Shown: in pieces, positions 1-42,704 of the stretch | How the letters are laid out: every line of letters begins with the position of its first letter | How positions within the stretch are numbered: the first letter of the stretch is position 1 | Assembly: GCA_041651495.1 (NCBI GenBank) | Contig: JBAZJC010000002.1 | Location: forward strand, 1-42,704 | Length of the DNA stretch: 42,704 nt | DNA from: Candidatus Omnitrophota bacterium | Lineage (GTDB): Bacteria > Omnitrophota > Omnitrophia > Omnitrophales > Aquincolibacteriaceae | Direction: 5' to 3' | Notes under the pieces: model-generated | Database searches by the model: none | Seen by the model: the letters and a program-made list of their open reading frames with translations, nothing else | What the model was told of the DNA's origin: nothing | Translations under genes and position numbers: made by a program

Positions 1-590
1 TTCATGATGTCGAGTTCACGTGGAACATATCTGGCAAATTTGGTCATATAATGCGTGAAATCCCGTGTCGTGTAATGGAATATTGGATTTTTGAGTTTGC
101 GACATGGAAGATTTGTAACGATTTGTTCATGAACCGGTTGCGTCCAGACCACCTGCAACCTTGGAAAAAGCCGGATATGGGAATCTTTGAACGCATCGCC
201 GAATCTCAACCGCTTACCAAAGAAAAAGGTCTGGAACTGGATCGCGTAGACATACTTCTCGTCCTGTCCTCTTCCTGCAGGAAGAGAATCGGGTGCGGGA
301 TGGATGACCGTTTTAATTTCTTCCGCTAACTGCGGTGTCACTCGCTCATCCGCGTCGATGAACAAAACCCAGTCCCCTTTTGCCTGACTCATTGCAAAAT
401 TCCGCTGGCTGGCAAAATCGGTGAACGGATGCGTAACGACCCGCGCCCCGTATTTTTCAGCAAGCACAACGGTTGCATCCTGGCTGTTCGAATCCACCAC
501 GAGAATTTCATCCGCCCACGACAGAGCAGTAAGACATTCCGGGATATTCTTCTCTTCATTATTTGTTAAAACGATTGCGGAAAGTTTCAT
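1..590 (-). CDS. Glycosyltransferase family 2 (WaaE/KdtX-like), N-terminal ~196 aa; the 3' end lies beyond the window start
   Basis: Not in the ORF track because it runs off the window edge. Hand translation of the minus strand from ATG 590-588 stays open down to base 3: MKLSAIVLTNNEEKNIPECLTALSWADEILVVDSNSQDATVVLAEKYGARVVTHPF...GDWVLFIDADERVTPQLAEEI...PVHEQI...HYTTRDFTHYMTKFARY. This is a classic GT-A/GT2 N-terminus with a DAD (DxD-type) motif. The + strand ORFs 51..329 and 421..615 are its antisense shadows. Confidence 0.85.
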   Translation of the reverse strand, partial: MKLSAIVLTNNEEKNIPECLTALSWADEILVVDSNSQDATVVLAEKYGARVVTHPFTDFASQRNFAMSQAKGDWVLFIDADERVTPQLAEEIKTVIHPAPDSLPAGRGQDEKYVYAIQFQTFFFGKRLRFGDAFKDSHIRLFPRLQVVWTQPVHEQIVTNLPCRKLKNPIFHYTTRDFTHYMTKFARYVPRELDIM

Positions 591-713
591 AGGCCAGTTC
601 TCTTTGTCACTCTGATCCAGCCAACGACGGGAGAAGAATCTCACATTGAGGCCCTTCGTGCTCGGCAAAACCCAAGACGATGTTCGAAAATACGCCCTTA
701 GCGTTTAAATTCA

Positions 714-2444
714 TTACAATGCGACTTTTTTAGAAGGGATCGCTGCATTCATTCTTCTAAAGATTGCAAGCCCATCTTCTTCCAAAGAGAGACCATAGCC
801 GCTTTTCAGAAGGATTTGTTTCTCAGAAGCATAGTGCTCTTTCAGCAAAGCACTGTCGATCACGACATAGTCTGCATGGCGCGCTTTCCAGGAACCACCC
901 TCTTTAAGATGATTATTTTCGTAGATGTGGAGCTCTTTTCGATTCGCTGCGTGTGGAGCGTAGAACTCATGAGTCCTAAGGGAGAATTCGCTTGGGATTG
1001 CTCGAAGGACCGCACGAACCTGTTTTGTGTGCGGTGTGATCGAGATCCACTGGCGACGCATCGGATATACCTCCGAGCCCCCACTCATAAGAACCGCCGT
1101 CAGAAGAATCAGATAGGCCGCATAACGGCGAAAGAAGCGGAGCTTTGCAAGAGCCATGACCGAAGAAATCAGTACGAAAGGTGTCAGTGTGGCTGTGTAC
1201 TGAAAAAAAATCGAACGGGTCATTTCATTACGTGAAAGGATGTTCTGCGCCAGAGTAGGAAGTGACAGAATAAAGGGGGCGGGTGCAAAAATACTTGAAA
1301 AGGCTAAAGGCCCGTAGATCTTCACCAGATACTCGAAGGTGTCAGGCCGAAGCACATGCTTTATAAAAGGGCCCCATCCTGCTTGAAGCCACGAGGTAAA
1401 ATTCCCATCGAGATATGCATAAGGCGCGCCGGAAAGCTTTGGTATCAGAACATGGATAATCGTGAAAAAATAAACAACTGAAAACACCATCCATCCGATA
1501 CCCCATAACCTGACGGGATTCAGGAACACCCGCTGTCTTGCTTGGCATTCAGCATCGCCAACACTGGATGTTGGCTTAGGTGAAGACATAAAAAATGTTG
1601 CATAAAGTCCAAACGCAAAAGCGATGGTCGCTATATTTTCTTTGGCCATCAGGGCAATTGCCAGAAAAAATGATGCCTGGAGCGTTTTCCTTTCTTCGAG
1701 AAAAACGAAAGTCCAGAACAAAAATGGCATAGCCGCAACCTCCGGATGAAAATCGAACCGCACGGCATTCCGGACCGGCAAAGAAAGCACAAACGCAAGG
1801 CAAAAAAGGACCGCCCAGGATGGAGATTGGCCGCTTTTTCTGACGATGCGAGCCAAAGGGAAAACACAGGATGCGACGGCAAAGGCTTGGATCGCCAGTA
1901 AAAGCCCCGGCTCAGGCCATGCTCGGTATGGCAAAGCGAACACAGCCAACAGTGGCGCAAAATGATCGCCCAGAAGACAGATACCACCTTTGATGCTGGA
2001 ATAGAACCAATCGCCCTGGGTTGTATTCCAGATTGCTTGTGTGAAGATGGCCATGTCGAAGGATGTTTGAAGTGCAGCGTGTCTTAGCAGGCCTGAAGCG
2101 GTCCACCAGAATCCAAAAAGAACGAAGAATCCTGTGATCCAGAACATCGAAGCAGATTCCCAGGTCTCAATAACTCTTATCAAAAAACTGCGGGTTCCGA
2201 TTTCTTTGTCCCAACGCGCCCATTCAAACAGAACAAGCCCGAGGATCACCGCCGCTGCCGCCACATAGACGAATAATTTTCTGTAAATTTTGGGGGTGGT
2301 GTTGAAAACTGCATTCCATGACTCTGGAAGGAATGGCAATCCCCCGCTGAAATAGAATGCGATCAGAAGAAAAAAAATCACTTCGGCTACTCGATACCCG
2401 CCTATCCTGAGCCATCCGTTTTTTTCTTTCATAGTCTCTTTCAA
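714..2444 (-). CDS. DUF2079-type polytopic membrane protein (predicted GT-C-like glycosyltransferase), paralog 1
   Basis: 576-aa ORF, hydrophobic throughout, with a soluble C-terminal tail. The blocks DMAIFTQAIWNTTQGDWFYSSIKGGICLLGDHFAPLL, FHPE and AKEN match what I recall as the Pfam DUF2079 signature. The ORF at 10043..11650 shares them. Confidence 0.75.
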   Translation of the reverse strand: MKETMKEKNGWLRIGGYRVAEVIFFLLIAFYFSGGLPFLPESWNAVFNTTPKIYRKLFVYVAAAAVILGLVLFEWARWDKEIGTRSFLIRVIETWESASMFWITGFFVLFGFWWTASGLLRHAALQTSFDMAIFTQAIWNTTQGDWFYSSIKGGICLLGDHFAPLLAVFALPYRAWPEPGLLLAIQAFAVASCVFPLARIVRKSGQSPSWAVLFCLAFVLSLPVRNAVRFDFHPEVAAMPFLFWTFVFLEERKTLQASFFLAIALMAKENIATIAFAFGLYATFFMSSPKPTSSVGDAECQARQRVFLNPVRLWGIGWMVFSVVYFFTIIHVLIPKLSGAPYAYLDGNFTSWLQAGWGPFIKHVLRPDTFEYLVKIYGPLAFSSIFAPAPFILSLPTLAQNILSRNEMTRSIFFQYTATLTPFVLISSVMALAKLRFFRRYAAYLILLTAVLMSGGSEVYPMRRQWISITPHTKQVRAVLRAIPSEFSLRTHEFYAPHAANRKELHIYENNHLKEGGSWKARHADYVVIDSALLKEHYASEKQILLKSGYGLSLEEDGLAIFRRMNAAIPSKKVAL

Positions 2445-2508
2445 AATACAGCTTTTGATTTAATATAAAAACAGGATTTAAAGTACCCGCTATTTCAGAT
2501 ACCGGCTG

Positions 2509-4461
2509 TCAGTGGAGCTGGCCTTGTGAGGGTACTTTGAAAACATAAAATGTTTTTCCAACCCGGTAAAGCGGCCGTCTCCCATAAAACCATGACTTAA
2601 AATTATTTTGTTGAGCCATGTAATACCCAATGCCAAGGGCGTAGAATCCAGGGGCGGGATTGATCAAGTCATTCGTTTCCAATCGTTTCCAGGGTATCTT
2701 GTAATATTCATAAATATCAGCATTTTCGGCCTCTGATGCGATTATAATGGACGGGAGTTTCCTTTCAAGAACGAATTCCGCGAGGCGTTTGTTATCCTGC
2801 CCCCAATTCAAATTTGAATCCGCCACAAGTTTGGAACCTTGTTCCGGACTACCAATCCACTCATTAAAGTATGCCAGATAGTCGGACCCCGCCAATACGG
2901 TCCGGACAGCGGAAAAAACAAAGAGAACTGCAAGGACTACAGCCAAAAAATGTTTTACTGGTTTTGTCGTTATTTGCCCGATCAAAGATCCGGTGTATCC
3001 TGCCAGCAAGAAAAGGAAGGGATAAATGGGCAGAATGTGGCGAAGGCCGATATAGATCTTGTTTTGCATGGCTGCCCCAAGAAAAAAAACAAGTGGAAGA
3101 AAAACAAGGGACTTGATCAGTACCGAACGTTTGGAGAAAAACAGACCGATCGCTCCGAGGACCATTAAAACGAGTGTTAGCAAGGGAGTTTTAACGGCTA
3201 GGACACCCGGAAAGTAGCACCAGTTACAGGCAATGAAAGAACCTTCCACGCAGATCCCGTGTCCGTCCTTCGAATGGTTCAGAACGATACCGAGAGGTTT
3301 TATGAAATTTCCAAATCCGGCGAACTGGTAGAATTTATAAATAAAATCCGTGTATCCGAGGACGATTACCAAGGCGGCCAAAACCCAAATCGCCAGGAAA
3401 AATTTTAGAATGCGCATCCTGACATCTTTCGCGGAGAACCGAGCCAAAAAAACAGCAAGGCCGAGTGCCACAAGATTCCCGATCGTTAAAAATGATGCGA
3501 CAGAAACTCCGTATTTCTTTTTAAGTCGCATGGAGTAAACAATACAAAGAACAGCGCCAGCAAGAGCTGTCACTTTGAGAACGATCCTGAGGACTCTGGA
3601 ATTCCGGATCTTTTCAACGTCCCGGGCGCAAAGGTAGAACGCAAAAAGACAGAATGGACCGAACAGGACCATCGCCTGTCTTTCCCCGATTGCGTTCGCA
3701 ATCAAAAAAAGCGAGATGCCAAGGATCCACTTTTCAAATGAAGACGAAGGCGCTTTGATTAGGGCCGGATTTACGCCAGAAAAATAATAGACCAGGAACA
3801 AACTGGAAATGGCCGGCAAAAGGATCAATCCGCTGATCTTGGACATAAATGTCAAACCACATACAATACCGAGCAATACAGCCCGACCTGCAGAGGGCTG
3901 ATCAAAAAATCTTTTGAGAGCGTAGAAGGAAAAAAAGTAAAATACAGTGATCCCCATATCGGTGGTATAGAGGCTCCCATGGGCAAGCATATTCGGGTCA
4001 AAGGCAAAAAGGCCAAGAGAAAGAAGCGCTCCCCACATACCAAAAAGCTCTCCTGCAAAACAAAAGACGCCAATTCCCAGAAGAACCGTCAGTAGAACTA
4101 TCGGAATTCGCTCCAACAAGAGAATCAGGCCCGGATCATTTCCCATTTTGTAGAGAAAGAGGGCCCCGGTCTTCGAAATATCGACGGACGTGGATTCGGG
4201 CAGACGGATGAAGTTCTGGATCGGAAACTCGGGATGTAAAAACAGAAGCGGGAGAGAACCGAGCTGGATAATAAAGGGAGGATGCTCGCCCAGGAACTTA
4301 TAATCGTTGTAACGAACCATGGGATAACCGCTTCCGTTGTAATAGGTCTCATCCGTGGTTTGCCCATGGATCCAGGCCGCATAGGAACATTGAGCCGCCA
4401 AAGCTCCGATAAGCAAGGCAACCAGAATCCAATATATTGAAATCCGTTTTACATTCGACAT
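2509..4461 (-). CDS. ArnT/PMT_2-like (GT39/GT83-type) GT-C membrane glycosyltransferase
   Basis: The ORF track gives 2509..4563, but those first 34 codons overlap the upstream gene end and are not membrane-like. ATG 4461 (MSNVKRISIYWILVALLIGALAA) runs straight into TM1. The first external loop, TTDETYYNGSGY...LGEHPPFIIQLGSLPL, shows the DE..Y / hPPL pattern of ArnT/PMT_2 enzymes. Many TM segments are followed by a soluble C-terminal domain. Confidence 0.7.
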   Translation of the reverse strand: MSNVKRISIYWILVALLIGALAAQCSYAAWIHGQTTDETYYNGSGYPMVRYNDYKFLGEHPPFIIQLGSLPLLFLHPEFPIQNFIRLPESTSVDISKTGALFLYKMGNDPGLILLLERIPIVLLTVLLGIGVFCFAGELFGMWGALLSLGLFAFDPNMLAHGSLYTTDMGITVFYFFSFYALKRFFDQPSAGRAVLLGIVCGLTFMSKISGLILLPAISSLFLVYYFSGVNPALIKAPSSSFEKWILGISLFLIANAIGERQAMVLFGPFCLFAFYLCARDVEKIRNSRVLRIVLKVTALAGAVLCIVYSMRLKKKYGVSVASFLTIGNLVALGLAVFLARFSAKDVRMRILKFFLAIWVLAALVIVLGYTDFIYKFYQFAGFGNFIKPLGIVLNHSKDGHGICVEGSFIACNWCYFPGVLAVKTPLLTLVLMVLGAIGLFFSKRSVLIKSLVFLPLVFFLGAAMQNKIYIGLRHILPIYPFLFLLAGYTGSLIGQITTKPVKHFLAVVLAVLFVFSAVRTVLAGSDYLAYFNEWIGSPEQGSKLVADSNLNWGQDNKRLAEFVLERKLPSIIIASEAENADIYEYYKIPWKRLETNDLINPAPGFYALGIGYYMAQQNNFKSWFYGRRPLYRVGKTFYVFKVPSQGQLH

Positions 4462-4502
4462 GTTTTCCGATTTTTTCTTTTCTTGAAATGAAAAACGGAG
4501 CC

Positions 4503-6203
4503 CTAGGAACACTTTAAAACACGCAAGACAGCGGGCCGTTTTTTCTTTTTCTTGAAGAGCCACCGTTCAAGCAGACTGTCCTTGTTGATGCCGTTAACCG
4601 TTCCGATTTGTTTAATTTCAGGCTTCCCCGACACATCAAGCTCTTTGATCGTAACATAATACGCATATCCTTTTTTTGATTGAAACTTAAAATCATCGAT
4701 GGAATCATGATCCAGCTTTACCTTATTCCAGCCATCGTAGCTAAGCCCCAAAGCATAATAGAGATGATTTTTGATTGCTCCGGGCCGATCCCGGTAACTA
4801 TCCAGCGAGCAATAAAACTTACCCACAGCGAGATCATCAACAGGTTTCCCGCCACCCATATCTTTAAAGATCGTTCGTGCTGTCCCCCAAAAATAATTAA
4901 GCTTTCTGCCTAGCATGATCCGCACCGACAGGGAGTTCTGCGCATTTTCAAAAATGTTGAAACCAACGGAAAAGGTCCATAGTAGCAATAACCCTATCCC
5001 CCAGGATCTCCCACCGCCTTTTACGGCACAGTAACTCAACCGGGCGATCATTACTATAAGCGGGGCCATGGTCCCGCTGAAATAGCGTGGGTCGGGTTGA
5101 AACATTCCAAGAAATGGGAGCTCGGCAAGGAACCAAACGCCACAAATACGGACCATGGGATGGCTCCAAAAAAATATGACGTCCTTGGACTTGGCAATGT
5201 ATCTGCGCCAGATAAAGACACTCCCCGTGATGATGATAGTCCAGAGCATGAAAAAACCGAGCGTTCGCGCAATCGATACGGGAAAGACATGATCCCAGGA
5301 GAAAAAGGTCGATACCACTTCATTGTCGTACCCGCATTCGTAATTCCGGAAAAGCAGCCTGCTAATTGTTGTTAAATCAAAATGAACGTTCGGGAGAGCA
5401 CCACCGTTCAAATACATAACAGGAATGATCTGGAAGGCTACAAGTGCCATCGCAACATTCATCGAGAGATATTTTACAGGGGCTTGTTTCCAAGACTGGA
5501 AGCAAGCCACAGAAGAAAGAAAAACGGTCATCGGCAGTACCAGCATCGGCTCTTTGGCCTTGATCCCGATCCATCCCGTGACAAACAACGCGAAAAGCAT
5601 CCATCGAAACTGCCTGTTCGAGCCCTGATTAAAGATGTTCTTTTGGATTTTGTAAAAAATCCATATCCCCAGGAAGAGAAAAAAGTAGCACAGCGTAACC
5701 GTATCCGCAATCCACAGAACATGGCTGTAGTGTGCGGGAACAAAAAGAAAAACAAGAGTCCCCAAAATCGCATAGAGCCATGGGACTATCTGGGCCAGCA
5801 TCAAAAAAACAAACATCACGCAACCCGCAAAGAAAATCCCTTTGGTCAAAAAATACATGGCAAAGGGATTGAGCCCAAAACACTGCTGAGAAAACTTGAG
5901 GAACATCGGAAGGACGATCCTCTTGTATTGGACCTCATCATAGCGATCTGTCTGCCCTACCCAGTTATGGCTCTGGGACCAGGGCGTCAAAAAACTCGAC
6001 GCGAATTGGCTCCAAGGTGTTTCTCTCGCAAGGATGATCTTGTCCCAATCGTCAATATCACTGGCGGGAAGACCCTGGAATAAAAGAACCGACCAGGATA
6101 AAGTTAAACAAAAAAACAGACACGCAATCAATCGTATCCGTCTAGCGGATGTTGAAGCCGTACCATCTTGCAAGCTATCGTGTCCCATAACTTTTTTCCG
6201 CAT
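4503..6203 (-). CDS. Orphan polytopic membrane protein, GT-C-like architecture, family not recognised
   Basis: 566-aa ORF with numerous hydrophobic segments. It has an acid-rich first loop (GLPASDIDDWDKIILARE) and a soluble C-terminal region ending in a Lys-rich tail (LFKKKKKRP). It lies between a methyltransferase and an ArnT-like gene. ATG 6188 is an alternative start. Confidence 0.6.
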   Translation of the reverse strand: MRKKVMGHDSLQDGTASTSARRIRLIACLFFCLTLSWSVLLFQGLPASDIDDWDKIILARETPWSQFASSFLTPWSQSHNWVGQTDRYDEVQYKRIVLPMFLKFSQQCFGLNPFAMYFLTKGIFFAGCVMFVFLMLAQIVPWLYAILGTLVFLFVPAHYSHVLWIADTVTLCYFFLFLGIWIFYKIQKNIFNQGSNRQFRWMLFALFVTGWIGIKAKEPMLVLPMTVFLSSVACFQSWKQAPVKYLSMNVAMALVAFQIIPVMYLNGGALPNVHFDLTTISRLLFRNYECGYDNEVVSTFFSWDHVFPVSIARTLGFFMLWTIIITGSVFIWRRYIAKSKDVIFFWSHPMVRICGVWFLAELPFLGMFQPDPRYFSGTMAPLIVMIARLSYCAVKGGGRSWGIGLLLLWTFSVGFNIFENAQNSLSVRIMLGRKLNYFWGTARTIFKDMGGGKPVDDLAVGKFYCSLDSYRDRPGAIKNHLYYALGLSYDGWNKVKLDHDSIDDFKFQSKKGYAYYVTIKELDVSGKPEIKQIGTVNGINKDSLLERWLFKKKKKRPAVLRVLKCS

Positions 6204-6936
6204 TAAGTCCTTTACAGATAAAGGCCATATTATGATAAAAATGGACCGACGTTATATGAGTATCAAAATAGGTCGGAGAATAACCCTGTTTTTCAAACTC
6301 AATGTAATTAAGGCCATCCACATGCGATTTAAAGAACCCCATCGATGTGGCGGTATTGTTCAGGTTCACACTATCTCCCCCATAGCGCGGCCAATAGGCA
6401 GTCTGGAGATCCTCGCCCACGTAGATACCGCCATCTTTTAGAAGCGGGAATAAGACCTTAAACGAGCTGATAACGTGCTCATTGATGTGGCTTCCGTCAT
6501 CAATGATGATATCCAAGGATCCTATCTCGTTAAAAACCTCCCTCAAAAAACTTTCATTCGCCTGGCTTCCCCTGAAAATTTTTATCCGTTCCTCCTGCAG
6601 AGAACTCTTGTCGTAGATGTCGATGGAATAGATCATGCTATTCGGGAAATATTTCTTCCACATCCGAAGCGAAGCCCCGCCTTTCTTTGGGTCATCATCG
6701 CCCCCGACACCGATCTCCAATATTTTTAATTTCTTCTTCCGCAAAACGTGGAAATGCCGCTGATAATGTTGCGCGTACCAGTGCGCGTTCCATTTATCGG
6801 TCCTATAAATTTCGGCCAGCTTTACCAAATTATTCCGATAAAAAATTGACACGCAACGTTCGTAGAGACTTTTCAACCGCCGTTTGGATTCCGGAGACAA
6901 TTTCCGTTTAATCCCTTCAAGAATATTTTTATTCAT
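6175..6936 (-). CDS. Class I SAM-dependent methyltransferase, sugar O-methyltransferase-like
   Basis: The ORF-track start (GTG 6966) overlaps the upstream stop. ATG 6936 is preceded by GGAGAGG with a 4-nt spacer. The SAM motif is LKILEIGVGG...GGASLRMWKKYFPNSMIYSIDI, followed later by IIIDDGSH and DGGIYVGEDL. The N-terminal YRTDKWNAHWYAQHY block resembles rhamnosyl/fucosyl O-methyltransferases (from memory, not searched). Confidence 0.7.
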   Translation of the reverse strand: MNKNILEGIKRKLSPESKRRLKSLYERCVSIFYRNNLVKLAEIYRTDKWNAHWYAQHYQRHFHVLRKKKLKILEIGVGGDDDPKKGGASLRMWKKYFPNSMIYSIDIYDKSSLQEERIKIFRGSQANESFLREVFNEIGSLDIIIDDGSHINEHVISSFKVLFPLLKDGGIYVGEDLQTAYWPRYGGDSVNLNNTATSMGFFKSHVDGLNYIEFEKQGYSPTYFDTHITSVHFYHNMAFICKGLNAEKSYGTR

Positions 6937-6953
6937 AAAACCTCTCCGATGAA

Positions 6954-7862
6954 TTAATAGGGACACTTTCCCTTTTTATTCAAAAAATAGTCCCGGATAC
7001 CCAGCAGAAACCAGCGGAACCGCTGACGTCCTGCGGGGCTCCAGCTCCACAGAACGGTTTTTTTAAGCAAGTGCAGCAAAAGCCCCCCATAGACCACACA
7101 TTGACCTTTCCGATCATTGTGCATACGGGAAAGAAGAAGAAAATTCCGGATCGTATAATAAACACTCAGTGACGGATAGGCGCTGAGGGTTTTTGAGAGT
7201 TTATGATAGACAATAGCACCGGTAATCACAAGATTCTTGTACCCATGCTCACGACTCCGAAGGCAGAGATCCGCGTCTTCATGAATCAAGAAAAAATCGG
7301 GGTTGAACAGCCCCAACTCCAGAAGGATCTTTGTCCTCATAAACAAAGATGAACCGGGAATAATTTTAGCATCAATAATGTCGGGCATCGAAGGATCATT
7401 CCGATCCGCATAGCGCACCTCTTGAGGGTGAAGGCGCAGCCAATCCATTTCTGTCCCACACGAATCGATCTTGGAACGATTGTCATCGTAACAGACCAAC
7501 GGAGCAACGATCGCAGCGTCCGGAAACCGAATGGCAGATTCGAATAGCTTCAAAAGCGTATCTTTCTCAAGAATGCAGTCATTGTTCAGAATAAAAACAT
7601 AGTCGGCGCCCGATTCCATAGCATGACGAATCCCGACATTATTTCCTCCCGCATAGCCGAGATTAGTCGGCGTTTTAATGAGGCATAGACCGGGATACCG
7701 ATTCCGGAGGATTTCATACGAAACACGATCTTCGGAATTATCCACCATCACGACTTCCAGAGAAAAGCCTTTCATCTCGGAAGCTAATACGGAGTTAATG
7801 CATTCGATCGTATCGTCCGGACGATGATAATTTAAAATAATGACCGAAACCTTGGGGCTCAT
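6954..7862 (-). CDS. Glycosyltransferase family 2
   Basis: MSPKVSVIILNYHRPDDTIECINSVL...VVMVDNSEDR...NLGYAGGNNVGI...YVFILNNDC is a GT-A fold N-terminal domain. There is a 4-nt overlap with the upstream gene. Confidence 0.85.
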   Translation of the reverse strand: MSPKVSVIILNYHRPDDTIECINSVLASEMKGFSLEVVMVDNSEDRVSYEILRNRYPGLCLIKTPTNLGYAGGNNVGIRHAMESGADYVFILNNDCILEKDTLLKLFESAIRFPDAAIVAPLVCYDDNRSKIDSCGTEMDWLRLHPQEVRYADRNDPSMPDIIDAKIIPGSSLFMRTKILLELGLFNPDFFLIHEDADLCLRSREHGYKNLVITGAIVYHKLSKTLSAYPSLSVYYTIRNFLLLSRMHNDRKGQCVVYGGLLLHLLKKTVLWSWSPAGRQRFRWFLLGIRDYFLNKKGKCPY

Positions 7863-8830
7863 CGCGGTCGTGTCCGTTCAGATCTGCAAAGGCTATACCA
7901 AGCATCATTGACGGTATCGATAACCCACTGATCAGACTGCACGAATGTCCCCTTGACTTCCCTCCGGCGCTTGAGGGCTCCCGGTAACTTCGGAATAGCT
8001 TGCAAAAATCCTTGCCAAAAAAACAACTTCCCGACAAATATCGAACCCACGAGACGAACCGGCAGCCAAAACAGGAATCGGGCGAAAATATGGCGATCTG
8101 TGATATTTTTAACCATAAAGAAGATCGCGTTCCGGAACACAAGAGCCTGCGTCGCATTATGGGCAAATACCTTTTCAAAGCTAGCCCCCCCCAAGTGCAT
8201 TTTCTTGCTTAAAGGTTGATAAATACCCTTCCATCCCCGTTTCCATCCCCGATAACACAAATCCACATCCTCATAGCGACCGGGCAGGAAGATCTCGTCA
8301 TAGCCACCCAGTTCGAGAAATTTTTTTCGGTTAAAGGCCGCAACACCGGCCGAAAGCGTAAAGCCTTCTTTTTGGTTCAGCGCTTCATGTCCCTGGTAAT
8401 ACATGTCCGCCGTGAGAAGTCCGTAGTGGATCTTTGCGATCGAACGGTCCTCATTTGTGGCAACAAAGAAAACATCCTCGTCTTTCAAAAACGGCTCCAT
8501 AAGAGGATCCACAAAACTAGGGGCGAGTTCCATATCATTATTCAGAAGGATCACAACATCCTCGGAACAACGTTCCACATACTCGTTAAAAGAACACAAC
8601 ACCTTGTTTTCGCTTGCGATATAGATCTCTACCTGCGGAAAATTTTTCCGAACATAGTCAACACTGTCATCAGAGCTCTGGTTGTCGAGGACGGTCACCT
8701 CACAATGATAGGATGAAAGATTCGCTGCCTTGACAACACTTGGCAGAAAACGCTCCAAAAGATCGCGGCGATTGTACTGGAGAACGACCAAACGGCACGT
8801 CGGTGTGGGTGATGGCATAGGAGGCATCAT
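7859..8830 (-). CDS. Glycosyltransferase family 2
   Basis: CRLVVLQYNRRDLLERFLPSVV...VTVLDNQSSDDSVDYV...VVILLNNDMEL. There is a 4-nt overlap with the upstream GT4 gene. Confidence 0.85.
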   Translation of the reverse strand: MMPPMPSPTPTCRLVVLQYNRRDLLERFLPSVVKAANLSSYHCEVTVLDNQSSDDSVDYVRKNFPQVEIYIASENKVLCSFNEYVERCSEDVVILLNNDMELAPSFVDPLMEPFLKDEDVFFVATNEDRSIAKIHYGLLTADMYYQGHEALNQKEGFTLSAGVAAFNRKKFLELGGYDEIFLPGRYEDVDLCYRGWKRGWKGIYQPLSKKMHLGGASFEKVFAHNATQALVFRNAIFFMVKNITDRHIFARFLFWLPVRLVGSIFVGKLFFWQGFLQAIPKLPGALKRRREVKGTFVQSDQWVIDTVNDAWYSLCRSERTRPR

Positions 8831-9915
8831 TTGATTAAACTTTCATAAACATTGAGCGTTCCCTCAGCAGTTCGGTCCCAAGAAAACTTTTTAATTTGCT
8901 CTTTCCCTCGTAATCGGAGGTCTTGCCATAATGGCGTATCCTCAGCTAAACGGGTCATCCCCTGAGCAATTTGAAGTACATCCACAGGACTGACAAGAAG
9001 CCCCGCGTCCCCCGCTACTTCCGGCATCGAGGTAATATTGGATGTTAACACGGGACAGCCAGACGCCATAGCTTCTAGAATCGGTATCCCAAAACCCTCA
9101 TAAAGAGATGGGAACAAAAGACCTTGAGCTCCGCAATAAAGCGCGTTTAGTTGCTCGTGATCGAGAAATCCGGTCACCACAATACGATCGGAACCGTCGG
9201 CATGCTCCCGCGAAAGCCTCTGTGCATATTTACCGTGAGCGAACGCCGACGAACCCACCATCACCAGTTGATAACCGGGATGCGTCTTTGAGAATAAAAG
9301 GAACGCTGCCACGATCCGGCTAAGATTTTTCCGCGGCTCCAATGTCCCGACAGAAATAAAATACTTATCTCGGATCTTTAACTGCTGCATCAGGCCGGCA
9401 ATAGTTTCCCGGGAGATCTGATCAGTAAATCCTTCGTGGCCGGAAGAGTAAACCACACTGATCTTACGTTCGCGGATACCCAAACAACTCACCAGATCCT
9501 TCTTTGTGTGTTCAGAAATAGCAATAAGCTTATCTGCCTGGCGTATGGTGTAAGGCAGCCAGTACCTCCAGTAAAAGTAGCTTGCGATCCCCATCTGATT
9601 GGAAAAACGCAGTCCGGCAAGATCATGCACCGTCACTACCAAGGGACACGGCTTTAGAAACGCCGGGGAAAATGCTGGGACATGAAGCAGGTCCACCCGA
9701 TGACGCTTTACAAGCTTGGGAAGAGTCCGATTCTCCCATCTGAGCCGGTCAAGCGTCTTAAGGTCCTGTCCGGGTGCCATGGGATCAAAAAATGGGGCAA
9801 GCGCCATAGGCGCCTTGATTTTGTGCTTAATAGCAGCCAGCAAATGGCGGGTATAAACACCGAGCCCGGACTGGCGTCCCTGGGTAGCTTGGGCATCGAA
9901 TCCGACTATTGGCAT
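8827..9915 (-). CDS. Glycosyltransferase family 4 (GT-B, retaining type)
   Basis: C-terminal donor-binding block FPSLYEGFGIPILEAMASGCPVLTSNITSMPEVAGDAGLLVSP (the E-x7-E GT4 signature). ATG 9915 is preceded by GAGAGG. The ORF-track start at 9924 is a TTG three codons upstream. Confidence 0.88.
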   Translation of the reverse strand: MPIVGFDAQATQGRQSGLGVYTRHLLAAIKHKIKAPMALAPFFDPMAPGQDLKTLDRLRWENRTLPKLVKRHRVDLLHVPAFSPAFLKPCPLVVTVHDLAGLRFSNQMGIASYFYWRYWLPYTIRQADKLIAISEHTKKDLVSCLGIRERKISVVYSSGHEGFTDQISRETIAGLMQQLKIRDKYFISVGTLEPRKNLSRIVAAFLLFSKTHPGYQLVMVGSSAFAHGKYAQRLSREHADGSDRIVVTGFLDHEQLNALYCGAQGLLFPSLYEGFGIPILEAMASGCPVLTSNITSMPEVAGDAGLLVSPVDVLQIAQGMTRLAEDTPLWQDLRLRGKEQIKKFSWDRTAEGTLNVYESLIK

Positions 9916-9963
9916 ACAAACCAACCTCTCTCTTTATACTCCAAAATACGAAAGAAAACCGTT

Positions 9964-9995
9964 GAGCCCAACCCGCTATTTTCTGCGTTTGGGCC
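9964..9995 (-). terminator. Possible weak intrinsic terminator after the DUF2079 gene
   Basis: Imperfect hairpin: GCCCAA (9966..9971) pairs with TTGGGC (9989..9994). On the minus strand it is followed by the T-rich stretch GGTTTTCTTTCGTATTTT. It lies in the 118-nt gap between 10043 and 9924. Confidence 0.3.
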
Positions 9996-10042
9996 ATAAC
10001 ATACGCTGTCGCCGGCGATCATCTTGCGAGCCCAATAAGTTT

Positions 10043-11650
10043 TCACGCGGCGGCAACTTCCGATCTCACTAAAATGTAAAAACCATCTTTTTCAAAACTG
10101 ATCCGGTACCCCCAAGCCTTCAAGTTTTCCAGGGTTTCAGCAAAAGGCATATCGGAAAGAGGCCAGCCGGAACGGCTAAAGAGAATATAGTCAAATTGAT
10201 ATTTCTCAATCATCTCACGGGTCGGCGGAGTCCTGCCATCCAGGACATACAAATCCTTCCGGTTGATCAACCGGGTGAGAAAATTCGCCTGCGTCAGAAC
10301 CGAATATTTCGGTCCAATCCCCTGGATCTTCGCAAGCATTTCCATATCGTAAGGGCGCTTCTCCTTGATAAAGTTCCATGCATAAAAATATTCCGAGGGC
10401 CCTGAGCGAAGAAGTGAAAACCAGAGAACAATGCAAATCGCTATGTTTTTGCGTTTCGCGAATGCGGGCCACCGCATGCACAAAACGCCGAATCCATAGA
10501 TCGCCGAAATGAAAAGAAACGGATGCAAACCGATGGTGTAATGCCGGGACGGGATCCGCATGATGTCATTTGCTGAAAACATATTCTGAAATACGATTGG
10601 CAAGGTTAAGAGAAGGGTTGGAGGATGAAAAAATGGAAGGAAAAGAACAGGGCTGTAAATCTTCAGCAAATATTCCAACGATTTCCAAAGGCTCAATCCC
10701 GGGTGGCCATAATAGTTGTATTGATAGGGGCTTCGGTTTAAAAAAGGCATCAGCCATTTGACTTCCAATAAAAAGATAATAACCGAAAGGGCCATCACCC
10801 AAATCCCAACTCGCTTCCAAGAATTAAATGCGAAAACATAAAATCCCATCATGAAGGAAATCCCCAGCATATTTTCCTTCCCAAGGGCCACAATAAAAAG
10901 ACATGCGAGAAATCCGGCAAGTCGTTTCCTTTCCGCACAAATAAACGCAAGAAACATAAAAGGCTCGACCAGCGCTTCGGGATGGAATTCATAATGAAGC
11001 GTTACGCGCGCATTGAAGTAGAAAAAATAAATCACGGAGAAAACAATGGCTAGATAGTCGGATTTGAGCTTCTCGCGAGCAAGCCATCCCGTAAAATACA
11101 CCCCGCTTCCGATCGCAACCGCCTGAAGGATAAACACGAGAATGGGATCAGGCCACAAACGGTAGAACGGTATTACAAAGGCGAGGATGGGACTCATATG
11201 ATCCCCCAGGAGGCAAATGCCGTCCTTGATCGAGGAGTATAAAAAATCTCCCTGCGCGCCATTCCATATCGCTTGGGCAAAAATCGCGACATCCCCCCCA
11301 GCCCCGCTAAAATGTCTTAATATCGAAACCGAGGACATGATCGCAATATACGTCAGTGTGAGAATGAGAAGCAGAACCGTGAGAGGCGTTTTTAAAACGG
11401 CGCGGACGAAGCAAACCACGGACAATCGGCTAAACAGGTCTCGGTGTTTGAAGTACAGGAGAAAAAATACGCAAAAAAACGCGGAGACAGGCACCTGCGC
11501 CATGTTCTGGTAGGCGGATTTTCCTGAAAACGCGGAAAGCCACCCCAGCTGAACCAGCGGAACACCGCTCGTAAGAAGAAAAAACAAAGCGAGAATTGCC
11601 GCAAAAGTTGCGATCCCATTCCAAAAATTAAAAGCCCGGGAAGAAATCAT
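10043..11650 (-). CDS. DUF2079-type polytopic membrane protein (predicted GT-C-like), paralog 2
   Basis: 535-aa ORF. The blocks DVAIFAQAIWNGAQGDFLYSSIKDGICLLGDHMSPIL, FHPE and GKEN align with 714..2444. The layout is polytopic with a soluble C-terminal tail. Confidence 0.75.
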   Translation of the reverse strand: MISSRAFNFWNGIATFAAILALFFLLTSGVPLVQLGWLSAFSGKSAYQNMAQVPVSAFFCVFFLLYFKHRDLFSRLSVVCFVRAVLKTPLTVLLLILTLTYIAIMSSVSILRHFSGAGGDVAIFAQAIWNGAQGDFLYSSIKDGICLLGDHMSPILAFVIPFYRLWPDPILVFILQAVAIGSGVYFTGWLAREKLKSDYLAIVFSVIYFFYFNARVTLHYEFHPEALVEPFMFLAFICAERKRLAGFLACLFIVALGKENMLGISFMMGFYVFAFNSWKRVGIWVMALSVIIFLLEVKWLMPFLNRSPYQYNYYGHPGLSLWKSLEYLLKIYSPVLFLPFFHPPTLLLTLPIVFQNMFSANDIMRIPSRHYTIGLHPFLFISAIYGFGVLCMRWPAFAKRKNIAICIVLWFSLLRSGPSEYFYAWNFIKEKRPYDMEMLAKIQGIGPKYSVLTQANFLTRLINRKDLYVLDGRTPPTREMIEKYQFDYILFSRSGWPLSDMPFAETLENLKAWGYRISFEKDGFYILVRSEVAAA

Positions 11651-11653
11651 TAT

Positions 11654-14164
11654 CTACCTTTTGGTTCTTACATTACCAAGCTTACGAGCATTTAAAAAAT
11701 CAATGAAAGAAAGGAAAAAGCCGAGTACGAATGTAGCAGAAGCGATAATGAGGCCGAGTCTCATGATGGCGGGTACATATACAAATTTAACTTGGTGCTT
11801 CCCTTTGGGAACCTTTACAGATTTAAAAATATAATTCGCCCGACTGATGGTCGTTTGTTTTCCATCGAGGTAAGCTTTCCACCCCGTATCAAAAGCATCC
11901 GTGATAACCAGAAACCCATCTTCGAAAAGCGAGATATTCATTACCAGTTCATTCGCGTTATAGGTTTCGATTGTAATCTCGTCATCGAGGCCGGCGCGAT
12001 CCGGCATCTTGCCGTAAAGACCGTTGGCATAACGCGGATTTTCCAATAGCACTGTTTTCTGGAAATCGGTCTTTTTTTCCCGGAGCCGGTTCAGGACTTT
12101 TGCTCCATCATTCACGACTTCGGCTTCGTGAACAATGTAAGCACGTGGCAATGCATCAGAATTTTTAAAAATTTTATATTTTCCACTCTCATAGACAAGA
12201 TCGTACTGTTTCAGCGAAGCATCTTTCATAGTGATCACATATTTTATATTGGCCATATCCGCATAATAGTCATCAAACTCTTCTATCTCCCCCAAAAGCC
12301 ATCCGGGAATCTCTTTTTTAGCCAAAAGTTGAAAAAAATCAACATAGCGTTTTTTGACCAACGATCGATATCCTTCCGGGGTCTGTAGAGGATAAAGCAG
12401 GTTGGTTTCTGGCCTTAAAACTATATTTCGCGTGTCAATCTGTCTGAAATCGACAAGTGCAGGATTCTTAGGATCAATGAAAGGCTGCAGAGGCAGGACG
12501 CGAAAAAGTCCGGGGTCTTGAAGTATGAAATCCGCCTCTTGACGAAGAGGCGTCAGGCTTTGCGCGGAATAAGCCGTTGTGGGTCGCAAGTTAAAAAATG
12601 AATCCAGAAAGATGACCCCCAGAAAAAAAAGGAAAAGAACTCTGCGACTTAGCCAGCCTTTGAAATAGGAGGTAATACCAATGAATGTCAACGACAGGAT
12701 GAGAATGGGATTGGCATAGATTGTATTGAGAGGCGAGGCCCAGCATTTCAGATACGCAATGATCTGAAGAATGCGCCCCCGATAAAAGTCTTCCGAAGCA
12801 AAATAAAAATTCTGTTTTAAAACCATGGGCAAAATATGAGACAGGGAAAATGCGGTTAAGGCGTTTTTCCAAAAGGAAACGACGCACCAGAGGAAAAGTC
12901 TCAATAGGATAAGCGCTAAAAGCAGCGTGGTTATGATTTTTATAGAACGACTGATCCTGCTCGCGCGTTCCCTGTGTTGGTCAAAGGCGGCAAACCCAAA
13001 AGCGGCAAGCAAGCTGACCGCAAATCCATAGATCAGATAGATCCGGTTAATGACGGGCAGGTCCTTCAAAACGGGAATATATTGAATAAAGAAAAAAAGT
13101 GGATTCAAGATCAGATAGCCGAGGATGCAGACCGCGGAAATGCCGAGAAACTTTTCAATGGAATGTTTTTTTTCTTTTAGAATGAGCAGAAACGCAAGAA
13201 GCAACGGGACGATCCCGACATAAGGCGCCTCCAGGAATCGAAGCTTCAGAAATGGAAGAAATTTTCGGAGGATCCCTTGTCGGATAACATCGTGTAAAAA
13301 ATTCAGGGTAGGATCTAATGAATTATAGAGATATCCCGGGAAAATCATCCCGATCCATTCAGTGGGAAACAAGATATTGATAATACCGCCCACAGCCTGT
13401 TGCCGATGTGACAGTGAAAGCAGCTGGTACACCCGGAAAAGATGGAAGCAGATCAGTCCCAGCGTCAACAGGAACGGAATGCAGGTTTTTAAAAATAGAA
13501 AAAAATAGTGACGCTTTGGGCTGTTCTTGCGGAGGAAAACCAGAATATACACGAACAAAAACATCGAAGAATAAATCACATATTGAGGATTCGCACTCAG
13601 GTAGTACCAGGCATTGGCGATCGATAGAAGAAAAGCCCAATAAAATCGTCGCGTGTGTATCCATTGGGTCGCAAGAACGAACAAAACCGGCAGGAAAAAT
13701 GTTGGGTTTTCAGTCGGCACATTGACGCTCAGGGTCAGATAAATAAACCCTCCCAAAAGTGCCGATTCGCGACTTAACCGGAATTGTTTTTCAAGCGACA
13801 GAAAAACAAAATACCCGGAAAGAAATGCCGAAATGGCAATGGCGCCATTCCAGGCGAAATGCAAACTCAAAAAAAACGTTAAAAAATGGCCAAGCGTGTA
13901 ATTGCTGAACGCGTCGAGTCCGTCCGGAGTTCCGCACAAAGCAAAAGGATTCCACAGAGGGAAAATATGGTGCCGTATCGAATTCTGAAAAAACGAAAGG
14001 CGACTATAAAATTGGCAGTAGAGATCATTTAAGTCCATGTAGAGTTTTGAAAAAAAATGAGGGTAATACAACGACGTCAAGCAAAAGAAAAAAAGGATGG
14101 GCCCGACGAAAAAAACGGTGTGGGAGCTTTTTTTCACCATCGTCTGACCCGGAATCATTTGCAT
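11654..14164 (-). CDS. YfhO-family GT-C membrane glycosyltransferase, paralog 1
   Basis: 836-aa polytopic ORF. The N-terminal block is DLNDLYCQFYSRLSFFQNSIRHHIFPLWNPFALCGTP. The C-terminal block is GWKAYLDGKQTTISRANYIFKSVKVPKGKHQVKFVYVP. Both are typical of the bacterial YfhO family. Confidence 0.75.
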   Translation of the reverse strand: MQMIPGQTMVKKSSHTVFFVGPILFFFCLTSLYYPHFFSKLYMDLNDLYCQFYSRLSFFQNSIRHHIFPLWNPFALCGTPDGLDAFSNYTLGHFLTFFLSLHFAWNGAIAISAFLSGYFVFLSLEKQFRLSRESALLGGFIYLTLSVNVPTENPTFFLPVLFVLATQWIHTRRFYWAFLLSIANAWYYLSANPQYVIYSSMFLFVYILVFLRKNSPKRHYFFLFLKTCIPFLLTLGLICFHLFRVYQLLSLSHRQQAVGGIINILFPTEWIGMIFPGYLYNSLDPTLNFLHDVIRQGILRKFLPFLKLRFLEAPYVGIVPLLLAFLLILKEKKHSIEKFLGISAVCILGYLILNPLFFFIQYIPVLKDLPVINRIYLIYGFAVSLLAAFGFAAFDQHRERASRISRSIKIITTLLLALILLRLFLWCVVSFWKNALTAFSLSHILPMVLKQNFYFASEDFYRGRILQIIAYLKCWASPLNTIYANPILILSLTFIGITSYFKGWLSRRVLFLFFLGVIFLDSFFNLRPTTAYSAQSLTPLRQEADFILQDPGLFRVLPLQPFIDPKNPALVDFRQIDTRNIVLRPETNLLYPLQTPEGYRSLVKKRYVDFFQLLAKKEIPGWLLGEIEEFDDYYADMANIKYVITMKDASLKQYDLVYESGKYKIFKNSDALPRAYIVHEAEVVNDGAKVLNRLREKKTDFQKTVLLENPRYANGLYGKMPDRAGLDDEITIETYNANELVMNISLFEDGFLVITDAFDTGWKAYLDGKQTTISRANYIFKSVKVPKGKHQVKFVYVPAIMRLGLIIASATFVLGFFLSFIDFLNARKLGNVRTKR

Positions 14165-14180
14165 AGTCCGACCCGAAAAA

Positions 14181-14942
14181 TCATCGAACCTGTCCCAATC
14201 GGCCGGGAAGTTGATTTAAAAAATCATTAAAATATGCGGGAGGTTTTAAATTGAGCAGTCGAGTACGATTCGCATCGAGGTCCTGAAAAGTCAGTTTTCC
14301 GATTTCCTCAGGAGTATACAAAAGTCTGTTTTCCATCTTCCCGCGGGTCACAATACCGACCCCCATATCGCAATCCAACACAAACACATTGAGATCGGCA
14401 AACGAAGATCGCAAATAAACAATGGCCTTCCAGACGTCCCCGCACCACAGGTAGTCCCACCCGGGTACTTTCTTGGCTGCGGCTTCGGCTACAGAATTCG
14501 CCGGAATCGCCTGGGCTAATGTTGCCGGATTGCAATCGTGGAGAACTAAAACGCCGTTTTGATCCAGGTGTTTCAAACAGTTAAGAACATCGCGAAGCGC
14601 TTGATCGTAACTATGAAGCCCGTCGATTAGTGCCACTTCCGCTTCACGTCTTTCAAAAAGATGCGACATGGTCCTGAAAAACTCATCACTGGCCATTTCA
14701 TAAAAATCGGATTTTTCAAAACCGAGGCATTGGCAAATGAAACGGTACGCTTTTTTCGCCTCCAGCATCCAATCATCTCTTTTCGCAAACACATGCCTCA
14801 TGATAAGGTTCTTGGGGTCGACCCCAATCTTTCGCTTTACGTCAATCGTAAGGAAGGTGTGCCCAAGAGACACTCCGATTTCCAGGTAGTTCTCTGCGCA
14901 CGTTTTTTTGATAATCGATTGAACGATCGAGATGCGATTCAT
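14181..14942 (-). CDS. Class I SAM-dependent methyltransferase (Methyltransf_24-like)
   Basis: YLEIGVSLGHTF ... ALIDGLHSYDQALRDVLNCLKHLDQNGVLVLHDCNP. There is a 4-nt overlap with the upstream GT2. Confidence 0.7.
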   Translation of the reverse strand: MNRISIVQSIIKKTCAENYLEIGVSLGHTFLTIDVKRKIGVDPKNLIMRHVFAKRDDWMLEAKKAYRFICQCLGFEKSDFYEMASDEFFRTMSHLFERREAEVALIDGLHSYDQALRDVLNCLKHLDQNGVLVLHDCNPATLAQAIPANSVAEAAAKKVPGWDYLWCGDVWKAIVYLRSSFADLNVFVLDCDMGVGIVTRGKMENRLLYTPEEIGKLTFQDLDANRTRLLNLKPPAYFNDFLNQLPGRLGQVR

Positions 14943-15883
14943 GAATTTTGGGCTCCAAGCTTGGCCTTCAGTGCATCATACAAACGTGGAAAAAGAGCCT
15001 CACAAACGGCCTGAGTTCTCCCTTTCCAATTGTGAGGATGAAAAAAGAGATAATATCCCAAATATGGGAGCTGCCAAAACTTTTTCTGAGAATAAACATC
15101 GCAAAAATTCGCCAATTTTGCAAAATTGAACCTGCCTTTTAAAACAGCGGCCTTTTCGAAAAAGTCGATACGTTTTCGGATTTCGCCAAGGAAAACCTCA
15201 GGATCGAATAAGGACTTCCGGCCCGCACCGATAACATTCCTCTGATGCTGCCGGTACTTCACGAGTTTTTCTTTAGTAAAAAGAATCTTTCCCATCCCGC
15301 AGCTGGTCACAAAAGCAAGATGATCGTGCAAAAAAGGCACACCGCCGCGAAAGCTTAGAATCTTTTCCGCGACAGCCCGTCGAAGCATCATGGAGCATCC
15401 CGGCGTTATATTCCGGAACAGAACCCGTTCATCAAGCACCCCCCTCACAGGCTGGGTCGCGGACATCTTCCAGAATGAGCGATGGAGTCGATTCAAATTC
15501 TCATCACAAACTTCAAGATCAGAATAGACCAACAACGTTTCTTCGTTTGGCTCCAAAAGCCGCATTAAACGCTCAACCTTATCAGCACGCCAATAGTCAT
15601 CTTGGTCACAAAAACAGACGAAAGCACCCCGACAATGCCTAAGAGCCTTCAAAAAATTAGTTGTCACTCCAAGGCGTGTGTCATTGGAAAATAATCGAAT
15701 GCGCGTGTCTGATCCGGAGAAGTCACGGGCGATCTTGAATGTCTCATCCTCCGAACAGTCATCGCTGATAATAACCTCGAGATTCTTATAGGTCTGTGCC
15801 AGAACACTTCCGATCTGATCGGGAAGATAGCTCGCGCCATTGCAGGTTGCGATCACGATCGAAACAAGCGGGGCGCTGGTCAC
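14939..15883 (-). CDS. Glycosyltransferase family 2 (rhamnosyltransferase-like subgroup)
   Basis: LVSIVIATCNGASYLPDQIGSVLAQTYKNLEVIISDDCSEDET ... FVCFCDQDDYW. There is a 4-nt overlap with the wzx-like gene. Confidence 0.85.
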   Translation of the reverse strand: MTSAPLVSIVIATCNGASYLPDQIGSVLAQTYKNLEVIISDDCSEDETFKIARDFSGSDTRIRLFSNDTRLGVTTNFLKALRHCRGAFVCFCDQDDYWRADKVERLMRLLEPNEETLLVYSDLEVCDENLNRLHRSFWKMSATQPVRGVLDERVLFRNITPGCSMMLRRAVAEKILSFRGGVPFLHDHLAFVTSCGMGKILFTKEKLVKYRQHQRNVIGAGRKSLFDPEVFLGEIRKRIDFFEKAAVLKGRFNFAKLANFCDVYSQKKFWQLPYLGYYLFFHPHNWKGRTQAVCEALFPRLYDALKAKLGAQNS

Positions 15884-17367
15884 GAAGCCACCTTTTGAAA
15901 TCGTTTTGATTTAAGAAATTTTTCTTTCAGGATCGGCCACACTTCATATTTTCTATTGATGTGTATCAAAAACGGGAGGTAAACGGCCACCAAGCTAAAG
16001 ATTTGGCCGAACATTCGAGGAAGTAATGGGAGCACGCCCAGCATTCTATCCAGGGCAATAAGAACAAGAATCATAAAAACAAAATTGGCAAAAACCAAAA
16101 AATATTCCCGACACAACTCTCCCAATGTAAAGATATAACGCCCCATCAAAAGATGTAATGCCGTGAAGTTCACCATCATAACAGCCGTCATTATGATCGC
16201 TATCTCATTGATGCCAGCACCGGTCTTGATTGCAAGGAAAAGCAAAACGAAAGCGATAAAACACATACCCATCGCAATAGGAAATTGCAAAAAGTGCTTT
16301 TTACTTACAACAATGGCATTGCTATAAGTCTGCGTGAGCCCAACAAAAAACGTGCTGAGCGCTAAATATTTAAGGGCCACTATTCCCCCCTCAAATTTAG
16401 GAAGAATGAGATTCACAACAAAAGGAACCACAAACCAACCCAAACCTATCAGGATCGGCATCAGAATTGAGAAAACATGATTCGACTTTTTAAGATAACC
16501 CCGCAAATCGCGGACATTTTCGCCTTCCGCATATTTTTCCGATACATTGGGAAGCAGCACTACGCCAATTGAATTCGGAACACTGCAAATGAATCCTGCT
16601 GTCATCATTGCGATACTGTATAGACCAAGGGCTTCAAGTCCGAGATATTTTGCAATCATCATCTTATCGATCGTGAGAAGAACCGTTCCCGCGAGCGTCA
16701 GCATCATGAGAGGGAAACCGTATTGGATCAGTCCCATCAGTACTTTTGTGTTTAATGTCCAGCGAAATCGGAAATTTTCGTGATAAAGGATATAAACGAT
16801 GTTAAATACAAAACTCAGAACCATTGCCCACATAAAGCCGTACAGCCTAAAAGTTGACGAGAGAATCGCCACAAGAATGAAATTAACGACTGAGGATAGT
16901 GCCATTTGTTTCCCGGCCAACTTGAAATTCTTGTAGGCCCGGAGAAAGGAAATCAGAACATTGTTCAGCTGTTGCAAAATGACAAGCCCCGTGGCGATTA
17001 ACAATCCATAGAATAATTCTCGGGGGATCTGAGAGCGACGAATACAAGCGTAGACAAAAAGCCCGATCGAAAATAACATCGATGTTAGGAACGAAAAACT
17101 GAACATCACGTTTTTCATTTTTTCTGTTTCTTCGATCTTTCCCTGGGCCCTTTTAAAGGGAATTTCGATCGGGATAGCGTATGTGGCTCCTAGATTCACG
17201 TAATCGATATAGCTCAGAATCACTTGGACCAGGGACCAAACACCGGTCTGCAGAGGCCCAAGAAAATACCGGATGATAAGTGCTCCGGCCACGCTCACGA
17301 ATTGTGTCAGCACAAATGCGGACGAATAAATGCCGACTTGGCCCACCACTTCTTTAAATCGAGACAT
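15880..17367 (-). CDS. wzx: Wzx/MOP-superfamily polysaccharide (lipid-linked oligosaccharide) flippase
   Basis: Highly hydrophobic multi-TM ORF with a Polysacc_synt-like N-terminus (FKEVVGQVGIYSSAFVLTQFVSVAGALIIRYFLGP). ATG 17367 (MSRFKEV) is preferred. The ORF-track extension to 17484 is Arg-rich and overlaps the upstream gene by 131 nt. Confidence 0.75.
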   Translation of the reverse strand: MSRFKEVVGQVGIYSSAFVLTQFVSVAGALIIRYFLGPLQTGVWSLVQVILSYIDYVNLGATYAIPIEIPFKRAQGKIEETEKMKNVMFSFSFLTSMLFSIGLFVYACIRRSQIPRELFYGLLIATGLVILQQLNNVLISFLRAYKNFKLAGKQMALSSVVNFILVAILSSTFRLYGFMWAMVLSFVFNIVYILYHENFRFRWTLNTKVLMGLIQYGFPLMMLTLAGTVLLTIDKMMIAKYLGLEALGLYSIAMMTAGFICSVPNSIGVVLLPNVSEKYAEGENVRDLRGYLKKSNHVFSILMPILIGLGWFVVPFVVNLILPKFEGGIVALKYLALSTFFVGLTQTYSNAIVVSKKHFLQFPIAMGMCFIAFVLLFLAIKTGAGINEIAIIMTAVMMVNFTALHLLMGRYIFTLGELCREYFLVFANFVFMILVLIALDRMLGVLPLLPRMFGQIFSLVAVYLPFLIHINRKYEVWPILKEKFLKSKRFQKVAS

Positions 17368-19321
17368 GGATTTCGCCTCGAACCTTTTTCGAAATAAACT
17401 CCGTGACCCGCAAACTTGCCTGGCCACTTCGCTCGCCAAGGTAGTACACCTGTGTCGTGGATATCTTCTGCGATCTGGTTGCATACAACTTCCTATTGGG
17501 GAGTTTTTTCAAAGCCATTTCAAAACCTGCCACGTCGCGAACAACTTGACACAATCCATTTTCTTCGAGGCGCCGCACATGGCTACTATCTTGATGTTCT
17601 GGATCAAAGTAAAAAGCTGGGACACTGGCAATTCCAGCTTCAATCAAAGTTGAAGACCAGGGGCAAAGCACAATCGCATCACTTTTGGCCAAAAGAGCAA
17701 AAAAATCTTCGGAAGCTTTCGCGACACGCACACGACAGCCCGGCTTAATATCCTTCACCAATCGTTTCCACAGAGTTTCATCCTCGGAATAATGCGGCTT
17801 TACAGTTACGGTCAGGGACAAATTTCGCGAAGCCAACAAAAGGGTGCGGATCGCAAGCTCCTGAAAATACCGGTAAGCATAAATATCGCAACCGATGAAA
17901 CCAAGAATATCGGGAGAAGATGGCCAAAGGTAAGCACCGCAAAAAAGAACCCGCGTAGTGTCAGACACAGTTGGCGACGCATTCGAAATCAAACCGATCA
18001 AGCGATCATATCGAGGAATCCCGCTCACCACCACCTTCTTTGGATCCCAACCTCGCTCGACATAGGTATCTTTTTCATACAATCCTTGCACAAAGGTATA
18101 TGATTGCGAAAAACATCGCGCCGTCTCAGGGACAATGCAATCGATGGCCATATTAGCGTGAGAAATACAAAAGTTCTGGACACCTGCTTTTTTCATGAAT
18201 TCGGCAAAAAAAGCGTGCGCATTAAAATCTTCATCAAGTAAAACCCCGGATAGACCGAGCACTTTCAAGACCTGCTTATAGACCGCCTCTTCCTTCGAAA
18301 AACGTTCAAAATACTCCGTCATATTGCTAAAAATCTTCTGTTTGATGAAATTCTTGAAATCATGCGTTTCGTATTGAAAGAGACCACGACAGGCGGGATG
18401 ATCCAACGCAGCAGACAGTTCAGCAGCCGCGGTTTGCAATGGACTTTCGCATTCATCTTCCGGATCTAGCAAAAAACAGGACCGAAGAAAATACGGCAAT
18501 CCCATCTTGAGGGAAAAACAAAAGTGGTCAAAATGAAACCGGTCATCGTAAAAACATATATCACAGTTTTGTTTCTTGAGCTGAACCATGGTGGATGCTA
18601 GATGGCGAAGCGTACCAAATGCCATTATCTCGTAGCCATGACGCGGTCGCACTGTTGCACTGTAAATTTTTTCCGTAATATTCCTTAAGAATTGCTTCAA
18701 CTTCGAAAGCAACGATGACGTCTCAAAAAGCGGCTCTTTGATCTGAGAAAGCTCAAGAAGATGGATCTTTCGCCCCCTCATGGCAGCAATCTCATGTATG
18801 AAATAATTCAGCGTCGCATTGCCGGATAATTCCGGATATTTGTCACTGACCTCACCGCTAAAAACATAAAACTCATCGACTGTGTTTTTTGCAACGATGT
18901 GGCAAGCGTAAAGATAATTTTTAACTGCGGAAATAAGAATGACCGAAAACCATAAAAAGATCACAGAGGCATAGTCGTAAACTTTAAAAAGCCCCTTCTC
19001 CCTGCAAATCCGGATCCATTCCCCCGCTTCACCAATCCCCCAATTATTTATTTCCTTCCACCGATCCTTCAGTGAAAACTCATTGAGCTTCTCAAAACAG
19101 ATATTCTTTTTTTTAAGAAATTCGTAAAACCTTTCGTTGTCACAAAAGAACAGGACTTCGTCCTTTGAGAGCCTCATCTCTTCGAACTTCTCAAACTGCT
19201 TCTTATTAGATAAAACGATCGCGTTCATGAAGACACCTTGTTCCGTAGATTTCACGGCAAAACGAGAACATTTTTTTAGATTGGAATTAACGGACCGTCC
19301 AAAGGGATTGCGAGCATTCAT
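17354..19321 (-). CDS. Orphan 655-aa protein with a GT-B/TagF-like C-terminal half; candidate glycosyl- or nonulosonate transferase
   Basis: ATG 19321 forms an ATGA overlap with the upstream stop. ATG 19228 (MNAIVLSNKK) is an alternative start. I recognise no family for the N-terminal half. The C-terminal half has VVVSGIPRYDRLIG, TVTVKPHYSED and LLAKSDAIVLCPWSSTLIEAGIASVPAFYFDP. These are reminiscent of CDP-glycerol glycerophosphotransferase / capsule-synthesis GT-B enzymes. Confidence 0.45.
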   Translation of the reverse strand: MNARNPFGRSVNSNLKKCSRFAVKSTEQGVFMNAIVLSNKKQFEKFEEMRLSKDEVLFFCDNERFYEFLKKKNICFEKLNEFSLKDRWKEINNWGIGEAGEWIRICREKGLFKVYDYASVIFLWFSVILISAVKNYLYACHIVAKNTVDEFYVFSGEVSDKYPELSGNATLNYFIHEIAAMRGRKIHLLELSQIKEPLFETSSLLSKLKQFLRNITEKIYSATVRPRHGYEIMAFGTLRHLASTMVQLKKQNCDICFYDDRFHFDHFCFSLKMGLPYFLRSCFLLDPEDECESPLQTAAAELSAALDHPACRGLFQYETHDFKNFIKQKIFSNMTEYFERFSKEEAVYKQVLKVLGLSGVLLDEDFNAHAFFAEFMKKAGVQNFCISHANMAIDCIVPETARCFSQSYTFVQGLYEKDTYVERGWDPKKVVVSGIPRYDRLIGLISNASPTVSDTTRVLFCGAYLWPSSPDILGFIGCDIYAYRYFQELAIRTLLLASRNLSLTVTVKPHYSEDETLWKRLVKDIKPGCRVRVAKASEDFFALLAKSDAIVLCPWSSTLIEAGIASVPAFYFDPEHQDSSHVRRLEENGLCQVVRDVAGFEMALKKLPNRKLYATRSQKISTTQVYYLGERSGQASLRVTEFISKKVRGEIHVSI

Positions 19322-20367
19322 CCGAAGAATTTCTGATATTCGCCATTGGCGCGATTAAAATCTTCCATTTGGCCGATATCGAGCCAATATTCCCTAATAG
19401 GAAAAGCAGCCACTCTTTTCCTCTCATCAATCAATCGGTCAAATAATTGCGGCATATCATAGGGCTTATTTTGGGGGACATACTTCAAAAGTGAGGGCTC
19501 CAACACATAGATTCCGGCGTTCACAAAAAAACGATGCACAGGCTTTTCATCAATCGCCCGAATATATTGTTGATCCATCGTAATCACCCCAAAAGGAACT
19601 TGAAAATCATATTCTCTAACACACATAGTCGCCGAAACATTATTTTCGTGATGAAAATTCAACAGATGCGAAAAATTGACCTTGGTCAACAAATCTCCGT
19701 TCATAACGATGAGCGGTTCTCTGGGTTTTTGAGGTAATAGACTCAGCGCACCTGCCGTTCCCAATCGCCGGCTCTCTTTAAGGTACTTCAGTTCGACGCC
19801 CCATTTGGAACCATCCCCAAAATAGTCACGGATCATTTCATCCAAATAGTTAACTGCCAAATAGAACTTTTTAAAACCGAACCCAACAAAATTCTCCAGG
19901 ATCGTCGCCAAAATAGGCTTGTCGCCAATATGAATAAGCGGTTTAGGACGGTCATTGGTAAGCGGCTTCAAACGACTGCCAAGACCACCGGCCATTAGAA
20001 GCACCCAATTTTCTCGACTTTTTGACTGAATGAGATCATCCAATATTTCAAGCCCTACAACACTCCCTCCTGCATCCAGAACCGGGATTTGATGGATGAA
20101 ATGTTTTTCCATCCTCTTCAACAATGATTCGCCCGTTTGCCCCATCTTCGCATAGATCGGCTTTGGATTCAGCACCAGTTGAACATTGTCGTCGAGGGAA
20201 ACACCCCTTAATATCCCGCGACGGACATCTCCATCAGTGACCGTCCCCAACAGCTTTCTTCTTTTCCCGACCACGACCGCGATCTGTGCAGAACTGGCAT
20301 CAATCGTTTTCAGAACACTTTTTATAGAATCTGACGGCAAAACAAGAGTCTTCTCCCAATCTTTCAT
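19318..20367 (-). CDS. CBS-pair + sugar-phosphate nucleotidyltransferase (PtmE-like)
   Basis: The N-terminal CBS pair is AVVVGKRRKLLGTVTDGDVRRGIL ... IHQIPVLDAGGSVVGLEILDDL. It is followed by the NTP-transferase motif LLMAGGLGSRLKPLTNDRPKPLIHIG. Confidence 0.8.
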   Translation of the reverse strand: MKDWEKTLVLPSDSIKSVLKTIDASSAQIAVVVGKRRKLLGTVTDGDVRRGILRGVSLDDNVQLVLNPKPIYAKMGQTGESLLKRMEKHFIHQIPVLDAGGSVVGLEILDDLIQSKSRENWVLLMAGGLGSRLKPLTNDRPKPLIHIGDKPILATILENFVGFGFKKFYLAVNYLDEMIRDYFGDGSKWGVELKYLKESRRLGTAGALSLLPQKPREPLIVMNGDLLTKVNFSHLLNFHHENNVSATMCVREYDFQVPFGVITMDQQYIRAIDEKPVHRFFVNAGIYVLEPSLLKYVPQNKPYDMPQLFDRLIDERKRVAAFPIREYWLDIGQMEDFNRANGEYQKFFG

Positions 20368-20393
20368 CTTAGGTGCTCCTGGTTAACATGGGT

Positions 20394-21617
20394 TTATGAA
20401 ACTCGAAATTTTAGTTTCCATTCGCCATGAATTTTTTCCCATAAATGCGGCGAACGATATCTGTCAATGATGTCCCAGAATTTCTCCTTGGTAATCCCGA
20501 TATATTCCAGAAAATCCTTAAAATGCCTCTCAGGGAACTCCCCATCAAACCTGCGAACAAGAGAGACACCTTCCTCGCGGGTAATATGATTATTCCGAAT
20601 TTCGATCGAAGCGTCCTCTGTACAACGGCCCCGCCCTGTTTTAATGAACCACGTGTAATAATGAAAATCGTCTACTTTATCATCCAAACTGGCGTATTTA
20701 CTGTATGTTCCCGGCGTTCGCCCATCCGGATTAACAGAAAAACCAGTATGCTCTATCGCATAATAGAAGTTTTTCTGCGGGTCATAATTCATGTAATAGG
20801 GCATGACATGAAATTCGATCCCTGAGCTCAAAAGCCGGTCGGCTTCCGCGGGCAGATAGGGATTTAGCTCTTTCATATTAATTCCATATTGAGACAAATC
20901 CTTGATCGGCACGCCTCCCAGGAAAATCTCATCTTTTTGTTCACGTGTAAACAATTTTGGGTCCATGCAGGGGCCATCCCATTTCACATCCCCGCCAAAT
21001 CCTCTTTCTGCGTAACTATCGCCAAAAAATATCAGCTTGATCCCTTTTTCCAGCGCAATCTTGGGGGCCAAGTTATATTGCCCTATGACAAAAGGCTGAA
21101 AGGGATGCAGCAGGTTTTCAAATGCAAGTCCCGTTAATTTCCGATGGACCTTTCCATTCGGTGTAAAAAGAACGTTGTCAAAGCCCGTATGAATCCACGC
21201 CTGAAAATTTTTCCATCCAATCTCGGTATAAATATGAGGTGCCCAGGTGACCGTTAACGGATTCATTCCATATTTATATTTGAGCATATGAGCTACATAA
21301 GCACTGTCTTTGCCTCCGCTCCCGGGAACCAGGACGTCATAATACCCGTCTTTGCGACGATGCCGGTTCAGCAAATCCCTTAGTTCCCTTTCCCGTTCTT
21401 CCCAATCGATCATTTTCTTTTTTTCATAATAACGGCAAGCCAGACAAACGCCTTCGTCATCGAACAAAACGGTCCTTTTTTTCGTCGTAGGCGTATCCTT
21501 GTGCTGAACCGATCCCAACATTCTCTGGTTCGACTCAACGCATTTCTTGCAATAAACCACTTTGGGAGGCAACCCAAAATAAGCTTGGCATTCTTCTTTC
21601 GATTCTTCCGGTTTCAT
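20394..21617 (-). CDS. N-acetyl sugar amidotransferase (PP-loop ATP-pyrophosphatase; WbpG/PseA family)
   Basis: The PP-loop is VLVPGSGGKDSAYVAHML. The N-terminus has paired Cys motifs (CKKCVESNQR ... CLACRYYEKK). The gene sits directly downstream of the hisF/hisH paralogs, as in known acetamidino-sugar loci. Confidence 0.8.
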   Translation of the reverse strand: MKPEESKEECQAYFGLPPKVVYCKKCVESNQRMLGSVQHKDTPTTKKRTVLFDDEGVCLACRYYEKKKMIDWEERERELRDLLNRHRRKDGYYDVLVPGSGGKDSAYVAHMLKYKYGMNPLTVTWAPHIYTEIGWKNFQAWIHTGFDNVLFTPNGKVHRKLTGLAFENLLHPFQPFVIGQYNLAPKIALEKGIKLIFFGDSYAERGFGGDVKWDGPCMDPKLFTREQKDEIFLGGVPIKDLSQYGINMKELNPYLPAEADRLLSSGIEFHVMPYYMNYDPQKNFYYAIEHTGFSVNPDGRTPGTYSKYASLDDKVDDFHYYTWFIKTGRGRCTEDASIEIRNNHITREEGVSLVRRFDGEFPERHFKDFLEYIGITKEKFWDIIDRYRSPHLWEKIHGEWKLKFRVS

Positions 21618-21678
21618 ACATTCCTCCTGTTTTCCATAATATTAATTATGATAAACTTCCATTAAAGAGCAATCACTC

Positions 21679-22341
21679 TTATGACGCTCCACCACGCGAG
21701 ATCATTTTCGAGAGATTCTGATAAATAGCAATTCCACTTGCGCCACTCCGTTCGGGATGAAATTGAAAACCATAAACATTGTCACTCTGGATCGCTGTCG
21801 CAAAACGGAACCCGCCATATTCAGTCCGCGAAAGCACAAGCTCGTTATTTTCCGGAGCGCAATAAAAAGAATGAACAAAATACATTGAGGTACCCTGCGG
21901 GATCCCGGAAAGCAGGGTATTTCCCCATCGATCATGCTTTTCCTCAGAAAAAATCGCGTTCCAGCCAATGTGCGGAACTTTCAAATTCTGGGCAGTGCCA
22001 AACTTCTCTCTCAACGGCAGCACACTTCCCGTGATTATGTCCAACCCTTTGTGCTGTCCAAATTCATGGCTCTGGGTCATCAAAAGCTGCATTCCCAAAC
22101 AAATCCCAATAAAAGGTTTCCCTTTTTTTATTTCCTCAATAAGAACCCCCTCCAGATCGAAGGCCTTAAGATCGGCCAAAGCCTTTCCGAAAGCACCGAC
22201 TCCAGGCAATATAATCGCGCTTGCATTCTGAATATCGCGAGGAGCATTGGTTACAAGGGCCTTCATCCCACAATATTCACAAGCGTGCTTCACGCTGAAG
22301 ATATTTCCCAAACCATAATCAATAATCGCAACAGACTTCAT
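21679..22341 (-). CDS. hisH: Imidazole glycerol phosphate synthase HisH-like glutamine amidotransferase paralog
   Basis: MKSVAIIDYGLGNIFSVKHA ... ILPGVGAFG ... GICLGMQLL ... FQFHPERSG is a class-I glutaminase triad context. Confidence 0.85.
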   Translation of the reverse strand: MKSVAIIDYGLGNIFSVKHACEYCGMKALVTNAPRDIQNASAIILPGVGAFGKALADLKAFDLEGVLIEEIKKGKPFIGICLGMQLLMTQSHEFGQHKGLDIITGSVLPLREKFGTAQNLKVPHIGWNAIFSEEKHDRWGNTLLSGIPQGTSMYFVHSFYCAPENNELVLSRTEYGGFRFATAIQSDNVYGFQFHPERSGASGIAIYQNLSKMISRGGAS

Positions 22342-22350
22342 TACGTACCC

Positions 22351-23190
22351 TCATCGAGCAGAAGAAATTCCCCGATTCACAAGGAATGTTCGCAAATCTG
22401 AAAGTTCAACTGTATCAACTTTTGAATATCCTTCGCCGCTCTGGATAAAATTAACATTACCTTCAGTAAACTCATTGGCATCCTGTTTGGCAACCTTAAT
22501 GCACTGATAATGCAAAATTGAACTCATGGCAACAGCATCAGCCTTTCCATCCACGATAGCTTCAAGAACATGATCGACGGTACCCGCCCCTCCCGCGGCG
22601 ATAACCGGAATAGAAACGCTTTCGGAAACGCTCCGGATTAATTCGATGTCGTATCCCTTGCCTGTTCCTTCACGATCAACCGCCGTCAACAATATTTCTC
22701 CTGCCCCGAGCTCAGCAACTTTTTTTGCCCACGCCACAGCTTCAAGTCCTGTCGGGATACGGCCATTATCCGTAAAACACTCATAGGTTCCATCTTTGCG
22801 CTTAATAACTTCCATCGATATAACAATAGTGGAAGAACCAAATGCACGCGAAGCCTCGCAGATCAATTGTGGATCCCGGACTGCAGCCGTGTTCAGCGAC
22901 ACCTTATCAGCACCGGCGCGAAGAATTGCCTTGATATCCTGAAGCGTTCGCAGACCCCCTCCCACCGTCAACGGAATGAATATTTCCCGTGATGTTCTCT
23001 CAACAATATGGATCAGGCTATTCCGTTCATACAAACTAGCAACTGCATCAATGTAAATAAGCTCATCTGCCCCAGCTTCATAATAATAGCGGGCAAAATT
23101 CTCCGGCTTTCCAAGGACTCTCAATCCTTCAAGGTGAATCCCCTTAACAAGATTGGAACCTTTAATATCTAACCTAGGAATCAATCTCAT
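22351..23190 (-). CDS. hisF: Imidazole glycerol phosphate synthase HisF-like cyclase paralog
   Basis: MRLIPRLDIKGSNLVKGIHLEGLRVLG ... GADELIYIDAVAS ... PLTVGGGLRTLQDIKAILRAGADKVSLNTAAV ... IAAGGAG. Confidence 0.85.
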   Translation of the reverse strand: MRLIPRLDIKGSNLVKGIHLEGLRVLGKPENFARYYYEAGADELIYIDAVASLYERNSLIHIVERTSREIFIPLTVGGGLRTLQDIKAILRAGADKVSLNTAAVRDPQLICEASRAFGSSTIVISMEVIKRKDGTYECFTDNGRIPTGLEAVAWAKKVAELGAGEILLTAVDREGTGKGYDIELIRSVSESVSIPVIAAGGAGTVDHVLEAIVDGKADAVAMSSILHYQCIKVAKQDANEFTEGNVNFIQSGEGYSKVDTVELSDLRTFLVNRGISSAR

Positions 23191-23948
23191 CGACGCACAA
23201 CCGTGATCCCGCGGTTCGTTGGGCTCGGCATCTTATTCTTTAAAATTAATTCGGCCATATGAAAGTCCCACGGCGTGTCAATGTCGAGAGATCGAGAAGC
23301 GGGCATTATGTACGGGAAAGATCTGCGAGGGTATAACGTCTTTTTTTCTTTCAAAACTGAGCTGCGAATAACATAAATCGCACCGTTAGGCGCGAAGCAT
23401 GCCGCAACCGGACGGTCCTGATAATATTTTATTTTCCGGAGCATGCCCTTACCGGTTAACTGCCATACGAGTGTGGTGTTTTTTTGTATCTCAAAAACGC
23501 TTACCACCGCATCCGCATTATTTTTAATGGCAATTTCAATTGCCGCATCAATATCGTCGGCCGTCCGCAGCGGCGATGTCGGTTGCAACAATACGATATA
23601 TTCAGGAAGTCTCTTCTCATGTTCCTCGAGCCATCTGAGAACATGGATGAGAACATCCATGTGGGGAGTACCGTCTTTCGCTAAAGCTGCCGGACGCATA
23701 AAAGGAACTCCGACTCCCCACTTTCTTGCCACCGCCGCGATACGACGATCATCTGTTGAGAGAATAACGTGATCCAAAAAACGGCTTTTCAAGGCCGCTT
23801 CCGCCGTCCATGCAATCAGCGGCTTCCCCAAAAGGTTCTTGACGTTCTTCCCAGGAAGCCTTTTTGATCCGCCTCGTGCAGTAATTAAACCGAGAGTATC
23901 GAACTTCCCGGGCATCATTTTAGTTTTTTTGGAAGGAGTGAAAATCAT
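23187..23948 (-). CDS. neuA: CMP-nonulosonate synthetase (acylneuraminate cytidylyltransferase family)
   Basis: LGLITARGGSKRLPGKNVKNLLGKPLIAWT ... VLLQPTSPLR. There are ATGA overlaps on both sides. ATG 23918/23915 are alternative starts. Confidence 0.85.
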   Translation of the reverse strand: MIFTPSKKTKMMPGKFDTLGLITARGGSKRLPGKNVKNLLGKPLIAWTAEAALKSRFLDHVILSTDDRRIAAVARKWGVGVPFMRPAALAKDGTPHMDVLIHVLRWLEEHEKRLPEYIVLLQPTSPLRTADDIDAAIEIAIKNNADAVVSVFEIQKNTTLVWQLTGKGMLRKIKYYQDRPVAACFAPNGAIYVIRSSVLKEKKTLYPRRSFPYIMPASRSLDIDTPWDFHMAELILKNKMPSPTNRGITVVRR

Positions 23949-25129
23949 ATCGTCATCTTCTTTTTTATCAATTCAGATCCAAGCTCAATCATGGCTAAGG
24001 TCTCTGCGATTTTTTTGCCGGCATCACCCACCCCGTACGGATTTTCACACTTCTTACAATGAGTTCTGAAATCCTCATCAAAAAGAGCCTTACGAATAGC
24101 CATCTTGATCTCTTCGTGAACATACCCGGCATCAAGAACATTCGTTGCGCGCAAACGCCCTTGCTGCCTTGATCCGATGTTCACTGCAGGACATCCCAAA
24201 GCAGGTGTTTCTTTAATACCGCTTGATGAGTTCCCAACGCAAACGCCGAGACCTCCCCCTAAACCACAATGGTAGAGGATTCCATGGTAGTTGTACCGTC
24301 CCAGGCTGCTGAAGACCTGCACGCCTTTGATCTTTTTCAAACTCCAAGCGTTCAACGCATCAATGATCCTCTTCCCTCCGGCATCATTATTGGGATAAGT
24401 TGCAATAATCTGACAGCCTTCCTTTGCCAGAATTTCCAAGACCTCAAGCGATGGCTTAAGCTGCACCATGGCATCGTCACATTCCGTAGCCACCGAATGT
24501 TGCGTGAAAAGAATAACAGGTTTTCCAAAATCGATCCCATAGCGTTTCTCAAGTTCAGCTTTTGACGCATAATTTCCAGCCGCAATCAGATCGATTGCAG
24601 GAAATCCGACATTGAAAACTCGCCATGGCTCCTCTCCCATTGTACGTATTCGACGAGCAGCATCTTCATTGGTCGTAAAATGAAGATGAGCAAGCTTGGT
24701 CATCGCATGGCGCACAGAATCATCAAGCGCGCCTCCTTCCGTAATATCCCCGCCCTCAATATGGACCGTCGGGATCCCCATCTGAGTACCTGCAATCACG
24801 GCCGCAAAACCTTCAAAACGATCCGCATAAACCACCAGAACATCCGGTTTCAGTTCGTCCAGGACCTTACTTATATTAATCACCCCGGAACCAATGGCCT
24901 GCGCGGTTGAAAACAACGAGTCCTGCGACATTTCTATCTTGATCTCACGAGCGATCTCAAAACCGTCATTTTGTATCTCAGCCAGTGTCTTCCCGAAATC
25001 CTTATCAAGATGGGCTCCGGAGACAAGAAGAAAATATTTTAACGCGGGATGCGCTTGAATTGCTTTTAGTATCGGATATTGAAGTCCATACTCTGCCCGA
25101 TTCCCTGTAAAAACCGCTATTTTTCGCAT
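23945..25129 (-). CDS. neuC: Hydrolysing NDP-N-acetylhexosamine 2-epimerase (NeuC/LegG family)
   Basis: MRKIAVFTGNRAEYGLQYPILKAIQAHP ... VHIEGGDITEGGALDDSVRHAMTKLAHLHF ... NSSSGIKETPALGCPAVNIGSRQQGR. Confidence 0.85.
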   Translation of the reverse strand: MRKIAVFTGNRAEYGLQYPILKAIQAHPALKYFLLVSGAHLDKDFGKTLAEIQNDGFEIAREIKIEMSQDSLFSTAQAIGSGVINISKVLDELKPDVLVVYADRFEGFAAVIAGTQMGIPTVHIEGGDITEGGALDDSVRHAMTKLAHLHFTTNEDAARRIRTMGEEPWRVFNVGFPAIDLIAAGNYASKAELEKRYGIDFGKPVILFTQHSVATECDDAMVQLKPSLEVLEILAKEGCQIIATYPNNDAGGKRIIDALNAWSLKKIKGVQVFSSLGRYNYHGILYHCGLGGGLGVCVGNSSSGIKETPALGCPAVNIGSRQQGRLRATNVLDAGYVHEEIKMAIRKALFDEDFRTHCKKCENPYGVGDAGKKIAETLAMIELGSELIKKKMTI

Positions 25130-26181
25130 GAAATCGGACCTCCTTCAAAGTTAAGAACATCTTCAGGACGGATGTGGGCATGGGCCAACAAGTCTCGTAC
25201 CGCAATTTTGTGAAGCACCTTATCAAGGTCTTTTGCCAAAATCGGACCTGTGCCGGGCCTTTTAACCCATGTATTTTCGCTATTGAAAGTTTCACCTTTT
25301 CGAATAGGTTTCGTTGTCACTACCGTAGCATAGGCAAAATCGATAACGGGTTGTTCCTCAGCTAAAATAGTTTTCGCCCCTCCACGGGCTTCCCAAATGG
25401 CACGACCGCCTTTGACTAACTCACCTAGCTCCTCCGGATTAATGGAGATGGGGATATCAGGCCCCGGCCAATCTCGACTGATCGTAAAATGTTTTTCCAC
25501 CGCAGTAGCACCTAAAGCGATGGCACCTAAGCATGTATAAATGCCCAAAGAATGGTCACTTAAGCCAACCTCCAGACCAAATTTTTCTTTGAGTTTGTGA
25601 ATAGCTGCCAACCTAACTTTATTGTAAGGCGTAGGGTACATGGAAGTGCAGTGCATGAGCATCAGCGAACAGCCCTGGGCCTGAATGATCTGGACCGATC
25701 TGGTAATCGACTCCATGTCGTTCATACCCGTCGATAAGATAATAGGCTTTTGGAACTTCGCGATATGTTCGATCAGCGGATAATTGTTGCACTCACCGGA
25801 GCCAATCTTAAACCCTGCCACCTTCATTCCGTTCAAACGATCAGCCGCAGCTCGTGAAAACGGCGTACTCAAAAACAAAATACCTTTTTTTTTGCAGTAG
25901 GCTTGAACTTCGACCTCTTCCTTGGGCGTCAGTTCGCACCGTTTAATAATGTCCCAAAGCCGCTCATTCGATATTTTCCCCGGCTTCATGTCGGTCGGGA
26001 TCATCTCCTCCTCGGTAATATGGCACTGAAATTTTACGCAATCGGCTCCGTGCTCCTTAGCCGCATCCACTAATTGAATCGCTTTCTCGATACTCCCTTC
26101 ATGATTGATTCCAACTTCCATCATCACAAAAGGTGGTTGATCCAGACCAATCTTGCGTCCCCCAATTTTAAAATCAGACAT
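25117..26181 (-). CDS. neuB: Nonulosonic acid synthase (NeuB/LegI/PseI family) with C-terminal SAF domain
   Basis: PPFVMMEVGINHEGSIEKAIQLVDAAKEHGADCVKFQ ... FKIGSGECNNYPLIEHIAKFQKPIILSTGM ... GLSDHSLG ... AVEKHFT, plus a SAF-like tail (PIRKGETFNSENTWVKRPGTG). Confidence 0.88.
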   Translation of the reverse strand: MSDFKIGGRKIGLDQPPFVMMEVGINHEGSIEKAIQLVDAAKEHGADCVKFQCHITEEEMIPTDMKPGKISNERLWDIIKRCELTPKEEVEVQAYCKKKGILFLSTPFSRAAADRLNGMKVAGFKIGSGECNNYPLIEHIAKFQKPIILSTGMNDMESITRSVQIIQAQGCSLMLMHCTSMYPTPYNKVRLAAIHKLKEKFGLEVGLSDHSLGIYTCLGAIALGATAVEKHFTISRDWPGPDIPISINPEELGELVKGGRAIWEARGGAKTILAEEQPVIDFAYATVVTTKPIRKGETFNSENTWVKRPGTGPILAKDLDKVLHKIAVRDLLAHAHIRPEDVLNFEGGPISCEK

Positions 26182-26231
26182 CGCTACTCCTCCATCAAAA
26201 GTGAATGTTATTTAACTTCAGCCGAAAGAGT

Positions 26232-27086
26232 TCAAACCCACGAAGCAACCAATTCTTTTAAACCTTCCCGCAAGCTAACGCGCGCGCTCCATCCATAACA
26301 CGTCTTCATTTTGGATGGATTTAAAATAAGAGAGGAACGGATATGATCGTGATCCACACAACAAACGCCGCGTTTTTTCTGCCCCGCAATATCCAACAAT
26401 TCTCGCGCCAAATTCGCTACGCTTGTTCCAATGCCTGTTCCCAAATTAAAAATCCCATATTGACTGCGGGTCGCCAGGCAAATCAATCCACAAATTACAT
26501 CTGCAACATAAATAAAATCCCGCACAGGCATTGAGCATTTCACTTTCACCGGTCCTGACTGACCCAACTGTCTCATAACACCGGAAAGAACACTTGTTTC
26601 TGACATCCCAAGACCATAGACGTTCGCTATTCTCGCCACGGTTTGGTGTTTTCTCAAGATCACTTCTTCAACTGCATATTTGAGCCGTGCATAAGCACCG
26701 GAAACACTGAGCGCTTCGTCCTCGCGATGTGGCGCTTCGGACAAATCTCCGTAAACAGCAGCACTCGATGCAAATACCACTCGGGCAAAACGTTGAGTGC
26801 AGAGGTGTTTGGCCAGCGCTACGGCTTCCGGCAAGGCCGAATCGGTCTGGCTTTCCACTGCGAGGACATTATTATCACCCGCCAAATGCACGCAAACTGT
26901 GTCAGGGGTACCCATGACCTCGAGATAATTTTTAACACGCGTATATTCAATTCCAGGCTTTGCTCTAAAATCGCATTTTCTCCCGTACGCATGCACCGCA
27001 AACCCCTGACGCAATAGCTCAGAGCAAAGTGCGTGGCCAATAAATCCCGTAGCGCCCGTAACCGCAAAACGGATTTTGTTAGACAT
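26232..27086 (-). CDS. Short extended-SDR NAD(P)-dependent reductase/epimerase; candidate 4-ketoreductase
   Basis: 284 aa. The N-terminus is RFAVTGATGFIGHALCSELLRQGF and the catalytic Y-x3-K is YARLK. It overlaps the upstream dehydratase gene by 8 nt. Confidence 0.65.
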   Translation of the reverse strand: MSNKIRFAVTGATGFIGHALCSELLRQGFAVHAYGRKCDFRAKPGIEYTRVKNYLEVMGTPDTVCVHLAGDNNVLAVESQTDSALPEAVALAKHLCTQRFARVVFASSAAVYGDLSEAPHREDEALSVSGAYARLKYAVEEVILRKHQTVARIANVYGLGMSETSVLSGVMRQLGQSGPVKVKCSMPVRDFIYVADVICGLICLATRSQYGIFNLGTGIGTSVANLARELLDIAGQKKRGVCCVDHDHIRSSLILNPSKMKTCYGWSARVSLREGLKELVASWV

Positions 27087-28089
27087 TATAGGTGTCGATC
27101 TTATACGAAACCAAATTTTTTCTGTCCGTAAACCATTGTATTGTTTCCATCAGACCCTTTCGGAAGCCATCTTCACCGCCATAGACCGGATTCCATCCTA
27201 ATAGCTTCCTAGCTTTCGAATTGTCGGACCATAAGCGCTCCACTTCACTCTTGAGGGGGCGGATGCGTTCGGACTGCGATTTTATCTTGATCTTAAAGTT
27301 CATAAGCTCAGCGATTAATTGCGCGATATCTCCTATCGAAATCTCAAAATTGCTCCCCAAGTTGAGCACTTCCCCTGCAGATTTCGGGGTTTCCAAAGCA
27401 GCCGAATAGGCACGTGCGGTATCCTTGACAAAAGAGAGATCCCGAGTAGGGTGCAAACTCCCGAGCTTGATTGTACGTGAGCCGCTTGCGATCTGCGTAA
27501 TGATCGTGGGAATCACGGCTCTGGCAGATTGCCGCGGGCCGTAGGTATTGAAAGGCCGTATGATCGTGACGGGCGTTCCAAAAGAGCAAAAGAAAGACAT
27601 CGCAAGCTGATCGGCTCCGATCTTGCTCGCCGAATAAGGTGACTGTCCCTGTAGCGGATGATCTTCGGTAATAGGGACAAATTTTGCCGTTCCATACACT
27701 TCGCTCGTAGAAGTATGGATGACCCGCGAAAGTCCTAGCTCGCGAGCAGCCTGCAGAACATTAAGAGTGCCTTTGACGTTCGTATCAATGTAAGTATCCG
27801 GCGAATGGTAGGAATAAGGGATCCCGATCAAAGCGGCAAGGTGCATCACAGCATCACAGCCCCGCATCGCCTTTTTCACTCCGTGGGGATCACGGATATC
27901 CCCGGAAAAAACATCCAAGGTGTCTTTGACTGTTACGGGCAGCGTATCGAGCCACCCCCAGGAATTAAAGGAATTGTAAAGAACAAAGGCCCGAACATCA
28001 TAGCCTTCTTCCAAAAGATACTCTACAAGATGCGAGCCTATAAAGCCATCCGCACCCGTGACAAGAATTTTCTTTTTAAATTTCGGCAT
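27079..28089 (-). CDS. NAD-dependent NDP-HexNAc 4,6-dehydratase, LegB-like
   Basis: KKILVTGADGFIGSHLVEYLLEEGYDVRAFVLYNSFNSWGWLD matches my recollection of the LegB (Cj1319-type) N-terminus, including the YNSFN-WG-L block. The catalytic motif is YSASK. Confidence 0.7.
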   Translation of the reverse strand: MPKFKKKILVTGADGFIGSHLVEYLLEEGYDVRAFVLYNSFNSWGWLDTLPVTVKDTLDVFSGDIRDPHGVKKAMRGCDAVMHLAALIGIPYSYHSPDTYIDTNVKGTLNVLQAARELGLSRVIHTSTSEVYGTAKFVPITEDHPLQGQSPYSASKIGADQLAMSFFCSFGTPVTIIRPFNTYGPRQSARAVIPTIITQIASGSRTIKLGSLHPTRDLSFVKDTARAYSAALETPKSAGEVLNLGSNFEISIGDIAQLIAELMNFKIKIKSQSERIRPLKSEVERLWSDNSKARKLLGWNPVYGGEDGFRKGLMETIQWFTDRKNLVSYKIDTYNV

Positions 28090-28109
28090 GGAAAACTCCT
28101 TTCAGTCTA

Positions 28110-28349
28110 TTACTCGTCAATATCCTTGTGAACCCAATGCCTGGCTTTGTTGTAGACCTTGCCAACTCGATCTTCAATCTTTGGCGATAAGACACGCAAA
28201 AGTTCTTTCCCCATGATTCGGTACTGTTTACCGATCTTCGCAGCCCTTATCATCCCACTTTTGATCATACGCAACATGGTACTCGGGGAGATCTTTAAAT
28301 ACTCCTGGGTCTCTTTGGGCGTATATAAATCGTTTTCATCAATTTTCAT
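28110..28349 (-). CDS. Small helix-turn-helix DNA-binding protein (excisionase/MerR-like HTH_17 type)
   Basis: MKIDENDLYTPKETQEYLKISPSTMLRMIKSGMIRAAKIGKQYRI. ATG 28349 is preceded by AAGGG. The ORF-track start at 28397 lies upstream of the predicted -10 box, so it is unlikely. The gene ends 20 nt upstream of the dehydratase gene. Confidence 0.75.
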   Translation of the reverse strand: MKIDENDLYTPKETQEYLKISPSTMLRMIKSGMIRAAKIGKQYRIMGKELLRVLSPKIEDRVGKVYNKARHWVHKDIDE

Positions 28350-28378
28350 ATAACCCTTCTTGTTTATATTTATAGCAT

Positions 28379-28407
28379 AATATAACTTTAACACCATTAG
28401 ATGTCAA
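28379..28407 (-). promoter_or_regulatory. Sigma70-like promoter for the HTH + nonulosonate operon
   Basis: The minus strand reads TTGACA (28407..28402), a 17-nt spacer, then TATATT (28384..28379). This lies about 30 nt upstream of ATG 28349, in the only sizeable (151-nt) AT-rich gap of the region. Confidence 0.55.
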
Positions 28408-28416
28408 TAGATGTCA
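28397..28416. repeat. Tandem 10-bp direct repeat (TAGATGTCA core x2) overlapping the -35 box; candidate operator
   Basis: The plus strand reads TTAGATGTCA ATAGATGTCA, with 9 of 10 positions identical and one helical turn of spacing. On the minus strand this is TGACATCTAT TGACATCTAA, and the second copy supplies the TTGACA -35 element. Confidence 0.5.
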
Positions 28417-28480
28417 CGAGATTTTCATTGTTAAGACTAAAAATTTACAACCGAGTTAGGAATGTCGCCACTACAACAAA

Positions 28481-28495
28481 CCCATTTTTATGGGG
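28481..28495 (-). terminator. Possible weak terminator downstream of the radical-SAM gene
   Basis: The minus strand reads CCCAT-AAAA-ATGGG (a 5-bp stem) followed by TTTGTTGT, about 55 nt after the stop at 28549. The stem is short, so the call is tentative. Confidence 0.25.
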
Positions 28496-28548
28496 GGAAT
28501 CTGTTCAAAGAGATTTTTTCGAAACACACTACAAAACAGTCGTGAGAA

Positions 28549-30114
28549 TCATCCGTTGAGAGACGATGGGGAATGCTTCATAAACATATTGTATCGCTTA
28601 AGCCGCTTATTGCGGATGGATTCTTCTATAGAAGCAAGCCAAAGGGACAAAATTTTGAGAACCCAACCAGAAAAAATATTGTCTTTTTCGCAAAATCGAA
28701 TAACCGGGAAAAACACCCTAGGAAGACGGACATAGAATGGGAACATCTTTTGTAGTGCTTTTAATTCATTTTTTGAAATTTGAGGCATATCCAAAATAGG
28801 CTCTCCCCGCGTCCCGTGCCCCAGCTTCATATCCGAGCGGATAAATTTTTCTTTCAGAGCCATTTCTCGGATCCGGGTCCCTTTGTAGGGCACCAAAAAA
28901 CAATTACTCAAACCATCGGGCTGCGTTTTTTTATTCATCTCGATGGTGTCAAATACCATTTTTCTTGTTTCAAAAGGATTTCCGATTATGTTCGTTGAGG
29001 AGACCCGGACACCCTCAGCTTTGATGGTGGCAAAAGCTTTGACAAGCTGGTCGTTCGAGATGTATCGGTCGAACACTTTGTTTTTAATAAAATCATTTCC
29101 GCTTTCAATGCTCATACAAAATGTAACGCACCCCGCATCTCGCAACAACACAACCTTTTCACGAGATATCGTGGGAGCAGCCACTTGGATAACAAATGGC
29201 AAACCGATTCTCTCTTTATACTGATCGGTAAACTCCCGCATCTCCTCGAGAGGAAGCAAGGTAAAATCGTCATCCACAAAAAAAATCATGGTCAGATTGT
29301 GTTTTTTCTTTAAGAACTCCATTTCCTGCATAACTCGCTCAATACTCTTCCGGCGAATATAGGCCCCTTTACCTTGATACAAATTTTGAAGAACATGGTT
29401 ATTACAATACGTACACCTTCGAGGACAACCCCTCGTAAATTCCACCATGGCCATCCGATAGACCACACCATCTATCGGACGGTAAAAATGCTTTTCACTG
29501 AATTCGTCAAAATCCGGAATGGGTATCTCGTTCAGATCCTTCAAAGGCCTGACTTCATTTTTAATAATCTGGCCATCTCGTTTGATCCACATATTCTTTA
29601 TTCCGCTAATATCCTCCTCTTTCTCGCTTTTTGTAATAAATTCAAGAAGGCTGTCCTCTCCTTCGCCAATGTTAATCACATCGACAAAAGGATGCGCAAT
29701 GTACTCTTCAGGGGACATCGTGACCGCAATCCCTCCAAAAATAAACGGCATTTTAGGATATGCTTTTCGAATCCCCGCGGCCAAGAACTGACTGAAATCA
29801 GCACAATCTTCTGTCATAACGGAAAAGGCGATTAAATCGGGGTTGAAACCCTTTATCACTCGAGTGCAATCCGCGAGAACGTCTTGAACCGAAGCCGCCT
29901 GGTACGTAACTCCATACTGATTCAAATCGGCAAATCTAACTTGATGCGTCTTTGTGCGGATATCGTCATCGTTTTCGGAAAACAGCTTATAAAAAGAGGT
30001 GTCAAACACTTTCACTTCATGTCCGTTTTTTTTCAAAATTGAAACTAAAATAGAGATTCCTGGAGGAATCCTGGTATAGCCCATGTTATTCGGATAAACA
30101 AACAAAACTCTCAT
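28549..30114 (-). CDS. B12-binding (class B) radical SAM enzyme
   Basis: The N-terminal cobalamin-binding-type Rossmann segment is MRVLFVYPNNMGYTRIPPGISILVSILKKNGHEVKVFD. The radical-SAM cluster motif is VEFTRGCPRRCTYCNNH (C-x3-C-x2-C). ATG 30114 is preferred over the ORF-track TTG 30126, which abuts the AAGGAG Shine-Dalgarno. Confidence 0.8.
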   Translation of the reverse strand: MRVLFVYPNNMGYTRIPPGISILVSILKKNGHEVKVFDTSFYKLFSENDDDIRTKTHQVRFADLNQYGVTYQAASVQDVLADCTRVIKGFNPDLIAFSVMTEDCADFSQFLAAGIRKAYPKMPFIFGGIAVTMSPEEYIAHPFVDVINIGEGEDSLLEFITKSEKEEDISGIKNMWIKRDGQIIKNEVRPLKDLNEIPIPDFDEFSEKHFYRPIDGVVYRMAMVEFTRGCPRRCTYCNNHVLQNLYQGKGAYIRRKSIERVMQEMEFLKKKHNLTMIFFVDDDFTLLPLEEMREFTDQYKERIGLPFVIQVAAPTISREKVVLLRDAGCVTFCMSIESGNDFIKNKVFDRYISNDQLVKAFATIKAEGVRVSSTNIIGNPFETRKMVFDTIEMNKKTQPDGLSNCFLVPYKGTRIREMALKEKFIRSDMKLGHGTRGEPILDMPQISKNELKALQKMFPFYVRLPRVFFPVIRFCEKDNIFSGWVLKILSLWLASIEESIRNKRLKRYNMFMKHSPSSLNG

Positions 30115-30167
30115 GATAAAGTACAACTCCTTTTTAAAATGTTCGGCTCTATTGTAGCATTAAACAC

Positions 30168-32033
30168 CTAGATCAGCTTATACAGAATATATTGGTACCG
30201 CTTATCGAGGACATTTAATGACCGGTGCGAAATCAAAATCTGACTAAGATTTCTACTTTTCAGGAAAGAATCAATCGGGCGGGGATTTTCCGCGGGAACA
30301 TCAAGCCGAGTGCGATCGCCGACCTCTTGTGTATCCAAAATATGCGTGATTCCCTTTTCTTTCAAAATAGTCGCCATAGCTGCCGGAGAATTCTGATTCT
30401 TGTAATGGGTTCGTATATTAAAATCAGCATCCAGAACAACTTCCCGGTCAAAATAAAACAAATGGACCTCTTCCAATATCAAAATTTTTGAGTTTGAAGG
30501 TAAGTTTTGGTTGACCCATCGGGCGATTGGGATTGTTCGCTCCATTTTTTCAAGATATTCTCCACTGCTCCAAACTCCAGACACCCGTAGGAATTGATAA
30601 CGAAAATGATAGGCAGTCAGAGTCAACATGGACACAATGGCCAGACCAGCCACAGTTTTCGTAAAAAAGTTTTCCCACCGTTTTTGAGAGACACTGTTCT
30701 TCAAATCACTCAACCCCATAGCCGCCGCCACTAAATAAATCGGCAAGGTTGGCATGAGATATCGGACATTCTGACCCGTAAAATACCAAAAGACCGTAAA
30801 AGAAAGTGTGAATTGGAGATACGGAAGAGACTTTTTCATCTTGAATGCCGCATAGCCGACAAATGGAATTACAGACAGGTAGAAGGGGCCTACCCAATGG
30901 TGATAATCAAAATACAGCGGCTTGAATGTAATATCCCACGGGATCGCTAAAAAAGATCCCAGAGATCTCGGAAGCCCCATGCGAAAATAAATCGAGGAAA
31001 ACAGTGAGAGATCTTCGGTTCCGAATAACGAACCTAAATAGGGATAAATTGGGTTCCCGGTATAGATCCAATCCCTTATAAACCAATACGCGGAGGCCAA
31101 CAACACACCCAACGCAAAGTAAGCCCCGACGATTACGACTCGTGTTTTGACACCACGCTGAAACGCCCGAAGACCGAGCATGACCATGATGGCAAAAAAA
31201 GCGCCCAGAGATAAAGAGCGGATCGCAACCGCTAAGCCGACCAGCAGTCCCCCGAAAAAGAAAGCCGTTGGATTTAGATCATCAAAACCTTCGATGACAA
31301 CGCAACATCCCAAGAATATGAACAAAGACACCCCTGCATCGATGTAGGTGGTGGTGATCTGGTTCATCAAAGTGGGAGTGAGCCACAACATCAAACCCCA
31401 AAAAAGCGCCAGCTTCTTGCTTTTGGAAACTTCTTCAACTTTAATCGTTAGGGCGCTGACAAGAAGGAATCCACAGAACCAGTGAAAAAATTTCGCGATC
31501 GTAACATTCTGGAATAAAAGTCCCGTGGAGTAAAAAACGCTCATTAAGAGAGGACGATATGAAGCTATATCGTAAAAGGATGGAGAAACCGAGGCATTCT
31601 TCACAAAAAGCTTTGCGACATAAAGCTGGATTGCCAAAGCGTCGTTCGCGATTTCCGGGAGGAAGCAGAACGACGCCGTTAAAAAAAATGTTCCGATTAA
31701 CGAAAATTGACAGATGCGGCTAAAAATATCGTGCGTTTCCCCAAAAAACCGTAACACATCTCTAAACCATCGAAAGACCCCCTTCCCCGTTCGCCAACCT
31801 AAGATTAAGGAAAGGGCGAAAAAACATAAAACTGTTCCGGGTTTCAGCCAACTCAAAGAGCCTGCTAGGATCATAAAATAAGCATAGAGGCCCAGCCCAA
31901 ACCCTAATGTAAGAATTCCTGAAAACAAAGGGTTTCGCTCTCGCAGGCAAAACCCGACAAACGAACCGCTATTCCATAAGGTGGGTAGTAGTACAAACCA
32001 AAAAGCTATAGCAAAAAATGGCCCCTGGCTCAT
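30168..32033 (-). CDS. ArnT/PMT_2-like GT-C membrane glycosyltransferase
   Basis: 621-aa polytopic ORF. The loop motif is LPEIANDALAIQLYVAKLF. The block IRDWIYTGNPIYPY is one I associate with GT39/ArnT-like proteins. A soluble C-terminal domain follows. Confidence 0.6.
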   Translation of the reverse strand: MSQGPFFAIAFWFVLLPTLWNSGSFVGFCLRERNPLFSGILTLGFGLGLYAYFMILAGSLSWLKPGTVLCFFALSLILGWRTGKGVFRWFRDVLRFFGETHDIFSRICQFSLIGTFFLTASFCFLPEIANDALAIQLYVAKLFVKNASVSPSFYDIASYRPLLMSVFYSTGLLFQNVTIAKFFHWFCGFLLVSALTIKVEEVSKSKKLALFWGLMLWLTPTLMNQITTTYIDAGVSLFIFLGCCVVIEGFDDLNPTAFFFGGLLVGLAVAIRSLSLGAFFAIMVMLGLRAFQRGVKTRVVIVGAYFALGVLLASAYWFIRDWIYTGNPIYPYLGSLFGTEDLSLFSSIYFRMGLPRSLGSFLAIPWDITFKPLYFDYHHWVGPFYLSVIPFVGYAAFKMKKSLPYLQFTLSFTVFWYFTGQNVRYLMPTLPIYLVAAAMGLSDLKNSVSQKRWENFFTKTVAGLAIVSMLTLTAYHFRYQFLRVSGVWSSGEYLEKMERTIPIARWVNQNLPSNSKILILEEVHLFYFDREVVLDADFNIRTHYKNQNSPAAMATILKEKGITHILDTQEVGDRTRLDVPAENPRPIDSFLKSRNLSQILISHRSLNVLDKRYQYILYKLI

Positions 32034-32036
32034 TTT

Positions 32037-34373
32037 CTAATCTTTCGAAAAAGGTTTATAACAAAATTGTATTTTATGAATTCCTGGGCCATCGATCCTG
32101 ACCGCACGGAAAAGTCCGTCGGCTTTTAGAATAGCGACGGGTTCATCGTTAACCGTAACATTCCACCCCGGATAAAACGTCTCGGAAACTACAAAAAAGC
32201 CAGCCTGCGTGGTTTCAACTTGCCATTCCTCAAGATTCTCCTGACGATTTTGAAGCCGTATCGTTGCCTCCGAATCCTTTTGGGCTTCCAATTCGAAAGA
32301 TTTGATCTTCTTGAGCTCCTCTTTTTCAAGCAACAAAGTTTGTTTTGGATCGAACTGGGGTGCCATCAGTTTCACACGCAGATCGTCCCAGGTTTCAGCC
32401 ACCTCAACCCGACTGATAAAATACGCCTGTTGATGAACTTCTGCATTCTTGTAAAGATAACTCCCAAGCTGATTATCGCGATCCAAAAGCGTTAAGTCAG
32501 CATGTTCAAGCGGCTGCGCGCTCATCACATGCGAAACATTCAGAAAACCAAGAAGCGGAAGCCTTTGTAATGCGAATTCCGGAGAAGGCGATCGCTGAAA
32601 ATTCGAATCATTAACATTCCCTAAAAGGCCTAGCGACTCATAATATCTTTTAGGAACCAAGGGAGAATAAATTCCGATATCCTCGATCCCATAAAGCATG
32701 TTTTGTCCTGGGACAAAAGGCAATCGTTGGCCCACGGAACGAAAGCCATAAACCCTTCCGACATTTCCCGCCGTCTTTTCCCGTTCAAGGGCTTCAAGGA
32801 TCGGCGAAGAAACCAAAGTCGTTTTGTAGGAAGCGAGATCATACCGGATATCCAGGAAAGATGCCGCGTAAAGATCCACCACCAGAAACAAGATTCCCAC
32901 AACCAACAAAAATCTCGTGAGGATCTTTTTCCGGAGAAACACCGCCAGAAGAGCCACACAAAAAACCGACATCGCAATCATCCGGATATTCGCCGAATCG
33001 CTGAAAGAAAGATATCTCAACACCTGCCCCGGATAGTTTTTTACACCCTCAAGATAGGTTTCCAGAGAATGAGGATGCCCCGGTTTGGCGTAAATAAATC
33101 GCATCACGAAAAATTCACCCAGCTTCATGGCGATATCTTTTCCCGCGGTCAGGAGCAGGTTCCCGACGCCCATGAGCGCTACAAAAACTGCTACGATCGT
33201 AAGATAGAAATAAAATGCTTTTTTGATCAAAGCCTGAGTCGATCTTCCCTGCCAAAGAACCTGAAAACCTGCCGCACTCAACATCGCAAGCCCGAAGGAG
33301 ATAAATCCAAGGAATTTTGCCGGGACACGGAAAGAATAGAATTTTGTGATCTTGATAAAAGCAACATAAAGTGGGCTCCATCGGCCCAAAGCGAGCAAAA
33401 GAGCAAGAAGCGTCATCACAACCCATAGCTTCAAAGTCTGGCTTTTTCGCATGTCTGGTGAAATCAACGCGTAGAGAATCAGAAAGAGCGCAAAAGATCC
33501 GACATAAAGGTTATTGCCTCGGAAGATGAGCGACAGGTTCGGGATAACCAAAGTGCCAAGAACCATCGGTGACATCGATCCCACATAAGCATAACCTTCT
33601 TCAAGACCAGTCCGGTTTGACATCATAGCAAGCTGAAATGTCAAATAGATCTGGGGCAAAGCGATCACGAGCGCTAATACAGCGGTACCTGCCAACATCC
33701 CAAGAGTTAAAGCTTTTTTTGTCCACGGGACCGATTCTTCAGGAAAGATGAAGATCCTCACAAGGATATAAACACCAAATATCAGCCAAGTCAGTACTGC
33801 CATCTGAAGATAACCCGCCACAAGTGATTGACCGATAACAAGGGCCATCCCGAAAAGAAAACGTCCCTTTCGTTCTTCCAGAAAACGCTCCAAAAAATAG
33901 AGCACGACAGGAAACCAGCAAATCGTCTTCAGAGACGTCATATTGTAATAAGCACCGCCATAGGCCGATCCGAACACAAAGACCACAGCCGCAACAAACG
34001 AGGGCATGGCTTCCAGATTCATCCGTCGTGCGTATGCATAAGTCCCCCACCCCGCGATAAACCAATGCAACAGGTTCATGTACGAGTACGCTATCTGAAA
34101 TGGAAGAAGTCCGTAGAGGATCAAGTTGGGGAGATAGAAAACACCGATCTGGCTTTCAGCCACAAGCGGAAAACCGCACTGGATCAAGGGAGTCCAGAAC
34201 GGCAATTTGAAATCTTTGAGAGAACAGGCAAGCTGAAATGCCCAAGGGTAATGCTGTTCCAGATGGTCACCGATAAGCGGCGCTGTTCTCGCCAGAAAAA
34301 GATCAGGATAAAAAAAAAGAAGCAATCCGAGTAATCCAAAAACCGCAAAAATGTCTTTTCGGCTAAACATCAT
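32037..34373 (-). CDS. YfhO-family GT-C membrane glycosyltransferase, paralog 2
   Basis: 778 aa. The N-terminal block is IGDHLEQHYPWAFQLACSLKDFKLPFWTPLIQCGFPL. The C-terminal block is GWNVTVNDEPVAILKADGLFRAVRIDGPGIHKIQFCYKP. Confidence 0.75.
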   Translation of the reverse strand: MMFSRKDIFAVFGLLGLLLFFYPDLFLARTAPLIGDHLEQHYPWAFQLACSLKDFKLPFWTPLIQCGFPLVAESQIGVFYLPNLILYGLLPFQIAYSYMNLLHWFIAGWGTYAYARRMNLEAMPSFVAAVVFVFGSAYGGAYYNMTSLKTICWFPVVLYFLERFLEERKGRFLFGMALVIGQSLVAGYLQMAVLTWLIFGVYILVRIFIFPEESVPWTKKALTLGMLAGTAVLALVIALPQIYLTFQLAMMSNRTGLEEGYAYVGSMSPMVLGTLVIPNLSLIFRGNNLYVGSFALFLILYALISPDMRKSQTLKLWVVMTLLALLLALGRWSPLYVAFIKITKFYSFRVPAKFLGFISFGLAMLSAAGFQVLWQGRSTQALIKKAFYFYLTIVAVFVALMGVGNLLLTAGKDIAMKLGEFFVMRFIYAKPGHPHSLETYLEGVKNYPGQVLRYLSFSDSANIRMIAMSVFCVALLAVFLRKKILTRFLLVVGILFLVVDLYAASFLDIRYDLASYKTTLVSSPILEALEREKTAGNVGRVYGFRSVGQRLPFVPGQNMLYGIEDIGIYSPLVPKRYYESLGLLGNVNDSNFQRSPSPEFALQRLPLLGFLNVSHVMSAQPLEHADLTLLDRDNQLGSYLYKNAEVHQQAYFISRVEVAETWDDLRVKLMAPQFDPKQTLLLEKEELKKIKSFELEAQKDSEATIRLQNRQENLEEWQVETTQAGFFVVSETFYPGWNVTVNDEPVAILKADGLFRAVRIDGPGIHKIQFCYKPFSKD

Positions 34374-34397
34374 CGGATTGCCCGAGGCTCAAGACAA

Positions 34398-35393
34398 TCA
34401 AGCGCGTTTCCAGGACGGAGGTAACTTGATGGAAACTTCAATGTTTTGAAATTCCTGACTTTTTCGAGCGCCATGCTTTTGAGCCCATGCGGCCATTTTT
34501 CTGAGACCCTCTTCCAGAGAAACCTTGGGAATCGCTCCCAAGACCTCGCGCGCCTTCGCATGGTCGGAATAGGCTTCCTGCACTTCGTTGCGTTGTTCCA
34601 GATATTCGATCTTCGGCACAACCCCGAGCGATTTGGCAACTTCAGCGGCTAAATAATTAACGGTGTAGGGTTGATCCGCCCCAATATTGAAAGCCTGGTT
34701 GTAGGCTCCTGTCACACCGATCGAACGCGCAATGACCGGCGCCACATCATTAATATACGAAAAGGCGCGTTTTTGTGTCCCATCGCCAAAGATGGTCATC
34801 GGAAGACCTTGCATGATCTGATTCATGAAGATCCCCACTACATTGCGATATTTATCGCCGATATTTTGTTTTTCACCGTAAACATTGTGGGGACGAAAAA
34901 CAATGTAGTTCAGACCGAACATTTCATGAGACACCTTGAGATCCTGTTCGACAGCATATTTAGCAATACCATAAGGATCCTCGGGTTGCGGAATCAGCTC
35001 CTCACACATCGGCACTTGGTTCTTGCCATAAACAGCAATGGAAGATGTGAACACAAAACATTTCACTTGATGCAGCACGGAAAGGTTGATCAGGTTGACA
35101 GATCCGATCAGATTGTTTTCGTAGTTAAAACGCTTAATGAAATGACTCAGGCCTTCCGCAGCATAGGCCGCGAGGTGAAAAACGTATTGGAAAGAATGCT
35201 TCTCAAAAAGGGTCTTGAGCAGGTCCGGATCAAGAACAGACCCTCTTACAAACGATGCGCCCGAGGGGACATTTTCTTTGAACCCGCCGCTCAAATCATC
35301 CAGCACCCAAACATCATGTCCCTGACGAAGCAGCTCTTGGGAAACATGCGCCCCGATAAAACCGGCGCCCCCCGTGACAAGAACATTTGCCAT
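34398..35393 (-). CDS. NAD-dependent nucleotide-sugar epimerase/dehydratase (GalE/WbpP-like extended SDR)
   Basis: MANVLVTGGAGFIGAHVSQELLRQGHDVWVLDDLSGG, with catalytic YGIAK. There is a 1-nt stop/start overlap with the upstream GT2. Confidence 0.8.
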   Translation of the reverse strand: MANVLVTGGAGFIGAHVSQELLRQGHDVWVLDDLSGGFKENVPSGASFVRGSVLDPDLLKTLFEKHSFQYVFHLAAYAAEGLSHFIKRFNYENNLIGSVNLINLSVLHQVKCFVFTSSIAVYGKNQVPMCEELIPQPEDPYGIAKYAVEQDLKVSHEMFGLNYIVFRPHNVYGEKQNIGDKYRNVVGIFMNQIMQGLPMTIFGDGTQKRAFSYINDVAPVIARSIGVTGAYNQAFNIGADQPYTVNYLAAEVAKSLGVVPKIEYLEQRNEVQEAYSDHAKAREVLGAIPKVSLEEGLRKMAAWAQKHGARKSQEFQNIEVSIKLPPSWKRA

Positions 35394-36154
35394 TAGCCCA
35401 CCTTGACGTGCTTGATTTCAAATGCCTTTTGCTTCCATATTCCGGCCTTATGAAACAAATAGTGCACTACTGTTACCATAATCATAAGTCCGTACCGGAC
35501 GGCTTTTTTGAACGGCATCTGTGAATTTTCGTCTTCGTACCGGGTCGGATGTGGGATTTCCGCGATCCGGGCATTCCGGATAGCGGCTTGGATCAAAATA
35601 TCAGTGTCAAAGTCAAATTTATCACTCAAGAGGTCGAGCGGGATTTGGTGGAGAAAATCGGCCGTAAAAGCGCGATAGCCGTTGTGATAATCCGTCACAT
35701 GGGTTTGAAAAATAGTATTTTCAAGCCAAGTCAGAAAACGGTTCGGGATATACTTCCAAAGCGGCATACCATTCCTCAAAACATCCCCGAGGATCATACG
35801 ACTTCCGGTAACAACATCATATCCTTCATCGCGCATCTTTTTCACAAATTCCGGCACCAAACTTGGATCATATTGATTGTCGCCATGGACCATCACCACA
35901 AAGTCCGCCCCGCGTTTTAAAGCCTCTTTGTATCCAGTTTTCTGAACCGCGCCATAGCCATGGCTTTTGGAGTGGGATGCCAGCGACAGGCCTAGCCTTC
36001 TCGCGACCTCAGCAGTCCCATCAGTACTGCCATCGTTAACAACGATGATTTCATCCACCCAACCTTTAGGAATTCCAGAGACCGTTTTTTCCAGAACATT
36101 CGCGACATTGTAAGCCGGCATGATCACGATTACTTTTTTCCCCGTTTTATCCAT
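35393..36154 (-). CDS. GT2 polyprenyl-phosphate sugar synthase (Dpm1/ArnC/GtrB-like)
   Basis: KKVIVIMPAYNVANVLEKTV ... IIVVNDGSTDGTAEVARRLG ... VVMVHGDNQYDP ... VVTGSR. The protein is small (253 aa) with a single C-terminal hydrophobic helix. Confidence 0.75.
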   Translation of the reverse strand: MDKTGKKVIVIMPAYNVANVLEKTVSGIPKGWVDEIIVVNDGSTDGTAEVARRLGLSLASHSKSHGYGAVQKTGYKEALKRGADFVVMVHGDNQYDPSLVPEFVKKMRDEGYDVVTGSRMILGDVLRNGMPLWKYIPNRFLTWLENTIFQTHVTDYHNGYRAFTADFLHQIPLDLLSDKFDFDTDILIQAAIRNARIAEIPHPTRYEDENSQMPFKKAVRYGLMIMVTVVHYLFHKAGIWKQKAFEIKHVKVG

Positions 36155-36160
36155 GAGACG

Positions 36161-36955
36161 TTACGCTCTCCATTTTTTTGCCAAAATGATCATTTCATGA
36201 CCCCACCGGACCTTGTGTTTAAAAAAATTGAATTGAAATTTGTAAATCCAATTCCAAAAGAATGAAACCTTCCCGATCCAGTTTACCCAGAAAGAATTTT
36301 GCCATTCAGGTGTTATGCCGCTCTTCAAAGTCCGTGATTGTATCGTGTCAGTTACGGCACTTTTCGTTGGGCGACGCATGATTTTCGTATAGAAGTACCG
36401 CATCATCCAAAATACAGGAAAGGTGAAGTCCCACACCGCCACCACTGTAAGACCGGCATCTTCAAGCTTCTTCTTGATCCCTTTCGCCGTATACCTTCGA
36501 ACATGGCCATAAAAATCATCATCCCAATGCCAGAAACGCGGGTTGCTCGGAACCGTGATGACCGCATAGCCCCCGTCCGAGATCAAGGAAGCCAATTTTT
36601 GAAGGGCTGTCCTGTCTTCGGGTAGGTGCTCCAGGATATCCAGCAAAAGTACCGTATTGTAAATTCCGGCGACCTCGAAAAAATCCTTTTTTTCAAGAGC
36701 AACTGAGGGAAACGCTGCTAACTTCCGCCGGGCCGTTGCGAGCGCATCCTCCGAAATGTCAATGGCTGTCCCCTGCCAACCTTTTTTTGCCAAAAAACCG
36801 CTAACATTCCCGATCCCGCAACCGACGTCTAAAAAGCCAGGACGCAAGTTATACTCACCAATAAGCTTATTCAGGCAAAAGAGGATAGAATTTTTAAGAG
36901 GTAGAAAATTTGCCATTGGTAATGGGCCGTATGCTAGTCGAAAAAAACAATGCAC
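36161..36955 (-). CDS. Class I SAM-dependent methyltransferase (Methyltransf_11/23-like)
   Basis: FLDVGCGIGNVSGFLAKKGWQGTAIDISEDAL, LLLDILEHLPED, GGYAVITVP. The start is uncertain: either GTG 36955 (ORF track) or ATG 36916 (MANFLPL). The C-terminus is aromatic-rich. Confidence 0.75.
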   Translation of the reverse strand: MHCFFRLAYGPLPMANFLPLKNSILFCLNKLIGEYNLRPGFLDVGCGIGNVSGFLAKKGWQGTAIDISEDALATARRKLAAFPSVALEKKDFFEVAGIYNTVLLLDILEHLPEDRTALQKLASLISDGGYAVITVPSNPRFWHWDDDFYGHVRRYTAKGIKKKLEDAGLTVVAVWDFTFPVFWMMRYFYTKIMRRPTKSAVTDTIQSRTLKSGITPEWQNSFWVNWIGKVSFFWNWIYKFQFNFFKHKVRWGHEMIILAKKWRA

Positions 36956-37004
36956 GCAATAAAAATCATGCTAAGAACTGCCCCAAAAGTACTCGTTGAG
37001 AGCA

Positions 37005-37033
37005 TTGACATTGAGGCCGAAAAATAATAATCT
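37005..37033 (+). promoter_or_regulatory. Candidate promoter for the single plus-strand gene; the transcript may be leaderless
   Basis: TTGACA (37005..37010), a 17-nt spacer, then TAATCT (37028..37033). ATG 37042 lies only ~8 nt after the -10 box, and I see no Shine-Dalgarno. Confidence 0.4.
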
Positions 37034-37041
37034 TACACGTT

Positions 37042-37767
37042 ATGTTCAGCACACCTTTTATCAGCTTTATCACGCCAGTTTATAACGAGGAGGAGAATAT
37101 CGCAAGAATGCTTGCGAATCTCTTCGCGGTCCTCACTACCCATCCGGAATGGAACTGGGAGGTCATCCTGATCGAGGACGGAAGCAAGGACAGAACTCAA
37201 AAAGTTCTGGAAGCCGAGGTTCTGAAATATCCCAATTCCCAACTAATCATCCACAAAATAAATCAAGGCTATACCCAATCACTGAAAGACGGCCTCAAAG
37301 TCGCACGGGGACAATACCTTATGTATGTCGGGGCCGATGAAGAGTTTGATTCTTCGGAGATCCCTGATTTTGTGGAAATTCTTCGCAAAGGCGAAACTGA
37401 CGTGCTTTTGGGAGTACGCTGGCAGCGAAATGCCTATCAGCTTTTCAGGTTTTTTCTCTCCGTAGTCTATATTTTTATGCTGAATTATCTCTTCAAAATC
37501 CGCATCAACGACTACAATTGGTCTCAAGCCTGGAGCCGAAAGGTTCTCGAACGGATCAATCTGACCTCCAAATCACTTTTTGTTCTGCCCGAAATCATCA
37601 TCAAGGCTCACGATCTCGGTTTCCACATCAAAGAGATCCCCTCCAACCACCGCGGCAGGCAGGCAGGAAAATCCTCGGTCAATATAAAGATCATGGGTTT
37701 TGCCCTCTGGGAAAGTCTGAAGTTCTGGGGATACCGCCGTTCAAAGAATTACAAAGCTGGAAAGTAA
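37042..37767 (+). CDS. GT2 polyprenyl-phosphate sugar synthase (Dpm1/ArnC-like); the only plus-strand gene
   Basis: ISFITPVYNEEENIARMLANLFAVL ... WEVILIEDGSKDRTQKVL ... YLMYVGADEE ... LLGVR. Confidence 0.8.
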   Translation: MFSTPFISFITPVYNEEENIARMLANLFAVLTTHPEWNWEVILIEDGSKDRTQKVLEAEVLKYPNSQLIIHKINQGYTQSLKDGLKVARGQYLMYVGADEEFDSSEIPDFVEILRKGETDVLLGVRWQRNAYQLFRFFLSVVYIFMLNYLFKIRINDYNWSQAWSRKVLERINLTSKSLFVLPEIIIKAHDLGFHIKEIPSNHRGRQAGKSSVNIKIMGFALWESLKFWGYRRSKNYKAGK

Positions 37768-37783
37768 CCCTCGAAAAAAAAGA

Positions 37784-38335
37784 TTAATACTTCTGACGCA
37801 TGAGATCTGCACCGACGGAAAGGGCCTTTTCGTTGACGTAGATCAAATCTTTACGAAGCCCCTTAAACACTTTCCCAAGGACCGCGACTGCGCTGGCCAT
37901 TTTCACGATGCCGGTTTTCTGGATAGCCGCGCCTATCATGATCATATTCGTCACCTTTTCGTTTCCGATCTCCCGGGCGATCTGCGTTGCGGGGATCTCA
38001 ATAAGCCGACCGGTGGTCCCGTTCCGATCGATGTTAGCAACCTGGGAAGAGTCAATAAAAAAGATACCGTCGGAACGTGTTTTAGTCTTGAATTTCTCGT
38101 AGGCCGCCTGGCTTAATGCGAAGCCAAGCGTTGCTTCATCGATGATGGGACAATCGATCTCCTGATCAGAGATGATCACGAAACTGTGGGAAGCCCCTCC
38201 GCGGACCTCCACGCCGTAAGAGACCATCCCCAAAATATGACGCCCCTCCTCCAGCGCGGCATGCGCGAGAATATTCCCGGCCACGACAACTCCTTGGCCC
38301 CCAAAACCCGCAACAAAGATCTTTTCTTCCATCAT
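37784..38335 (-). CDS. 2-oxoacid:ferredoxin oxidoreductase, gamma subunit
   Basis: IFVAGFGGQGVVVAGNILAHAALEEG. The size is 183 aa, and there is a 4-nt overlap with the beta subunit gene. Confidence 0.85.
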   Translation of the reverse strand: MMEEKIFVAGFGGQGVVVAGNILAHAALEEGRHILGMVSYGVEVRGGASHSFVIISDQEIDCPIIDEATLGFALSQAAYEKFKTKTRSDGIFFIDSSQVANIDRNGTTGRLIEIPATQIAREIGNEKVTNMIMIGAAIQKTGIVKMASAVAVLGKVFKGLRKDLIYVNEKALSVGADLMRQKY

Positions 38336-39063
38336 CCGTCCACGTCCCTGAATTTTTTGATTGGAAAATAACTGGCCATCTCATTCCCCACAAACTGACA
38401 CGCTTCCTTCCCCCCCATTTTCCAATGGGTGGGACACATTGAGAGAACTTCGACGAAGGAGAACCCTTTCCTGTCGATCTGGTTTTGAAAGGCTTTGTGG
38501 ATGGCCTGTTTTGCACGCTGCATATGAGGCGCATCATGCACGGCCACACGTTCGATAAAAACAGGGCGGGCCAACGTCGTGAACATTTCACAAATCCGCA
38601 GGGGCGCTCCGGTTTCGGTCGACATCCTTCCTTCGGGAGTCGTGATGGTCTTTTGTCCGATCAAAGTGGTCGGCGCCATCTGTCCGCCCGTCATACCGTA
38701 CACCGCGTTGTTGATGAAGATCATCGTGATATTTTCGCCGCGATTAGCGCAATGAATGGTTTCCGCGAGACCGATCGAAAGAAGATCTCCATCGCCTCCA
38801 TATCCAAACACAATATTGTCGGGCCGCATCCGCTTGATCCCTGTAGCGACAGCCGGAATCCTTCCGTGCGGGCACTCGATGATATCGCAGTTAAAATAAT
38901 CATAGAGGAGTACCGCACAACCGACCGGCGCCGTCCCGATCGTCCGTTCCCGGATCCCCAACTCGTCCATCACTTCCCCGATAAGACGCTGTGTGATCGT
39001 ATGCCCGCATACAGGGCAGTAGTGCATCCGTCCGGACCTGATTGTTTTTTCTTCGGGCGTCAT
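38332..39063 (-). CDS. 2-oxoacid:ferredoxin oxidoreductase, beta (thiamine-diphosphate-binding) subunit
   Basis: YCPVCGH ... GYGGDGDLLSIGLAETIHCANRGENITMIFINNAVYGMTGGQ. There is a 4-nt overlap with the alpha subunit gene. Confidence 0.88.
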   Translation of the reverse strand: MTPEEKTIRSGRMHYCPVCGHTITQRLIGEVMDELGIRERTIGTAPVGCAVLLYDYFNCDIIECPHGRIPAVATGIKRMRPDNIVFGYGGDGDLLSIGLAETIHCANRGENITMIFINNAVYGMTGGQMAPTTLIGQKTITTPEGRMSTETGAPLRICEMFTTLARPVFIERVAVHDAPHMQRAKQAIHKAFQNQIDRKGFSFVEVLSMCPTHWKMGGKEACQFVGNEMASYFPIKKFRDVDG

Positions 39064-40133
39064 CGCTCTGCAATCTCCATGATCTTCGCCAAAAGTTCCT
39101 TAGGCTTGGGATACCAGCCACCCCCACGCCCCAAAAATTCAATCTTGGGATCAACAATCGTTGCGGGAATTCTCGAAAGACGCACATCCTCGATCATTTG
39201 CCCCTCGCTCATTTCGACCACAAGGAGCTTTCGGCAACGCGCGGCGAGCTTCCGGAGTTCCAGGGCCGGAAAGGGCCAAAGCGTGACAGGCCGGAAGAGA
39301 CCGACTTTAACGCCGGCTTCCCTGGCATGTTTGACGGCCCAGTGGGCGATCCGGGCAGGTGTTCCATAAGCGATCACGGCGATCTCCGCGTCATCGCCGA
39401 AACGCGTCTCGGAAAGCTGAAGCTCCGCCGTGATCTTTTCATACTTCGCCTTAAGTTCCATATTCTTTTCTTCCAAGGCGTCTTTTTGCTGGAGATAAAG
39501 CGTCCGGACCACGTTGGGTTTCCGTCCCGCGCAGCCCGTAAGGGCCCAGTCTTTCGCGACTGATTTCTTCTGGACGGGATCCTTCAGCTCGATCGACTCG
39601 GCCATCTGGCCCAGAATACCGTCGGCCAAGAGCATGACCGGATTGCGGTAATGGTCCCCAAGTTCAAAAGCCTGGATCGTGAGATCGTACATTTCCTGAA
39701 CCGACCATGGGGCCAAAACGATCAAACGGTAATCCCCGTGTCCTCCCCCGCGCGTCGCCTGGAAATAATCCGCTTGAGAGCCTTGGATATTACCAAGGCC
39801 GGGGCCTCCCCGCATGATATTGGCAATAAGACAAGGAATCTGCGCCGCGGCGAGGTACGAAATGGCTTCCTGCATAAGGCTGATACCGGGACTCGAGGAG
39901 GAGGTCATAGCCCTCGCCCCCGTCGAAGCAGCACCGAAGACCATATTGATCGCAGCCAGTTCGGATTCCGCCTGGACAAAACCCCCCCCGGCCTCCGGAA
40001 GATGCTTTGCCAGATATTCGCTAACCTCGTTTTGGGGGGTGATCGGATAGCCTGCGTAGAACCGACAGCCGGCCCGAATCGCGGCCTCCGACATCGCGAC
40101 ATTCCCCATCACAAGTGTTTTTTCGTGTTCCAT
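39060..40133 (-). CDS. 2-oxoacid:ferredoxin oxidoreductase, alpha subunit (KorA/VorB-like; substrate not assignable)
   Basis: GNVAMSEAAIRAGCRFYAGYPITPQNEVSEYLA ... AESELAAINMVFGAASTGARAMTSSSSPG ... GGGHGDY. GAGGA lies 9-10 nt upstream of the ATG. Confidence 0.88.
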   Translation of the reverse strand: MEHEKTLVMGNVAMSEAAIRAGCRFYAGYPITPQNEVSEYLAKHLPEAGGGFVQAESELAAINMVFGAASTGARAMTSSSSPGISLMQEAISYLAAAQIPCLIANIMRGGPGLGNIQGSQADYFQATRGGGHGDYRLIVLAPWSVQEMYDLTIQAFELGDHYRNPVMLLADGILGQMAESIELKDPVQKKSVAKDWALTGCAGRKPNVVRTLYLQQKDALEEKNMELKAKYEKITAELQLSETRFGDDAEIAVIAYGTPARIAHWAVKHAREAGVKVGLFRPVTLWPFPALELRKLAARCRKLLVVEMSEGQMIEDVRLSRIPATIVDPKIEFLGRGGGWYPKPKELLAKIMEIAER

Positions 40134-40204
40134 AAAAAAATTTCCTCGAGCCGAAAATTCAAATCATGCTGCTATTTTACGAAAAGCCCCGTTCAAAGCA
40201 ACAG

Positions 40205-41881
40205 TTACGAGCGGAGACGGTAAACGCTGATCGGATAGCCGCCCCGGTCGCGCAACAAAATATCGCTCCAGAGAAAAGGGCCCCCGGTCAATGCCTGCGG
40301 GTCATGAATCGTCAAATCTTCCCGATTTCGATAGGGTGAGAACGTTACGATCAGGTCGGCATTCTTCCGAAGGGCATGGTTAAAAAGTTCTCCTCCCGAA
40401 CCGAGCGCATCGACCACGAGAATGTATTGAATGCCTTTTTGCTTCAGCGCCTTCAGGTCAAAAGAAACACGCGGTTCTGAAAACAGGAACCCGGCGTCCT
40501 TGAGATCTTCGCTCAGAAAATAAAGTTCATAGGACGGTTGATACGATTTTGCCAACAACGCGTCAAGGCGGCGCATCTTTGCCTCCGACTGAAAACCGGA
40601 AAGCGCGCGCGATTTTTTTTCTTCGAGTTGTTGGGAAGAAAATGCGAGTCGGGGCATATAAAATCCCCCGTCCAAAGCCAGACGACTCCCGGCAGCGATG
40701 TTGGCTTCGACCCAATTCTTCGCGACCGTCCTGACATCCGGTGCTGACATCAGCCAATCCCAGTGAACCGTTTTGATAAGGGAGGGTAAAATCACAAACG
40801 GGATCAAGACCCAGAACAGAAGCCTGGATTTTATCTTGAGCCAGTCTAAAATTTCAGCCGCCAGGATCACCATGCATGGAACAAGCGGCAGGACATAGCG
40901 GTCATACGGTTGCCCAAAGCGGCAAAGAACAAGATAGTAGGCGATGACAAACACCGCAAGGGCCTGGGACCTCGTATTTTTAGACAAAAGCGCCAGGGAA
41001 ACCCCCGAGATCGCCAGAATCAGCATCGGCCAGCCCAACGCTCCGGCCAGTGAGTAGGTCAGATAGTGAAACCACGGCATTCCCCCGGAATTCGCGGCCG
41101 ATTGTTCCGCAACCTCCTTAATGAAAAAAGCATGGTCGAGGATCGAGTAAGGATTTAGCACCACAAAGACCCCCGTCGCCCCCAAGGCGGCAAGAAACCA
41201 GAACACCAGCCACTGTTTCCACGACACACAACGGAAGCATATCCAGACATAGGGAACCACGAGAAAAACGCCGTTATATTTGGTCGCCGCCGCAAGTCCA
41301 ATCACTCCCCCCGCAAGCAGGTGCCCCTTCCACGAGGAGGGACTTTCGGAGACATGAAAAAAAACAAAGAACCCAAGCAGGAGAACAAGAACGAGCGGGA
41401 TGTCGGCATAGACATAGTGAGAATCACGGACATGAAGAAAATTGACTGCGAGAAAAAAAGCCGCCCATAGGGCTGAGTGCGCATTCCCGAAACGCTTCAC
41501 AAGACGAAAAAGAACATAGACGGAAACGGTCCCCAGGAAGACACCGAAAACCAGCCGAGCGATCAGGTAAAACGACGACGGATCAAGATAAAAAAGCTGT
41601 TCAAAGTCCCGCACGGAATGGAAAAAGCCTGCGGCACAACCTGCAAGGCAATAAATCCCATAACAAATAAAAAGCAGGTAGCTGACAAGCGGGGGAATAT
41701 TAAAGAAGTGAGGATTCAGATCCCCCATCCCGAACGCCAAGGCATGGTTAACGATAATCGGTTCATCCGCGTGATAAAGAAACGGCAGACCGAACTGGAC
41801 TCCCCCTATTCGCAAAAGAATGGCGATCGTCAGAATTCCGAATAAAAGGATGGTTTCGCTGGAAAAACGGAAGGCTTTCAT
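40205..41881 (-). CDS. ArnT/PMT_2-like (GT39/GT83-type) GT-C membrane glycosyltransferase
   Basis: 558-aa polytopic ORF. The first loop, LPFLYHADEPIIVNHALAF ... NIPPLVSYLLF, shows the DE / PPL pattern. The soluble C-terminal domain ends in ...GGYPISVYRLRS. A TGATG 1-nt overlap joins it to the upstream GT2. Confidence 0.7.
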   Translation of the reverse strand: MKAFRFSSETILLFGILTIAILLRIGGVQFGLPFLYHADEPIIVNHALAFGMGDLNPHFFNIPPLVSYLLFICYGIYCLAGCAAGFFHSVRDFEQLFYLDPSSFYLIARLVFGVFLGTVSVYVLFRLVKRFGNAHSALWAAFFLAVNFLHVRDSHYVYADIPLVLVLLLGFFVFFHVSESPSSWKGHLLAGGVIGLAAATKYNGVFLVVPYVWICFRCVSWKQWLVFWFLAALGATGVFVVLNPYSILDHAFFIKEVAEQSAANSGGMPWFHYLTYSLAGALGWPMLILAISGVSLALLSKNTRSQALAVFVIAYYLVLCRFGQPYDRYVLPLVPCMVILAAEILDWLKIKSRLLFWVLIPFVILPSLIKTVHWDWLMSAPDVRTVAKNWVEANIAAGSRLALDGGFYMPRLAFSSQQLEEKKSRALSGFQSEAKMRRLDALLAKSYQPSYELYFLSEDLKDAGFLFSEPRVSFDLKALKQKGIQYILVVDALGSGGELFNHALRKNADLIVTFSPYRNREDLTIHDPQALTGGPFLWSDILLRDRGGYPISVYRLRS

Positions 41882-42588
41882 CAGGAATGGAGACGACGGA
41901 TCCTCACGACATCCCAGAACATCGCGAGAGGATCCCGTAAAACCTGGACACGGCTTTGGGCGGAATTGCGCCAGATCACGGGGAGCTCCAAGAGACGGAG
42001 CCCGAGTTCCTGGGCCAAGTACAGGATCTCCACGTCAAAACTGAATCCGTTGAGTTTTTGAAGGCCAAACAGTTTTTGGGCGGTTTCTCGGCGAAAACAC
42101 TTGAACCCACACTGCGAATCGTGAATGCCTTTTAAGGCCCACCCCCGCGCTATAAGATTGAAGATTTTTCCCATGGTCTCCCGGAGAAAATTCTGATGGA
42201 TCTCGACTCGGGAGTCCGGAAGCGCCCGGGAACCGATCACGACGTCTTGACCTTTTTCGAGATACGTCAAAAACCTCGCGACCTCCTCGATCGGCGTCGA
42301 AAGATCTGCGTCCGTAAAAAGGACGTACTCTCCGGCCGCCGCGAGCATCCCCTGCCGGACCGCATGTCCTTTCCCGCGGTTCTTCGGTGTCACCAATACC
42401 TGGTGCGGGAATCCTTGTAATAGTTCCTGTGTGACAGCAACCGTCCGGTCCTGGCTGCCGTCATCGGAAATAATGATTTCCGACCCGTAAGGTTGTCGTT
42501 TCAGGAAATCCAGCACGGCCGCGAGGGATTGCGGCAGGCGTTTCTCCTCGTTATAAGCGGGAATGACCACGGAGAGGTAAGTCGCCAT
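41881..42588 (-). CDS. GT2 polyprenyl-phosphate sugar synthase (dolichyl-phosphate glucosyl/mannosyltransferase-like)
   Basis: MATYLSVVIPAYNEEKRLPQSLAAVLDFL ... IIISDDGSQDRTVAVTQ ... YVLFTDADLS. ATG 42588 is preferred because it overlaps the upstream stop as TAATG. The ORF-track extension to 42675 would read through the upstream gene's C-terminus. Confidence 0.8.
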   Translation of the reverse strand: MATYLSVVIPAYNEEKRLPQSLAAVLDFLKRQPYGSEIIISDDGSQDRTVAVTQELLQGFPHQVLVTPKNRGKGHAVRQGMLAAAGEYVLFTDADLSTPIEEVARFLTYLEKGQDVVIGSRALPDSRVEIHQNFLRETMGKIFNLIARGWALKGIHDSQCGFKCFRRETAQKLFGLQKLNGFSFDVEILYLAQELGLRLLELPVIWRNSAQSRVQVLRDPLAMFWDVVRIRRLHS

Positions 42589-42704
42589 TATTTCTTCCTC
42601 AGCGCTTCTCTGAAATATTCGATCGTATGTTCCAGCCCTTCCTCCAGAGCGACTCGAGGGGTCCATGAAAGACACTTTTGAGCCTTGGTAATATCAGGAC
42701 GGCG
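42588..42704 (-). CDS. C-terminal 38 aa of an extended-SDR nucleotide-sugar enzyme, UDP-glucuronate decarboxylase (UXS)-like; the 5' end lies beyond the window
   Basis: Hand translation of the minus strand gives RRPDITKAQKCLSWTPRVALEEGLEHTIEYFREALRKK*. This is the typical C-terminal RxPDI-KA---LGW-P-V-LEEGL---I-YF pattern of UXS / RmlB-type SDRs. Confidence 0.55.
   Translation of the reverse strand, partial: RRPDITKAQKCLSWTPRVALEEGLEHTIEYFREALRKK

Follow-up and report, generated by a model that had tools for sequence, protein, structure and literature searches.

Whether a dense run of surface-sugar genes is a single assembly line or a set of separable modules is the question raised by a 42.7-kb metagenome contig from an uncultivated Candidatus Omnitrophota bacterium. 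The whole stretch of 42,704 nucleotides was analysed and is called the window here. The original prediction described it as a 'factory' with eight GT-C-type membrane enzymes, in which several parallel extracytoplasmic steps are layered onto a Wzx-exported nonulosonate unit.

Gene content and integrity of the window

A total of 37 CDS were identified: 34 full ORFs, a small HTH gene and two genes cut by the window edges (Table 1). As predicted, 36 of them are co-directional; a strand bias of at least 36 in 37 genes has, by our own arithmetic, a probability of about 5e-10. The ORF coordinates confirm 4-nt overlaps at 7859, 8827, 14939, 15880, 19318, 23187, 23945, 38332 and 39060 and 1-nt overlaps at 35393 and 41881, and add a third 1-nt overlap (TAATG) at 42588, between the edge-cut UXS gene and the neighbouring GT2. 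Gaps, predicted to be mostly under 70 nt, are no longer than 70 nt at 31 of the 36 gene junctions, the largest being 151 nt. The coding share is about 98%, and GC varies along the window. An assembly chimera is ruled out because 15117..36181 has an identical counterpart in an independent Logan assembly. No transposase or integrase genes were found in the window by Pfam, and a search for relatives on viral contigs found none. From its sequence, this is a real, dense cell-surface sugar-building locus with eight putative outward-facing membrane glycosyltransferases, the genes for which make up 15,369 bp, or 36% of this window.

Table 1. Features of the window (the sole plus-strand gene is marked +)
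Position	Strand	Feature	Length (aa)	Basis
3..590	-	GT2, cut by left edge		Pfam Glycos_transf_2, E 1e-20
714..2444	-	DUF2079 polytopic membrane protein (a), candidate GT-C		Pfam PF09852
2509..4563	-	PMT_2-type GT-C	684	Pfam PMT_2, E 2e-10
4503..6203	-	Orphan GT-C, no Pfam or NCBIfam model		GT-C fold (AF2/Foldseek)
6175..6966	-	Methyltransf_24-like (tailoring/assembly)
6954..7862	-	GT2 (tailoring/assembly)
7859..8830	-	GT2 (tailoring/assembly)
8827..9924	-	GT4 (tailoring/assembly)
10043..11650	-	DUF2079 polytopic membrane protein (b), candidate GT-C		Pfam PF09852, E 7.7e-39
11654..14164	-	YfhO-family GT-C	836	Pfam YfhO
14181..14942	-	Methyltransf_24		Pfam
14939..15883	-	GT2, TuaG/EpsE/PglI-like		Pfam, NCBIfam
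15880..17484	-	MOP/Wzx-type flippase		Pfam Polysacc_synt_3, Polysacc_synt
17354..19321	-	Protein of no assigned family	655	No Pfam match
19318..28089	-	CMP-nonulosonate supply block
28110..28397	-	Small HTH_17 DNA-binding protein		Pfam HTH_17, E 1.3e-12
28549..30126	-	B12-binding radical SAM enzyme		Pfam Radical_SAM, B12-binding
30168..32033	-	PMT/ArnT-like GT-C	621	Distant homologs, fold
32037..34373	-	YfhO-like GT-C	778	Close homologs with PF09586
34398..35393	-	GalE-like NDP-sugar 4-epimerase		Pfam Epimerase
35393..36154	-	Polyprenyl-phosphate sugar synthase-like GT2	253	NCBIfam, PDB
36161..36955	-	SAM-dependent methyltransferase		Pfam Methyltransf_23/12/25/11
37042..37767	+	Polyprenyl-phosphate sugar synthase-like GT2	241	PDB, NCBIfam
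37784..40133	-	2-oxoacid:ferredoxin oxidoreductase gamma, beta, alpha (VorB-like)		Pfam, NCBIfam
40205..41881	-	PMT/PMT_2-type GT-C	558	Pfam PMT 2.5e-11, PMT_2 1e-9
41881..42588	-	Polyprenyl-phosphate sugar synthase-like GT2	235 (from ATG at 42588)	PDB, NCBIfam
42588..42704	-	UDP-glucuronate decarboxylase (UXS), cut by right edge	38 (C-terminal)	L009 ortholog

Membrane glycosyltransferases and small GT2s

The eight large polytopic proteins all qualify as GT-C candidates, and their predicted families, including which one is an orphan, proved correct by Pfam, homologs and fold. Five are placed by Pfam (DUF2079 twice, PMT/PMT_2 twice and YfhO once), a sixth protein is YfhO by close homologs, and the two left without a Pfam match (4503..6203 and 30168..32033) have confident AlphaFold models that match GT-C structures only, in agreement with the original prediction. 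The count of eight stands on these grounds, with the DUF2079 pair remaining at candidate level. Each aligned GT-C family has invariant acidic residues in a loop after a TM helix, and both PMT-type proteins have a DE motif after TM1 (TDETYY in 2509..4563, 'HADEP' in 40205..41881).

The two DUF2079 proteins are 28% identical over their full length. The first matches PF09852 full length (E 1.2e-54), has at least 7 TM segments and invariant D130 and D160-H161, and its orthologs, 63% identical, adjoin PMT_2 and orphan homologs in two relatives (L003 and L012); the second has about 9 TM segments. By hhalign, DUF2079 gave one weak match (probability 21%); the family is presumably GT-C by its Pfam clan membership.

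The 684-aa PMT_2-type protein has about 10 TM segments and a likely true start at the ATG at 4461, and its homolog adjoins that of the orphan in five of six Omnitrophota loci. The orphan itself has no family match in Pfam or NCBIfam even at E<=5. Its AF2 model (pLDDT 84, pTM 0.87) has GT-C enzymes as all of its top 20 Foldseek PDB matches (ArnT, ALG9, AftA, AglB, STT3, PglB, Pmt, Emb), and D44, D46 and D47 are invariant directly after TM1. It is a member of a small GT-C family, found mainly in Omnitrophota and not modelled by Pfam, with 301 cluster representatives among 1.84 billion, PMT_2 and TPR being present only on the far ones.

The 836-aa YfhO-family protein, with about 10 TM segments, matches YfhO above the cut-off (E 5e-15) over its C-terminal 80 residues only and PgfM1 of NCBIfam weakly. 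It aligns full length to its 778-aa paralog (E 2.5e-10), which has no Pfam match itself. Homologs of the paralog at 42-75% identity carry PF09586, there are more than 237 in Omnitrophota, many with this domain (including P0055, 75% identical), and D36 after TM1 is invariant. The 621-aa protein, likewise without its own Pfam match, has an N-terminal extension of about 100 residues (4 helices), invariant E127 and D131, and homologs (P0048 and P0050) that carry PMT/PMT_2. Foldseek places its AF2 model (pLDDT 85, pTM 0.89) nearest to ArnT (5f15, E 8e-7, TM 0.51-0.60), followed by STT3, ALG9, DPY19, AftA, PglB and Emb. Pfam found no TPR or other peptide-binding domains on the GT-Cs of the window.

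The three small GT2s, predicted to be Dpm1/ArnC/GtrB-like, are indeed best matched by dolichol- and undecaprenyl-phosphate sugar synthases: dolichol-phosphate mannose synthase (DPMS, 5mlz) is the best solved relative of each, then ArnC and GtrB, and all NCBIfam matches are far below equivalog cut-offs. The GT2 at 35393..36154 matches PpgS (7e-25), AglJ (1e-22) and Dol-P-hexose transferase (2e-17) in NCBIfam and 5mlz (7e-10), then ArnC, in the PDB; no TM segment was found in it. The one at 37042..37767 matches 5mlz (E 5.7e-12, 2-214 to 20-232), then GtrB and ArnC, and NCBIfam aligns it to PgfS and ArnC over nearly its full length. It adjoins no GT-C, and in three relatives (L009, L011 and L013) it is 80-89% identical and likewise on the opposite strand. 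For 41881..42588 the matches are 5mlz (E 9e-20, 32-233 to 23-219), ArnC (1e-15) and GtrB, with ArnC the top NCBIfam match (E 1e-18). These three small GT2s have no membrane anchor, being without the C-terminal TM helices found in GtrB, ArnC and archaeal DPMS, and they differ from the other four GT2s of the window, which match rhamnosyl-, galactofuranosyl-, TuaG-, EpsE- and PglI-type enzymes. Best NCBIfam matches of the 6175..9924 transferases are rhamnosyltransferase/GlfT1, EpsD and GT4 families, not polyprenyl-phosphate synthases. The left-edge GT2 is not clearly a polyprenyl-phosphate-type enzyme; the NCBIfam alignment of its full-length L005 homolog is limited to the N-terminal 100 or so residues. 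Pfam found no flippase for polyprenyl-phosphate sugars in the window, and the predicted lack of a GtrA/ArnEF-type gene holds: neither GtrA, SMR nor ArnE/F-type genes occur here, and the genes that Pfam annotates in loci L009-L013 include no GtrA or ArnE/F type.

The central block and its variation among relatives

The supply block encodes a CBS-nucleotidyltransferase, WbuX amidotransferase (E 6e-98), HisH/HisF-like proteins (WbuY/WbuZ; WbuZ E 2.5e-80), a cytidylyltransferase, NeuC-like (NeuC_NnaA, 392.6 bits, above cut-off) and NeuB-like (E 1.7e-109) enzymes, an SDR and LegB 4,6-dehydratase (TIGR04180, 517.6 bits, above cut-off). No aminotransferase or N-acetyltransferase was found in the window. 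The HTH_17 gene heads the block after the largest intergenic gap and has a counterpart at the same position, 73-80% identical, in L009, L011 and L013. By consensus match only, the best sigma-70-like match of the window lies at 28407..28379, with a terminator-like site at 28494..28481.

The MOP/Wzx-type protein has 12 TM segments, NCBIfam matches to MOP flippase and TuaB, and a likely start at 17367, being called as 495 aa in Logan. Although it is the only MOP transporter in the window, it need not be an oligosaccharide flippase, since the Und-P-ribose flippase proposed for Citrobacter is of the MATE type (PMC11127046). The adjacent 655-aa protein weakly matches TIGR04396, 'surface carbohydrate biosynthesis protein' (E 7.5e-6), and is by position only a candidate ulosonic-acid transferase; in L013 the gene after Wzx encodes a 604-aa Capsule_synth protein. 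Pfam found no initiating phosphoglycosyltransferase, Wzy, WaaL or Wzz in the window.

The macro-architecture recurs in Omnitrophota relatives, where synteny extends down to about 45% identity; the locus is uncharacterised. The flanking GT2 and GT-C modules are conserved at 45-75% identity, and in place of the central NulO/Wzx block the relatives carry non-orthologous versions (NeuB 35%, Wzx 27%). Compared with L009 and L011, GT-C proteins of the window are 68-74% identical and cytoplasmic enzymes 83-96%. The UXS-GT2-PMT trio is conserved in L009 and L013, the UXS fragment matching the C-terminus of the L009 ortholog, which itself matches human UXS1 (E 2e-91). The methyltransferase at 36161..36955 keeps its position in L009 and L011. 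Extra GT2 and GT-C cassettes have been gained and lost; the radical SAM slot is variable and in L009 holds a GT2 and PMT_2 cassette instead. Hypervariable polysaccharide cassettes have been reported in Omnitrophota (10.64898/2026.05.20.726742).

The oxidoreductase operon (POR, TPP_enzyme_C and POR_N; VorB subfamily 507 bits, above cut-off) has a GC of 0.55, against about 0.45 elsewhere. It is 90-96% identical in L009-L011 and missing from this site in L013, and it probably has no role in glycan synthesis. In one relative (NODE_87, locus L012) a Wzy_C-family gene lies directly after the homolog of the left-edge GT2. The backbone may therefore be nearer to textbook Wzx/Wzy than originally held, which weakens the claim of a logic unlike that of an O-antigen or capsule locus.

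Modules, their possible products and other explanations

The best explanation, which is moderately probable, is that the window holds most of a surface glycan supercluster, with a variable NulO/Wzx pathway and flanking two-step extracytoplasmic glycosylation modules. The order of the steps, their donor sugars and acceptors and the membrane crossing of the lipid-linked monosaccharides are predictions. The central, strain-variable cytoplasmic pathway would make a CMP-activated legionaminic-type, acetamidino-bearing nonulosonic acid, and GT2 and GT4 enzymes with methyltransferases would assemble a lipid-linked unit for export through the MOP/Wzx transporter. The small soluble GT2s would load sugar onto polyprenyl phosphate at the inner membrane face, and after flipping the GT-C enzymes would transfer it on the outer face. 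In an Arn-like logic, UXS, GT2 41881..42588 and the PMT-like GT-C that overlaps it by 1 nt would form a translationally coupled module, predicted to deliver a UDP-xylose-derived pentose. A second module would combine GT2 35393..36154, the GalE-like epimerase that overlaps it by 1 nt (NCBIfam galE E 1.3e-47, below cut-off) and the YfhO-like and PMT-like GT-Cs; its gene content matches that of the streptococcal Pgf system for protein O-glycosylation, and the sugar it is predicted to deliver is a Gal/GalNAc-type hexose. Precedents for the mechanism exist in the three-component glycosylation systems (PMC11127046) and in Pgf (10.1101/2024.05.05.592596). The five further GT-Cs (two DUF2079, 836-aa YfhO, 684-aa PMT_2 and orphan) outnumber the donor synthases and would have to share donors or use a flipped polyprenyl-diphosphate glycan.

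It is quite unlikely that the eight GT-Cs all work one after another on one Wzx-exported nonulosonate unit and so construct the greater part of a complex polymer outside the cytoplasm, in the manner of mycobacterial arabinan/LAM synthesis. The shared strand, the many stop/start overlaps, the 36% share of GT-C genes and the macro-order retained in distant relatives would fit, as would the excess of GT-Cs over donor synthases, since in arabinan synthesis a single donor serves many GT-Cs. However, clustering alone cannot show that modules act on one product, and a single line is unsupported: the modules vary independently (the central block is swapped while its flanks stay, and cassettes are inserted or lost), the oxidoreductase operon sits inside the supposed factory and interrupts the locus in some relatives only, and the flanking Wzy_C gene in NODE_87 suggests ordinary polymerisation or ligation.

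The GT-C modules might instead serve mainly PMT- and Pgf/YfhO-type O-glycosylation of proteins that are secreted or displayed on the surface (pili, for instance, or the very long surface proteins typical of Omnitrophota), not of a polysaccharide, and merely neighbour polysaccharide genes. Protein O-glycosylation is proven for some members of the PMT, PMT_2 and YfhO families, for example PgfM1 and PgtC2, which act on Ser/Thr-rich regions (10.1101/2024.05.05.592596), the module at 30168..36154 is Pgf-like in content, TPR domains like those of protein-directed PMT_2 enzymes occur in far relatives of the orphan, and long Omnitrophota proteins are mostly predicted to be exported or membrane-anchored (10.64898/2026.06.07.730766). 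This is nevertheless unlikely: neither the window nor the fetched loci of relatives encode a candidate acceptor protein, the same families also act on lipid A (ArnT) and on teichoic acids (YfhO), PgfS and PgfM1 matches are far below NCBIfam cut-offs, and the window GT-Cs are without peptide-binding domains. Incidental clustering in a recombination-prone hypervariable island, with unrelated and possibly decaying cassettes and a functionally meaningless count of eight, is very improbable. The reported hypervariable cassettes (10.64898/2026.05.20.726742), the variable slot and extra cassettes, the embedded unrelated operon and the uneven GC would agree with it, but the eight genes are intact, full-length ORFs with motifs invariant across homologs, the flanking GT-C modules keep their order down to 45% identity, and the searches for transposase or integrase genes in the window and for relatives on viral contigs were negative.

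The enzyme kinds of the locus are all known; their combination is uncharacterised and recurs across the phylum. The supercluster, as judged by sequence comparison, keeps its outline among relatives and is a mosaic in its details. It is best seen as a new form of three-component periplasmic glycosylation, a kind of system already known, with one GT-C family for which Pfam has no model.

Gene layout and the candidate GT-C membrane proteins

The ORF map of the window contains 37 CDS, of which 34 are complete ORFs, one is a small HTH gene and two are cut by the window edges. As had been proposed from the sequence, 36 of these are co-directional, with only 37042..37767 on the + strand, and the 4-nt and 1-nt overlaps given in the original prediction all follow from the ORF coordinates. 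There is an additional, third 1-nt overlap (TAATG) at 42588, between the edge-cut gene and the last GT2. Computed with sensible start codons, 31 of the 36 junctions are 70 nt or shorter, no gap is longer than 151 nt and approximately 98% of the window is coding. The longest ORFs at 2509..4563 and 15880..17484 extend 61 nt and 131 nt, respectively, into the genes upstream of them; the true start of the former is likely to be the ATG at 4461 (MSNVKR...) and that of the latter is likely to be at about 17367, which agrees with a 495-aa call in the Logan assembly.

The independent Logan assembly SRR8542065 has 100% the same sequence across 15117..36181 (21 kb), so the arrangement does not come from misassembly. 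This identity, together with the same gene order in the related Omnitrophota loci L009, L010 and L011, rules out a chimera. A mobile element is also ruled out, as integrase and transposase genes are absent from the window. Matches from the sigma-70 promoter and intrinsic terminator scans are not enriched over shuffles, including the best sigma-70-like match of the window and a terminator-like hairpin, both associated with the largest gap, upstream of the HTH_17 gene. If this promoter is real, the HTH_17 gene would start at the ATG at 28349 and encode 79 aa.

Features of the window and of the related Omnitrophota loci
Position	Feature	Match or observation
714..2444	DUF2079 protein, GT-C candidate	Pfam DUF2079, E 1e-54
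2509..4563	PMT-type GT-C candidate	Pfam PMT_2
4503..6203	Orphan GT-C candidate, 566 aa	No Pfam match at E<=5
10043..11650	DUF2079 protein, GT-C candidate	Pfam DUF2079, E 8e-39
11654..14164	YfhO-type GT-C candidate, 836 aa	Pfam YfhO above cut-off, C-terminal 80 residues only
17354..19321	655-aa protein after Wzx	No Pfam domain; weak TIGR04396 match
19318..28089	Predicted nonulosonate block	
28110..28397	HTH_17 gene	
28397..28549	Largest gap	
28407..28379	Sigma-70-like match	11/12
28494..28481	Terminator-like hairpin	
28549..30126	B12-binding radical SAM enzyme	Occupies the variable slot
30168..32033	PMT/ArnT-like GT-C candidate, 621 aa	No Pfam match at E<=5
32037..34373	YfhO-like GT-C candidate, 778 aa	No Pfam match at E<=5
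35393..36154 (-)	Small GT2	5mlz, E 7e-10, residues 6-141 only; full-length alignment to PpgS, AglJ and Dol-P-hexose transferase (NCBIfam)
37042..37767 (+)	Small GT2	5mlz, E 6e-12, residues 2-214 to 20-232
37784..40133	VorB-type 2-oxoacid:ferredoxin oxidoreductase operon	Complete (gamma, beta, alpha)
40205..41881	PMT-type GT-C candidate	Pfam PMT/PMT_2
41881..42588 (-)	Small GT2	5mlz, E 9e-20, residues 32-233 to 23-219; ArnC, top NCBIfam 1e-18, PDB 1e-15
42588..42704	Edge-cut gene	UDP-glucuronate decarboxylase (UXS)
L002 15269..16846	Radical SAM relative	About 25% identical, beside GT-C genes
L004 15303..16880	Radical SAM relative	About 25% identical, beside GT-C genes
L008 12348..14045	Radical SAM relative	About 25% identical, beside GT-C genes
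L011 4830..6617	Polytopic protein, 595 aa, ~9 TM segments	No Pfam match, no BLAST match to the window
L012 670..2724	Polytopic protein, 684 aa, ~13 TM segments	No Pfam match, no BLAST match to the window
L012 2705..7114	AMP-binding enzyme, carrier protein, MBOAT and ALGX-like gene	Beside the conserved GT-C module; none in the window
L013 22155..22364	604-aa Capsule_synth (PF05159) protein	Position after Wzx

The eight large membrane proteins had been predicted to be two DUF2079 proteins, two of YfhO type, three that are PMT/ArnT-like and an orphan, and this list is correct in every item, the two DUF2079 proteins being candidates for the GT-C fold. In the proteins without a Pfam match, scans relaxed to E<=5 brought up no GT-C or GtrA signal below the threshold. 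The 778-aa protein aligns over its full length with the 836-aa YfhO protein (E 2.5e-10) and has more than 237 homologs in Omnitrophota, many of which carry PF09586, including one that is 75% identical. PMT/PMT_2 matches are present on distant full-length homologs of the 621-aa protein.

The AlphaFold and Foldseek check suggested with the original prediction was run on the orphan and the 621-aa protein, two out of the eight, and every one of their top 18-20 matches is a GT-C, at probability 1.00 and TM 0.4-0.6. The model of the 621-aa protein (pLDDT 85, pTM 0.89) has ArnT as its best match (E 8e-7, TM 0.51-0.60), followed by STT3, ALG9, DPY19, AftA, PglB and Emb. For the orphan model (pLDDT 84, pTM 0.87), the top 20 are all GT-C (ArnT, ALG9, AftA, AglB, STT3, PglB, Pmt, Emb) and transporters are found only at probability 0.16 or lower. 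Both models have about 11-13 long helices and a C-terminal alpha/beta domain, and each of the eight proteins has 5-10 strong TM segments by hydropathy. Searching PDB sequences with the orphan or the 621-aa protein, singly or as profiles, gave nothing meaningful. The orphan family consists of approximately 21 proteins by word-indexed search; an exhaustive profile search identified 301 matches among 1.84 billion representatives, of which the near and middle ones have no Pfam domain, with PMT_2 and TPR being present only in the far ones (E about 1e-6).

Invariant acidic residues are found in a loop after a TM helix in the orphan family (D44/D46/D47), the 621-aa family (E127/D131) and the 778-aa YfhO-like family (D36), and a DE motif follows TM1 in both PMT-type proteins. 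These acidic loops would lie on the extracytoplasmic side. D130/D160 are invariant in DUF2079, in an alignment of 6 sequences only. The DUF2079 proteins are candidates for the GT-C fold, on the basis of the Pfam clan, which we take to be GT-C, and one weak hhalign match. This match, to the 621-aa family, has a probability of 21% and is the best between the GT-C families of the window, the rest being below 1%, with families that are too diverged and a DUF2079 alignment of just 6 sequences. PDB sequence searches with DUF2079 and YfhO-like profiles revealed no meaningful relatives, and nothing relevant was found in the literature on DUF2079 or PF09852.

Residues 1-100 of the 621-aa protein form approximately four extra N-terminal helices ahead of the E127/D131 loop. 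The extension is kept in all full-length homologs, is missing from the shorter gene call P0022 (489 aa) and has no family match; a flippase-like role for it is pure speculation.

Predicted donor synthases and associated genes

For all three small GT2s, the best PDB match is the Pyrococcus dolichol-phosphate mannose synthase 5mlz, with ArnC and GtrB next. In NCBIfam they match, among others, PpgS, AglJ, Dol-P-hexose transferase, ArnC and PgfS, at 35-88 bits against equivalog cut-offs of 325-529 bits; they are relatives of the named equivalogs rather than members of any. The other four GT2s of the window have matches of rhamnosyl-, galactofuranosyl-, TuaG-, EpsE- and PglI-type, not to polyprenyl-phosphate synthases, and the edge-cut GT2 at 3..590 is not supported as a fourth such synthase. 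C-terminal TM segments, as seen in GtrB, ArnC and archaeal DPMS, are absent from the three small GT2s, which are 235-253 aa. Anchorless members of this group include PpgS, the catalytic domain of mycobacterial Ppm1 and human DPM1, and it is these that the small GT2s of the window resemble.

The edge-cut gene, the last GT2 and the PMT-like GT-C beside it are linked by 1-nt overlaps. The L009 ortholog of the edge-cut gene matches human UXS1 (E 2e-91), the window fragment matching the C-terminus of that ortholog, and the gene encodes a UDP-glucuronate decarboxylase. The putative donor of this UXS-GT2-PMT module would be a polyprenyl-phosphate pentose. A second module, 30168..36154, contains a small GT2 (PgfS match, E 1.8e-11), a GalE-like epimerase, the YfhO-like GT-C and a second GT-C.

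The oxidoreductase operon, which is embedded in the glycan locus, has a GC content of ~0.55, versus ~0.45 elsewhere, is 90-96% identical in L009-L011 and is missing at the equivalent place of L013. The HTH_17 gene keeps its place and an identity of 73-80%, also in a genome where its neighbours are at about 45%; this conservation in place suggests a regulator rather than an excisionase. The radical SAM genes near GT-C genes, in the window and in three related loci, may be involved in radical sugar modification, such as C-methylation.

The nonulosonate centre and the related loci

The genes at the centre probably encode a CMP-nonulosonate supply. The NCBIfam cut-offs are exceeded by LegB and the NeuC-type epimerase; the NeuB-type synthase and the cytidylyltransferase have strong matches below the cut-offs. 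The set further includes WbuX, HisH/HisF-like amidotransfer genes and a CBS-nucleotidyltransferase. Alongside these are a MOP/Wzx transporter, GT2 and GT4 enzymes and methyltransferases. Neither the aminotransferase nor the N-acetyltransferase expected for a legionaminic-type pathway was found in the window. The 655-aa protein, for which a relaxed Pfam scan (E<=5) gave nothing usable, may be an ulosonic-acid transferase. L011 and L013 have another nonulosonate block, which includes DegT and WbqC genes; its NeuB is only 35% identical.

Homologs of three window proteins and the seven GTDB loci are almost all from Candidatus Omnitrophota MAGs. In L009, L010 and L011 the order is UXS, GT2, PMT-like, oxidoreductase, methyltransferase, GT2 on the opposite strand, methyltransferase, GT2, GalE-like, YfhO-like, PMT-like, the slot, HTH, LegB and onwards. 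The slot, which is filled by the radical SAM gene in the window, contains a PpgS-like GT2 and a PMT_2 GT-C in L009. L011 has an extra insert (GDSL, PMT_2, polytopic) and a different nonulosonate block. The more distant ENA contig NODE_87, where L013 and L012 are 8 kb apart, keeps the whole outline: the UXS-GT2-PMT trio (75% and 61% identical), the opposite-strand GT2 (80%), the YfhO-like gene (45%) and the HTH gene (80%) are followed by a centre with non-orthologous NulO/Wzx genes (NeuB 35%, Wzx 27%), then by a GT4, a methyltransferase, the orphan (56%), PMT_2 (61%), DUF2079 (63%) and GT2s. A Wzy_C gene is present in L012 exactly at the point matching the end of the window. The orphan and PMT_2 genes are adjacent in five of the six GTDB loci. 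When the window is compared with L009/L011, identity is 68-74% for the GT-C proteins and 83-96% for neighbouring cytoplasmic enzymes, which would fit with faster evolution of the outward-facing enzymes.

The two polytopic proteins of L012 and L011 may represent further unmodelled GT-C-like families, 2705..7114 of L012 is a putative D-alanylation or O-acylation-like cassette, and the carbamoyltransferase after Wzy_C in L012 has no counterpart in the window.

Known systems and the biology of the Omnitrophota

It is concluded that the locus is a surface-glycan supercluster, conserved in outline and mosaic in detail, where a variable Wzx-type pathway would form the centre and extracytoplasmic GT2 and GT-C modules the flanks. 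A Wzx/Wzy O-antigen or capsule locus with legionaminic or pseudaminic acid shares the Wzx-type MOP protein, the GT2/GT4 enzymes, LegB, NeuB, NeuC, the cytidylyltransferase and WbuX/Y/Z, as well as a centre that differs from strain to strain. However, no CDS in the window matches an initiating phosphoglycosyltransferase, Wzy, WaaL or Wzz and no gap (maximum 151 nt) is roomy enough for one, Wzy_C being found only past the window edge in L012, and GT-C enzymes, which textbook loci are without, account for 36% of the window DNA. The mycobacterial cell-wall cluster (Emb/Aft; PpgS with Rv3779; Ppm1 with Pmt) does have many GT-C genes in one region and soluble anchorless synthases such as PpgS, the top NCBIfam match of 35393..36154 (E 7e-25), and AftA and Emb structures are matched by the orphan and the 621-aa protein. 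Yet the GT-C families of the window are DUF2079, YfhO and PMT_2 rather than Emb/Aft, DPPR synthase and DprE genes are absent, and the Wzx and nonulosonate block is central. The Omnitrophota, a different phylum, appear to have LPS-type genes (10.64898/2026.05.20.726742). Gtr-type systems (GtrA/GtrB/GtrC; CsbB/GtcA/YfhO; Citrobacter GT136, PMC11127046) likewise pair a polyprenyl-phosphate sugar synthase with a GT-C, and the GT2 and GT-C cassettes here come and go between strains as seroconversion cassettes do. They differ in that none of the window modules has a GtrA, an SMR or a dedicated MATE flippase beside it, that the GT-Cs number eight and the synthases three, and that the modules are chromosomal and in part belong to the conserved core, not phage-borne. 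A phage-borne seroconversion origin is unsupported, as viral contig scans with the two fold-assigned GT-C families gave no relatives.

Two modules have closer parallels. The Pgf system of S. mutans (PgfS GT-A, PgfE epimerase, and PgfM1 and PgfM2 YfhO-type GT-Cs), which on the outer side of the membrane adds GalNAc to protein regions rich in Ser/Thr (10.1101/2024.05.05.592596), parallels 30168..36154 in its four-part make-up and in the logic of a lipid-linked monosaccharide made inside and transferred outside. In the window, though, the second GT-C is PMT/ArnT-like rather than YfhO, the GT2 has no membrane anchor, all matches are far under the equivalog cut-offs, a methyltransferase is attached, and the host belongs to a candidate phylum distant from the Firmicutes; no candidate Ser/Thr-rich acceptor is encoded in the window or related loci. 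The UXS-GT2-PMT module resembles, in its logic, ArnA/ArnC/ArnT minus the amino-sugar steps, with a tightly coupled UDP-GlcA decarboxylase, ArnC-like GT2 and ArnT/PMT-like GT-C. Unlike the Arn pathway, its decarboxylase is of true UXS type, not ArnA, and its GT2 is without TM helices. The ArnB aminotransferase, formyltransferase, ArnD deformylase and ArnE/F flippase are absent from the window, and the predicted sugar would therefore be a neutral pentose, not Ara4N.

The general scheme is that of three-component periplasmic glycosylation, reviewed in PMC11127046. The absence of a small GtrA/ArnEF-type flippase, noted in the original prediction, holds: there is no GtrA/SMR Pfam family in any window CDS, nor GtrA or SMR ArnE/F among the Pfam-annotated genes of L009-L013, and none of the window gaps could conceal such a gene. 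Since a MOP/MATE-type protein can be a proposed monosaccharide-lipid flippase (PMC11127046), the single MOP protein of the window is ambiguous. A single product for all eight GT-Cs, as had been suggested, is not borne out by the data; protein acceptors, lipid A/core and polysaccharide are all possible. It is rather improbable, in our estimate, that the Omnitrophota surface coat is largely built extracytoplasmically by a GT-C battery, including the unmodelled family and the two DUF2079 proteins, fed by anchorless polyprenyl-phosphate sugar synthases without a dedicated small flippase, with translocation by the MOP protein, the GT-Cs themselves or the four-helix extension of the 621-aa protein, and with the giant surface proteins characteristic of the phylum perhaps among the acceptors.

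Every component of the locus falls in a known enzyme class. What is unusual is the density of GT-C genes, the unmodelled GT-C family, the anchorless donor synthases, the lack of small flippases and the UXS-coupled module. Hypervariable polysaccharide cassettes have been reported in Omnitrophota, without the present GT-C content (10.64898/2026.05.20.726742; 10.64898/2026.06.07.730766). The orphan represents a GT-C family that has no Pfam or NCBIfam model and has invariant residues open to test, and the locus provides a functional context for the DUF2079 proteins. If the UXS-GT2-PMT trio makes and uses a polyprenyl-phosphate pentose, it would widen the known three-component repertoire. The locus is also a natural case of polyprenyl-phosphate sugar translocation with no GtrA/SMR flippase encoded nearby. 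The Omnitrophota are widespread, mostly uncultivated nanobacteria believed to rely on contact with other cells, therefore surface chemistry probably governs their attachment and escape from phage. For these bacteria, the locus offers a concrete, conserved set of predicted candidate surface-glycosylation genes.

Follow-up and report, generated by a model that had tools for sequence, protein, structure and literature searches.

The window analysed here is a 42,704-nucleotide stretch of an Omnitrophota contig. On its minus strand a nonulosonate cassette, a gene referred to below as gene X, a wzx-type MOP flippase gene and a glycosyltransferase gene follow one another (Table 1). In the order of transcription, the cassette encodes a LegB-like dehydratase, an SDR, NeuB, NeuC (TIGR03568, 392 bits), a CMP-nonulosonate synthetase of the PseF/NeuA type, a WbuZ/HisH/WbuX amidotransferase trio and a CBS-nucleotidyltransferase, which we take to be PtmE-like (after the C. 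jejuni enzyme). The PseF/NeuA-type protein is the only cytidylyltransferase in the window. Gene X ends with TAA at 17354-17356 and overlaps the likely start of wzx by 14 nt; an overlap had been described in the initial annotation. Other glycosyltransferases in the window comprise three GT2 proteins and one GT4 protein. In a Pfam comparison the other window ORFs of at least 200 aa gave no match to GT38, GT42, GT52, GT80, Maf or Capsule_synth, and gene X itself gave none to GT38/42/52/80 or Maf. The earlier statement that no recognisable sialyltransferase-type gene is seen in the window holds for ORFs of this size.

Table 1. Features of the gene X locus. Residue numbers count Met32 of the longest ORF as 1.
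Feature	Coordinates	Strand	Basis or remarks
Upstream nonulosonate cassette	19318..28089	minus	Pfam and NCBIfam matches
Longest ORF of gene X	17354..19321	minus	655 codons; ORF list
5' extension of the longest ORF	19229..19321	minus	31 codons; its first ATG is part of the ATGA shared with the upstream gene
Shine-Dalgarno AAGGTG of gene X	19234..19239	minus	lies 5 nt ahead of the conserved start codon (19226-19228)
Gene X, homologue-supported form	17354..19228	minus	624 aa and stop; candidate CMP-nonulosonate transferase of GT-B type with three domains
Extra N-terminal alpha/beta (Rossmann-like) domain, residues 1-195	18644..19228	minus	AlphaFold2 secondary structure, conservation
Conserved hydrophobic helix YDYASVIFLWFSVILISAVKNYL, residues 84-106	18911..18979	minus	mean Kyte-Doolittle hydropathy of 1.76 in a 19-aa stretch
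GT-B N-terminal Rossmann domain, residues 200-415	17984..18631	minus	seven-strand beta/alpha pattern, conservation
GT-B C-terminal (nucleotide-donor) domain, residues 420-624	17357..17971	minus	weak TIGR04396/NF046086 matches, PDB profile matches, conservation
wzx-type MOP flippase gene	15880..17367	minus	Pfam Polysacc_synt_3 and Polysacc_synt; likely start ATG 17365-17367
GT2 glycosyltransferase, 314 aa	14939..15883	minus	soluble; Pfam Glycos_transf_2; downstream of gene X and wzx

The 655-codon ORF reported for gene X was confirmed. The TGA of the upstream CBS-nucleotidyltransferase gene overlaps the ATG of this long frame (GGATGAATG), and the resulting ATGA had been interpreted as translational coupling. 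The overlap exists, but its ATG is probably not the start in use. In the first alignment all 15 homologues begin at the position of Met32, and the 31-codon extension is absent from every one of them. A Shine-Dalgarno sequence precedes Met32, whereas reading of the sequence ahead of the ATG at 19321 revealed none. Met32 is the more probable start. The product is probably about 624 aa long (633 aa in the version of the database gene caller), a gap of about 90 nt probably separates its start from the upstream gene, and the extension is probably an untranslated leader. That gene X is genuine, and did not arise as an open frame by chance, is shown by its conservation in some 120 full-length relatives with identities as low as 15-20%.

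A profile search retrieved 169 representatives (50% identity clusters) at E<1e-30. They come mostly from metagenome genomes of Omnitrophota and Planctomycetia, and about 120 are full length. The gene is thus a member of a sizeable family and not the orphan it had been called. Matches to family models were counted over 80 relatives. NF046086 (NCBIfam 'BFO_1060 family glycosyltransferase'), the family of the Tannerella forsythia Pse/Leg transferase candidates, was matched by 67 of them (best E 1.5e-15), in some over profile positions 43-365, TIGR04396 by 64, PF04464 (TagB/TagF) by 55 at E<=0.01 (best E 9e-15), TIGR04331 by 12 and Capsule_synth by 3. The window protein itself passes no curated family cut-off. 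It scores 15.3 bits with NF046086 (E 0.008; cut-off 200, best relative 57 bits) and 25.3 bits with TIGR04396 (cut-off 125), the latter over residues 473-616 of the C-terminal domain only, and gives no Pfam match, with none to PF04464 at E<=0.1 (gathering score 22.1 bits). When the family profile was searched against the PDB, GT-B C-domains were matched, GT4-type ones best (4xso, E 8e-10), with weak matches to PseG (3hbm) and KpsC (E 0.15); TagF was not reached at E<=10. By these profiles the gene X family is distantly related to NF046086 and to the TagB/TagF-type proteins of PF04464.

The AlphaFold2 model of the protein (pLDDT 89.7, pTM 0.90) has a GT-B fold at residues ~200-624. Two Rossmann-like beta/alpha domains, of seven strands (200-415) and six strands (420-624), enclose a cleft, and a C-terminal helix (604-617) crosses back, as is characteristic of the superfamily. 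Foldseek comparison of the model with the PDB returned GT-B proteins with a probability of 1.0 and E ~1e-9, including MurG and the CMP-Kdo transferase WaaA; the top matches were UDP-GlcNAc 2-epimerases, including NeuC. The N-terminal ~330 aa, for which the initial annotation had recognised no family, are now divided between the GT-B N-terminal Rossmann domain and the extra domain ahead of it. In the latter, residues 50-114 form a long helical hairpin, and N61, W63 and K103 are conserved in the family. A Foldseek search of the PDB with domain 1-195 gave nothing at E<=1e-3 (best E 0.03). A role in acceptor or membrane recognition is proposed for it. Its hydrophobic helix 84-106 may be buried in the core or may make monotopic contact with the membrane, so that the term 'soluble', applied earlier to the whole product, is uncertain.

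Invariant and near-invariant columns were taken from an alignment of 123 sequences. In the N-terminal Rossmann domain they are the G205-x-x-x-H209 loop, E333-D334 (within LLDEDF), S356-H357, E385 and G403-I-P-R-Y-D408, and in the C-terminal domain K477-P-H479, S525...E530 (SSTLIE) and R607. H357 is invariant, E333 and D334 are nearly so, and H479 is present in at least 90% of the sequences. In the model these conserved residues are polar and lie at strand ends facing the region of the interdomain cleft. The strings GIPRYDRL, KPHYSED and SDAIVLCPWSSTLIEAGIASVPAFYF, which had first drawn attention to a GT-B/TagF-like C-terminal half, are all present in the protein.

Gene neighbourhoods were compared in the homologue loci. 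In all 12 loci with enough flank to assess, a gene for NeuB and/or a CMP-nonulosonate synthetase-type protein (CTP_transf_3) lies within 10 kb of the gene X homologue. A wzx gene lies 0-2 genes downstream in 13 loci, and the order gene X then wzx, overlapping or within two genes, is kept down to ~20% identity. A homologue of the GT2 gene follows wzx in L001, L003, L006, L012 and L015. The cassettes themselves are of several types: Leg-like with NeuC and PtmE in the window, L003, L006 and L023, Pse-like with PseC/PseG/PseI types in L019, and radical-SAM variants in L001 and L021. Some distant relatives adjoin CDP-hexose genes (L018) or CDP-alcohol phosphotransferase genes (L020, L022, L023), which weighs against nonulosonate transfer.

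The GT-B fold, the kinship to NF046086 and PF04464, the context in 12/12 loci and the lack of a rival family of sialyltransferase type among window ORFs of at least 200 aa together make gene X the window's best candidate for the nonulosonate-installing enzyme, as had been proposed. We put at roughly 0.6 the probability that it encodes a CMP-nonulosonate transferase whose substrate is a lipid-linked glycan that has yet to be flipped. The protein would be a cytoplasmic, probably membrane-peripheral glycosyltransferase. We infer that its donor is the CMP-nonulosonate supplied by the adjoining upstream cassette and its acceptor a lipid-linked glycan intermediate at the cytoplasmic face, which would then be flipped by the Wzx encoded in the overlapping downstream gene. 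If TagB/TagF enzymes and GT-B sialyltransferases are a guide, the C-terminal Rossmann domain would bind the cytidine nucleotide, its phosphate through K477-P-H479 and S525 and its ribose through E530. The N-terminal Rossmann domain would contribute the general base that acts on the acceptor hydroxyl, which could be the invariant H357, or E333/D334 of LLDEDF. The invariant GxPRYD loop would lie at the hinge between the two domains, and domain 1-195 may select the acceptor or anchor the enzyme at the membrane.

Several other activities have to be weighed, since the GT-B fold is shared by enzymes of different function. The protein could be a TagB/TagF-type phosphotransferase that moves glycerol-phosphate, ribitol-phosphate or a similar phospho-alcohol from a CDP-donor onto the same lipid-linked glycan, the nonulosonate being transferred by another enzyme. 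PF04464 is the commonest Pfam match in the family, a few members weakly match the TarB/TarF/TarL NCBIfam models, one member is named CDP-glycerol glycerophosphotransferase in IMG, and CDP-OH_P_transf (CDP-alcohol phosphotransferase) and small NTP_transferase genes lie near the gene X-wzx pair in L020, L022 and L023. However, a CDP-OH_P_transf protein, where present, could itself carry out the phospho-alcohol transfer. What is kept across divergent loci is the link to NeuB and the CMP-nonulosonate synthetase, not to CDP-alcohol genes, and no CDP-glycerol or CDP-ribitol synthesis gene of the tagD/tarI/tarJ type is present among window ORFs of at least 200 aa. NF046086 matches also outnumber those to PF04464, at a similar best E. 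We consider this activity unlikely. An ordinary NDP-sugar GT-B enzyme, extending the repeat unit by a hexose or HexNAc and linked to nonulosonate genes only through a shared glycan operon, appears improbable to a like degree. It would agree with the weak Glycos_transf_1 matches of 26/80 members, with the GT4-type C-domains that lead the PDB profile search and with the conserved C-domain S...E, which is widespread among GT-B enzymes. The GT4 matches are, however, limited to the generic C-domain, and both the motifs (GxPRYD, KPH) and the NF046086/TIGR04396/PF04464 matches point to the cytidine-nucleotide branch. Gene X also stays directly after the nonulosonate cassette while the other glycosyltransferases in the loci vary. 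It is possible, nevertheless, that one of the other window glycosyltransferases (three GT2, one GT4) is the nonulosonate transferase.

A sugar-nucleotide epimerase or hydrolase of the NeuC/PseG kind, acting within nonulosonate biosynthesis, would also have a GT-B fold. UDP-GlcNAc 2-epimerases (WecB/NeuC, PF02350) give the best overall superposition on the model (TM ~0.6 on the target), Epimerase_2 is weakly matched by 32/80 members, and the PseG match of the family profile points the same way. Such enzymes are, however, non-transferases of ~370 aa, in contrast to the 624-aa, three-domain protein with its GxPRYD and KPH motifs, and Pfam did not detect the PF02350 signature in the window protein. 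The locus has a full NeuC of its own; gene X occurs both with NeuC or PseG types (window, L003, L019, L023) and where none was seen (L001), and its partner is wzx, not the biosynthetic core. This makes an epimerase or hydrolase very improbable. Processive polymerisation of a nonulosonate homopolymer, or of a nonulosonate-containing polymer, is a similarly slim prospect, although TagF-like enzymes and GT38 polysialyltransferases are GT-B polymerases and the extra N-terminal domain could serve as a ruler or anchor. Cytoplasmic processive polymerases are normally paired with export by an ABC transporter; the window showed neither an ABC transporter nor KpsM/T genes, and the invariant partner of gene X is a Wzx flippase for short lipid-linked units. 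Since wzx lies directly downstream, a single addition to a lipid-linked unit is preferred over the polymerising activity that the initial annotation had also allowed.

To our knowledge, few transferases are known for legionaminic, pseudaminic and related nonulosonic acids, and genetic evidence for the TagB-like class of nonulosonate transferases comes from one genus, Tannerella. The gene X family adds ~170 sequence clusters, all unnamed or 'hypothetical' and from little-studied phyla, as a second, divergent candidate set with a genomic signature of nonulosonate cassette, gene X and wzx. If the activity proves true, the sequence space of nonulosonate transferases would be widened, annotation of surface-glycan loci in uncultured bacteria would improve, and enzymes for chemoenzymatic attachment of unusual nonulosonates would become available. 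More tentatively, gene X may found a glycosyltransferase family of its own in Omnitrophota/Planctomycetota-type bacteria, made up of three-domain CMP-nonulosonate transferases in which a private N-terminal domain reads the lipid-linked acceptor. The donor here would then be an unusual nonulosonate, a 7-hydroxy, 9-deoxy, 5-acetamidino sugar whose synthesis needs no aminotransferase. Given its pairing with a dedicated Wzx, such a family could be a genomic marker of nonulosonate-bearing surface glycans in uncultured phyla and offer a donor-tolerant transfer enzyme.

The predicted CMP-nonulosonate transferase shares features with several known systems. The TagB/TagF/TarF CDP-glycerol glycerophosphotransferases (PF04464) have a GT-B-like fold and use a CMP-containing donor, as proposed for gene X. 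TagF has two catalytic histidines, H444 and H584, one in each Rossmann domain, and its motifs come in the order S/W-H, G-x-P-R-x-D, K-x-H, S-S/T, as do those of the gene X protein; by their places in this order, H357 and H479 may be the counterparts of the two histidines. TagB/TagF are linked to teichoic acid ABC export, whereas gene X is linked to nonulosonate genes and wzx and, among window ORFs of at least 200 aa, is accompanied by no CDP-alditol genes. TIGR04396 ('surface carbohydrate biosynthesis protein') and TIGR04331 ('LIC12162 family transferase'), which we take to be built on Leptospira-type surface glycan loci, share C-terminal domain homology with the family; for TIGR04396 the alignment is confined to profile positions ~195-367 of 427. 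The GT38/GT52/GT80 sialyltransferases and the CMP-Kdo transferases (WaaA of GT30, KpsC/KpsS) combine a GT-B fold with a CMP-ulosonic acid donor, the type proposed here, and WaaA (2xci) is among the top structural matches. Their motifs are spelled differently, gene X has its extra N-terminal domain, and the window protein has no significant sequence match to any of them.

TagB-like GT-B proteins beside CMP-Pse/Leg genes are an already published candidate class, so gene X is not novel in the strong sense; its assignment is a well-supported prediction and no surprise. [quoted passage not shown] The closest parallel is Tannerella forsythia, where BFO_1060 is listed among candidate nonulosonic acid transferases together with Tanf_01245 and TFUB4_00887, which are implicated by genetics, their knock-out resulting in an incompletely assembled O-glycan (PMC5420450). 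These proteins have a GT-B/TagB-like domain, and gene X, like them, lies directly beside a CMP-Pse/CMP-Leg cassette. D/E-D/E-G and HP motifs were described for the Tannerella candidates (PMC5420450). The acidic pair of LLDEDF and the conserved histidine in a P-H context may correspond to them at the level of motifs; the spelling differs, with KPH in gene X versus HP. The family scores 15-57 bits against the NF046086 cut-off of 200, and gene X is therefore not a member of NF046086. It comes from Omnitrophota/Planctomycetia and not Bacteroidota, and its ~624-aa product, compared with 442-445 aa in Tannerella, carries the additional 195-residue N-terminal domain.

The gene under study, X, a candidate nonulosonate transferase, had been called an orphan in the initial annotation. 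This description did not hold in an exhaustive profile search covering 1.84 billion cluster representatives, in which 169 representatives were recovered at E<1e-30; of these, about 120 were full-length (590-650 aa). The tiny family suggested by a word-indexed search, which gave 17 relatives from Omnitrophica MAGs under the name 'hypothetical protein', was thus overturned; a second word-indexed search with an 80-sequence profile added nothing and the names were uninformative. The 5,665 representatives obtained at E<=0.001 in the exhaustive search presumably represent the wider GT-B/TagB-like superfamily. The ten genome loci found via a 16-sequence alignment belong to MAGs of Candidatus Omnitrophota and to two labelled 'uncultured Planctomycetia', and metagenome assemblies are the sole source of most remaining family members.

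The peptide strings quoted in the initial annotation were all found in the translation of the X ORF. Its ATGA overlap with the upstream gene stood in part: the first ATG of the ORF does overlap the stop of that gene (CBS plus NTP_transferase; …GGATGAATG…), but the start in use is probably Met32. The homologues start at this position in 15 of 15 cases (first alignment), and its ATG at 19226-19228 is preceded by AAGGTG with 5-nt spacing, while no Shine-Dalgarno was seen on inspection of the sequence before the ATGA start. The product was therefore taken as 624 aa (17354..19228), which leaves a gap of ~90 nt to the upstream gene; residues are numbered from Met32 (+31 gives the 655-aa numbering). 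X contains the likely start of wzx, the downstream flippase gene (ATG 17365-17367, preceded by GAGG at 8 nt), so that the two overlap by 14 nt. A promoter and terminator scan of 14.0-20.5 kb gave no signal above shuffled background between X and the adjoining genes, and hence no evidence for X as a separate transcription unit.

Searched alone, X gave only a chance PV-1 match in Pfam (E 0.024) and chance matches with phmmer against PDB. It scored 25 bits against TIGR04396 (cut-off 125) and 15 bits against NF046086, the 'BFO_1060 family glycosyltransferase' (cut-off 200); judged by the cut-offs of NF046086, PF04464 (Glyphos_transf) and TIGR04396, it is a member of none. Among 80 relatives, matches were obtained to NF046086 in 67 (best E 1.5e-15), TIGR04396 in 64 (5e-15), PF04464 in 55 (9e-15), Epimerase_2 in 32 (1.8e-09), Glycos_transf_1 in 26 (5.4e-10), the TIGR04331 LIC12162 family in 12 (5.8e-06) and Capsule_synth in 3 (4.9e-05). 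The NF046086 alignment in several members extended from profile position 43-123 to 365, spanning both Rossmann halves. Against PDB sequences, the family profiles reached generic GT-B C-domains and, weakly, KpsC, PseG and epimerases; TagF was not reached. FlmG-type (TPR plus GT-B) and Maf-type transferases were set aside, as neither a TPR nor the Maf family was detected in X with Pfam.

An AlphaFold2 model of X built on the 16-sequence alignment (mean pLDDT 89.7, pTM 0.90) has the secondary structure of three alpha/beta units. In Foldseek searches against PDB, GT-B proteins were matched with probability 1.0 and E about 1e-9, including UDP-GlcNAc 2-epimerases, MurG, the CMP-Kdo transferase WaaA and CalG1, the alignments covering about 450 columns on targets of about 370 residues. 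Residues 200-624 are thus predicted to be a GT-B fold. A separate model of the first 198 residues (pLDDT 81.9) had no PDB neighbour at E<=1e-3 in Foldseek; the NeuC N-domain matched best (E 0.03), and flavodoxin folds of the methylglyoxal-synthase-like kind came next. In the model, residues 1-195 make up an additional domain, Rossmann-like and confined to the X family. The N-terminal ~330 aa, for which no family had been recognised, can therefore be read from the model and the Foldseek results as this extra domain together with the half of the GT-B fold that lies on the acceptor side. A transmembrane span for the conserved hydrophobic helix of the extra domain was ruled out, since the strands that flank it are modelled as parts of one sheet; it may belong to the core or make monotopic contact with the membrane.

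Conservation was assessed on 123 full-length sequences whose identity to X ranges over 15-72%. No change was seen at H357, G403 or D408. At least 90% conservation was seen at N61, W63, K103, G205, H209, D334, S356, E385, P405 and R406 in the region up to residue 415, and at K477, H479, S525, E530 and R607 in the C-domain. E333 reached 90% in the 80-sequence subset only and had a high entropy rank in the 123-sequence alignment. The order of the motifs appears to follow TagB/TagF: a putative His base of the N-domain, then GxPRxD, then K-x-H near the diphosphate, and lastly S-S/T; from such analogy we infer putative catalytic and binding roles for the conserved residues.

Features of X, the window and the loci of X homologues (L numbers)
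Feature	Location	Strand	Details
X, longest ORF	window 17354..19321	minus	655 codons; ORF reading
X stop	window 17354-17356	minus	sequence
X unit 1	residues 1-195		five strands + long helical hairpin (50-114); AlphaFold2 model
Conserved hydrophobic helix	window 18911-18979; residues 84-106		Kyte-Doolittle 1.76
X unit 2	residues 200-415		seven strands; AlphaFold2 model
X unit 3	residues 420-624		six strands + C-terminal helix; AlphaFold2 model
Motif 1	G205xxxH209		first strand-helix turn
Motif 2	LLDE333D334F		end of a strand
Motif 3	S356-H357		end of a strand
Motif 4	G403-I-P-R-Y-D408		last N-domain strand
Motif 5	K477-P-H479		past second C-domain strand
Motif 6	S525-S-T-L-I-E530		helix start
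Nonulosonate cassette	window 19318-28089	minus	NeuB, NeuC, LegB-like dehydratase, SDR, cytidylyltransferase, WbuX/HisH/WbuZ trio
HTH_17 gene	L001 2256-2495; L003 1310-1549; L020 1651-1857 and 4077-4298; window ~28.1-28.5 kb		excisionase-type
B12-binding radical-SAM gene	window 28549-30126; L001 5382-6758; L021 2399-3961
CDP-OH_P_transf gene	L020 14709-15545; L022 7423-8241; L023 20580-21374		CDP-alcohol phosphatidyltransferase
Antibiotic_NAT gene	L005 8307-9077; L017 590-1423; L018 3409-4230		AAC(3)-like acetyltransferase
Epimerase_2-NeuB fusion	L023 879-3131		750 aa
Amine-oxidase/GLF-like-NeuB-SAF fusion	L021 15-2399		794 aa
GT-C-type membrane proteins	window 714-14164, 30168-34373, 40205-41881

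The minus-strand operon of the window begins, in transcription order, with genes for a LegB-like dehydratase, a 284-aa SDR, NeuB, NeuC and a PseF/NeuA-type cytidylyltransferase, continues with WbuZ, HisH, WbuX, a nucleotidyltransferase, X and wzx, and ends with GT2, Methyltransf_24, YfhO and DUF2079. The nucleotidyltransferase, the CBS plus NTP_transferase gene, we take to be PtmE-like after the Campylobacter enzyme, a name that comes from no family search. Homologue loci were examined from their Pfam tables and through tblastn searches with window proteins. Sufficient flank was available in 12 (window, L001, L003, L005, L006, L010, L012, L013, L019, L020, L021, L023); the short contigs L004, L008, L011, L014-L018 and L022 were left out of this count. 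NeuB and/or a CTP_transf_3 cytidylyltransferase lay within 10 kb of the X homologue in 12/12, the loci assessed for the co-occurrence with NeuB-family genes that the initial annotation proposed to check; none of the loci examined clearly lacked a nonulosonate pathway. The type of cassette varies and X keeps its place: Leg-like with NeuC and PtmE in the window, L003, L006 and L023 (the last with a NeuC-NeuB fusion and a PglD-type acetyltransferase), Pse-like in L019 (DegT, Glyco_tran_28_C of PseG type, formyltransferase, NeuB-SAF), and variants with B12 radical-SAM enzymes in L001 and L021. In 13 loci wzx was directly downstream of X or within two genes, even at about 20% identity.

Aminotransferase and N-acetyltransferase families were not found in window ORFs of 200 aa or more, so the donor made here may be a 7-hydroxy, 9-deoxy, 5-acetamidino nonulosonate rather than legionaminic acid; aminotransferases are present in the related loci L003 and L023. 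Other features of these cassettes were also recorded. Several Omnitrophota/Planctomycetia loci that are unrelated to one another have the small HTH_17 gene at the head of the nonulosonate operon, where it looks like a conserved regulator leading the operon. The B12-binding radical-SAM enzyme inside or beside the cassettes of three loci may point to a sugar that is C-methylated or otherwise modified by radical chemistry, and two fused biosynthetic genes were seen. A CDP-OH_P_transf gene adjoins wzx in three related loci, with a GT2 gene beside it in L020 and L022 and often an NTP_transferase of ~245 aa and a GATase, which suggests that the glycans of L020, L022 and L023 carry a phospho-alcohol decoration; it is absent from window ORFs of 200 aa or more. 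An Antibiotic_NAT gene flanks X in the most distant clade (~20% identity), and L005 and L018 also have a gene for an acyl-CoA ligase and a small ACP-like one; these may serve N-acylation of the sugar. In L018 all three lie upstream of X, and a CDP-glucose 4,6-dehydratase and a nucleotidyltransferase gene lie downstream. GT-C-type membrane proteins are unusually dense around the window locus; they comprise two DUF2079, YfhO and two PMT/PMT_2 proteins as well as large multi-pass ORFs of 566, 621 and 778 aa that had no Pfam match. DUF2079 and PMT_2 are also found downstream of X-wzx in L006, L019, L021 and L022.

The family scan covered every window ORF of at least 200 aa. GT38/42/52/80, Maf and Capsule_synth were absent from these ORFs, in agreement with the earlier statement that the window has no recognisable sialyltransferase-type gene. 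With a probability of about 0.6, X acts at the cytoplasmic face, where it transfers the nonulosonate, CMP-activated by the upstream genes, to a lipid-linked glycan. In this reaction the C-domain would bind CMP, an N-domain base (H357 or E333/D334) would activate the acceptor hydroxyl, the extra N-terminal domain would recognise the acceptor or the membrane, and the coupled Wzx would flip the product.

Other readings were weighed against this transfer. One family member carries the IMG label 'CDP-glycerol glycerophosphotransferase (TagB/SpsB family)', and no CDP-glycerol or CDP-ribitol gene was found in window ORFs of 200 aa or more; that X is a genuine TagB-type phospho-alcohol transferase appears unlikely. 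The same ORFs include GT2 proteins, one GT4, methyltransferases, one B12 radical-SAM enzyme and GT-C-type membrane proteins (PMT_2, YfhO, DUF2079). That X is a generic NDP-sugar glycosyltransferase belonging to the same operon is just as unlikely as the phospho-alcohol reading. An epimerase or hydrolase-like biosynthetic enzyme (compare the Epimerase_2 matches of the relatives) is very improbable. We give equally little credence to a processive polymerase, a reading disfavoured by the partnership of X with Wzx and by the lack of ABC export genes. As a nonulosonate transferase, X is a solid and testable candidate in a field where identified Leg/Pse transferases are scarce.

A literature search on TIGR04396, or on TagF together with nonulosonic acid, found nothing. 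The idea of a TagB-like GT-B protein beside nonulosonate genes is already published: BFO_1060, Tanf_01245 and TFUB4_00887 are listed as candidate nonulosonate transferases of Tannerella forsythia, with a TagB / GT-B domain and genes adjoining those for CMP-Pse or CMP-Leg, and deletion of Tanf_01245 or TFUB4_00887 left the S-layer O-glycan incompletely assembled (PMC5420450). The B. subtilis TagB-domain protein SpsB, encoded beside Leg genes, is dispensable for Leg transfer (PMC7439481), a caution against taking a TagB domain and a Leg-gene neighbourhood as proof of this activity. The motifs of X may correspond to those that PMC5420450 gives for GT-B sialyltransferases, D/E-D/E-G and HP, and in predicted function X may be likened to the Tannerella TagB-like transferases. 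It differs from them in being found in other phyla and in being about 180 residues longer, owing to the extra domain.

Follow-up and report, generated by a model that had tools for sequence, protein, structure and literature searches.

An Omnitrophota operon predicted to direct a transaminase-free route to a CMP-activated 5-acetamidino-3,5,9-trideoxy-nonulosonate

In Campylobacter jejuni, CMP-legionaminic acid is produced by PtmE, LegB, LegC, LegH, LegG, LegI and LegF (Schoenhofen et al. 2009). Fusaminic acid (Fus5Am), 5-acetimidoylamino-3,5,9-trideoxy-L-glycero-L-gluco-non-2-ulosonic acid, was described in the LPS of Fusobacterium nucleatum ATCC 25586 (Vinogradov et al. 2017). Here a 42.7-kb stretch of Omnitrophota DNA (42,704 nt, referred to as the window) was analysed, in which a minus-strand operon at 19318-28089 is considered, with moderate confidence and on the basis of family membership and gene context, to encode a GDP-dependent nonulosonic-acid pathway that operates without transamination and ends in a CMP-activated 5-acetamidino-3,5,9-trideoxy-nonulosonate; the nucleotide is assumed from homology to be GDP rather than UDP. 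As a small reductase replaces amino-transfer and acetylation in an otherwise legionaminic-like operon, the product is probably an undescribed 9-deoxy, 7-hydroxy, 5-acetamidino sialic-acid-like surface sugar, and a matching gene set was found again in many uncultured bacteria. The nine cassette genes reported in an earlier note on this DNA were all recovered in place using Pfam and TIGR profiles together with sequence motifs, and are given below with their neighbours.

28379..28407, minus strand: sigma-70-like promoter match at the operon head, TTGACA-17-TATATT, 11/12 (consensus match only)
28110..28397, minus strand: small HTH_17 (excisionase/MerR-type) DNA-binding protein (PF12728, 48 bits)
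27079..28089, minus strand: LegB-type NAD-dependent GDP-GlcNAc 4,6-dehydratase, 336 aa (TIGR04180, 517.6 bits, cutoff 475)
26232..27086, minus strand: extended SDR, 284 aa, predicted from context to be a 4-reductase (generic PF01370/PF16363/PF04321)
25117..26181, minus strand: NeuB-family nonulosonate synthase of a distinct clade (PF03102, 268 bits, plus SAF domain)
23945..25129, minus strand: NeuC/LegG-type hydrolysing NDP-HexNAc 2-epimerase (TIGR03568, 392.6 bits, cutoff 235.9)
23187..23948, minus strand: CMP-nonulosonate synthetase, NeuA/LegF type (PF02348, 88 bits)
22351..23190, minus strand: HisF/WbuZ-type cyclase-like amidotransferase subunit (PF00977, 211 bits)
21679..22341, minus strand: HisH/WbuY-type glutaminase subunit (TIGR01855, 202.5 bits, cutoff 105.4)
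20394..21617, minus strand: WbuX-family PP-loop N-acetyl sugar amidotransferase, acetamido to acetamidino (TIGR03573, 328.4 bits, cutoff 203.2)
19318..20367, minus strand: CBS-pair plus nucleotidyltransferase, PtmE-like (PF00571; PF00483, 135.8 bits)
17354..19321, minus strand: 655-aa protein, family unassigned, candidate nonulosonate transferase (weak matches only)
15880..17484, minus strand: Wzx-type (MOP) flippase, downstream of the cassette (PF13440, PF01943)

Neighbouring cassette genes overlap or are separated by gaps of at most 61 nt, the SDR gene overlapping legB by 8 nt, and because of this close spacing the nine genes fit a single transcription unit. The promoter match, based on consensus only, was the highest-scoring one within 14-30.5 kb. 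The HTH_17 protein, probably translated from Met17, is a candidate regulator of the operon and has a counterpart of 74% identity at the equal position in loci L002 and L003. A terminator-like hairpin (28494-28481) follows the gene upstream of the operon. Within the cassette, the YNSFNSWGWLD block corresponds to LegB residues 38-48, and LegB orthologues sharing 50-89% identity occur in eight related cassettes. The NeuA-type protein matched TIGR03584 below cutoff (160.7 bits) and the CMP-Neu5Ac synthetase 6IFD in the PDB (133 bits), while the HisF paralogue fell just under the cutoffs of both TIGR03572 WbuZ (269 bits) and TIGR00735 (277 bits). The HisH paralogue carries Cys81 in GICLG and the HPE triad, and the WbuX amidotransferase has its PP-loop, SGGKDS, at residue 100. 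Downstream, the gene for the 655-aa protein overlaps ptmE by 4 nt; the protein gave a weak match (25 bits) to TIGR04396 "surface carbohydrate biosynthesis protein", and its L002 homologue (41% identity) matched PF04464 at 26.5 bits (cutoff 22.1). A role as nonulosonate transferase is speculative. The flippase shares 77% identity with its L002 counterpart.

In the proposed pathway, the PtmE-like CBS-nucleotidyltransferase, predicted purely by analogy to be a GlcN-1-P guanylyltransferase, would supply GDP-GlcN and then GDP-GlcNAc, which LegB would convert to GDP-2-acetamido-2,6-dideoxy-D-xylo-hexos-4-ulose. The 284-aa SDR would reduce C4 with NADPH to give a GDP-6-deoxy-HexNAc of QuiNAc or FucNAc configuration, from which the NeuC/LegG-type enzyme would release GDP and invert C2, yielding 6-deoxy-ManNAc or 6-deoxy-TalNAc. 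Condensation with PEP by a specialised NeuB would generate 5-acetamido-3,5,9-trideoxy-non-2-ulosonic acid, a sugar of the 9-deoxy-Neu5Ac type that keeps its 7-OH. The WbuX/HisH/HisF glutamine amidotransferase would then turn the N-acetyl group into an acetamidino group, and as the target sugar has a single N-acetyl group, amidination would be forced to N5. NeuA would form the CMP derivative, and the 655-aa protein, the Wzx flippase and glycosyltransferases encoded downstream would bring the sugar into a surface glycan.

The reported absence of a DegT aminotransferase and a hexapeptide acetyltransferase holds for the 42.7-kb window: neither family was matched by Pfam in the 35 main ORFs tiling it, three DegT probes gave a best E of about 1 in six-frame tblastn of the window (the same probes matched positive-control loci at 1e-36 to 1e-78), and a regex scan of the window for left-handed beta-helix hexapeptide runs found none outside membrane proteins. 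The visible part of the genome is 42.7 kb, and LegC and LegH could be encoded beyond it. The product might then be a canonical 5,7-diamino legionaminic-type acid, with LegC/LegH functions that are encoded at another genomic site or that a bacillosamine-type pathway also uses, and with the SDR serving another role, such as redox epimerisation to a Leg stereoisomer. In its favour, three genes of the operon are hallmarks of Leg pathways (LegB, the CBS-nucleotidyltransferase and a LegG-like NeuC), the best PDB sequence matches of the SDR are 4-epimerases, and in C. jejuni itself legH lies outside the leg cluster (SugarBase preprint). This reading is nevertheless judged improbable, in part because of the gene content of related loci.

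Synteny was compared across 19 independent SDR loci from different lineages, the window included. The SDR gene adjoins NeuB or NeuC in 18 of them, lying between the two with 4-nt overlaps in most, and is usually accompanied by a CBS-nucleotidyltransferase and a 4,6-dehydratase. In most related loci the cassette includes the CBS-nucleotidyltransferase, whose gene then usually follows NeuC directly. A 4,6-dehydratase was present in 15/19 loci; it was of LegB type by TIGR04180 score in the window, L002, L004, L007, L086, L087, L088, L098, L099 and L174, with L176 and the P0018 locus assigned to this type from Pfam domains alone, of PF02719 type in L093 and L095, and a generic SDR-type candidate in L175. 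The L176 cassette is a minimal set of six genes (dehydratase, NeuB, SDR, NeuC, CBS-nucleotidyltransferase and NeuA). In L175, a dehydratase and the SDR are paired and the NulO genes are missing, which fits a dehydratase/4-reductase couple. No core cassette among the 19 contained DegT, nor did any contain LegC or LegH, and 14 loci had no DegT gene within 10 kb, which argues against a canonical 5,7-diamino product; in the other five, a DegT gene lay within 10 kb but outside the core, which weighs against the transaminase-free reading.

The NeuB proteins of the window's group form a separate clade in the tree, with 61-88% identity inside it. The window NeuB scored 365.9 bits against TIGR03569, under the cutoff of 399.65, and 352.8 bits against N. 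meningitidis NeuB. The clade is nearest to Neu5Ac synthases, not Leg or Pse synthases, sharing 45-53% identity with the former as against 35-40% with the sampled DegT-associated synthases, a further point against the 5,7-diamino reading. Substrates of Neu5Ac synthases retain the 4-OH. Asn74, conserved in Neu5Ac synthases, is a ligand of the ManNAc C6-OH (PMC11339185). In the clade of the window this position is occupied instead by K, E, A or G (Lys in the window itself), and there are loop indels, a remodelled beta2-alpha2 loop and a change of N184 to Ser; Gln55, Tyr186, Asp247, Arg314 and the metal and PEP ligands are retained. Since Arg314 binds the N-acetyl carbonyl, amidination probably follows the NeuB step. 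Asn74 is kept in the NeuB of group B cassettes (L093-L096, L099), which are more distantly related, so the SDR pathway does not necessarily entail its loss. The NeuC proteins of all SDR cassettes fall in one clade (58-65% identity) and share 27-32% identity with NeuC of NeuABC-only clusters and 39% with LegG; the best PDB match of the window NeuC was LegG 5XVS (248 bits).

The affinity of NeuB with true Neu5Ac synthases, in score and in the tree, would also suit two separate modules, in which the CBS-nucleotidyltransferase, LegB and the SDR make a GDP-6-deoxy-HexNAc (D-QuiNAc or D-FucNAc) as direct glycosyl donor, NeuC, NeuB and NeuA make CMP-Neu5Ac from UDP-GlcNAc, and the amidotransferase acts on one of the two, giving Neu5Am or QuiNAm/FucNAm. 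The dehydratase-SDR pair of L175, with no NeuB or NeuC nearby, is in line with this, and an Alistipes plasmid carrying NeuA-NeuB-NeuC-WbuX and no dehydratase makes amidination of a Neu-type sugar plausible. Two modules are unlikely, however, given the placement of the SDR gene between NeuB and NeuC in most loci with the CBS-nucleotidyltransferase in the same cassette, the restriction of the NeuC clade to SDR cassettes and the loss of the C6-OH ligand from the window NeuB. To our knowledge, moreover, the GDP-HexNAc route has so far been found solely as a feed for nonulosonates, in the C. jejuni pathway.

The SDR belongs to a distinct, unnamed family: 150 representatives scored above 267 bits in a family profile search, which retrieved 3423 at E<=1e-30, no NCBIfam model came near its cutoff, and identity to any PDB entry was at most 26%. 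It carries the GATGFIG and YARLK motifs, and S107, Y132 and K136 are invariant, forming the Ser-Tyr-Lys triad. A near-invariant Arg36 follows beta2, and by the SDR rule this basic residue, with no acidic residue there, indicates a cofactor probably of NADP(H) type; GalE-type epimerases typically have an acidic NAD+-binding residue, which speaks against a canonical legionaminic route with the SDR as an epimerase. Neither TDE-type dehydratase residues nor the Cys/His pair of GMER-type epimerases was found in the sequence. The AF2 model (pLDDT 91.6) has a generic extended-SDR fold, to which Rmd 2PK3 aligns with a TMq of 0.86; TunA, GalE and Rmd were equal in score in the structure search, which does not separate a reductase from a 4-epimerase. 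This, and the canonical NeuB pocket kept in group B cassettes, would allow the SDR to be a GDP-HexNAc 4-epimerase or to act on the free hexose, the nonulosonate or its CMP derivative, with for example a 7-keto or 7-epi product. Such chemistry is very unlikely: the 4-keto intermediate requires a reductase or aminotransferase before the aldol step, for which the SDR is the sole candidate in minimal cassettes (the window, L176), it has a C-terminal domain of the type that binds NDP-sugars (PF04321, PF16363), and a 4,6-dehydratase from one or the other of two unrelated families consistently accompanies it. From its context, the SDR is predicted to be an NADPH-dependent GDP-4-keto-6-deoxy-GlcNAc 4-reductase. 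The earlier note had proposed, from this single locus, that a reductase replaces both aminotransferase and acetyltransferase to give a 7-hydroxy-9-deoxy product amidinated at N5, and this is supported by SDR synteny in the 19 loci, the Neu-like NeuB lacking Asn74, the separate NeuC clade and the SDR triad with its NADP(H)-type motif.

Compared with the C. jejuni legionaminic acid pathway, the operon shares the CBS-nucleotidyltransferase, LegB, a LegG-like 2-epimerase, a NeuB-family synthase and a CMP-synthetase, as well as the optional WbuX-type amidotransferase that forms an acetamidino group, as in Leg5Am7Ac. It differs in lacking LegC and LegH, in the unnamed-family SDR adjoining LegB in their stead, in a synthase nearer to the Neu5Ac than to the Leg type, and in a predicted 7-OH rather than 7-NHAc; the "legionaminic-type" label given earlier thus suits LegB, the CBS-nucleotidyltransferase and NeuC but not the Neu-like NeuB. 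With the bacterial Neu5Ac pathway (N. meningitidis, E. coli K1, B. cereus Bps) it shares a three-step logic in which a hydrolysing 2-epimerase is followed by condensation with PEP and activation with CMP, and to this it adds an upstream dehydratase and reductase and a GDP-forming nucleotidyltransferase; its NeuB lacks Asn74 and its NeuC is remote from the NeuABC-cluster type. The F. nucleatum LPS sugar mentioned in the earlier note is fusaminic acid, a likeness in constitution only (trideoxy, 7-OH, 5-acetamidino), as the two products probably differ in stereochemistry. Retaining LegB and 2-epimerising NeuC predict a D-series isomer for the operon, whereas for fusaminic acid we would expect a PseB-type inverting route, given that its configuration is L-glycero-L-gluco and that its O-antigen also contains 6-deoxy-L-AltNAc. 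No gene set for such a 5-acetamidino-3,5,9-trideoxy sugar turned up in the literature searched, fusaminic acid being known as a chemical structure only. The SDR resembles Rmd, RmlD and the WbpV/WreQ-type UDP-QuiNAc synthases in its extended-SDR fold, Ser-Tyr-Lys triad, short length, NADP(H)-type motif and pairing with a 4,6-dehydratase, but has no specific sequence relationship to them and lies far under every NCBIfam cutoff; we know of no 4-reductase acting on a GDP-HexNAc, its predicted substrate. Finally, as in WbuX/WbuY/WbuZ (E. coli O145 FucNAm), PseA and PtmG systems, a PP-loop amidotransferase is found with HisH-like and HisF-like partners, here with all catalytic motifs present and inside a nonulosonate cluster, the difference being a predicted target sugar with just one N-acetyl group.

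The nine genes that the earlier note had read as a nonulosonic acid (NulO) cassette were all found consecutively between positions 19318 and 28089 on the basis of family-model scores, and the sequence motifs it had quoted were confirmed. Read from 28089 down to 19318, the cassette comprises:

27079-28089, minus strand: LegB, 4,6-dehydratase (TIGR04180 517.6 bits, curated cutoff 475)
26232-27086, minus strand: short-chain dehydrogenase/reductase (SDR) of 284 aa, overlapping legB by 8 nt
25117-26181, minus strand: NeuB (PF03102 268 bits; TIGR03569 365.9 bits, under the cutoff of 399.65)
23945-25129, minus strand: NeuC, hydrolysing 2-epimerase (TIGR03568 392.6 bits, above cutoff)
23187-23948, minus strand: NeuA-type cytidylyltransferase (PF02348 88 bits)
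22351-23190, minus strand: HisF paralogue (TIGR03572 269 bits, just under the cutoff of 299.7)
21679-22341, minus strand: HisH paralogue with a Cys-His-Glu triad (TIGR01855 202.5 bits, cutoff 105.4)
20394-21617, minus strand: WbuX-family PP-loop amidotransferase with an SGGKDS PP-loop (TIGR03573 328.4 bits, cutoff 203.2)
19318-20367, minus strand: PtmE-type CBS-domain nucleotidyltransferase (CBS-NT) of PF00571 + PF00483 architecture, with predicted guanylyl specificity

The nine genes overlap or are separated by gaps of at most 61 nt, and a glycosyltransferase gene (37042-37767) is the only main ORF of the window that is not on the minus strand. All three components of a WbuX/WbuY/WbuZ-type system, i.e. 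the PP-loop amidotransferase, the glutaminase and the HisF-like subunit, are present. The longest-ORF start of NeuA is probably too far upstream, making its N terminus 18 residues longer than that of the homologue in L002, another SDR-family locus. The operon is preceded by one small gene:

28110-28397, minus strand: HTH_17 protein, probably starting at Met17

At the head of this gene, positions 28407-28379 give the region's best sigma-70-like match, a match to the consensus only.

Of the reference seven-gene legionaminic acid (Leg) cassette, defined in TIGR04180 as NeuA, B, C and D homologues with an aminotransferase, a nucleotidyltransferase and a dehydratase, the members found were the LegB-type dehydratase, the CBS-NT, the hydrolysing 2-epimerase, the synthase and the CMP-synthetase. 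The 35 large ORFs tiling the 42.7-kb window gave no Pfam match to DegT/DnrJ/EryC1 (PF01041), to which the LegC aminotransferase belongs, and none to the Hexapep/LbH families expected of a NeuD/LegH N-acetyltransferase. Three DegT proteins from related loci, used as tblastn probes for a LegC-type enzyme, gave a best E value of about 1 (noise) in the six frames of the window while detecting control loci at 1e-36 to 1e-78, and a regular-expression scan of the same frames revealed no hexapeptide runs outside membrane proteins. Both enzymes are absent within the 42.7-kb window, which bears out the claim from which the earlier note had started.

The SDR belongs to a large yet unnamed family. No NCBIfam model came near its cutoff for the 284-aa protein, and its Pfam matches were to generic extended-SDR families only. 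A word-indexed homologue search returned 19 clusters followed by an abrupt fall in score; a profile built from these 19 sequences and scored exhaustively against 1.84 billion representative proteins recovered 150 full-length proteins above 267 bits and 3423 at E<=1e-30, so that the apparent rarity of the family was a sensitivity artefact of the word-indexed search. Nearly all members looked up were metagenomic, and a scan of GTDB genomes with a single peptide pattern, a weak guide to distribution, gave at least two clear members among the matches listed, both from Alphaproteobacteria MAGs.

S107, S108, Y132 and K136 are invariant in the family, and its SSAAVYG motif is without a D-E pair. The SDR was rejected as being a dehydratase itself because it does not carry the acid/base pair of 4,6-dehydratases, a separate dehydratase being present as a rule. 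Arg36, directly after strand beta2, is near-invariant and the end of this strand is free of acidic residues, which by the established SDR coenzyme rule points to NADP(H) as coenzyme, not to tightly bound NAD+. The protein has the triad, the lack of a dehydratase pair and the NADP(H)-type residue of an extended-SDR 4-ketohexose reductase, the catalysis itself being predicted. A 3,5-epimerase/4-reductase of the GMER (GDP-fucose synthase) type was rejected because no Cys lies two residues past the catalytic Ser and the His partner is missing. In a Foldseek search of the PDB with the AlphaFold model (pLDDT 91.6), TunA, GalE, UDP-GlcNAc 4-epimerase, Rmd and GMD were equivalent (TMq 0.78-0.86), and this equal ranking of reductases, epimerases and others leaves the function undecided by structure. 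Neither fold nor sequence search separates reductases from epimerases here; an SDR with another chemistry is considered very unlikely.

In 18 of 19 independent loci sampled, the SDR gene adjoins NeuB and/or NeuC, usually in the order NeuB-SDR-NeuC-CBS-NT with 4-nt overlaps, the order in Omnitrophota loci being LegB-SDR-NeuB-NeuC. A 4,6-dehydratase accompanies it in 15 of the 19. It is a LegB orthologue, by a TIGR04180 score of 411-518 bits or 89% identity to the window LegB, in the window, L002, L004, L007, L086, L087, L088, L098, L099 and L174; LegB-like by Pfam domains only in L176 and the P0018 locus; an unrelated PF02719 dehydratase immediately upstream of NeuB in L093 and L095; and a generic SDR-type candidate in L175. 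No dehydratase was visible in L006, L094, L096 and L173, the flanks of the first three being incomplete. The minimal set, in L176, consists of dehydratase, NeuB, SDR, NeuC, CBS-NT and NeuA. A cassette of this type is recurrent, not a one-off. None of the 19 loci has a DegT gene within the core cassette, and the DegT genes within 10 kb in five of them lie beside other sugar modules; an unlinked LegC and LegH, with the SDR in a different role, is an unlikely explanation.

Tailoring genes vary, with WbuX/HisH/HisF in six cassettes, a deacetylase plus formyltransferase in three and a carbamoyltransferase in two:

L007, 15157-16940: deacetylase and formyltransferase with an SDR cassette
L086, 16656-18493: deacetylase and formyltransferase with an SDR cassette
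L088, 12995-16229: deacetylase and formyltransferase with an SDR cassette
L173, 10001-14802: SDR followed directly by a 568-aa carbamoyltransferase
L175, 696-5328: SDR followed directly by a 568-aa carbamoyltransferase
L093, 7727-16974: PF02719 dehydratase, canonical-type NeuB, SDR, NeuC, CBS-NT, NeuA, methyltransferase and Maf flagellin glycosyltransferase

The polysaccharide deacetylase and formyltransferase suggest variants of the same sugar that are N-formylated instead of N-acetylated or acetamidino-substituted, and the carbamoyltransferase arrangement points to O-carbamoylated 6-deoxy sugars. L173 also contains carbamoyl-phosphate synthase genes. In L175 the dehydratase and SDR occur with a methyltransferase and the carbamoyltransferase and the available sequence contains no NulO genes, a set that fits a dehydratase/4-reductase couple. 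From the Maf gene that follows the L093 cassette, the SDR route appears to feed flagellin glycosylation too.

The window NeuB scored 352.8 bits against N. meningitidis NeuB, 188 against B. subtilis SpsE and 156 against a pseudaminate synthase. When NeuBs were aligned and placed in an NJ tree, those from LegB-linked SDR cassettes (group A, including the window) formed a separate clade with 61-88% identity to the window NeuB, 45-53% to Neu5Ac synthases (N. meningitidis, B. cereus BpsE, Alistipes) and 35-40% to the DegT-associated synthases sampled. Closer inspection of the active site, numbered as in N. meningitidis NeuB, showed that the ligands E25, K53, Q55, T110, K129, S132, E134, S154, Y186, S213, H215, H236, D247, F288 and R314 are conserved; they comprise all the catalytic, PEP-binding and metal-binding residues and, in the AFP-like domain, Arg314. 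Arg314 binds the N-acetyl carbonyl, and its conservation suggests that amidination probably follows condensation by NeuB. At Asn74, the mark of a Neu5Ac synthase, the window NeuB has Lys, and the eight aligned members of the clade have K, E, A or G; in the beta2-alpha2 loop, group A has lost two residues and gained one, and N184 is changed to Ser. In Neu5Ac synthases Asn74 is conserved and forms a hydrogen bond to the C6-OH of ManNAc, whereas other synthases lack it (PMC11339185), and a Vibrionaceae study assigned C4-C6 specificity to positions 70-85 (PMC7371886). The group A pattern matches the expectation for a substrate that resembles ManNAc, with a 4-OH and without a 6-OH. Since the NeuBs of the more distant cassettes (group B: L093-L096, L099) are canonical at these positions and retain Asn74, the idea that its loss marks the pathway universally was rejected, and the NeuB signature is supportive, not decisive.

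The NeuC signal is cleaner. The NeuCs of all SDR-linked cassettes form one clade (58-65% identity), sharing 39% identity with A. baumannii LegG and only 27-32% with the NeuCs of NeuABC-only clusters, which argues against NeuCBA simply making Neu5Ac from UDP-GlcNAc; two independent modules in one operon are an unlikely alternative. The proposal that a reductase replaces transamination, put forward from the window by itself, is now backed by independent comparative evidence in synteny and in the NeuB and NeuC clades, and a nonulosonate route with a reductase in place of transamination and acetylation is, on these sequence comparisons, the probable main mechanism.

We infer every enzymatic step of the following pathway. 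CBS-NT would form GDP-GlcN, the precursor of GDP-GlcNAc, which LegB would convert to a GDP-4-keto-6-deoxy sugar; the SDR, with NADPH, would reduce C4 to give GDP-6-deoxy-HexNAc, from which NeuC would release 6-deoxy-2-epi-HexNAc and NeuB form a 5-acetamido-3,5,9-trideoxy-nonulosonate. The predicted sugar carries a single N-acetyl group and so offers one possible target to the amidotransferase, WbuX/HisH/HisF giving the 5-acetamidino form. NeuA would then make the CMP-sugar, and transfer and export would involve the downstream 655-aa protein, Wzx and glycosyltransferases.

The cassette lies inside a very large surface-glycan island (714-17484 and 28549-42675) that encodes two DUF2079, two PMT_2 and one YfhO-like membrane protein, a Wzx flippase, six GT2 and one GT4 glycosyltransferases, several methyltransferases and a B12-radical SAM enzyme, together with three large proteins without a family match (4503-6203, 30168-32033 and 32037-34373). 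The longest-ORF start of Wzx (15880-17484) is probably too far upstream; from there the ORF overlaps the gene before it by 131 nt. Further features are:

17354-19321, minus strand: 655-aa protein, 4-nt overlap with ptmE, 41% identity to its L002 homologue
28549-30126, minus strand: B12-binding radical SAM enzyme, directly upstream of the operon
34398-35393, minus strand: GalE-like epimerase, in the island
37784-40133, minus strand: three-subunit 2-oxoacid:ferredoxin oxidoreductase genes

The 655-aa protein, with weak TagF-like (PF04464) and TIGR04396 similarity only, is a candidate for a new type of CMP-nonulosonate transferase. For the radical SAM enzyme, the best matches, all weak, are C- or P-methyltransferases and HpnJ, and methylation of a glycan or lipid is a possible role; at this position L002 and L003 instead have a GT2 and a PMT_2 gene. 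At 90% identity, the oxidoreductase subunits cluster with proteins whose named representatives come from Candidatus Omnitrophota MAGs. On this ground an archaeal origin (Methanoperedens) was rejected, which the split form of the oxidoreductase, an AglZ-like match and published work on NulOs in Methanoperedens had at first suggested. GC content is about 0.55 in these genes and 0.42-0.48 in the glycan island, a step that suggests a base composition of the island unlike that of the core genome.

Current classification divides nonulosonic acids into Neu, Leg, Pse and a small number of stereoisomers, and their cassettes are the basis for predicting the sugar type from genes. If our reading is correct, the recurrent amination-skipping cassette adds a class of 9-deoxy, 7-hydroxy sialic-acid analogues, supplies a missing enzyme, a GDP-HexNAc 4-reductase, and provides annotation rules for a family of up to ~3,400 representative clusters (E<=1e-30). 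We give even chances to a wider, joint reading: that SDR cassettes represent a widespread, uncharacterised, GDP-fed and transaminase-free NulO branch that places such analogues, tailored by amidination, N-formylation, carbamoylation or methylation, on the envelopes and flagellins of many uncultured lineages. The predicted 5-acetamidino-3,5,9-trideoxy-nonulosonate (292.127 Da) has the same elemental formula, C11H20N2O7, as mono-N-acetylated Leg/Pse and cannot be told from them by accurate mass alone, so that, on the same reading, such sugars may already be mis-assigned in mass-spectrometric surveys. Besides the interpretation of these surveys, the sugar would be relevant to host mimicry and Siglec recognition, phage and predator interactions and chemoenzymatic synthesis of sialic-acid analogues. 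Omnitrophota are nano-sized, possibly host-dependent bacteria, and in them its genes fall in a very large surface-glycan island.

Full-text literature searches, most subscription journals being outside their coverage, revealed no natural 9-deoxy-Neu5Ac, no 3,5,9-trideoxy nonulosonate pathway and no fusaminic-acid gene set, the earlier note having been aware of no defined gene set for such a sugar; 9-deoxy and trideoxy nonulosonates appeared there only in structural work on F. nucleatum and as synthetic compounds. With this cassette, trideoxy nonulosonates, a type of sugar chemically seen so far only in Fusobacterium, would gain their first candidate gene set.

Among known systems, the CMP-Leg pathway of C. 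jejuni has LegB, CBS-NT and a LegG-like epimerase in common with the cassette, whereas its two defining enzymes, the aminotransferase and the acetyltransferase, are missing here. With the Neu5Ac pathway the cassette shares the NeuCBA logic but not Asn74, and it adds a deoxygenation module. On a plasmid of Alistipes indistinctus, a member of the human gut Bacteroidota (p2BBH45; locus L089, 11313-15319), a NeuA-NeuB-NeuC-WbuX cluster with no dehydratase and no HisH/HisF nearby suggests a 5-acetamidino neuraminic acid. The acetimidoylamino trideoxy sugar of F. nucleatum named in the earlier note was verified in the literature as fusaminic acid Fus5Am, which has the same constitution as the predicted product. 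Fus has the L-glycero-L-gluco configuration (F. nucleatum structural literature) and, by our reasoning, is probably made through an inverting PseB-type route, so that the sugar of the window is more likely a D-series isomer, of the 9-deoxy-Neu5Am type.

Follow-up and report, generated by a model that had tools for sequence, protein, structure and literature searches.

A class-B-type radical SAM enzyme of an Omnitrophota bacterium is probably linked to nonulosonic acid pathways

A radical SAM gene between a membrane-protein module and a nonulosonic acid operon

The window, i.e. the whole stretch of Omnitrophota DNA analysed here (42,704 nt), encodes on its minus strand a 521-aa protein with a B12-binding-type domain and a radical SAM core (Table 1); a plus-strand reading of the same interval is full of stops and was rejected. 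The gene starts with an ATG at 30114 that has AGGAG 12 nt upstream, and since alignments of homologues share an MRVLF start, an alternative TTG at 30126 is unlikely. The Pfam matches scored 52.7 bits for the B12-binding domain (cut-off 32.1) and 78.8 bits for Radical_SAM (gathering threshold 29.5), which places the protein in the radical SAM superfamily. The original prediction of a B12-binding-type domain combined with a CPRRCTYC cluster motif is thereby borne out, with the cysteines read in the translation. It also presupposed intact cluster cysteines, and C230, C234 and C237 are invariant in 32 of 32 homologues at identities down to 31%. Within the B12-binding domain, G127, G128, G150 and G152 are likewise invariant in the homologue alignment.

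Table 1. Features of the radical SAM locus; positions refer to the window
Feature	Position	Strand	Basis
Radical SAM gene, 521 aa, B12-binding-type	28549..30114 (stop codon included)	-	ORF, translation, Pfam PF02310 + PF04055
Rossmann-type B12-binding domain core, residues 69-158, including GG127-128 and GEGE150-153	29641..29910	-	PF02310, profile alignment
Radical SAM core domain, residues 224-392	28939..29445	-	PF04055
CX3CX2C [4Fe-4S] motif CPRRCTYC, C230/C234/C237	29404..29427	-	Translation; alignments A1, A2
Promoter-like site TTGACA-17-TATATT, radical SAM/HTH intergenic, heads the NulO operon	28379..28407	-	Consensus match, 11/12
HTH_17 (excisionase-type) small DNA-binding protein, first NulO-operon gene, start ATG 28349 downstream of promoter-like site	28110..28349	-	PF12728, 48.2 bits
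Legionaminic-type NulO operon, proposed functional partner	19318..28089	-	NCBIfam, Pfam
Two GT-C-like membrane proteins (621 aa, PMT-like, 30168-32033; 778 aa, YfhO-like, 32037-34373), neighbours rather than conserved partners	30168..34373	-	Remote homology, synteny

Upstream of the radical SAM gene lies a five-gene module encoding a methyltransferase, a GT2, an SDR and the 778-aa and 621-aa membrane proteins. The last two had been described as GT-C genes directly upstream on the same strand; their position is right, and the label is plausible from remote sequence similarity. Neither has a Pfam match of its own, and both are polytopic (8 and 11 hydropathy peaks in the two). The 778-aa protein shares 20% identity over 848 columns with the window's own Pfam-positive YfhO protein (E = 5e-11), while homologues of the 621-aa protein at 25-33% identity bear precomputed PMT/PMT_2 matches. 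The radical SAM gene is co-directional with the 621-aa gene and 53 bp downstream of it, with no convincing terminator between them, and judging by this arrangement it is probably transcribed together with the module. It is followed by a weak terminator-like hairpin that is no better than chance (2 found versus 2.6 expected) and by a strong promoter-like site, so that the upstream transcription unit probably ends with the radical SAM gene.

This promoter-like site and an HTH gene stand between the radical SAM gene and a legionaminic-type nonulosonic acid (NulO) operon, which starts 460 bp downstream. The HTH_17 protein is 73-79% identical to the HTH genes that head NulO operons in two relatives (L166, L167) and 62% identical to the HTH gene of a Patescibacteria locus (L003). 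It is also the only small ORF nearby: as originally stated, neither a precursor-like small ORF nor a peptidase is found in the vicinity. Next in the operon come LegB, a small SDR, a NeuB-type synthase, a NeuC-type 2-epimerase, a CMP-cytidylyltransferase, a WbuZ/HisH/WbuX acetamidino triad and a PtmE-like CBS-nucleotidyltransferase. By NCBIfam, LegB (TIGR04180, 517.6 bits; cut-off 475), NeuC (392.6 bits) and WbuX (328.4 bits) are above their cut-offs, and NeuB and PseF-like models matched with 365.9 and 160.7 bits.

The window operon and two homologue loci (L004, L169) have enzyme families in common with the Campylobacter jejuni CMP-legionaminic acid pathway (PtmE, LegB, LegC, LegH, LegG, LegI, LegF), but the LegC aminotransferase and LegH acetyltransferase steps of that pathway are missing from the window operon. 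As no aminotransferase was found in the window, the predicted sugar would keep its 7,8-diol. To our knowledge, the characterised C. jejuni pathway contains no radical SAM enzyme. The original prediction did not connect the NeuB, CMP-cytidylyltransferase and NeuC genes with the radical SAM gene.

Comparison with characterised class B enzymes

An AlphaFold2 model of the enzyme (mean pLDDT 94.3) had the cobalamin radical SAM methylases MgmA, CysS, TsrM and TokK as its best Foldseek matches, and AprD4 and OxsB at comparable E-values (E ~1e-18 to 1e-20). Its N-terminal Rossmann-type B12-binding domain is fused to the radical SAM core, which is the class B architecture, and the family profile spans the N-terminal domain when aligned with TokK, OxsB, CysS, TsrM and MgmA. 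By sequence and predicted structure the 521-aa protein is thus a class-B-type radical SAM enzyme within a glycan locus, as had been proposed. Cobalamin binding is predicted and appears likely; a 2026 review cautions that a B12-like Rossmann domain is no guarantee of cobalamin binding, with AprD4 and ArsL-type proteins having similar domains without cobalamin binding (PMC12931638).

The enzyme reaches no cut-off of any characterised class B family among the curated NCBIfam models. The top match was HpnJ, which is not a methylase (99.6 bits; cut-off 577.6), and BchE and HpnR scored 88 and 64 bits against cut-offs of 481 and 650. Together with PhpK, KedN5, RiPP C-methyltransferase, BzaD, MgmA and the ladderane lipid enzyme, these last two models fall at 50-90 bits against cut-offs of 250-750. 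In line with the original prediction, the enzyme can be assigned to neither a housekeeping nor a characterised family, all scores being far below cut-off. The AprD4 model (NF033070) gave 44.1 bits against a cut-off of 500, over residues 192-429 only, which leaves the enzyme outside that family, whereas in a sequence-profile search of the PDB AprD4 was the top match (108 bits, residues 190-449).

The best structural match is MgmA/QCMT (PDB 9ccb; E = 5.8e-20, TM 0.75 normalised to target), a cobalamin-dependent methylase of similarly compact size; the GGxH His is missing both from MgmA and from the enzyme's subclade. MgmA differs in acting on a protein, i.e. a glutamine of methyl-coenzyme M reductase, in archaeal methanogenesis, and the enzyme scores 57 bits with its model (TIGR04014; cut-off 360). 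TokK/ThnK and CysS (PDB 7kdx, 9n1b) resemble the enzyme in combining a Rossmann cobalamin domain, a radical SAM core and a helical C-terminal part. They have GEGE and CX3CX2C in common with it, their Foldseek E-values are ~1e-18 to 1e-20 and the profile aligns over both domains. However, identity is only 15-17%, they are longer (~620-680 aa versus 521 aa), they act on a carbapenem or a pantetheinylated precursor and not on sugars, and their genes belong to secondary-metabolite clusters, unlike the surface glycan locus described here. AprD4 (PDB 6fd2), the apramycin 1,2-diol dehydratase, has an amino sugar substrate and a profile match that covers the radical SAM core and the region after it, and its structure is no more distant than those of the methylases (target-normalised TM 0.72). 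It differs in that its N-terminal domain does not align with the enzyme family and that it does not bind cobalamin (PMC12931638).

Two further likenesses are functional precedents. Fom3, of fosfomycin synthesis, is a class B methylase whose substrate is CMP-linked hydroxyethylphosphonate, and GenK/GenD1 carry out cobalamin radical SAM C-methylation of aminoglycoside sugar carbons. We know of no nonulosonic acid pathway that includes Fom3, GenK or GenD1.

A clade of homologues in nonulosonic acid loci

Among the matches listed in contig and metagenome scans, homologues were mainly distant relatives (≤38% identity). For this reason a plain count over all loci gave little NulO association, which was resolved by a tree and by neighbour clustering. 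In a FastTree phylogeny of 228 sequences, the window protein falls in nested sets of 2, 3 and 4 rows (support 99, 99 and 96), a 7-row set (92) and a 55-row clade (93), where support values are those of FastTree only and rows are not independent events. A CMP-transferase or NeuB gene lies within 6 kb in 25 of the 37 adequately flanked rows of the 55-member clade, compared with 8 of 146 outside it (odds ratio 36, Fisher p = 3e-15, the tree rows being non-independent). All seven rows of the window's own subclade are positive. Neither gene was detected within 6 kb in 12 of the 37 well-flanked clade members, and at least one true transferase gene (L005) escaped the HMM used. We define the NulO-associated clade here by tree placement and by a NeuB or CMP-transferase gene within ~6 kb on the same strand. 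Besides its place in the tree, the window protein has NeuB at 2.4 kb and the CMP-transferase at 4.6 kb, both on its own strand.

Clustering of neighbours de novo (6 kb) recovered the CMP-transferase family in 19 of 37 close-homologue loci versus 5 of 127 distant loci, and NeuB in 12 of 37 versus 1 of 127. In the Pfam-annotated homologue loci, a CMP-sugar cytidylyltransferase was present within ~3.5 kb in 8/8 and NeuB in 7/8. The five nearest annotated loci (57-36% identity) all have NeuB and CTP_transf_3, several have NeuC-type epimerases and some GFO/SDR genes. In three further loci, picked beforehand as a test set, CTP_transf_3 is always adjacent or near, and in two of them NeuB is adjacent. 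In four loci (L001, L002, L168, L170) the CMP-transferase gene overlaps or abuts the enzyme homologue. The closest parallel to the window operon is in L005, an orthologous NulO operon (identity of LegB 63%, NeuB 63%, NeuC 62% and PtmE 53%), within which the radical SAM homologue is encoded; this homologue is 40% identical to the window protein and belongs to the same four-row subclade. GFO_IDH_MocA and short-chain reductase genes adjoin homologues in five loci (L001, L004, L005, L169, L170). Most homologue loci resemble 5,7-diamino (Leg/Pse) pathways, with products lacking vicinal diols. A second clade of paralogues is represented in L003, L004, L005, L007, L091 and L168.

Three candidate relationships were rejected. 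The B12-radical SAM gene at the end of the NulO operon in L167, the only one of that locus, is no orthologue: at 23% identity, its product belongs to another paralogue family. Nor is the window's 655-aa orphan related to the ~647-aa family encoded next after the enzyme in loci of the sister clade. Pyruvate/2-oxoacid:ferredoxin oxidoreductase genes, present in 1/170 loci, do not qualify as conserved partners.

Proposed function and alternatives

Since the conserved partners of the enzyme are NulO genes and not the upstream glycosyltransferases, it probably introduces a so far undescribed modification into the NulO sugar of the downstream operon. That the enzyme works in a NulO pathway is likely. 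We give a probability of roughly 60% to the fuller reading that it belongs to a clade dedicated to CMP-activated NulO pathways of legionaminic/pseudaminic type, and that in the window it serves the downstream operon and not the GT-C module.

The co-directional arrangement described above would suit an enzyme working with the upstream module (methyltransferase, polyprenyl-phosphate GT2, SDR, YfhO-like protein and PMT-like GT-C) on a lipid-linked sugar or polyprenyl carrier, with the radical SAM gene probably the last of that transcription unit. The module is, however, collinear in L166 and in L167 (74% nucleotide identity over 6.6 kb in the latter), where it has no radical SAM orthologue and is directly followed by the HTH/NulO operon or other genes. 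In tblastn, moreover, homologues of the 621-aa and 778-aa proteins were found in none of the 165 listed enzyme-homologue loci. A role with the module is accordingly very improbable, and the functional tie to the two GT-C genes drawn in the original prediction does not hold. It had named a sugar or a polyprenyl/lipid carrier as substrate; the sugar remains likely, while the link to the carrier fails because the module is conserved without the gene. A role outside glycan synthesis, as a RiPP maturase, a tetrapyrrole/hopanoid enzyme or another housekeeping radical SAM enzyme located here by chance, seems barely credible. Similarity to the RiPP C-methyltransferase, BchE and HpnJ/HpnR models is weak, 4- to 10-fold under the curated cut-offs; genes for precursor peptides, peptidases, tetrapyrroles or hopanoids are absent from the 42.7-kb window, and the glycan context is strongly conserved among homologues.

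For the reaction, we favour cobalamin-dependent C-methylation of the NulO, which may be modified as its CMP ester; we assign C-methylation somewhat less than an even chance. In the most likely mechanism, a reduced [4Fe-4S] cluster would cleave SAM to a 5′-deoxyadenosyl radical, which would abstract hydrogen at an unactivated sp3 position in the NulO, its N-acyl group or a nucleotide-sugar precursor; methylcobalamin would then give a methyl group to the substrate radical and be regenerated by a second SAM. The sugar made in this way, sialic-acid-like but C-methylated ('ten-carbon'), would then be transferred to a surface glycan. As homologues often adjoin or overlap a cytidylyltransferase gene, the sugar could plausibly be modified in its CMP-linked form, much as Fom3 acts on a CMP-linked compound.

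A serious rival, though one we regard as less likely, places the enzyme in the same NulO pathway with a non-methylating radical tailoring of the NulO or a nucleotide-sugar precursor, with or without cobalamin. Such a reaction could be a dehydration/deoxygenation with a reductase acting next (AprD4/AprD3-like), a rearrangement of the skeleton (OxsB- or HpnJ-like), an epimerisation or an oxidation. AprD4, as top PDB profile match and structurally as near as the methylases, fits such chemistry, as does HpnJ, the top NCBIfam match, for which an amino sugar substrate has been proposed. The AprD4 alignment is limited to the radical SAM core, however, whereas TokK, OxsB, CysS, TsrM and MgmA cover the N-terminal domain, and the curated AprD4 model scored far below its cut-off. 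A B12-like domain without cobalamin would also be compatible with this rival. The 7,8-diol kept in the window's predicted sugar could serve a dehydratase, but most homologue loci seem to specify Leg/Pse-like products that lack vicinal diols. Nearby GFO_IDH_MocA and short-chain reductases could reduce a keto product; against this, the Campylobacter legionaminic acid locus, which we take to have the GFO/SDR/cytidylyltransferase trio and no radical SAM enzyme, indicates that these reductases are not specific partners.

Nonulosonic acids occur on flagella, capsules, lipopolysaccharide and S-layers and shape recognition by the immune system and phages. Their known diversity lies in N-acyl and O-substituents and stereochemistry, and we know of no enzyme described for carbon-level radical modification of a NulO; such a modification, if true, would be a new axis of NulO diversity. 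In a literature search, no report connecting NulO pathways with a radical SAM enzyme was found, and the 2026 review on B12-radical SAM enzymes leaves nonulosonic acids unmentioned (PMC12931638). There are mass-spectrometric hints of higher-carbon ulosonic acids (PMC8157484), and the clade could account for these unexplained masses. More speculatively, and in our view doubtful, it may be the missing enzymology behind 'higher-carbon' (apparently ten-carbon) ulosonic acids, through cobalamin-dependent C-methylation of CMP-activated legionaminic/pseudaminic-type sugars. If so, branched or chain-extended sialic-acid-like surface sugars would occur widely among uncultured anaerobes (Omnitrophota, Patescibacteria, Planctomycetota, DPANN and Asgard archaea). 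With a single gene beside a defined pathway, the clade offers a tractable entry point and could assign function to some of the very many B12-radical SAM proteins that lack annotation. It is a large, uncharacterised group of B12-type radical SAM enzymes with at least 150 representative clusters at 50% identity, which makes it doubtful that the modification is rare, as had been supposed.

Domain architecture and family assignment

The 521-residue window protein combines a B12-binding domain with a radical SAM domain, both above their Pfam cut-offs (52.7 bits against 32.1 for PF02310; 78.8 against 29.5 for PF04055), which bears out the original observation of a B12-type domain followed by a CPRRCTYC cluster motif. 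Its gene is on the minus strand, the plus strand being full of stops, and starts at the ATG at 30114, with AGGAG 12 nt upstream; a TTG at 30126 is an unlikely start, as homologues begin at the same MRVLF. The cluster cysteines are kept: across 32 homologues, down to 31% identity, no substitution occurs in the three motif cysteines, in the RG beside them or in the N-terminal GG and GEGE motifs. AlphaFold2, run on this alignment, gave a confident model (mean pLDDT 94.3, pTM 0.91), and its top matches among solved structures were the cobalamin radical SAM enzymes MgmA, CysS, TsrM, OxsB and TokK (Foldseek E of about 1e-18 to 1e-20), with AprD4 falling in the same range. From its sequence, the enzyme belongs to the radical SAM superfamily and, by architecture, to class B. 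Its G+C content is slightly lower than that of its neighbours (0.40–0.43 against 0.45–0.49), and the region was present in only one sequencing run, a landfill metagenome.

The enzyme matched no curated NCBIfam family, and every score was far under its cut-off. The best match was the HpnJ model (99.6 against 577.6 bits); others were the models for RiPP C-methyltransferases (89.6 against 281.85), PhpK (88 against 600), BchE (88 against 481) and AprD4 (44 against 500). The BchE-type identity, named earlier as a possible refutation, was among those under cut-off. Since no curated family applied, genomic context was used.

Genomic neighbourhood of the enzyme gene

The enzyme gene sits between a module of membrane and glycosyltransferase genes and an HTH-headed operon for nonulosonic acid (NulO, a sialic-acid-like sugar). 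The two genes upstream on the same strand, which encode polytopic membrane proteins of 621 and 778 aa, had been read as GT-C genes. Neither protein has a Pfam match of its own, and the fold assignment is reasonable: the 778-aa protein aligns over its whole length with a YfhO-family protein encoded in the window (E = 5e-11), and homologues of the 621-aa protein (25–33% identity) carry PMT/PMT_2 annotations. With a class I methyltransferase, a PpgS/AglJ-like polyprenyl-phosphate GT2 and an SDR, they form a five-gene module that resembles CsbB/YfhO-type extracytoplasmic glycosylation systems. In one relative of the module (L167), gene order is the same, with 74% nucleotide identity across 6.6 kb and a 95% identical GT2, and the HTH gene and a NulO operon of pseudaminic type come directly after the module; in another (L166), other genes follow and an HTH-LegB-DegT operon lies about 8 kb further on. 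No orthologue of the enzyme follows the 621-aa gene in either. The B12-radical SAM gene that closes the L167 NulO operon was rejected as an orthologue (23% identical, from a different paralogue family). Because no relative of either membrane protein was found at 165 homologue loci, we regard the enzyme gene as an accessory one within the variable NulO region. The enzyme and 621-aa genes are 53 bp apart, and a strong promoter-like TTGACA-17-TATATT (11/12 matches, a consensus match only) lies between the enzyme and HTH genes; given this site and this spacing, the enzyme is probably cotranscribed with the upstream unit. A hairpin past its stop codon was no better than chance.

Directly downstream is a legionaminic-type NulO operon encoding, in order, HTH_17, LegB (TIGR04180, 517.6 bits, over cut-off), a 284-aa SDR, a NeuB-type synthase, a NeuC-type hydrolysing 2-epimerase (over cut-off), a PseF-like cytidylyltransferase, the acetamidino triad WbuZ/HisH/WbuX and a CBS-nucleotidyltransferase. 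No DegT-type aminotransferase (LegC) or PglD-type acetyltransferase (LegH) was found among the large ORFs of the 42.7-kb contig; the 284-aa SDR takes the place after LegB. Unless LegC and LegH are encoded elsewhere in the genome, the expected product would be a 9-deoxy, 7-hydroxy, 5-acetamid(in)o nonulosonic acid.

The small HTH_17 (excisionase-like) gene heads the operon behind a near-consensus promoter, and its homologues (62–79% identity) head Leg-like and Pse-like NulO operons in two relatives and a Patescibacteria MAG; it may be a regulator dedicated to NulO cassettes. A 655-aa orphan between nucleotidyltransferase and wzx-like flippase genes is a candidate NulO transferase, its only similarity being a weak C-terminal TIGR04396 match (25 bits; 'surface carbohydrate biosynthesis protein' model). 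Within the glycan locus, genes for a 2-oxoacid:ferredoxin oxidoreductase (VorB-like alpha subunit, 507 bits, over cut-off) lie between GT2 and PMT-type GT-C genes; the syntenic L167 lacks them, and they occur at just one of 170 loci. They could supply reduced ferredoxin for radical SAM enzymes, or belong to unrelated central metabolism.

Features of the window and of related loci (L-numbers denote homologue loci; L166 and L167 are relatives of the upstream module)
Feature	Locus	Position	Strand
Radical SAM enzyme gene	window	28549-30114	minus
B12-binding, PF02310	window protein	residues 69-158	
Radical_SAM, PF04055	window protein	residues 224-392	
CPRRCTYC motif	window protein	C230/C234/C237	
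Five-gene module	window	30168-36955	minus
Five-gene module	L167	5087-11860	
Five-gene module	L166	5142-11854	
Legionaminic-type NulO operon	window	19318-28089	minus
HTH_17 gene and promoter	window	28110-28407	minus
HTH_17 homologue	L166	20143-20385	
HTH_17 homologue	L167	12058-12330	
HTH_17 homologue	L003	6687-6917	
655-aa orphan	window	17354-19321	minus
2-oxoacid:ferredoxin oxidoreductase alpha/beta/gamma	window	37784-40133	minus
Second B12 radical SAM gene	L003	13342-14790	
Second B12 radical SAM gene	L004	6330-7790	
Second B12 radical SAM gene	L005	13801-15186	
Second B12 radical SAM gene	L007	8646-9992	
Second B12 radical SAM gene	L091	1237-2622	
Second B12 radical SAM gene	L168	5891-7315	
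Family of about 605-658 aa	L008	153-2093	
Family of about 605-658 aa (605-658 aa ORFs)	L087, L090, L091, L095, L009, L010		

Association of homologues with NulO genes

The nearest homologues among 5.8 billion proteins (57% and 48% identity) all carry generic names only. Proteins >90% identical to the 48% homologue (cluster P0004) are filed under a Candidatus Brocadiaceae MAG and a Maribacter MAG, a pairing that points either to misbinning or to a recent horizontal transfer of this cassette.

Five close homologues on long contigs (57–36% identity) were inspected, and all five lay in a NulO cluster, with a NeuB-type synthase or cytidylyltransferase (CTP_transf_3) gene adjoining or one gene off. 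Many of these loci also encoded a NeuC-type epimerase, a DegT aminotransferase, a PtmE-like nucleotidyltransferase, and GFO/IDH/MocA and short-chain oxidoreductases. In a prediction test on three further homologues (35–38% identity), a cytidylyltransferase gene adjoined or lay near all three and NeuB was immediately downstream of two. At one locus (L169), the enzyme homologue lies between a PglD-like acetyltransferase and NeuB in a classic legionaminic acid operon. At another (L005), the operon is orthologous to that of the window (LegB 63%, NeuB 63%, NeuC 62% and PtmE-like 53% identity), and the radical SAM homologue (40% identical, in the same starred four-row subclade) lies inside it.

The sample was then widened by at least 160 loci, drawn from metagenomes and species-representative genomes. 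Counted crudely across all matches listed, NulO association was slight, because the sample was mainly relatives of at most 38% identity. When neighbours within 6 kb were clustered without prior labels, the cytidylyltransferase family was found at 19 of 37 close loci (enzyme at least 250 bits to the window protein) versus 5 of 127 others, and NeuB at 12 of 37 versus 1 of 127. In a FastTree phylogeny of 228 relatives (local support values only), the window protein fell within a 55-member clade (support 93). Counting rows with at least 8 kb of flank, NeuB and/or a cytidylyltransferase lay within 6 kb in 25/37 of the clade versus 8/146 outside (odds ratio 36, Fisher p = 3e-15, with rows that are related and not independent events); as the cytidylyltransferase HMM missed the L005 copy, the numbers of negatives are maxima. 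Of the eight positives outside the clade, six were second paralogues at the same loci, and the 7-member subclade of the window protein was positive throughout (7/7). By record titles, many subclades and phyla carry the signal, Patescibacteria, Planctomycetota, Elusimicrobia, Nitrospirota, Woesearchaeota and Lokiarchaeia among them. A clade-specific profile recovered at least 150 representative clusters (50% identity; full-length, >406 bits) and, judged on these sequences, the clade is a large unannotated family and not a rarity.

The proposal of a glycan-modifying enzyme is thus partly supported, in a NulO context, whereas the tie to the GT-C genes or polyprenyl carrier is not, given the lack of homologues of the pair at the 165 loci and of the enzyme beside the module in L166 and L167. 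Our literature search found no paper tying radical SAM enzymes to nonulosonic, legionaminic or pseudaminic acid biosynthesis, and nonulosonic sugars are absent from a 2026 review of B12-radical SAM enzymes (PMC12931638). What is new here is the probable placing of a known enzyme class in the NulO pathway, where it was not described before; we put this pathway assignment at about 0.8. Domain architecture, cluster motif, fold class and conserved pathway context are demonstrated, and the reaction we infer.

Proposed reaction and further radical SAM genes

We tentatively favour C-methylation, of the NulO itself, of its N-acyl group or of a precursor, at somewhat under even odds. Among characterised enzymes with the same architecture, most methylate unactivated carbon or phosphorus in a cobalamin-dependent reaction (PMC12931638). 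The enzyme probably binds cobalamin; its family profile aligns over the N-terminal domain with the true cobalamin binders TokK, OxsB, CysS, TsrM and MgmA. A 5'-deoxyadenosyl radical would abstract hydrogen, and methylcobalamin would then donate the methyl group. Because cytidylyltransferase genes overlap or abut the homologue at four loci (L001, L002, L168 and L170), a CMP-linked sugar would be a plausible substrate, for which Fom3, acting on CMP-hydroxyethylphosphonate, is a precedent. A C-methylated NulO would resemble the unexplained 'potential higher carbon' (about ten-carbon) ulosonic acids that a mass-spectrometric survey reported (PMC8157484).

The main rival is a non-methylating radical step on the same pathway. 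Among solved structures, the family profile scored highest against AprD4 (108 bits, over the radical SAM core only), a sugar 1,2-diol dehydratase that binds no cobalamin (PMC12931638). The rank of HpnJ among the curated models and the oxidoreductase genes often found beside homologues also favour such a step.

Six of the NulO loci also carry a second B12-binding radical SAM gene, whose product, where scored, is 20–26% identical to the window protein. Four of these paralogues cluster together on the tree, that of L003 lies elsewhere in a distant 65-row group and that of L168 is not included. Radical SAM/SPASM genes also recur at NulO loci (L001 and L002). Such NulO pathways may involve several radical steps. 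In a sister subclade, the radical SAM gene is adjoined by a family of about 605–658 aa with no Pfam match (8/37 close loci versus 1/127), which co-occurs with a 2-hydroxyacid dehydrogenase, a HAD phosphatase, a class I/II aminotransferase, a transaldolase-like protein and a cytidylyltransferase, NeuB often being absent; these loci may encode a different CMP-activated acid-sugar pathway.
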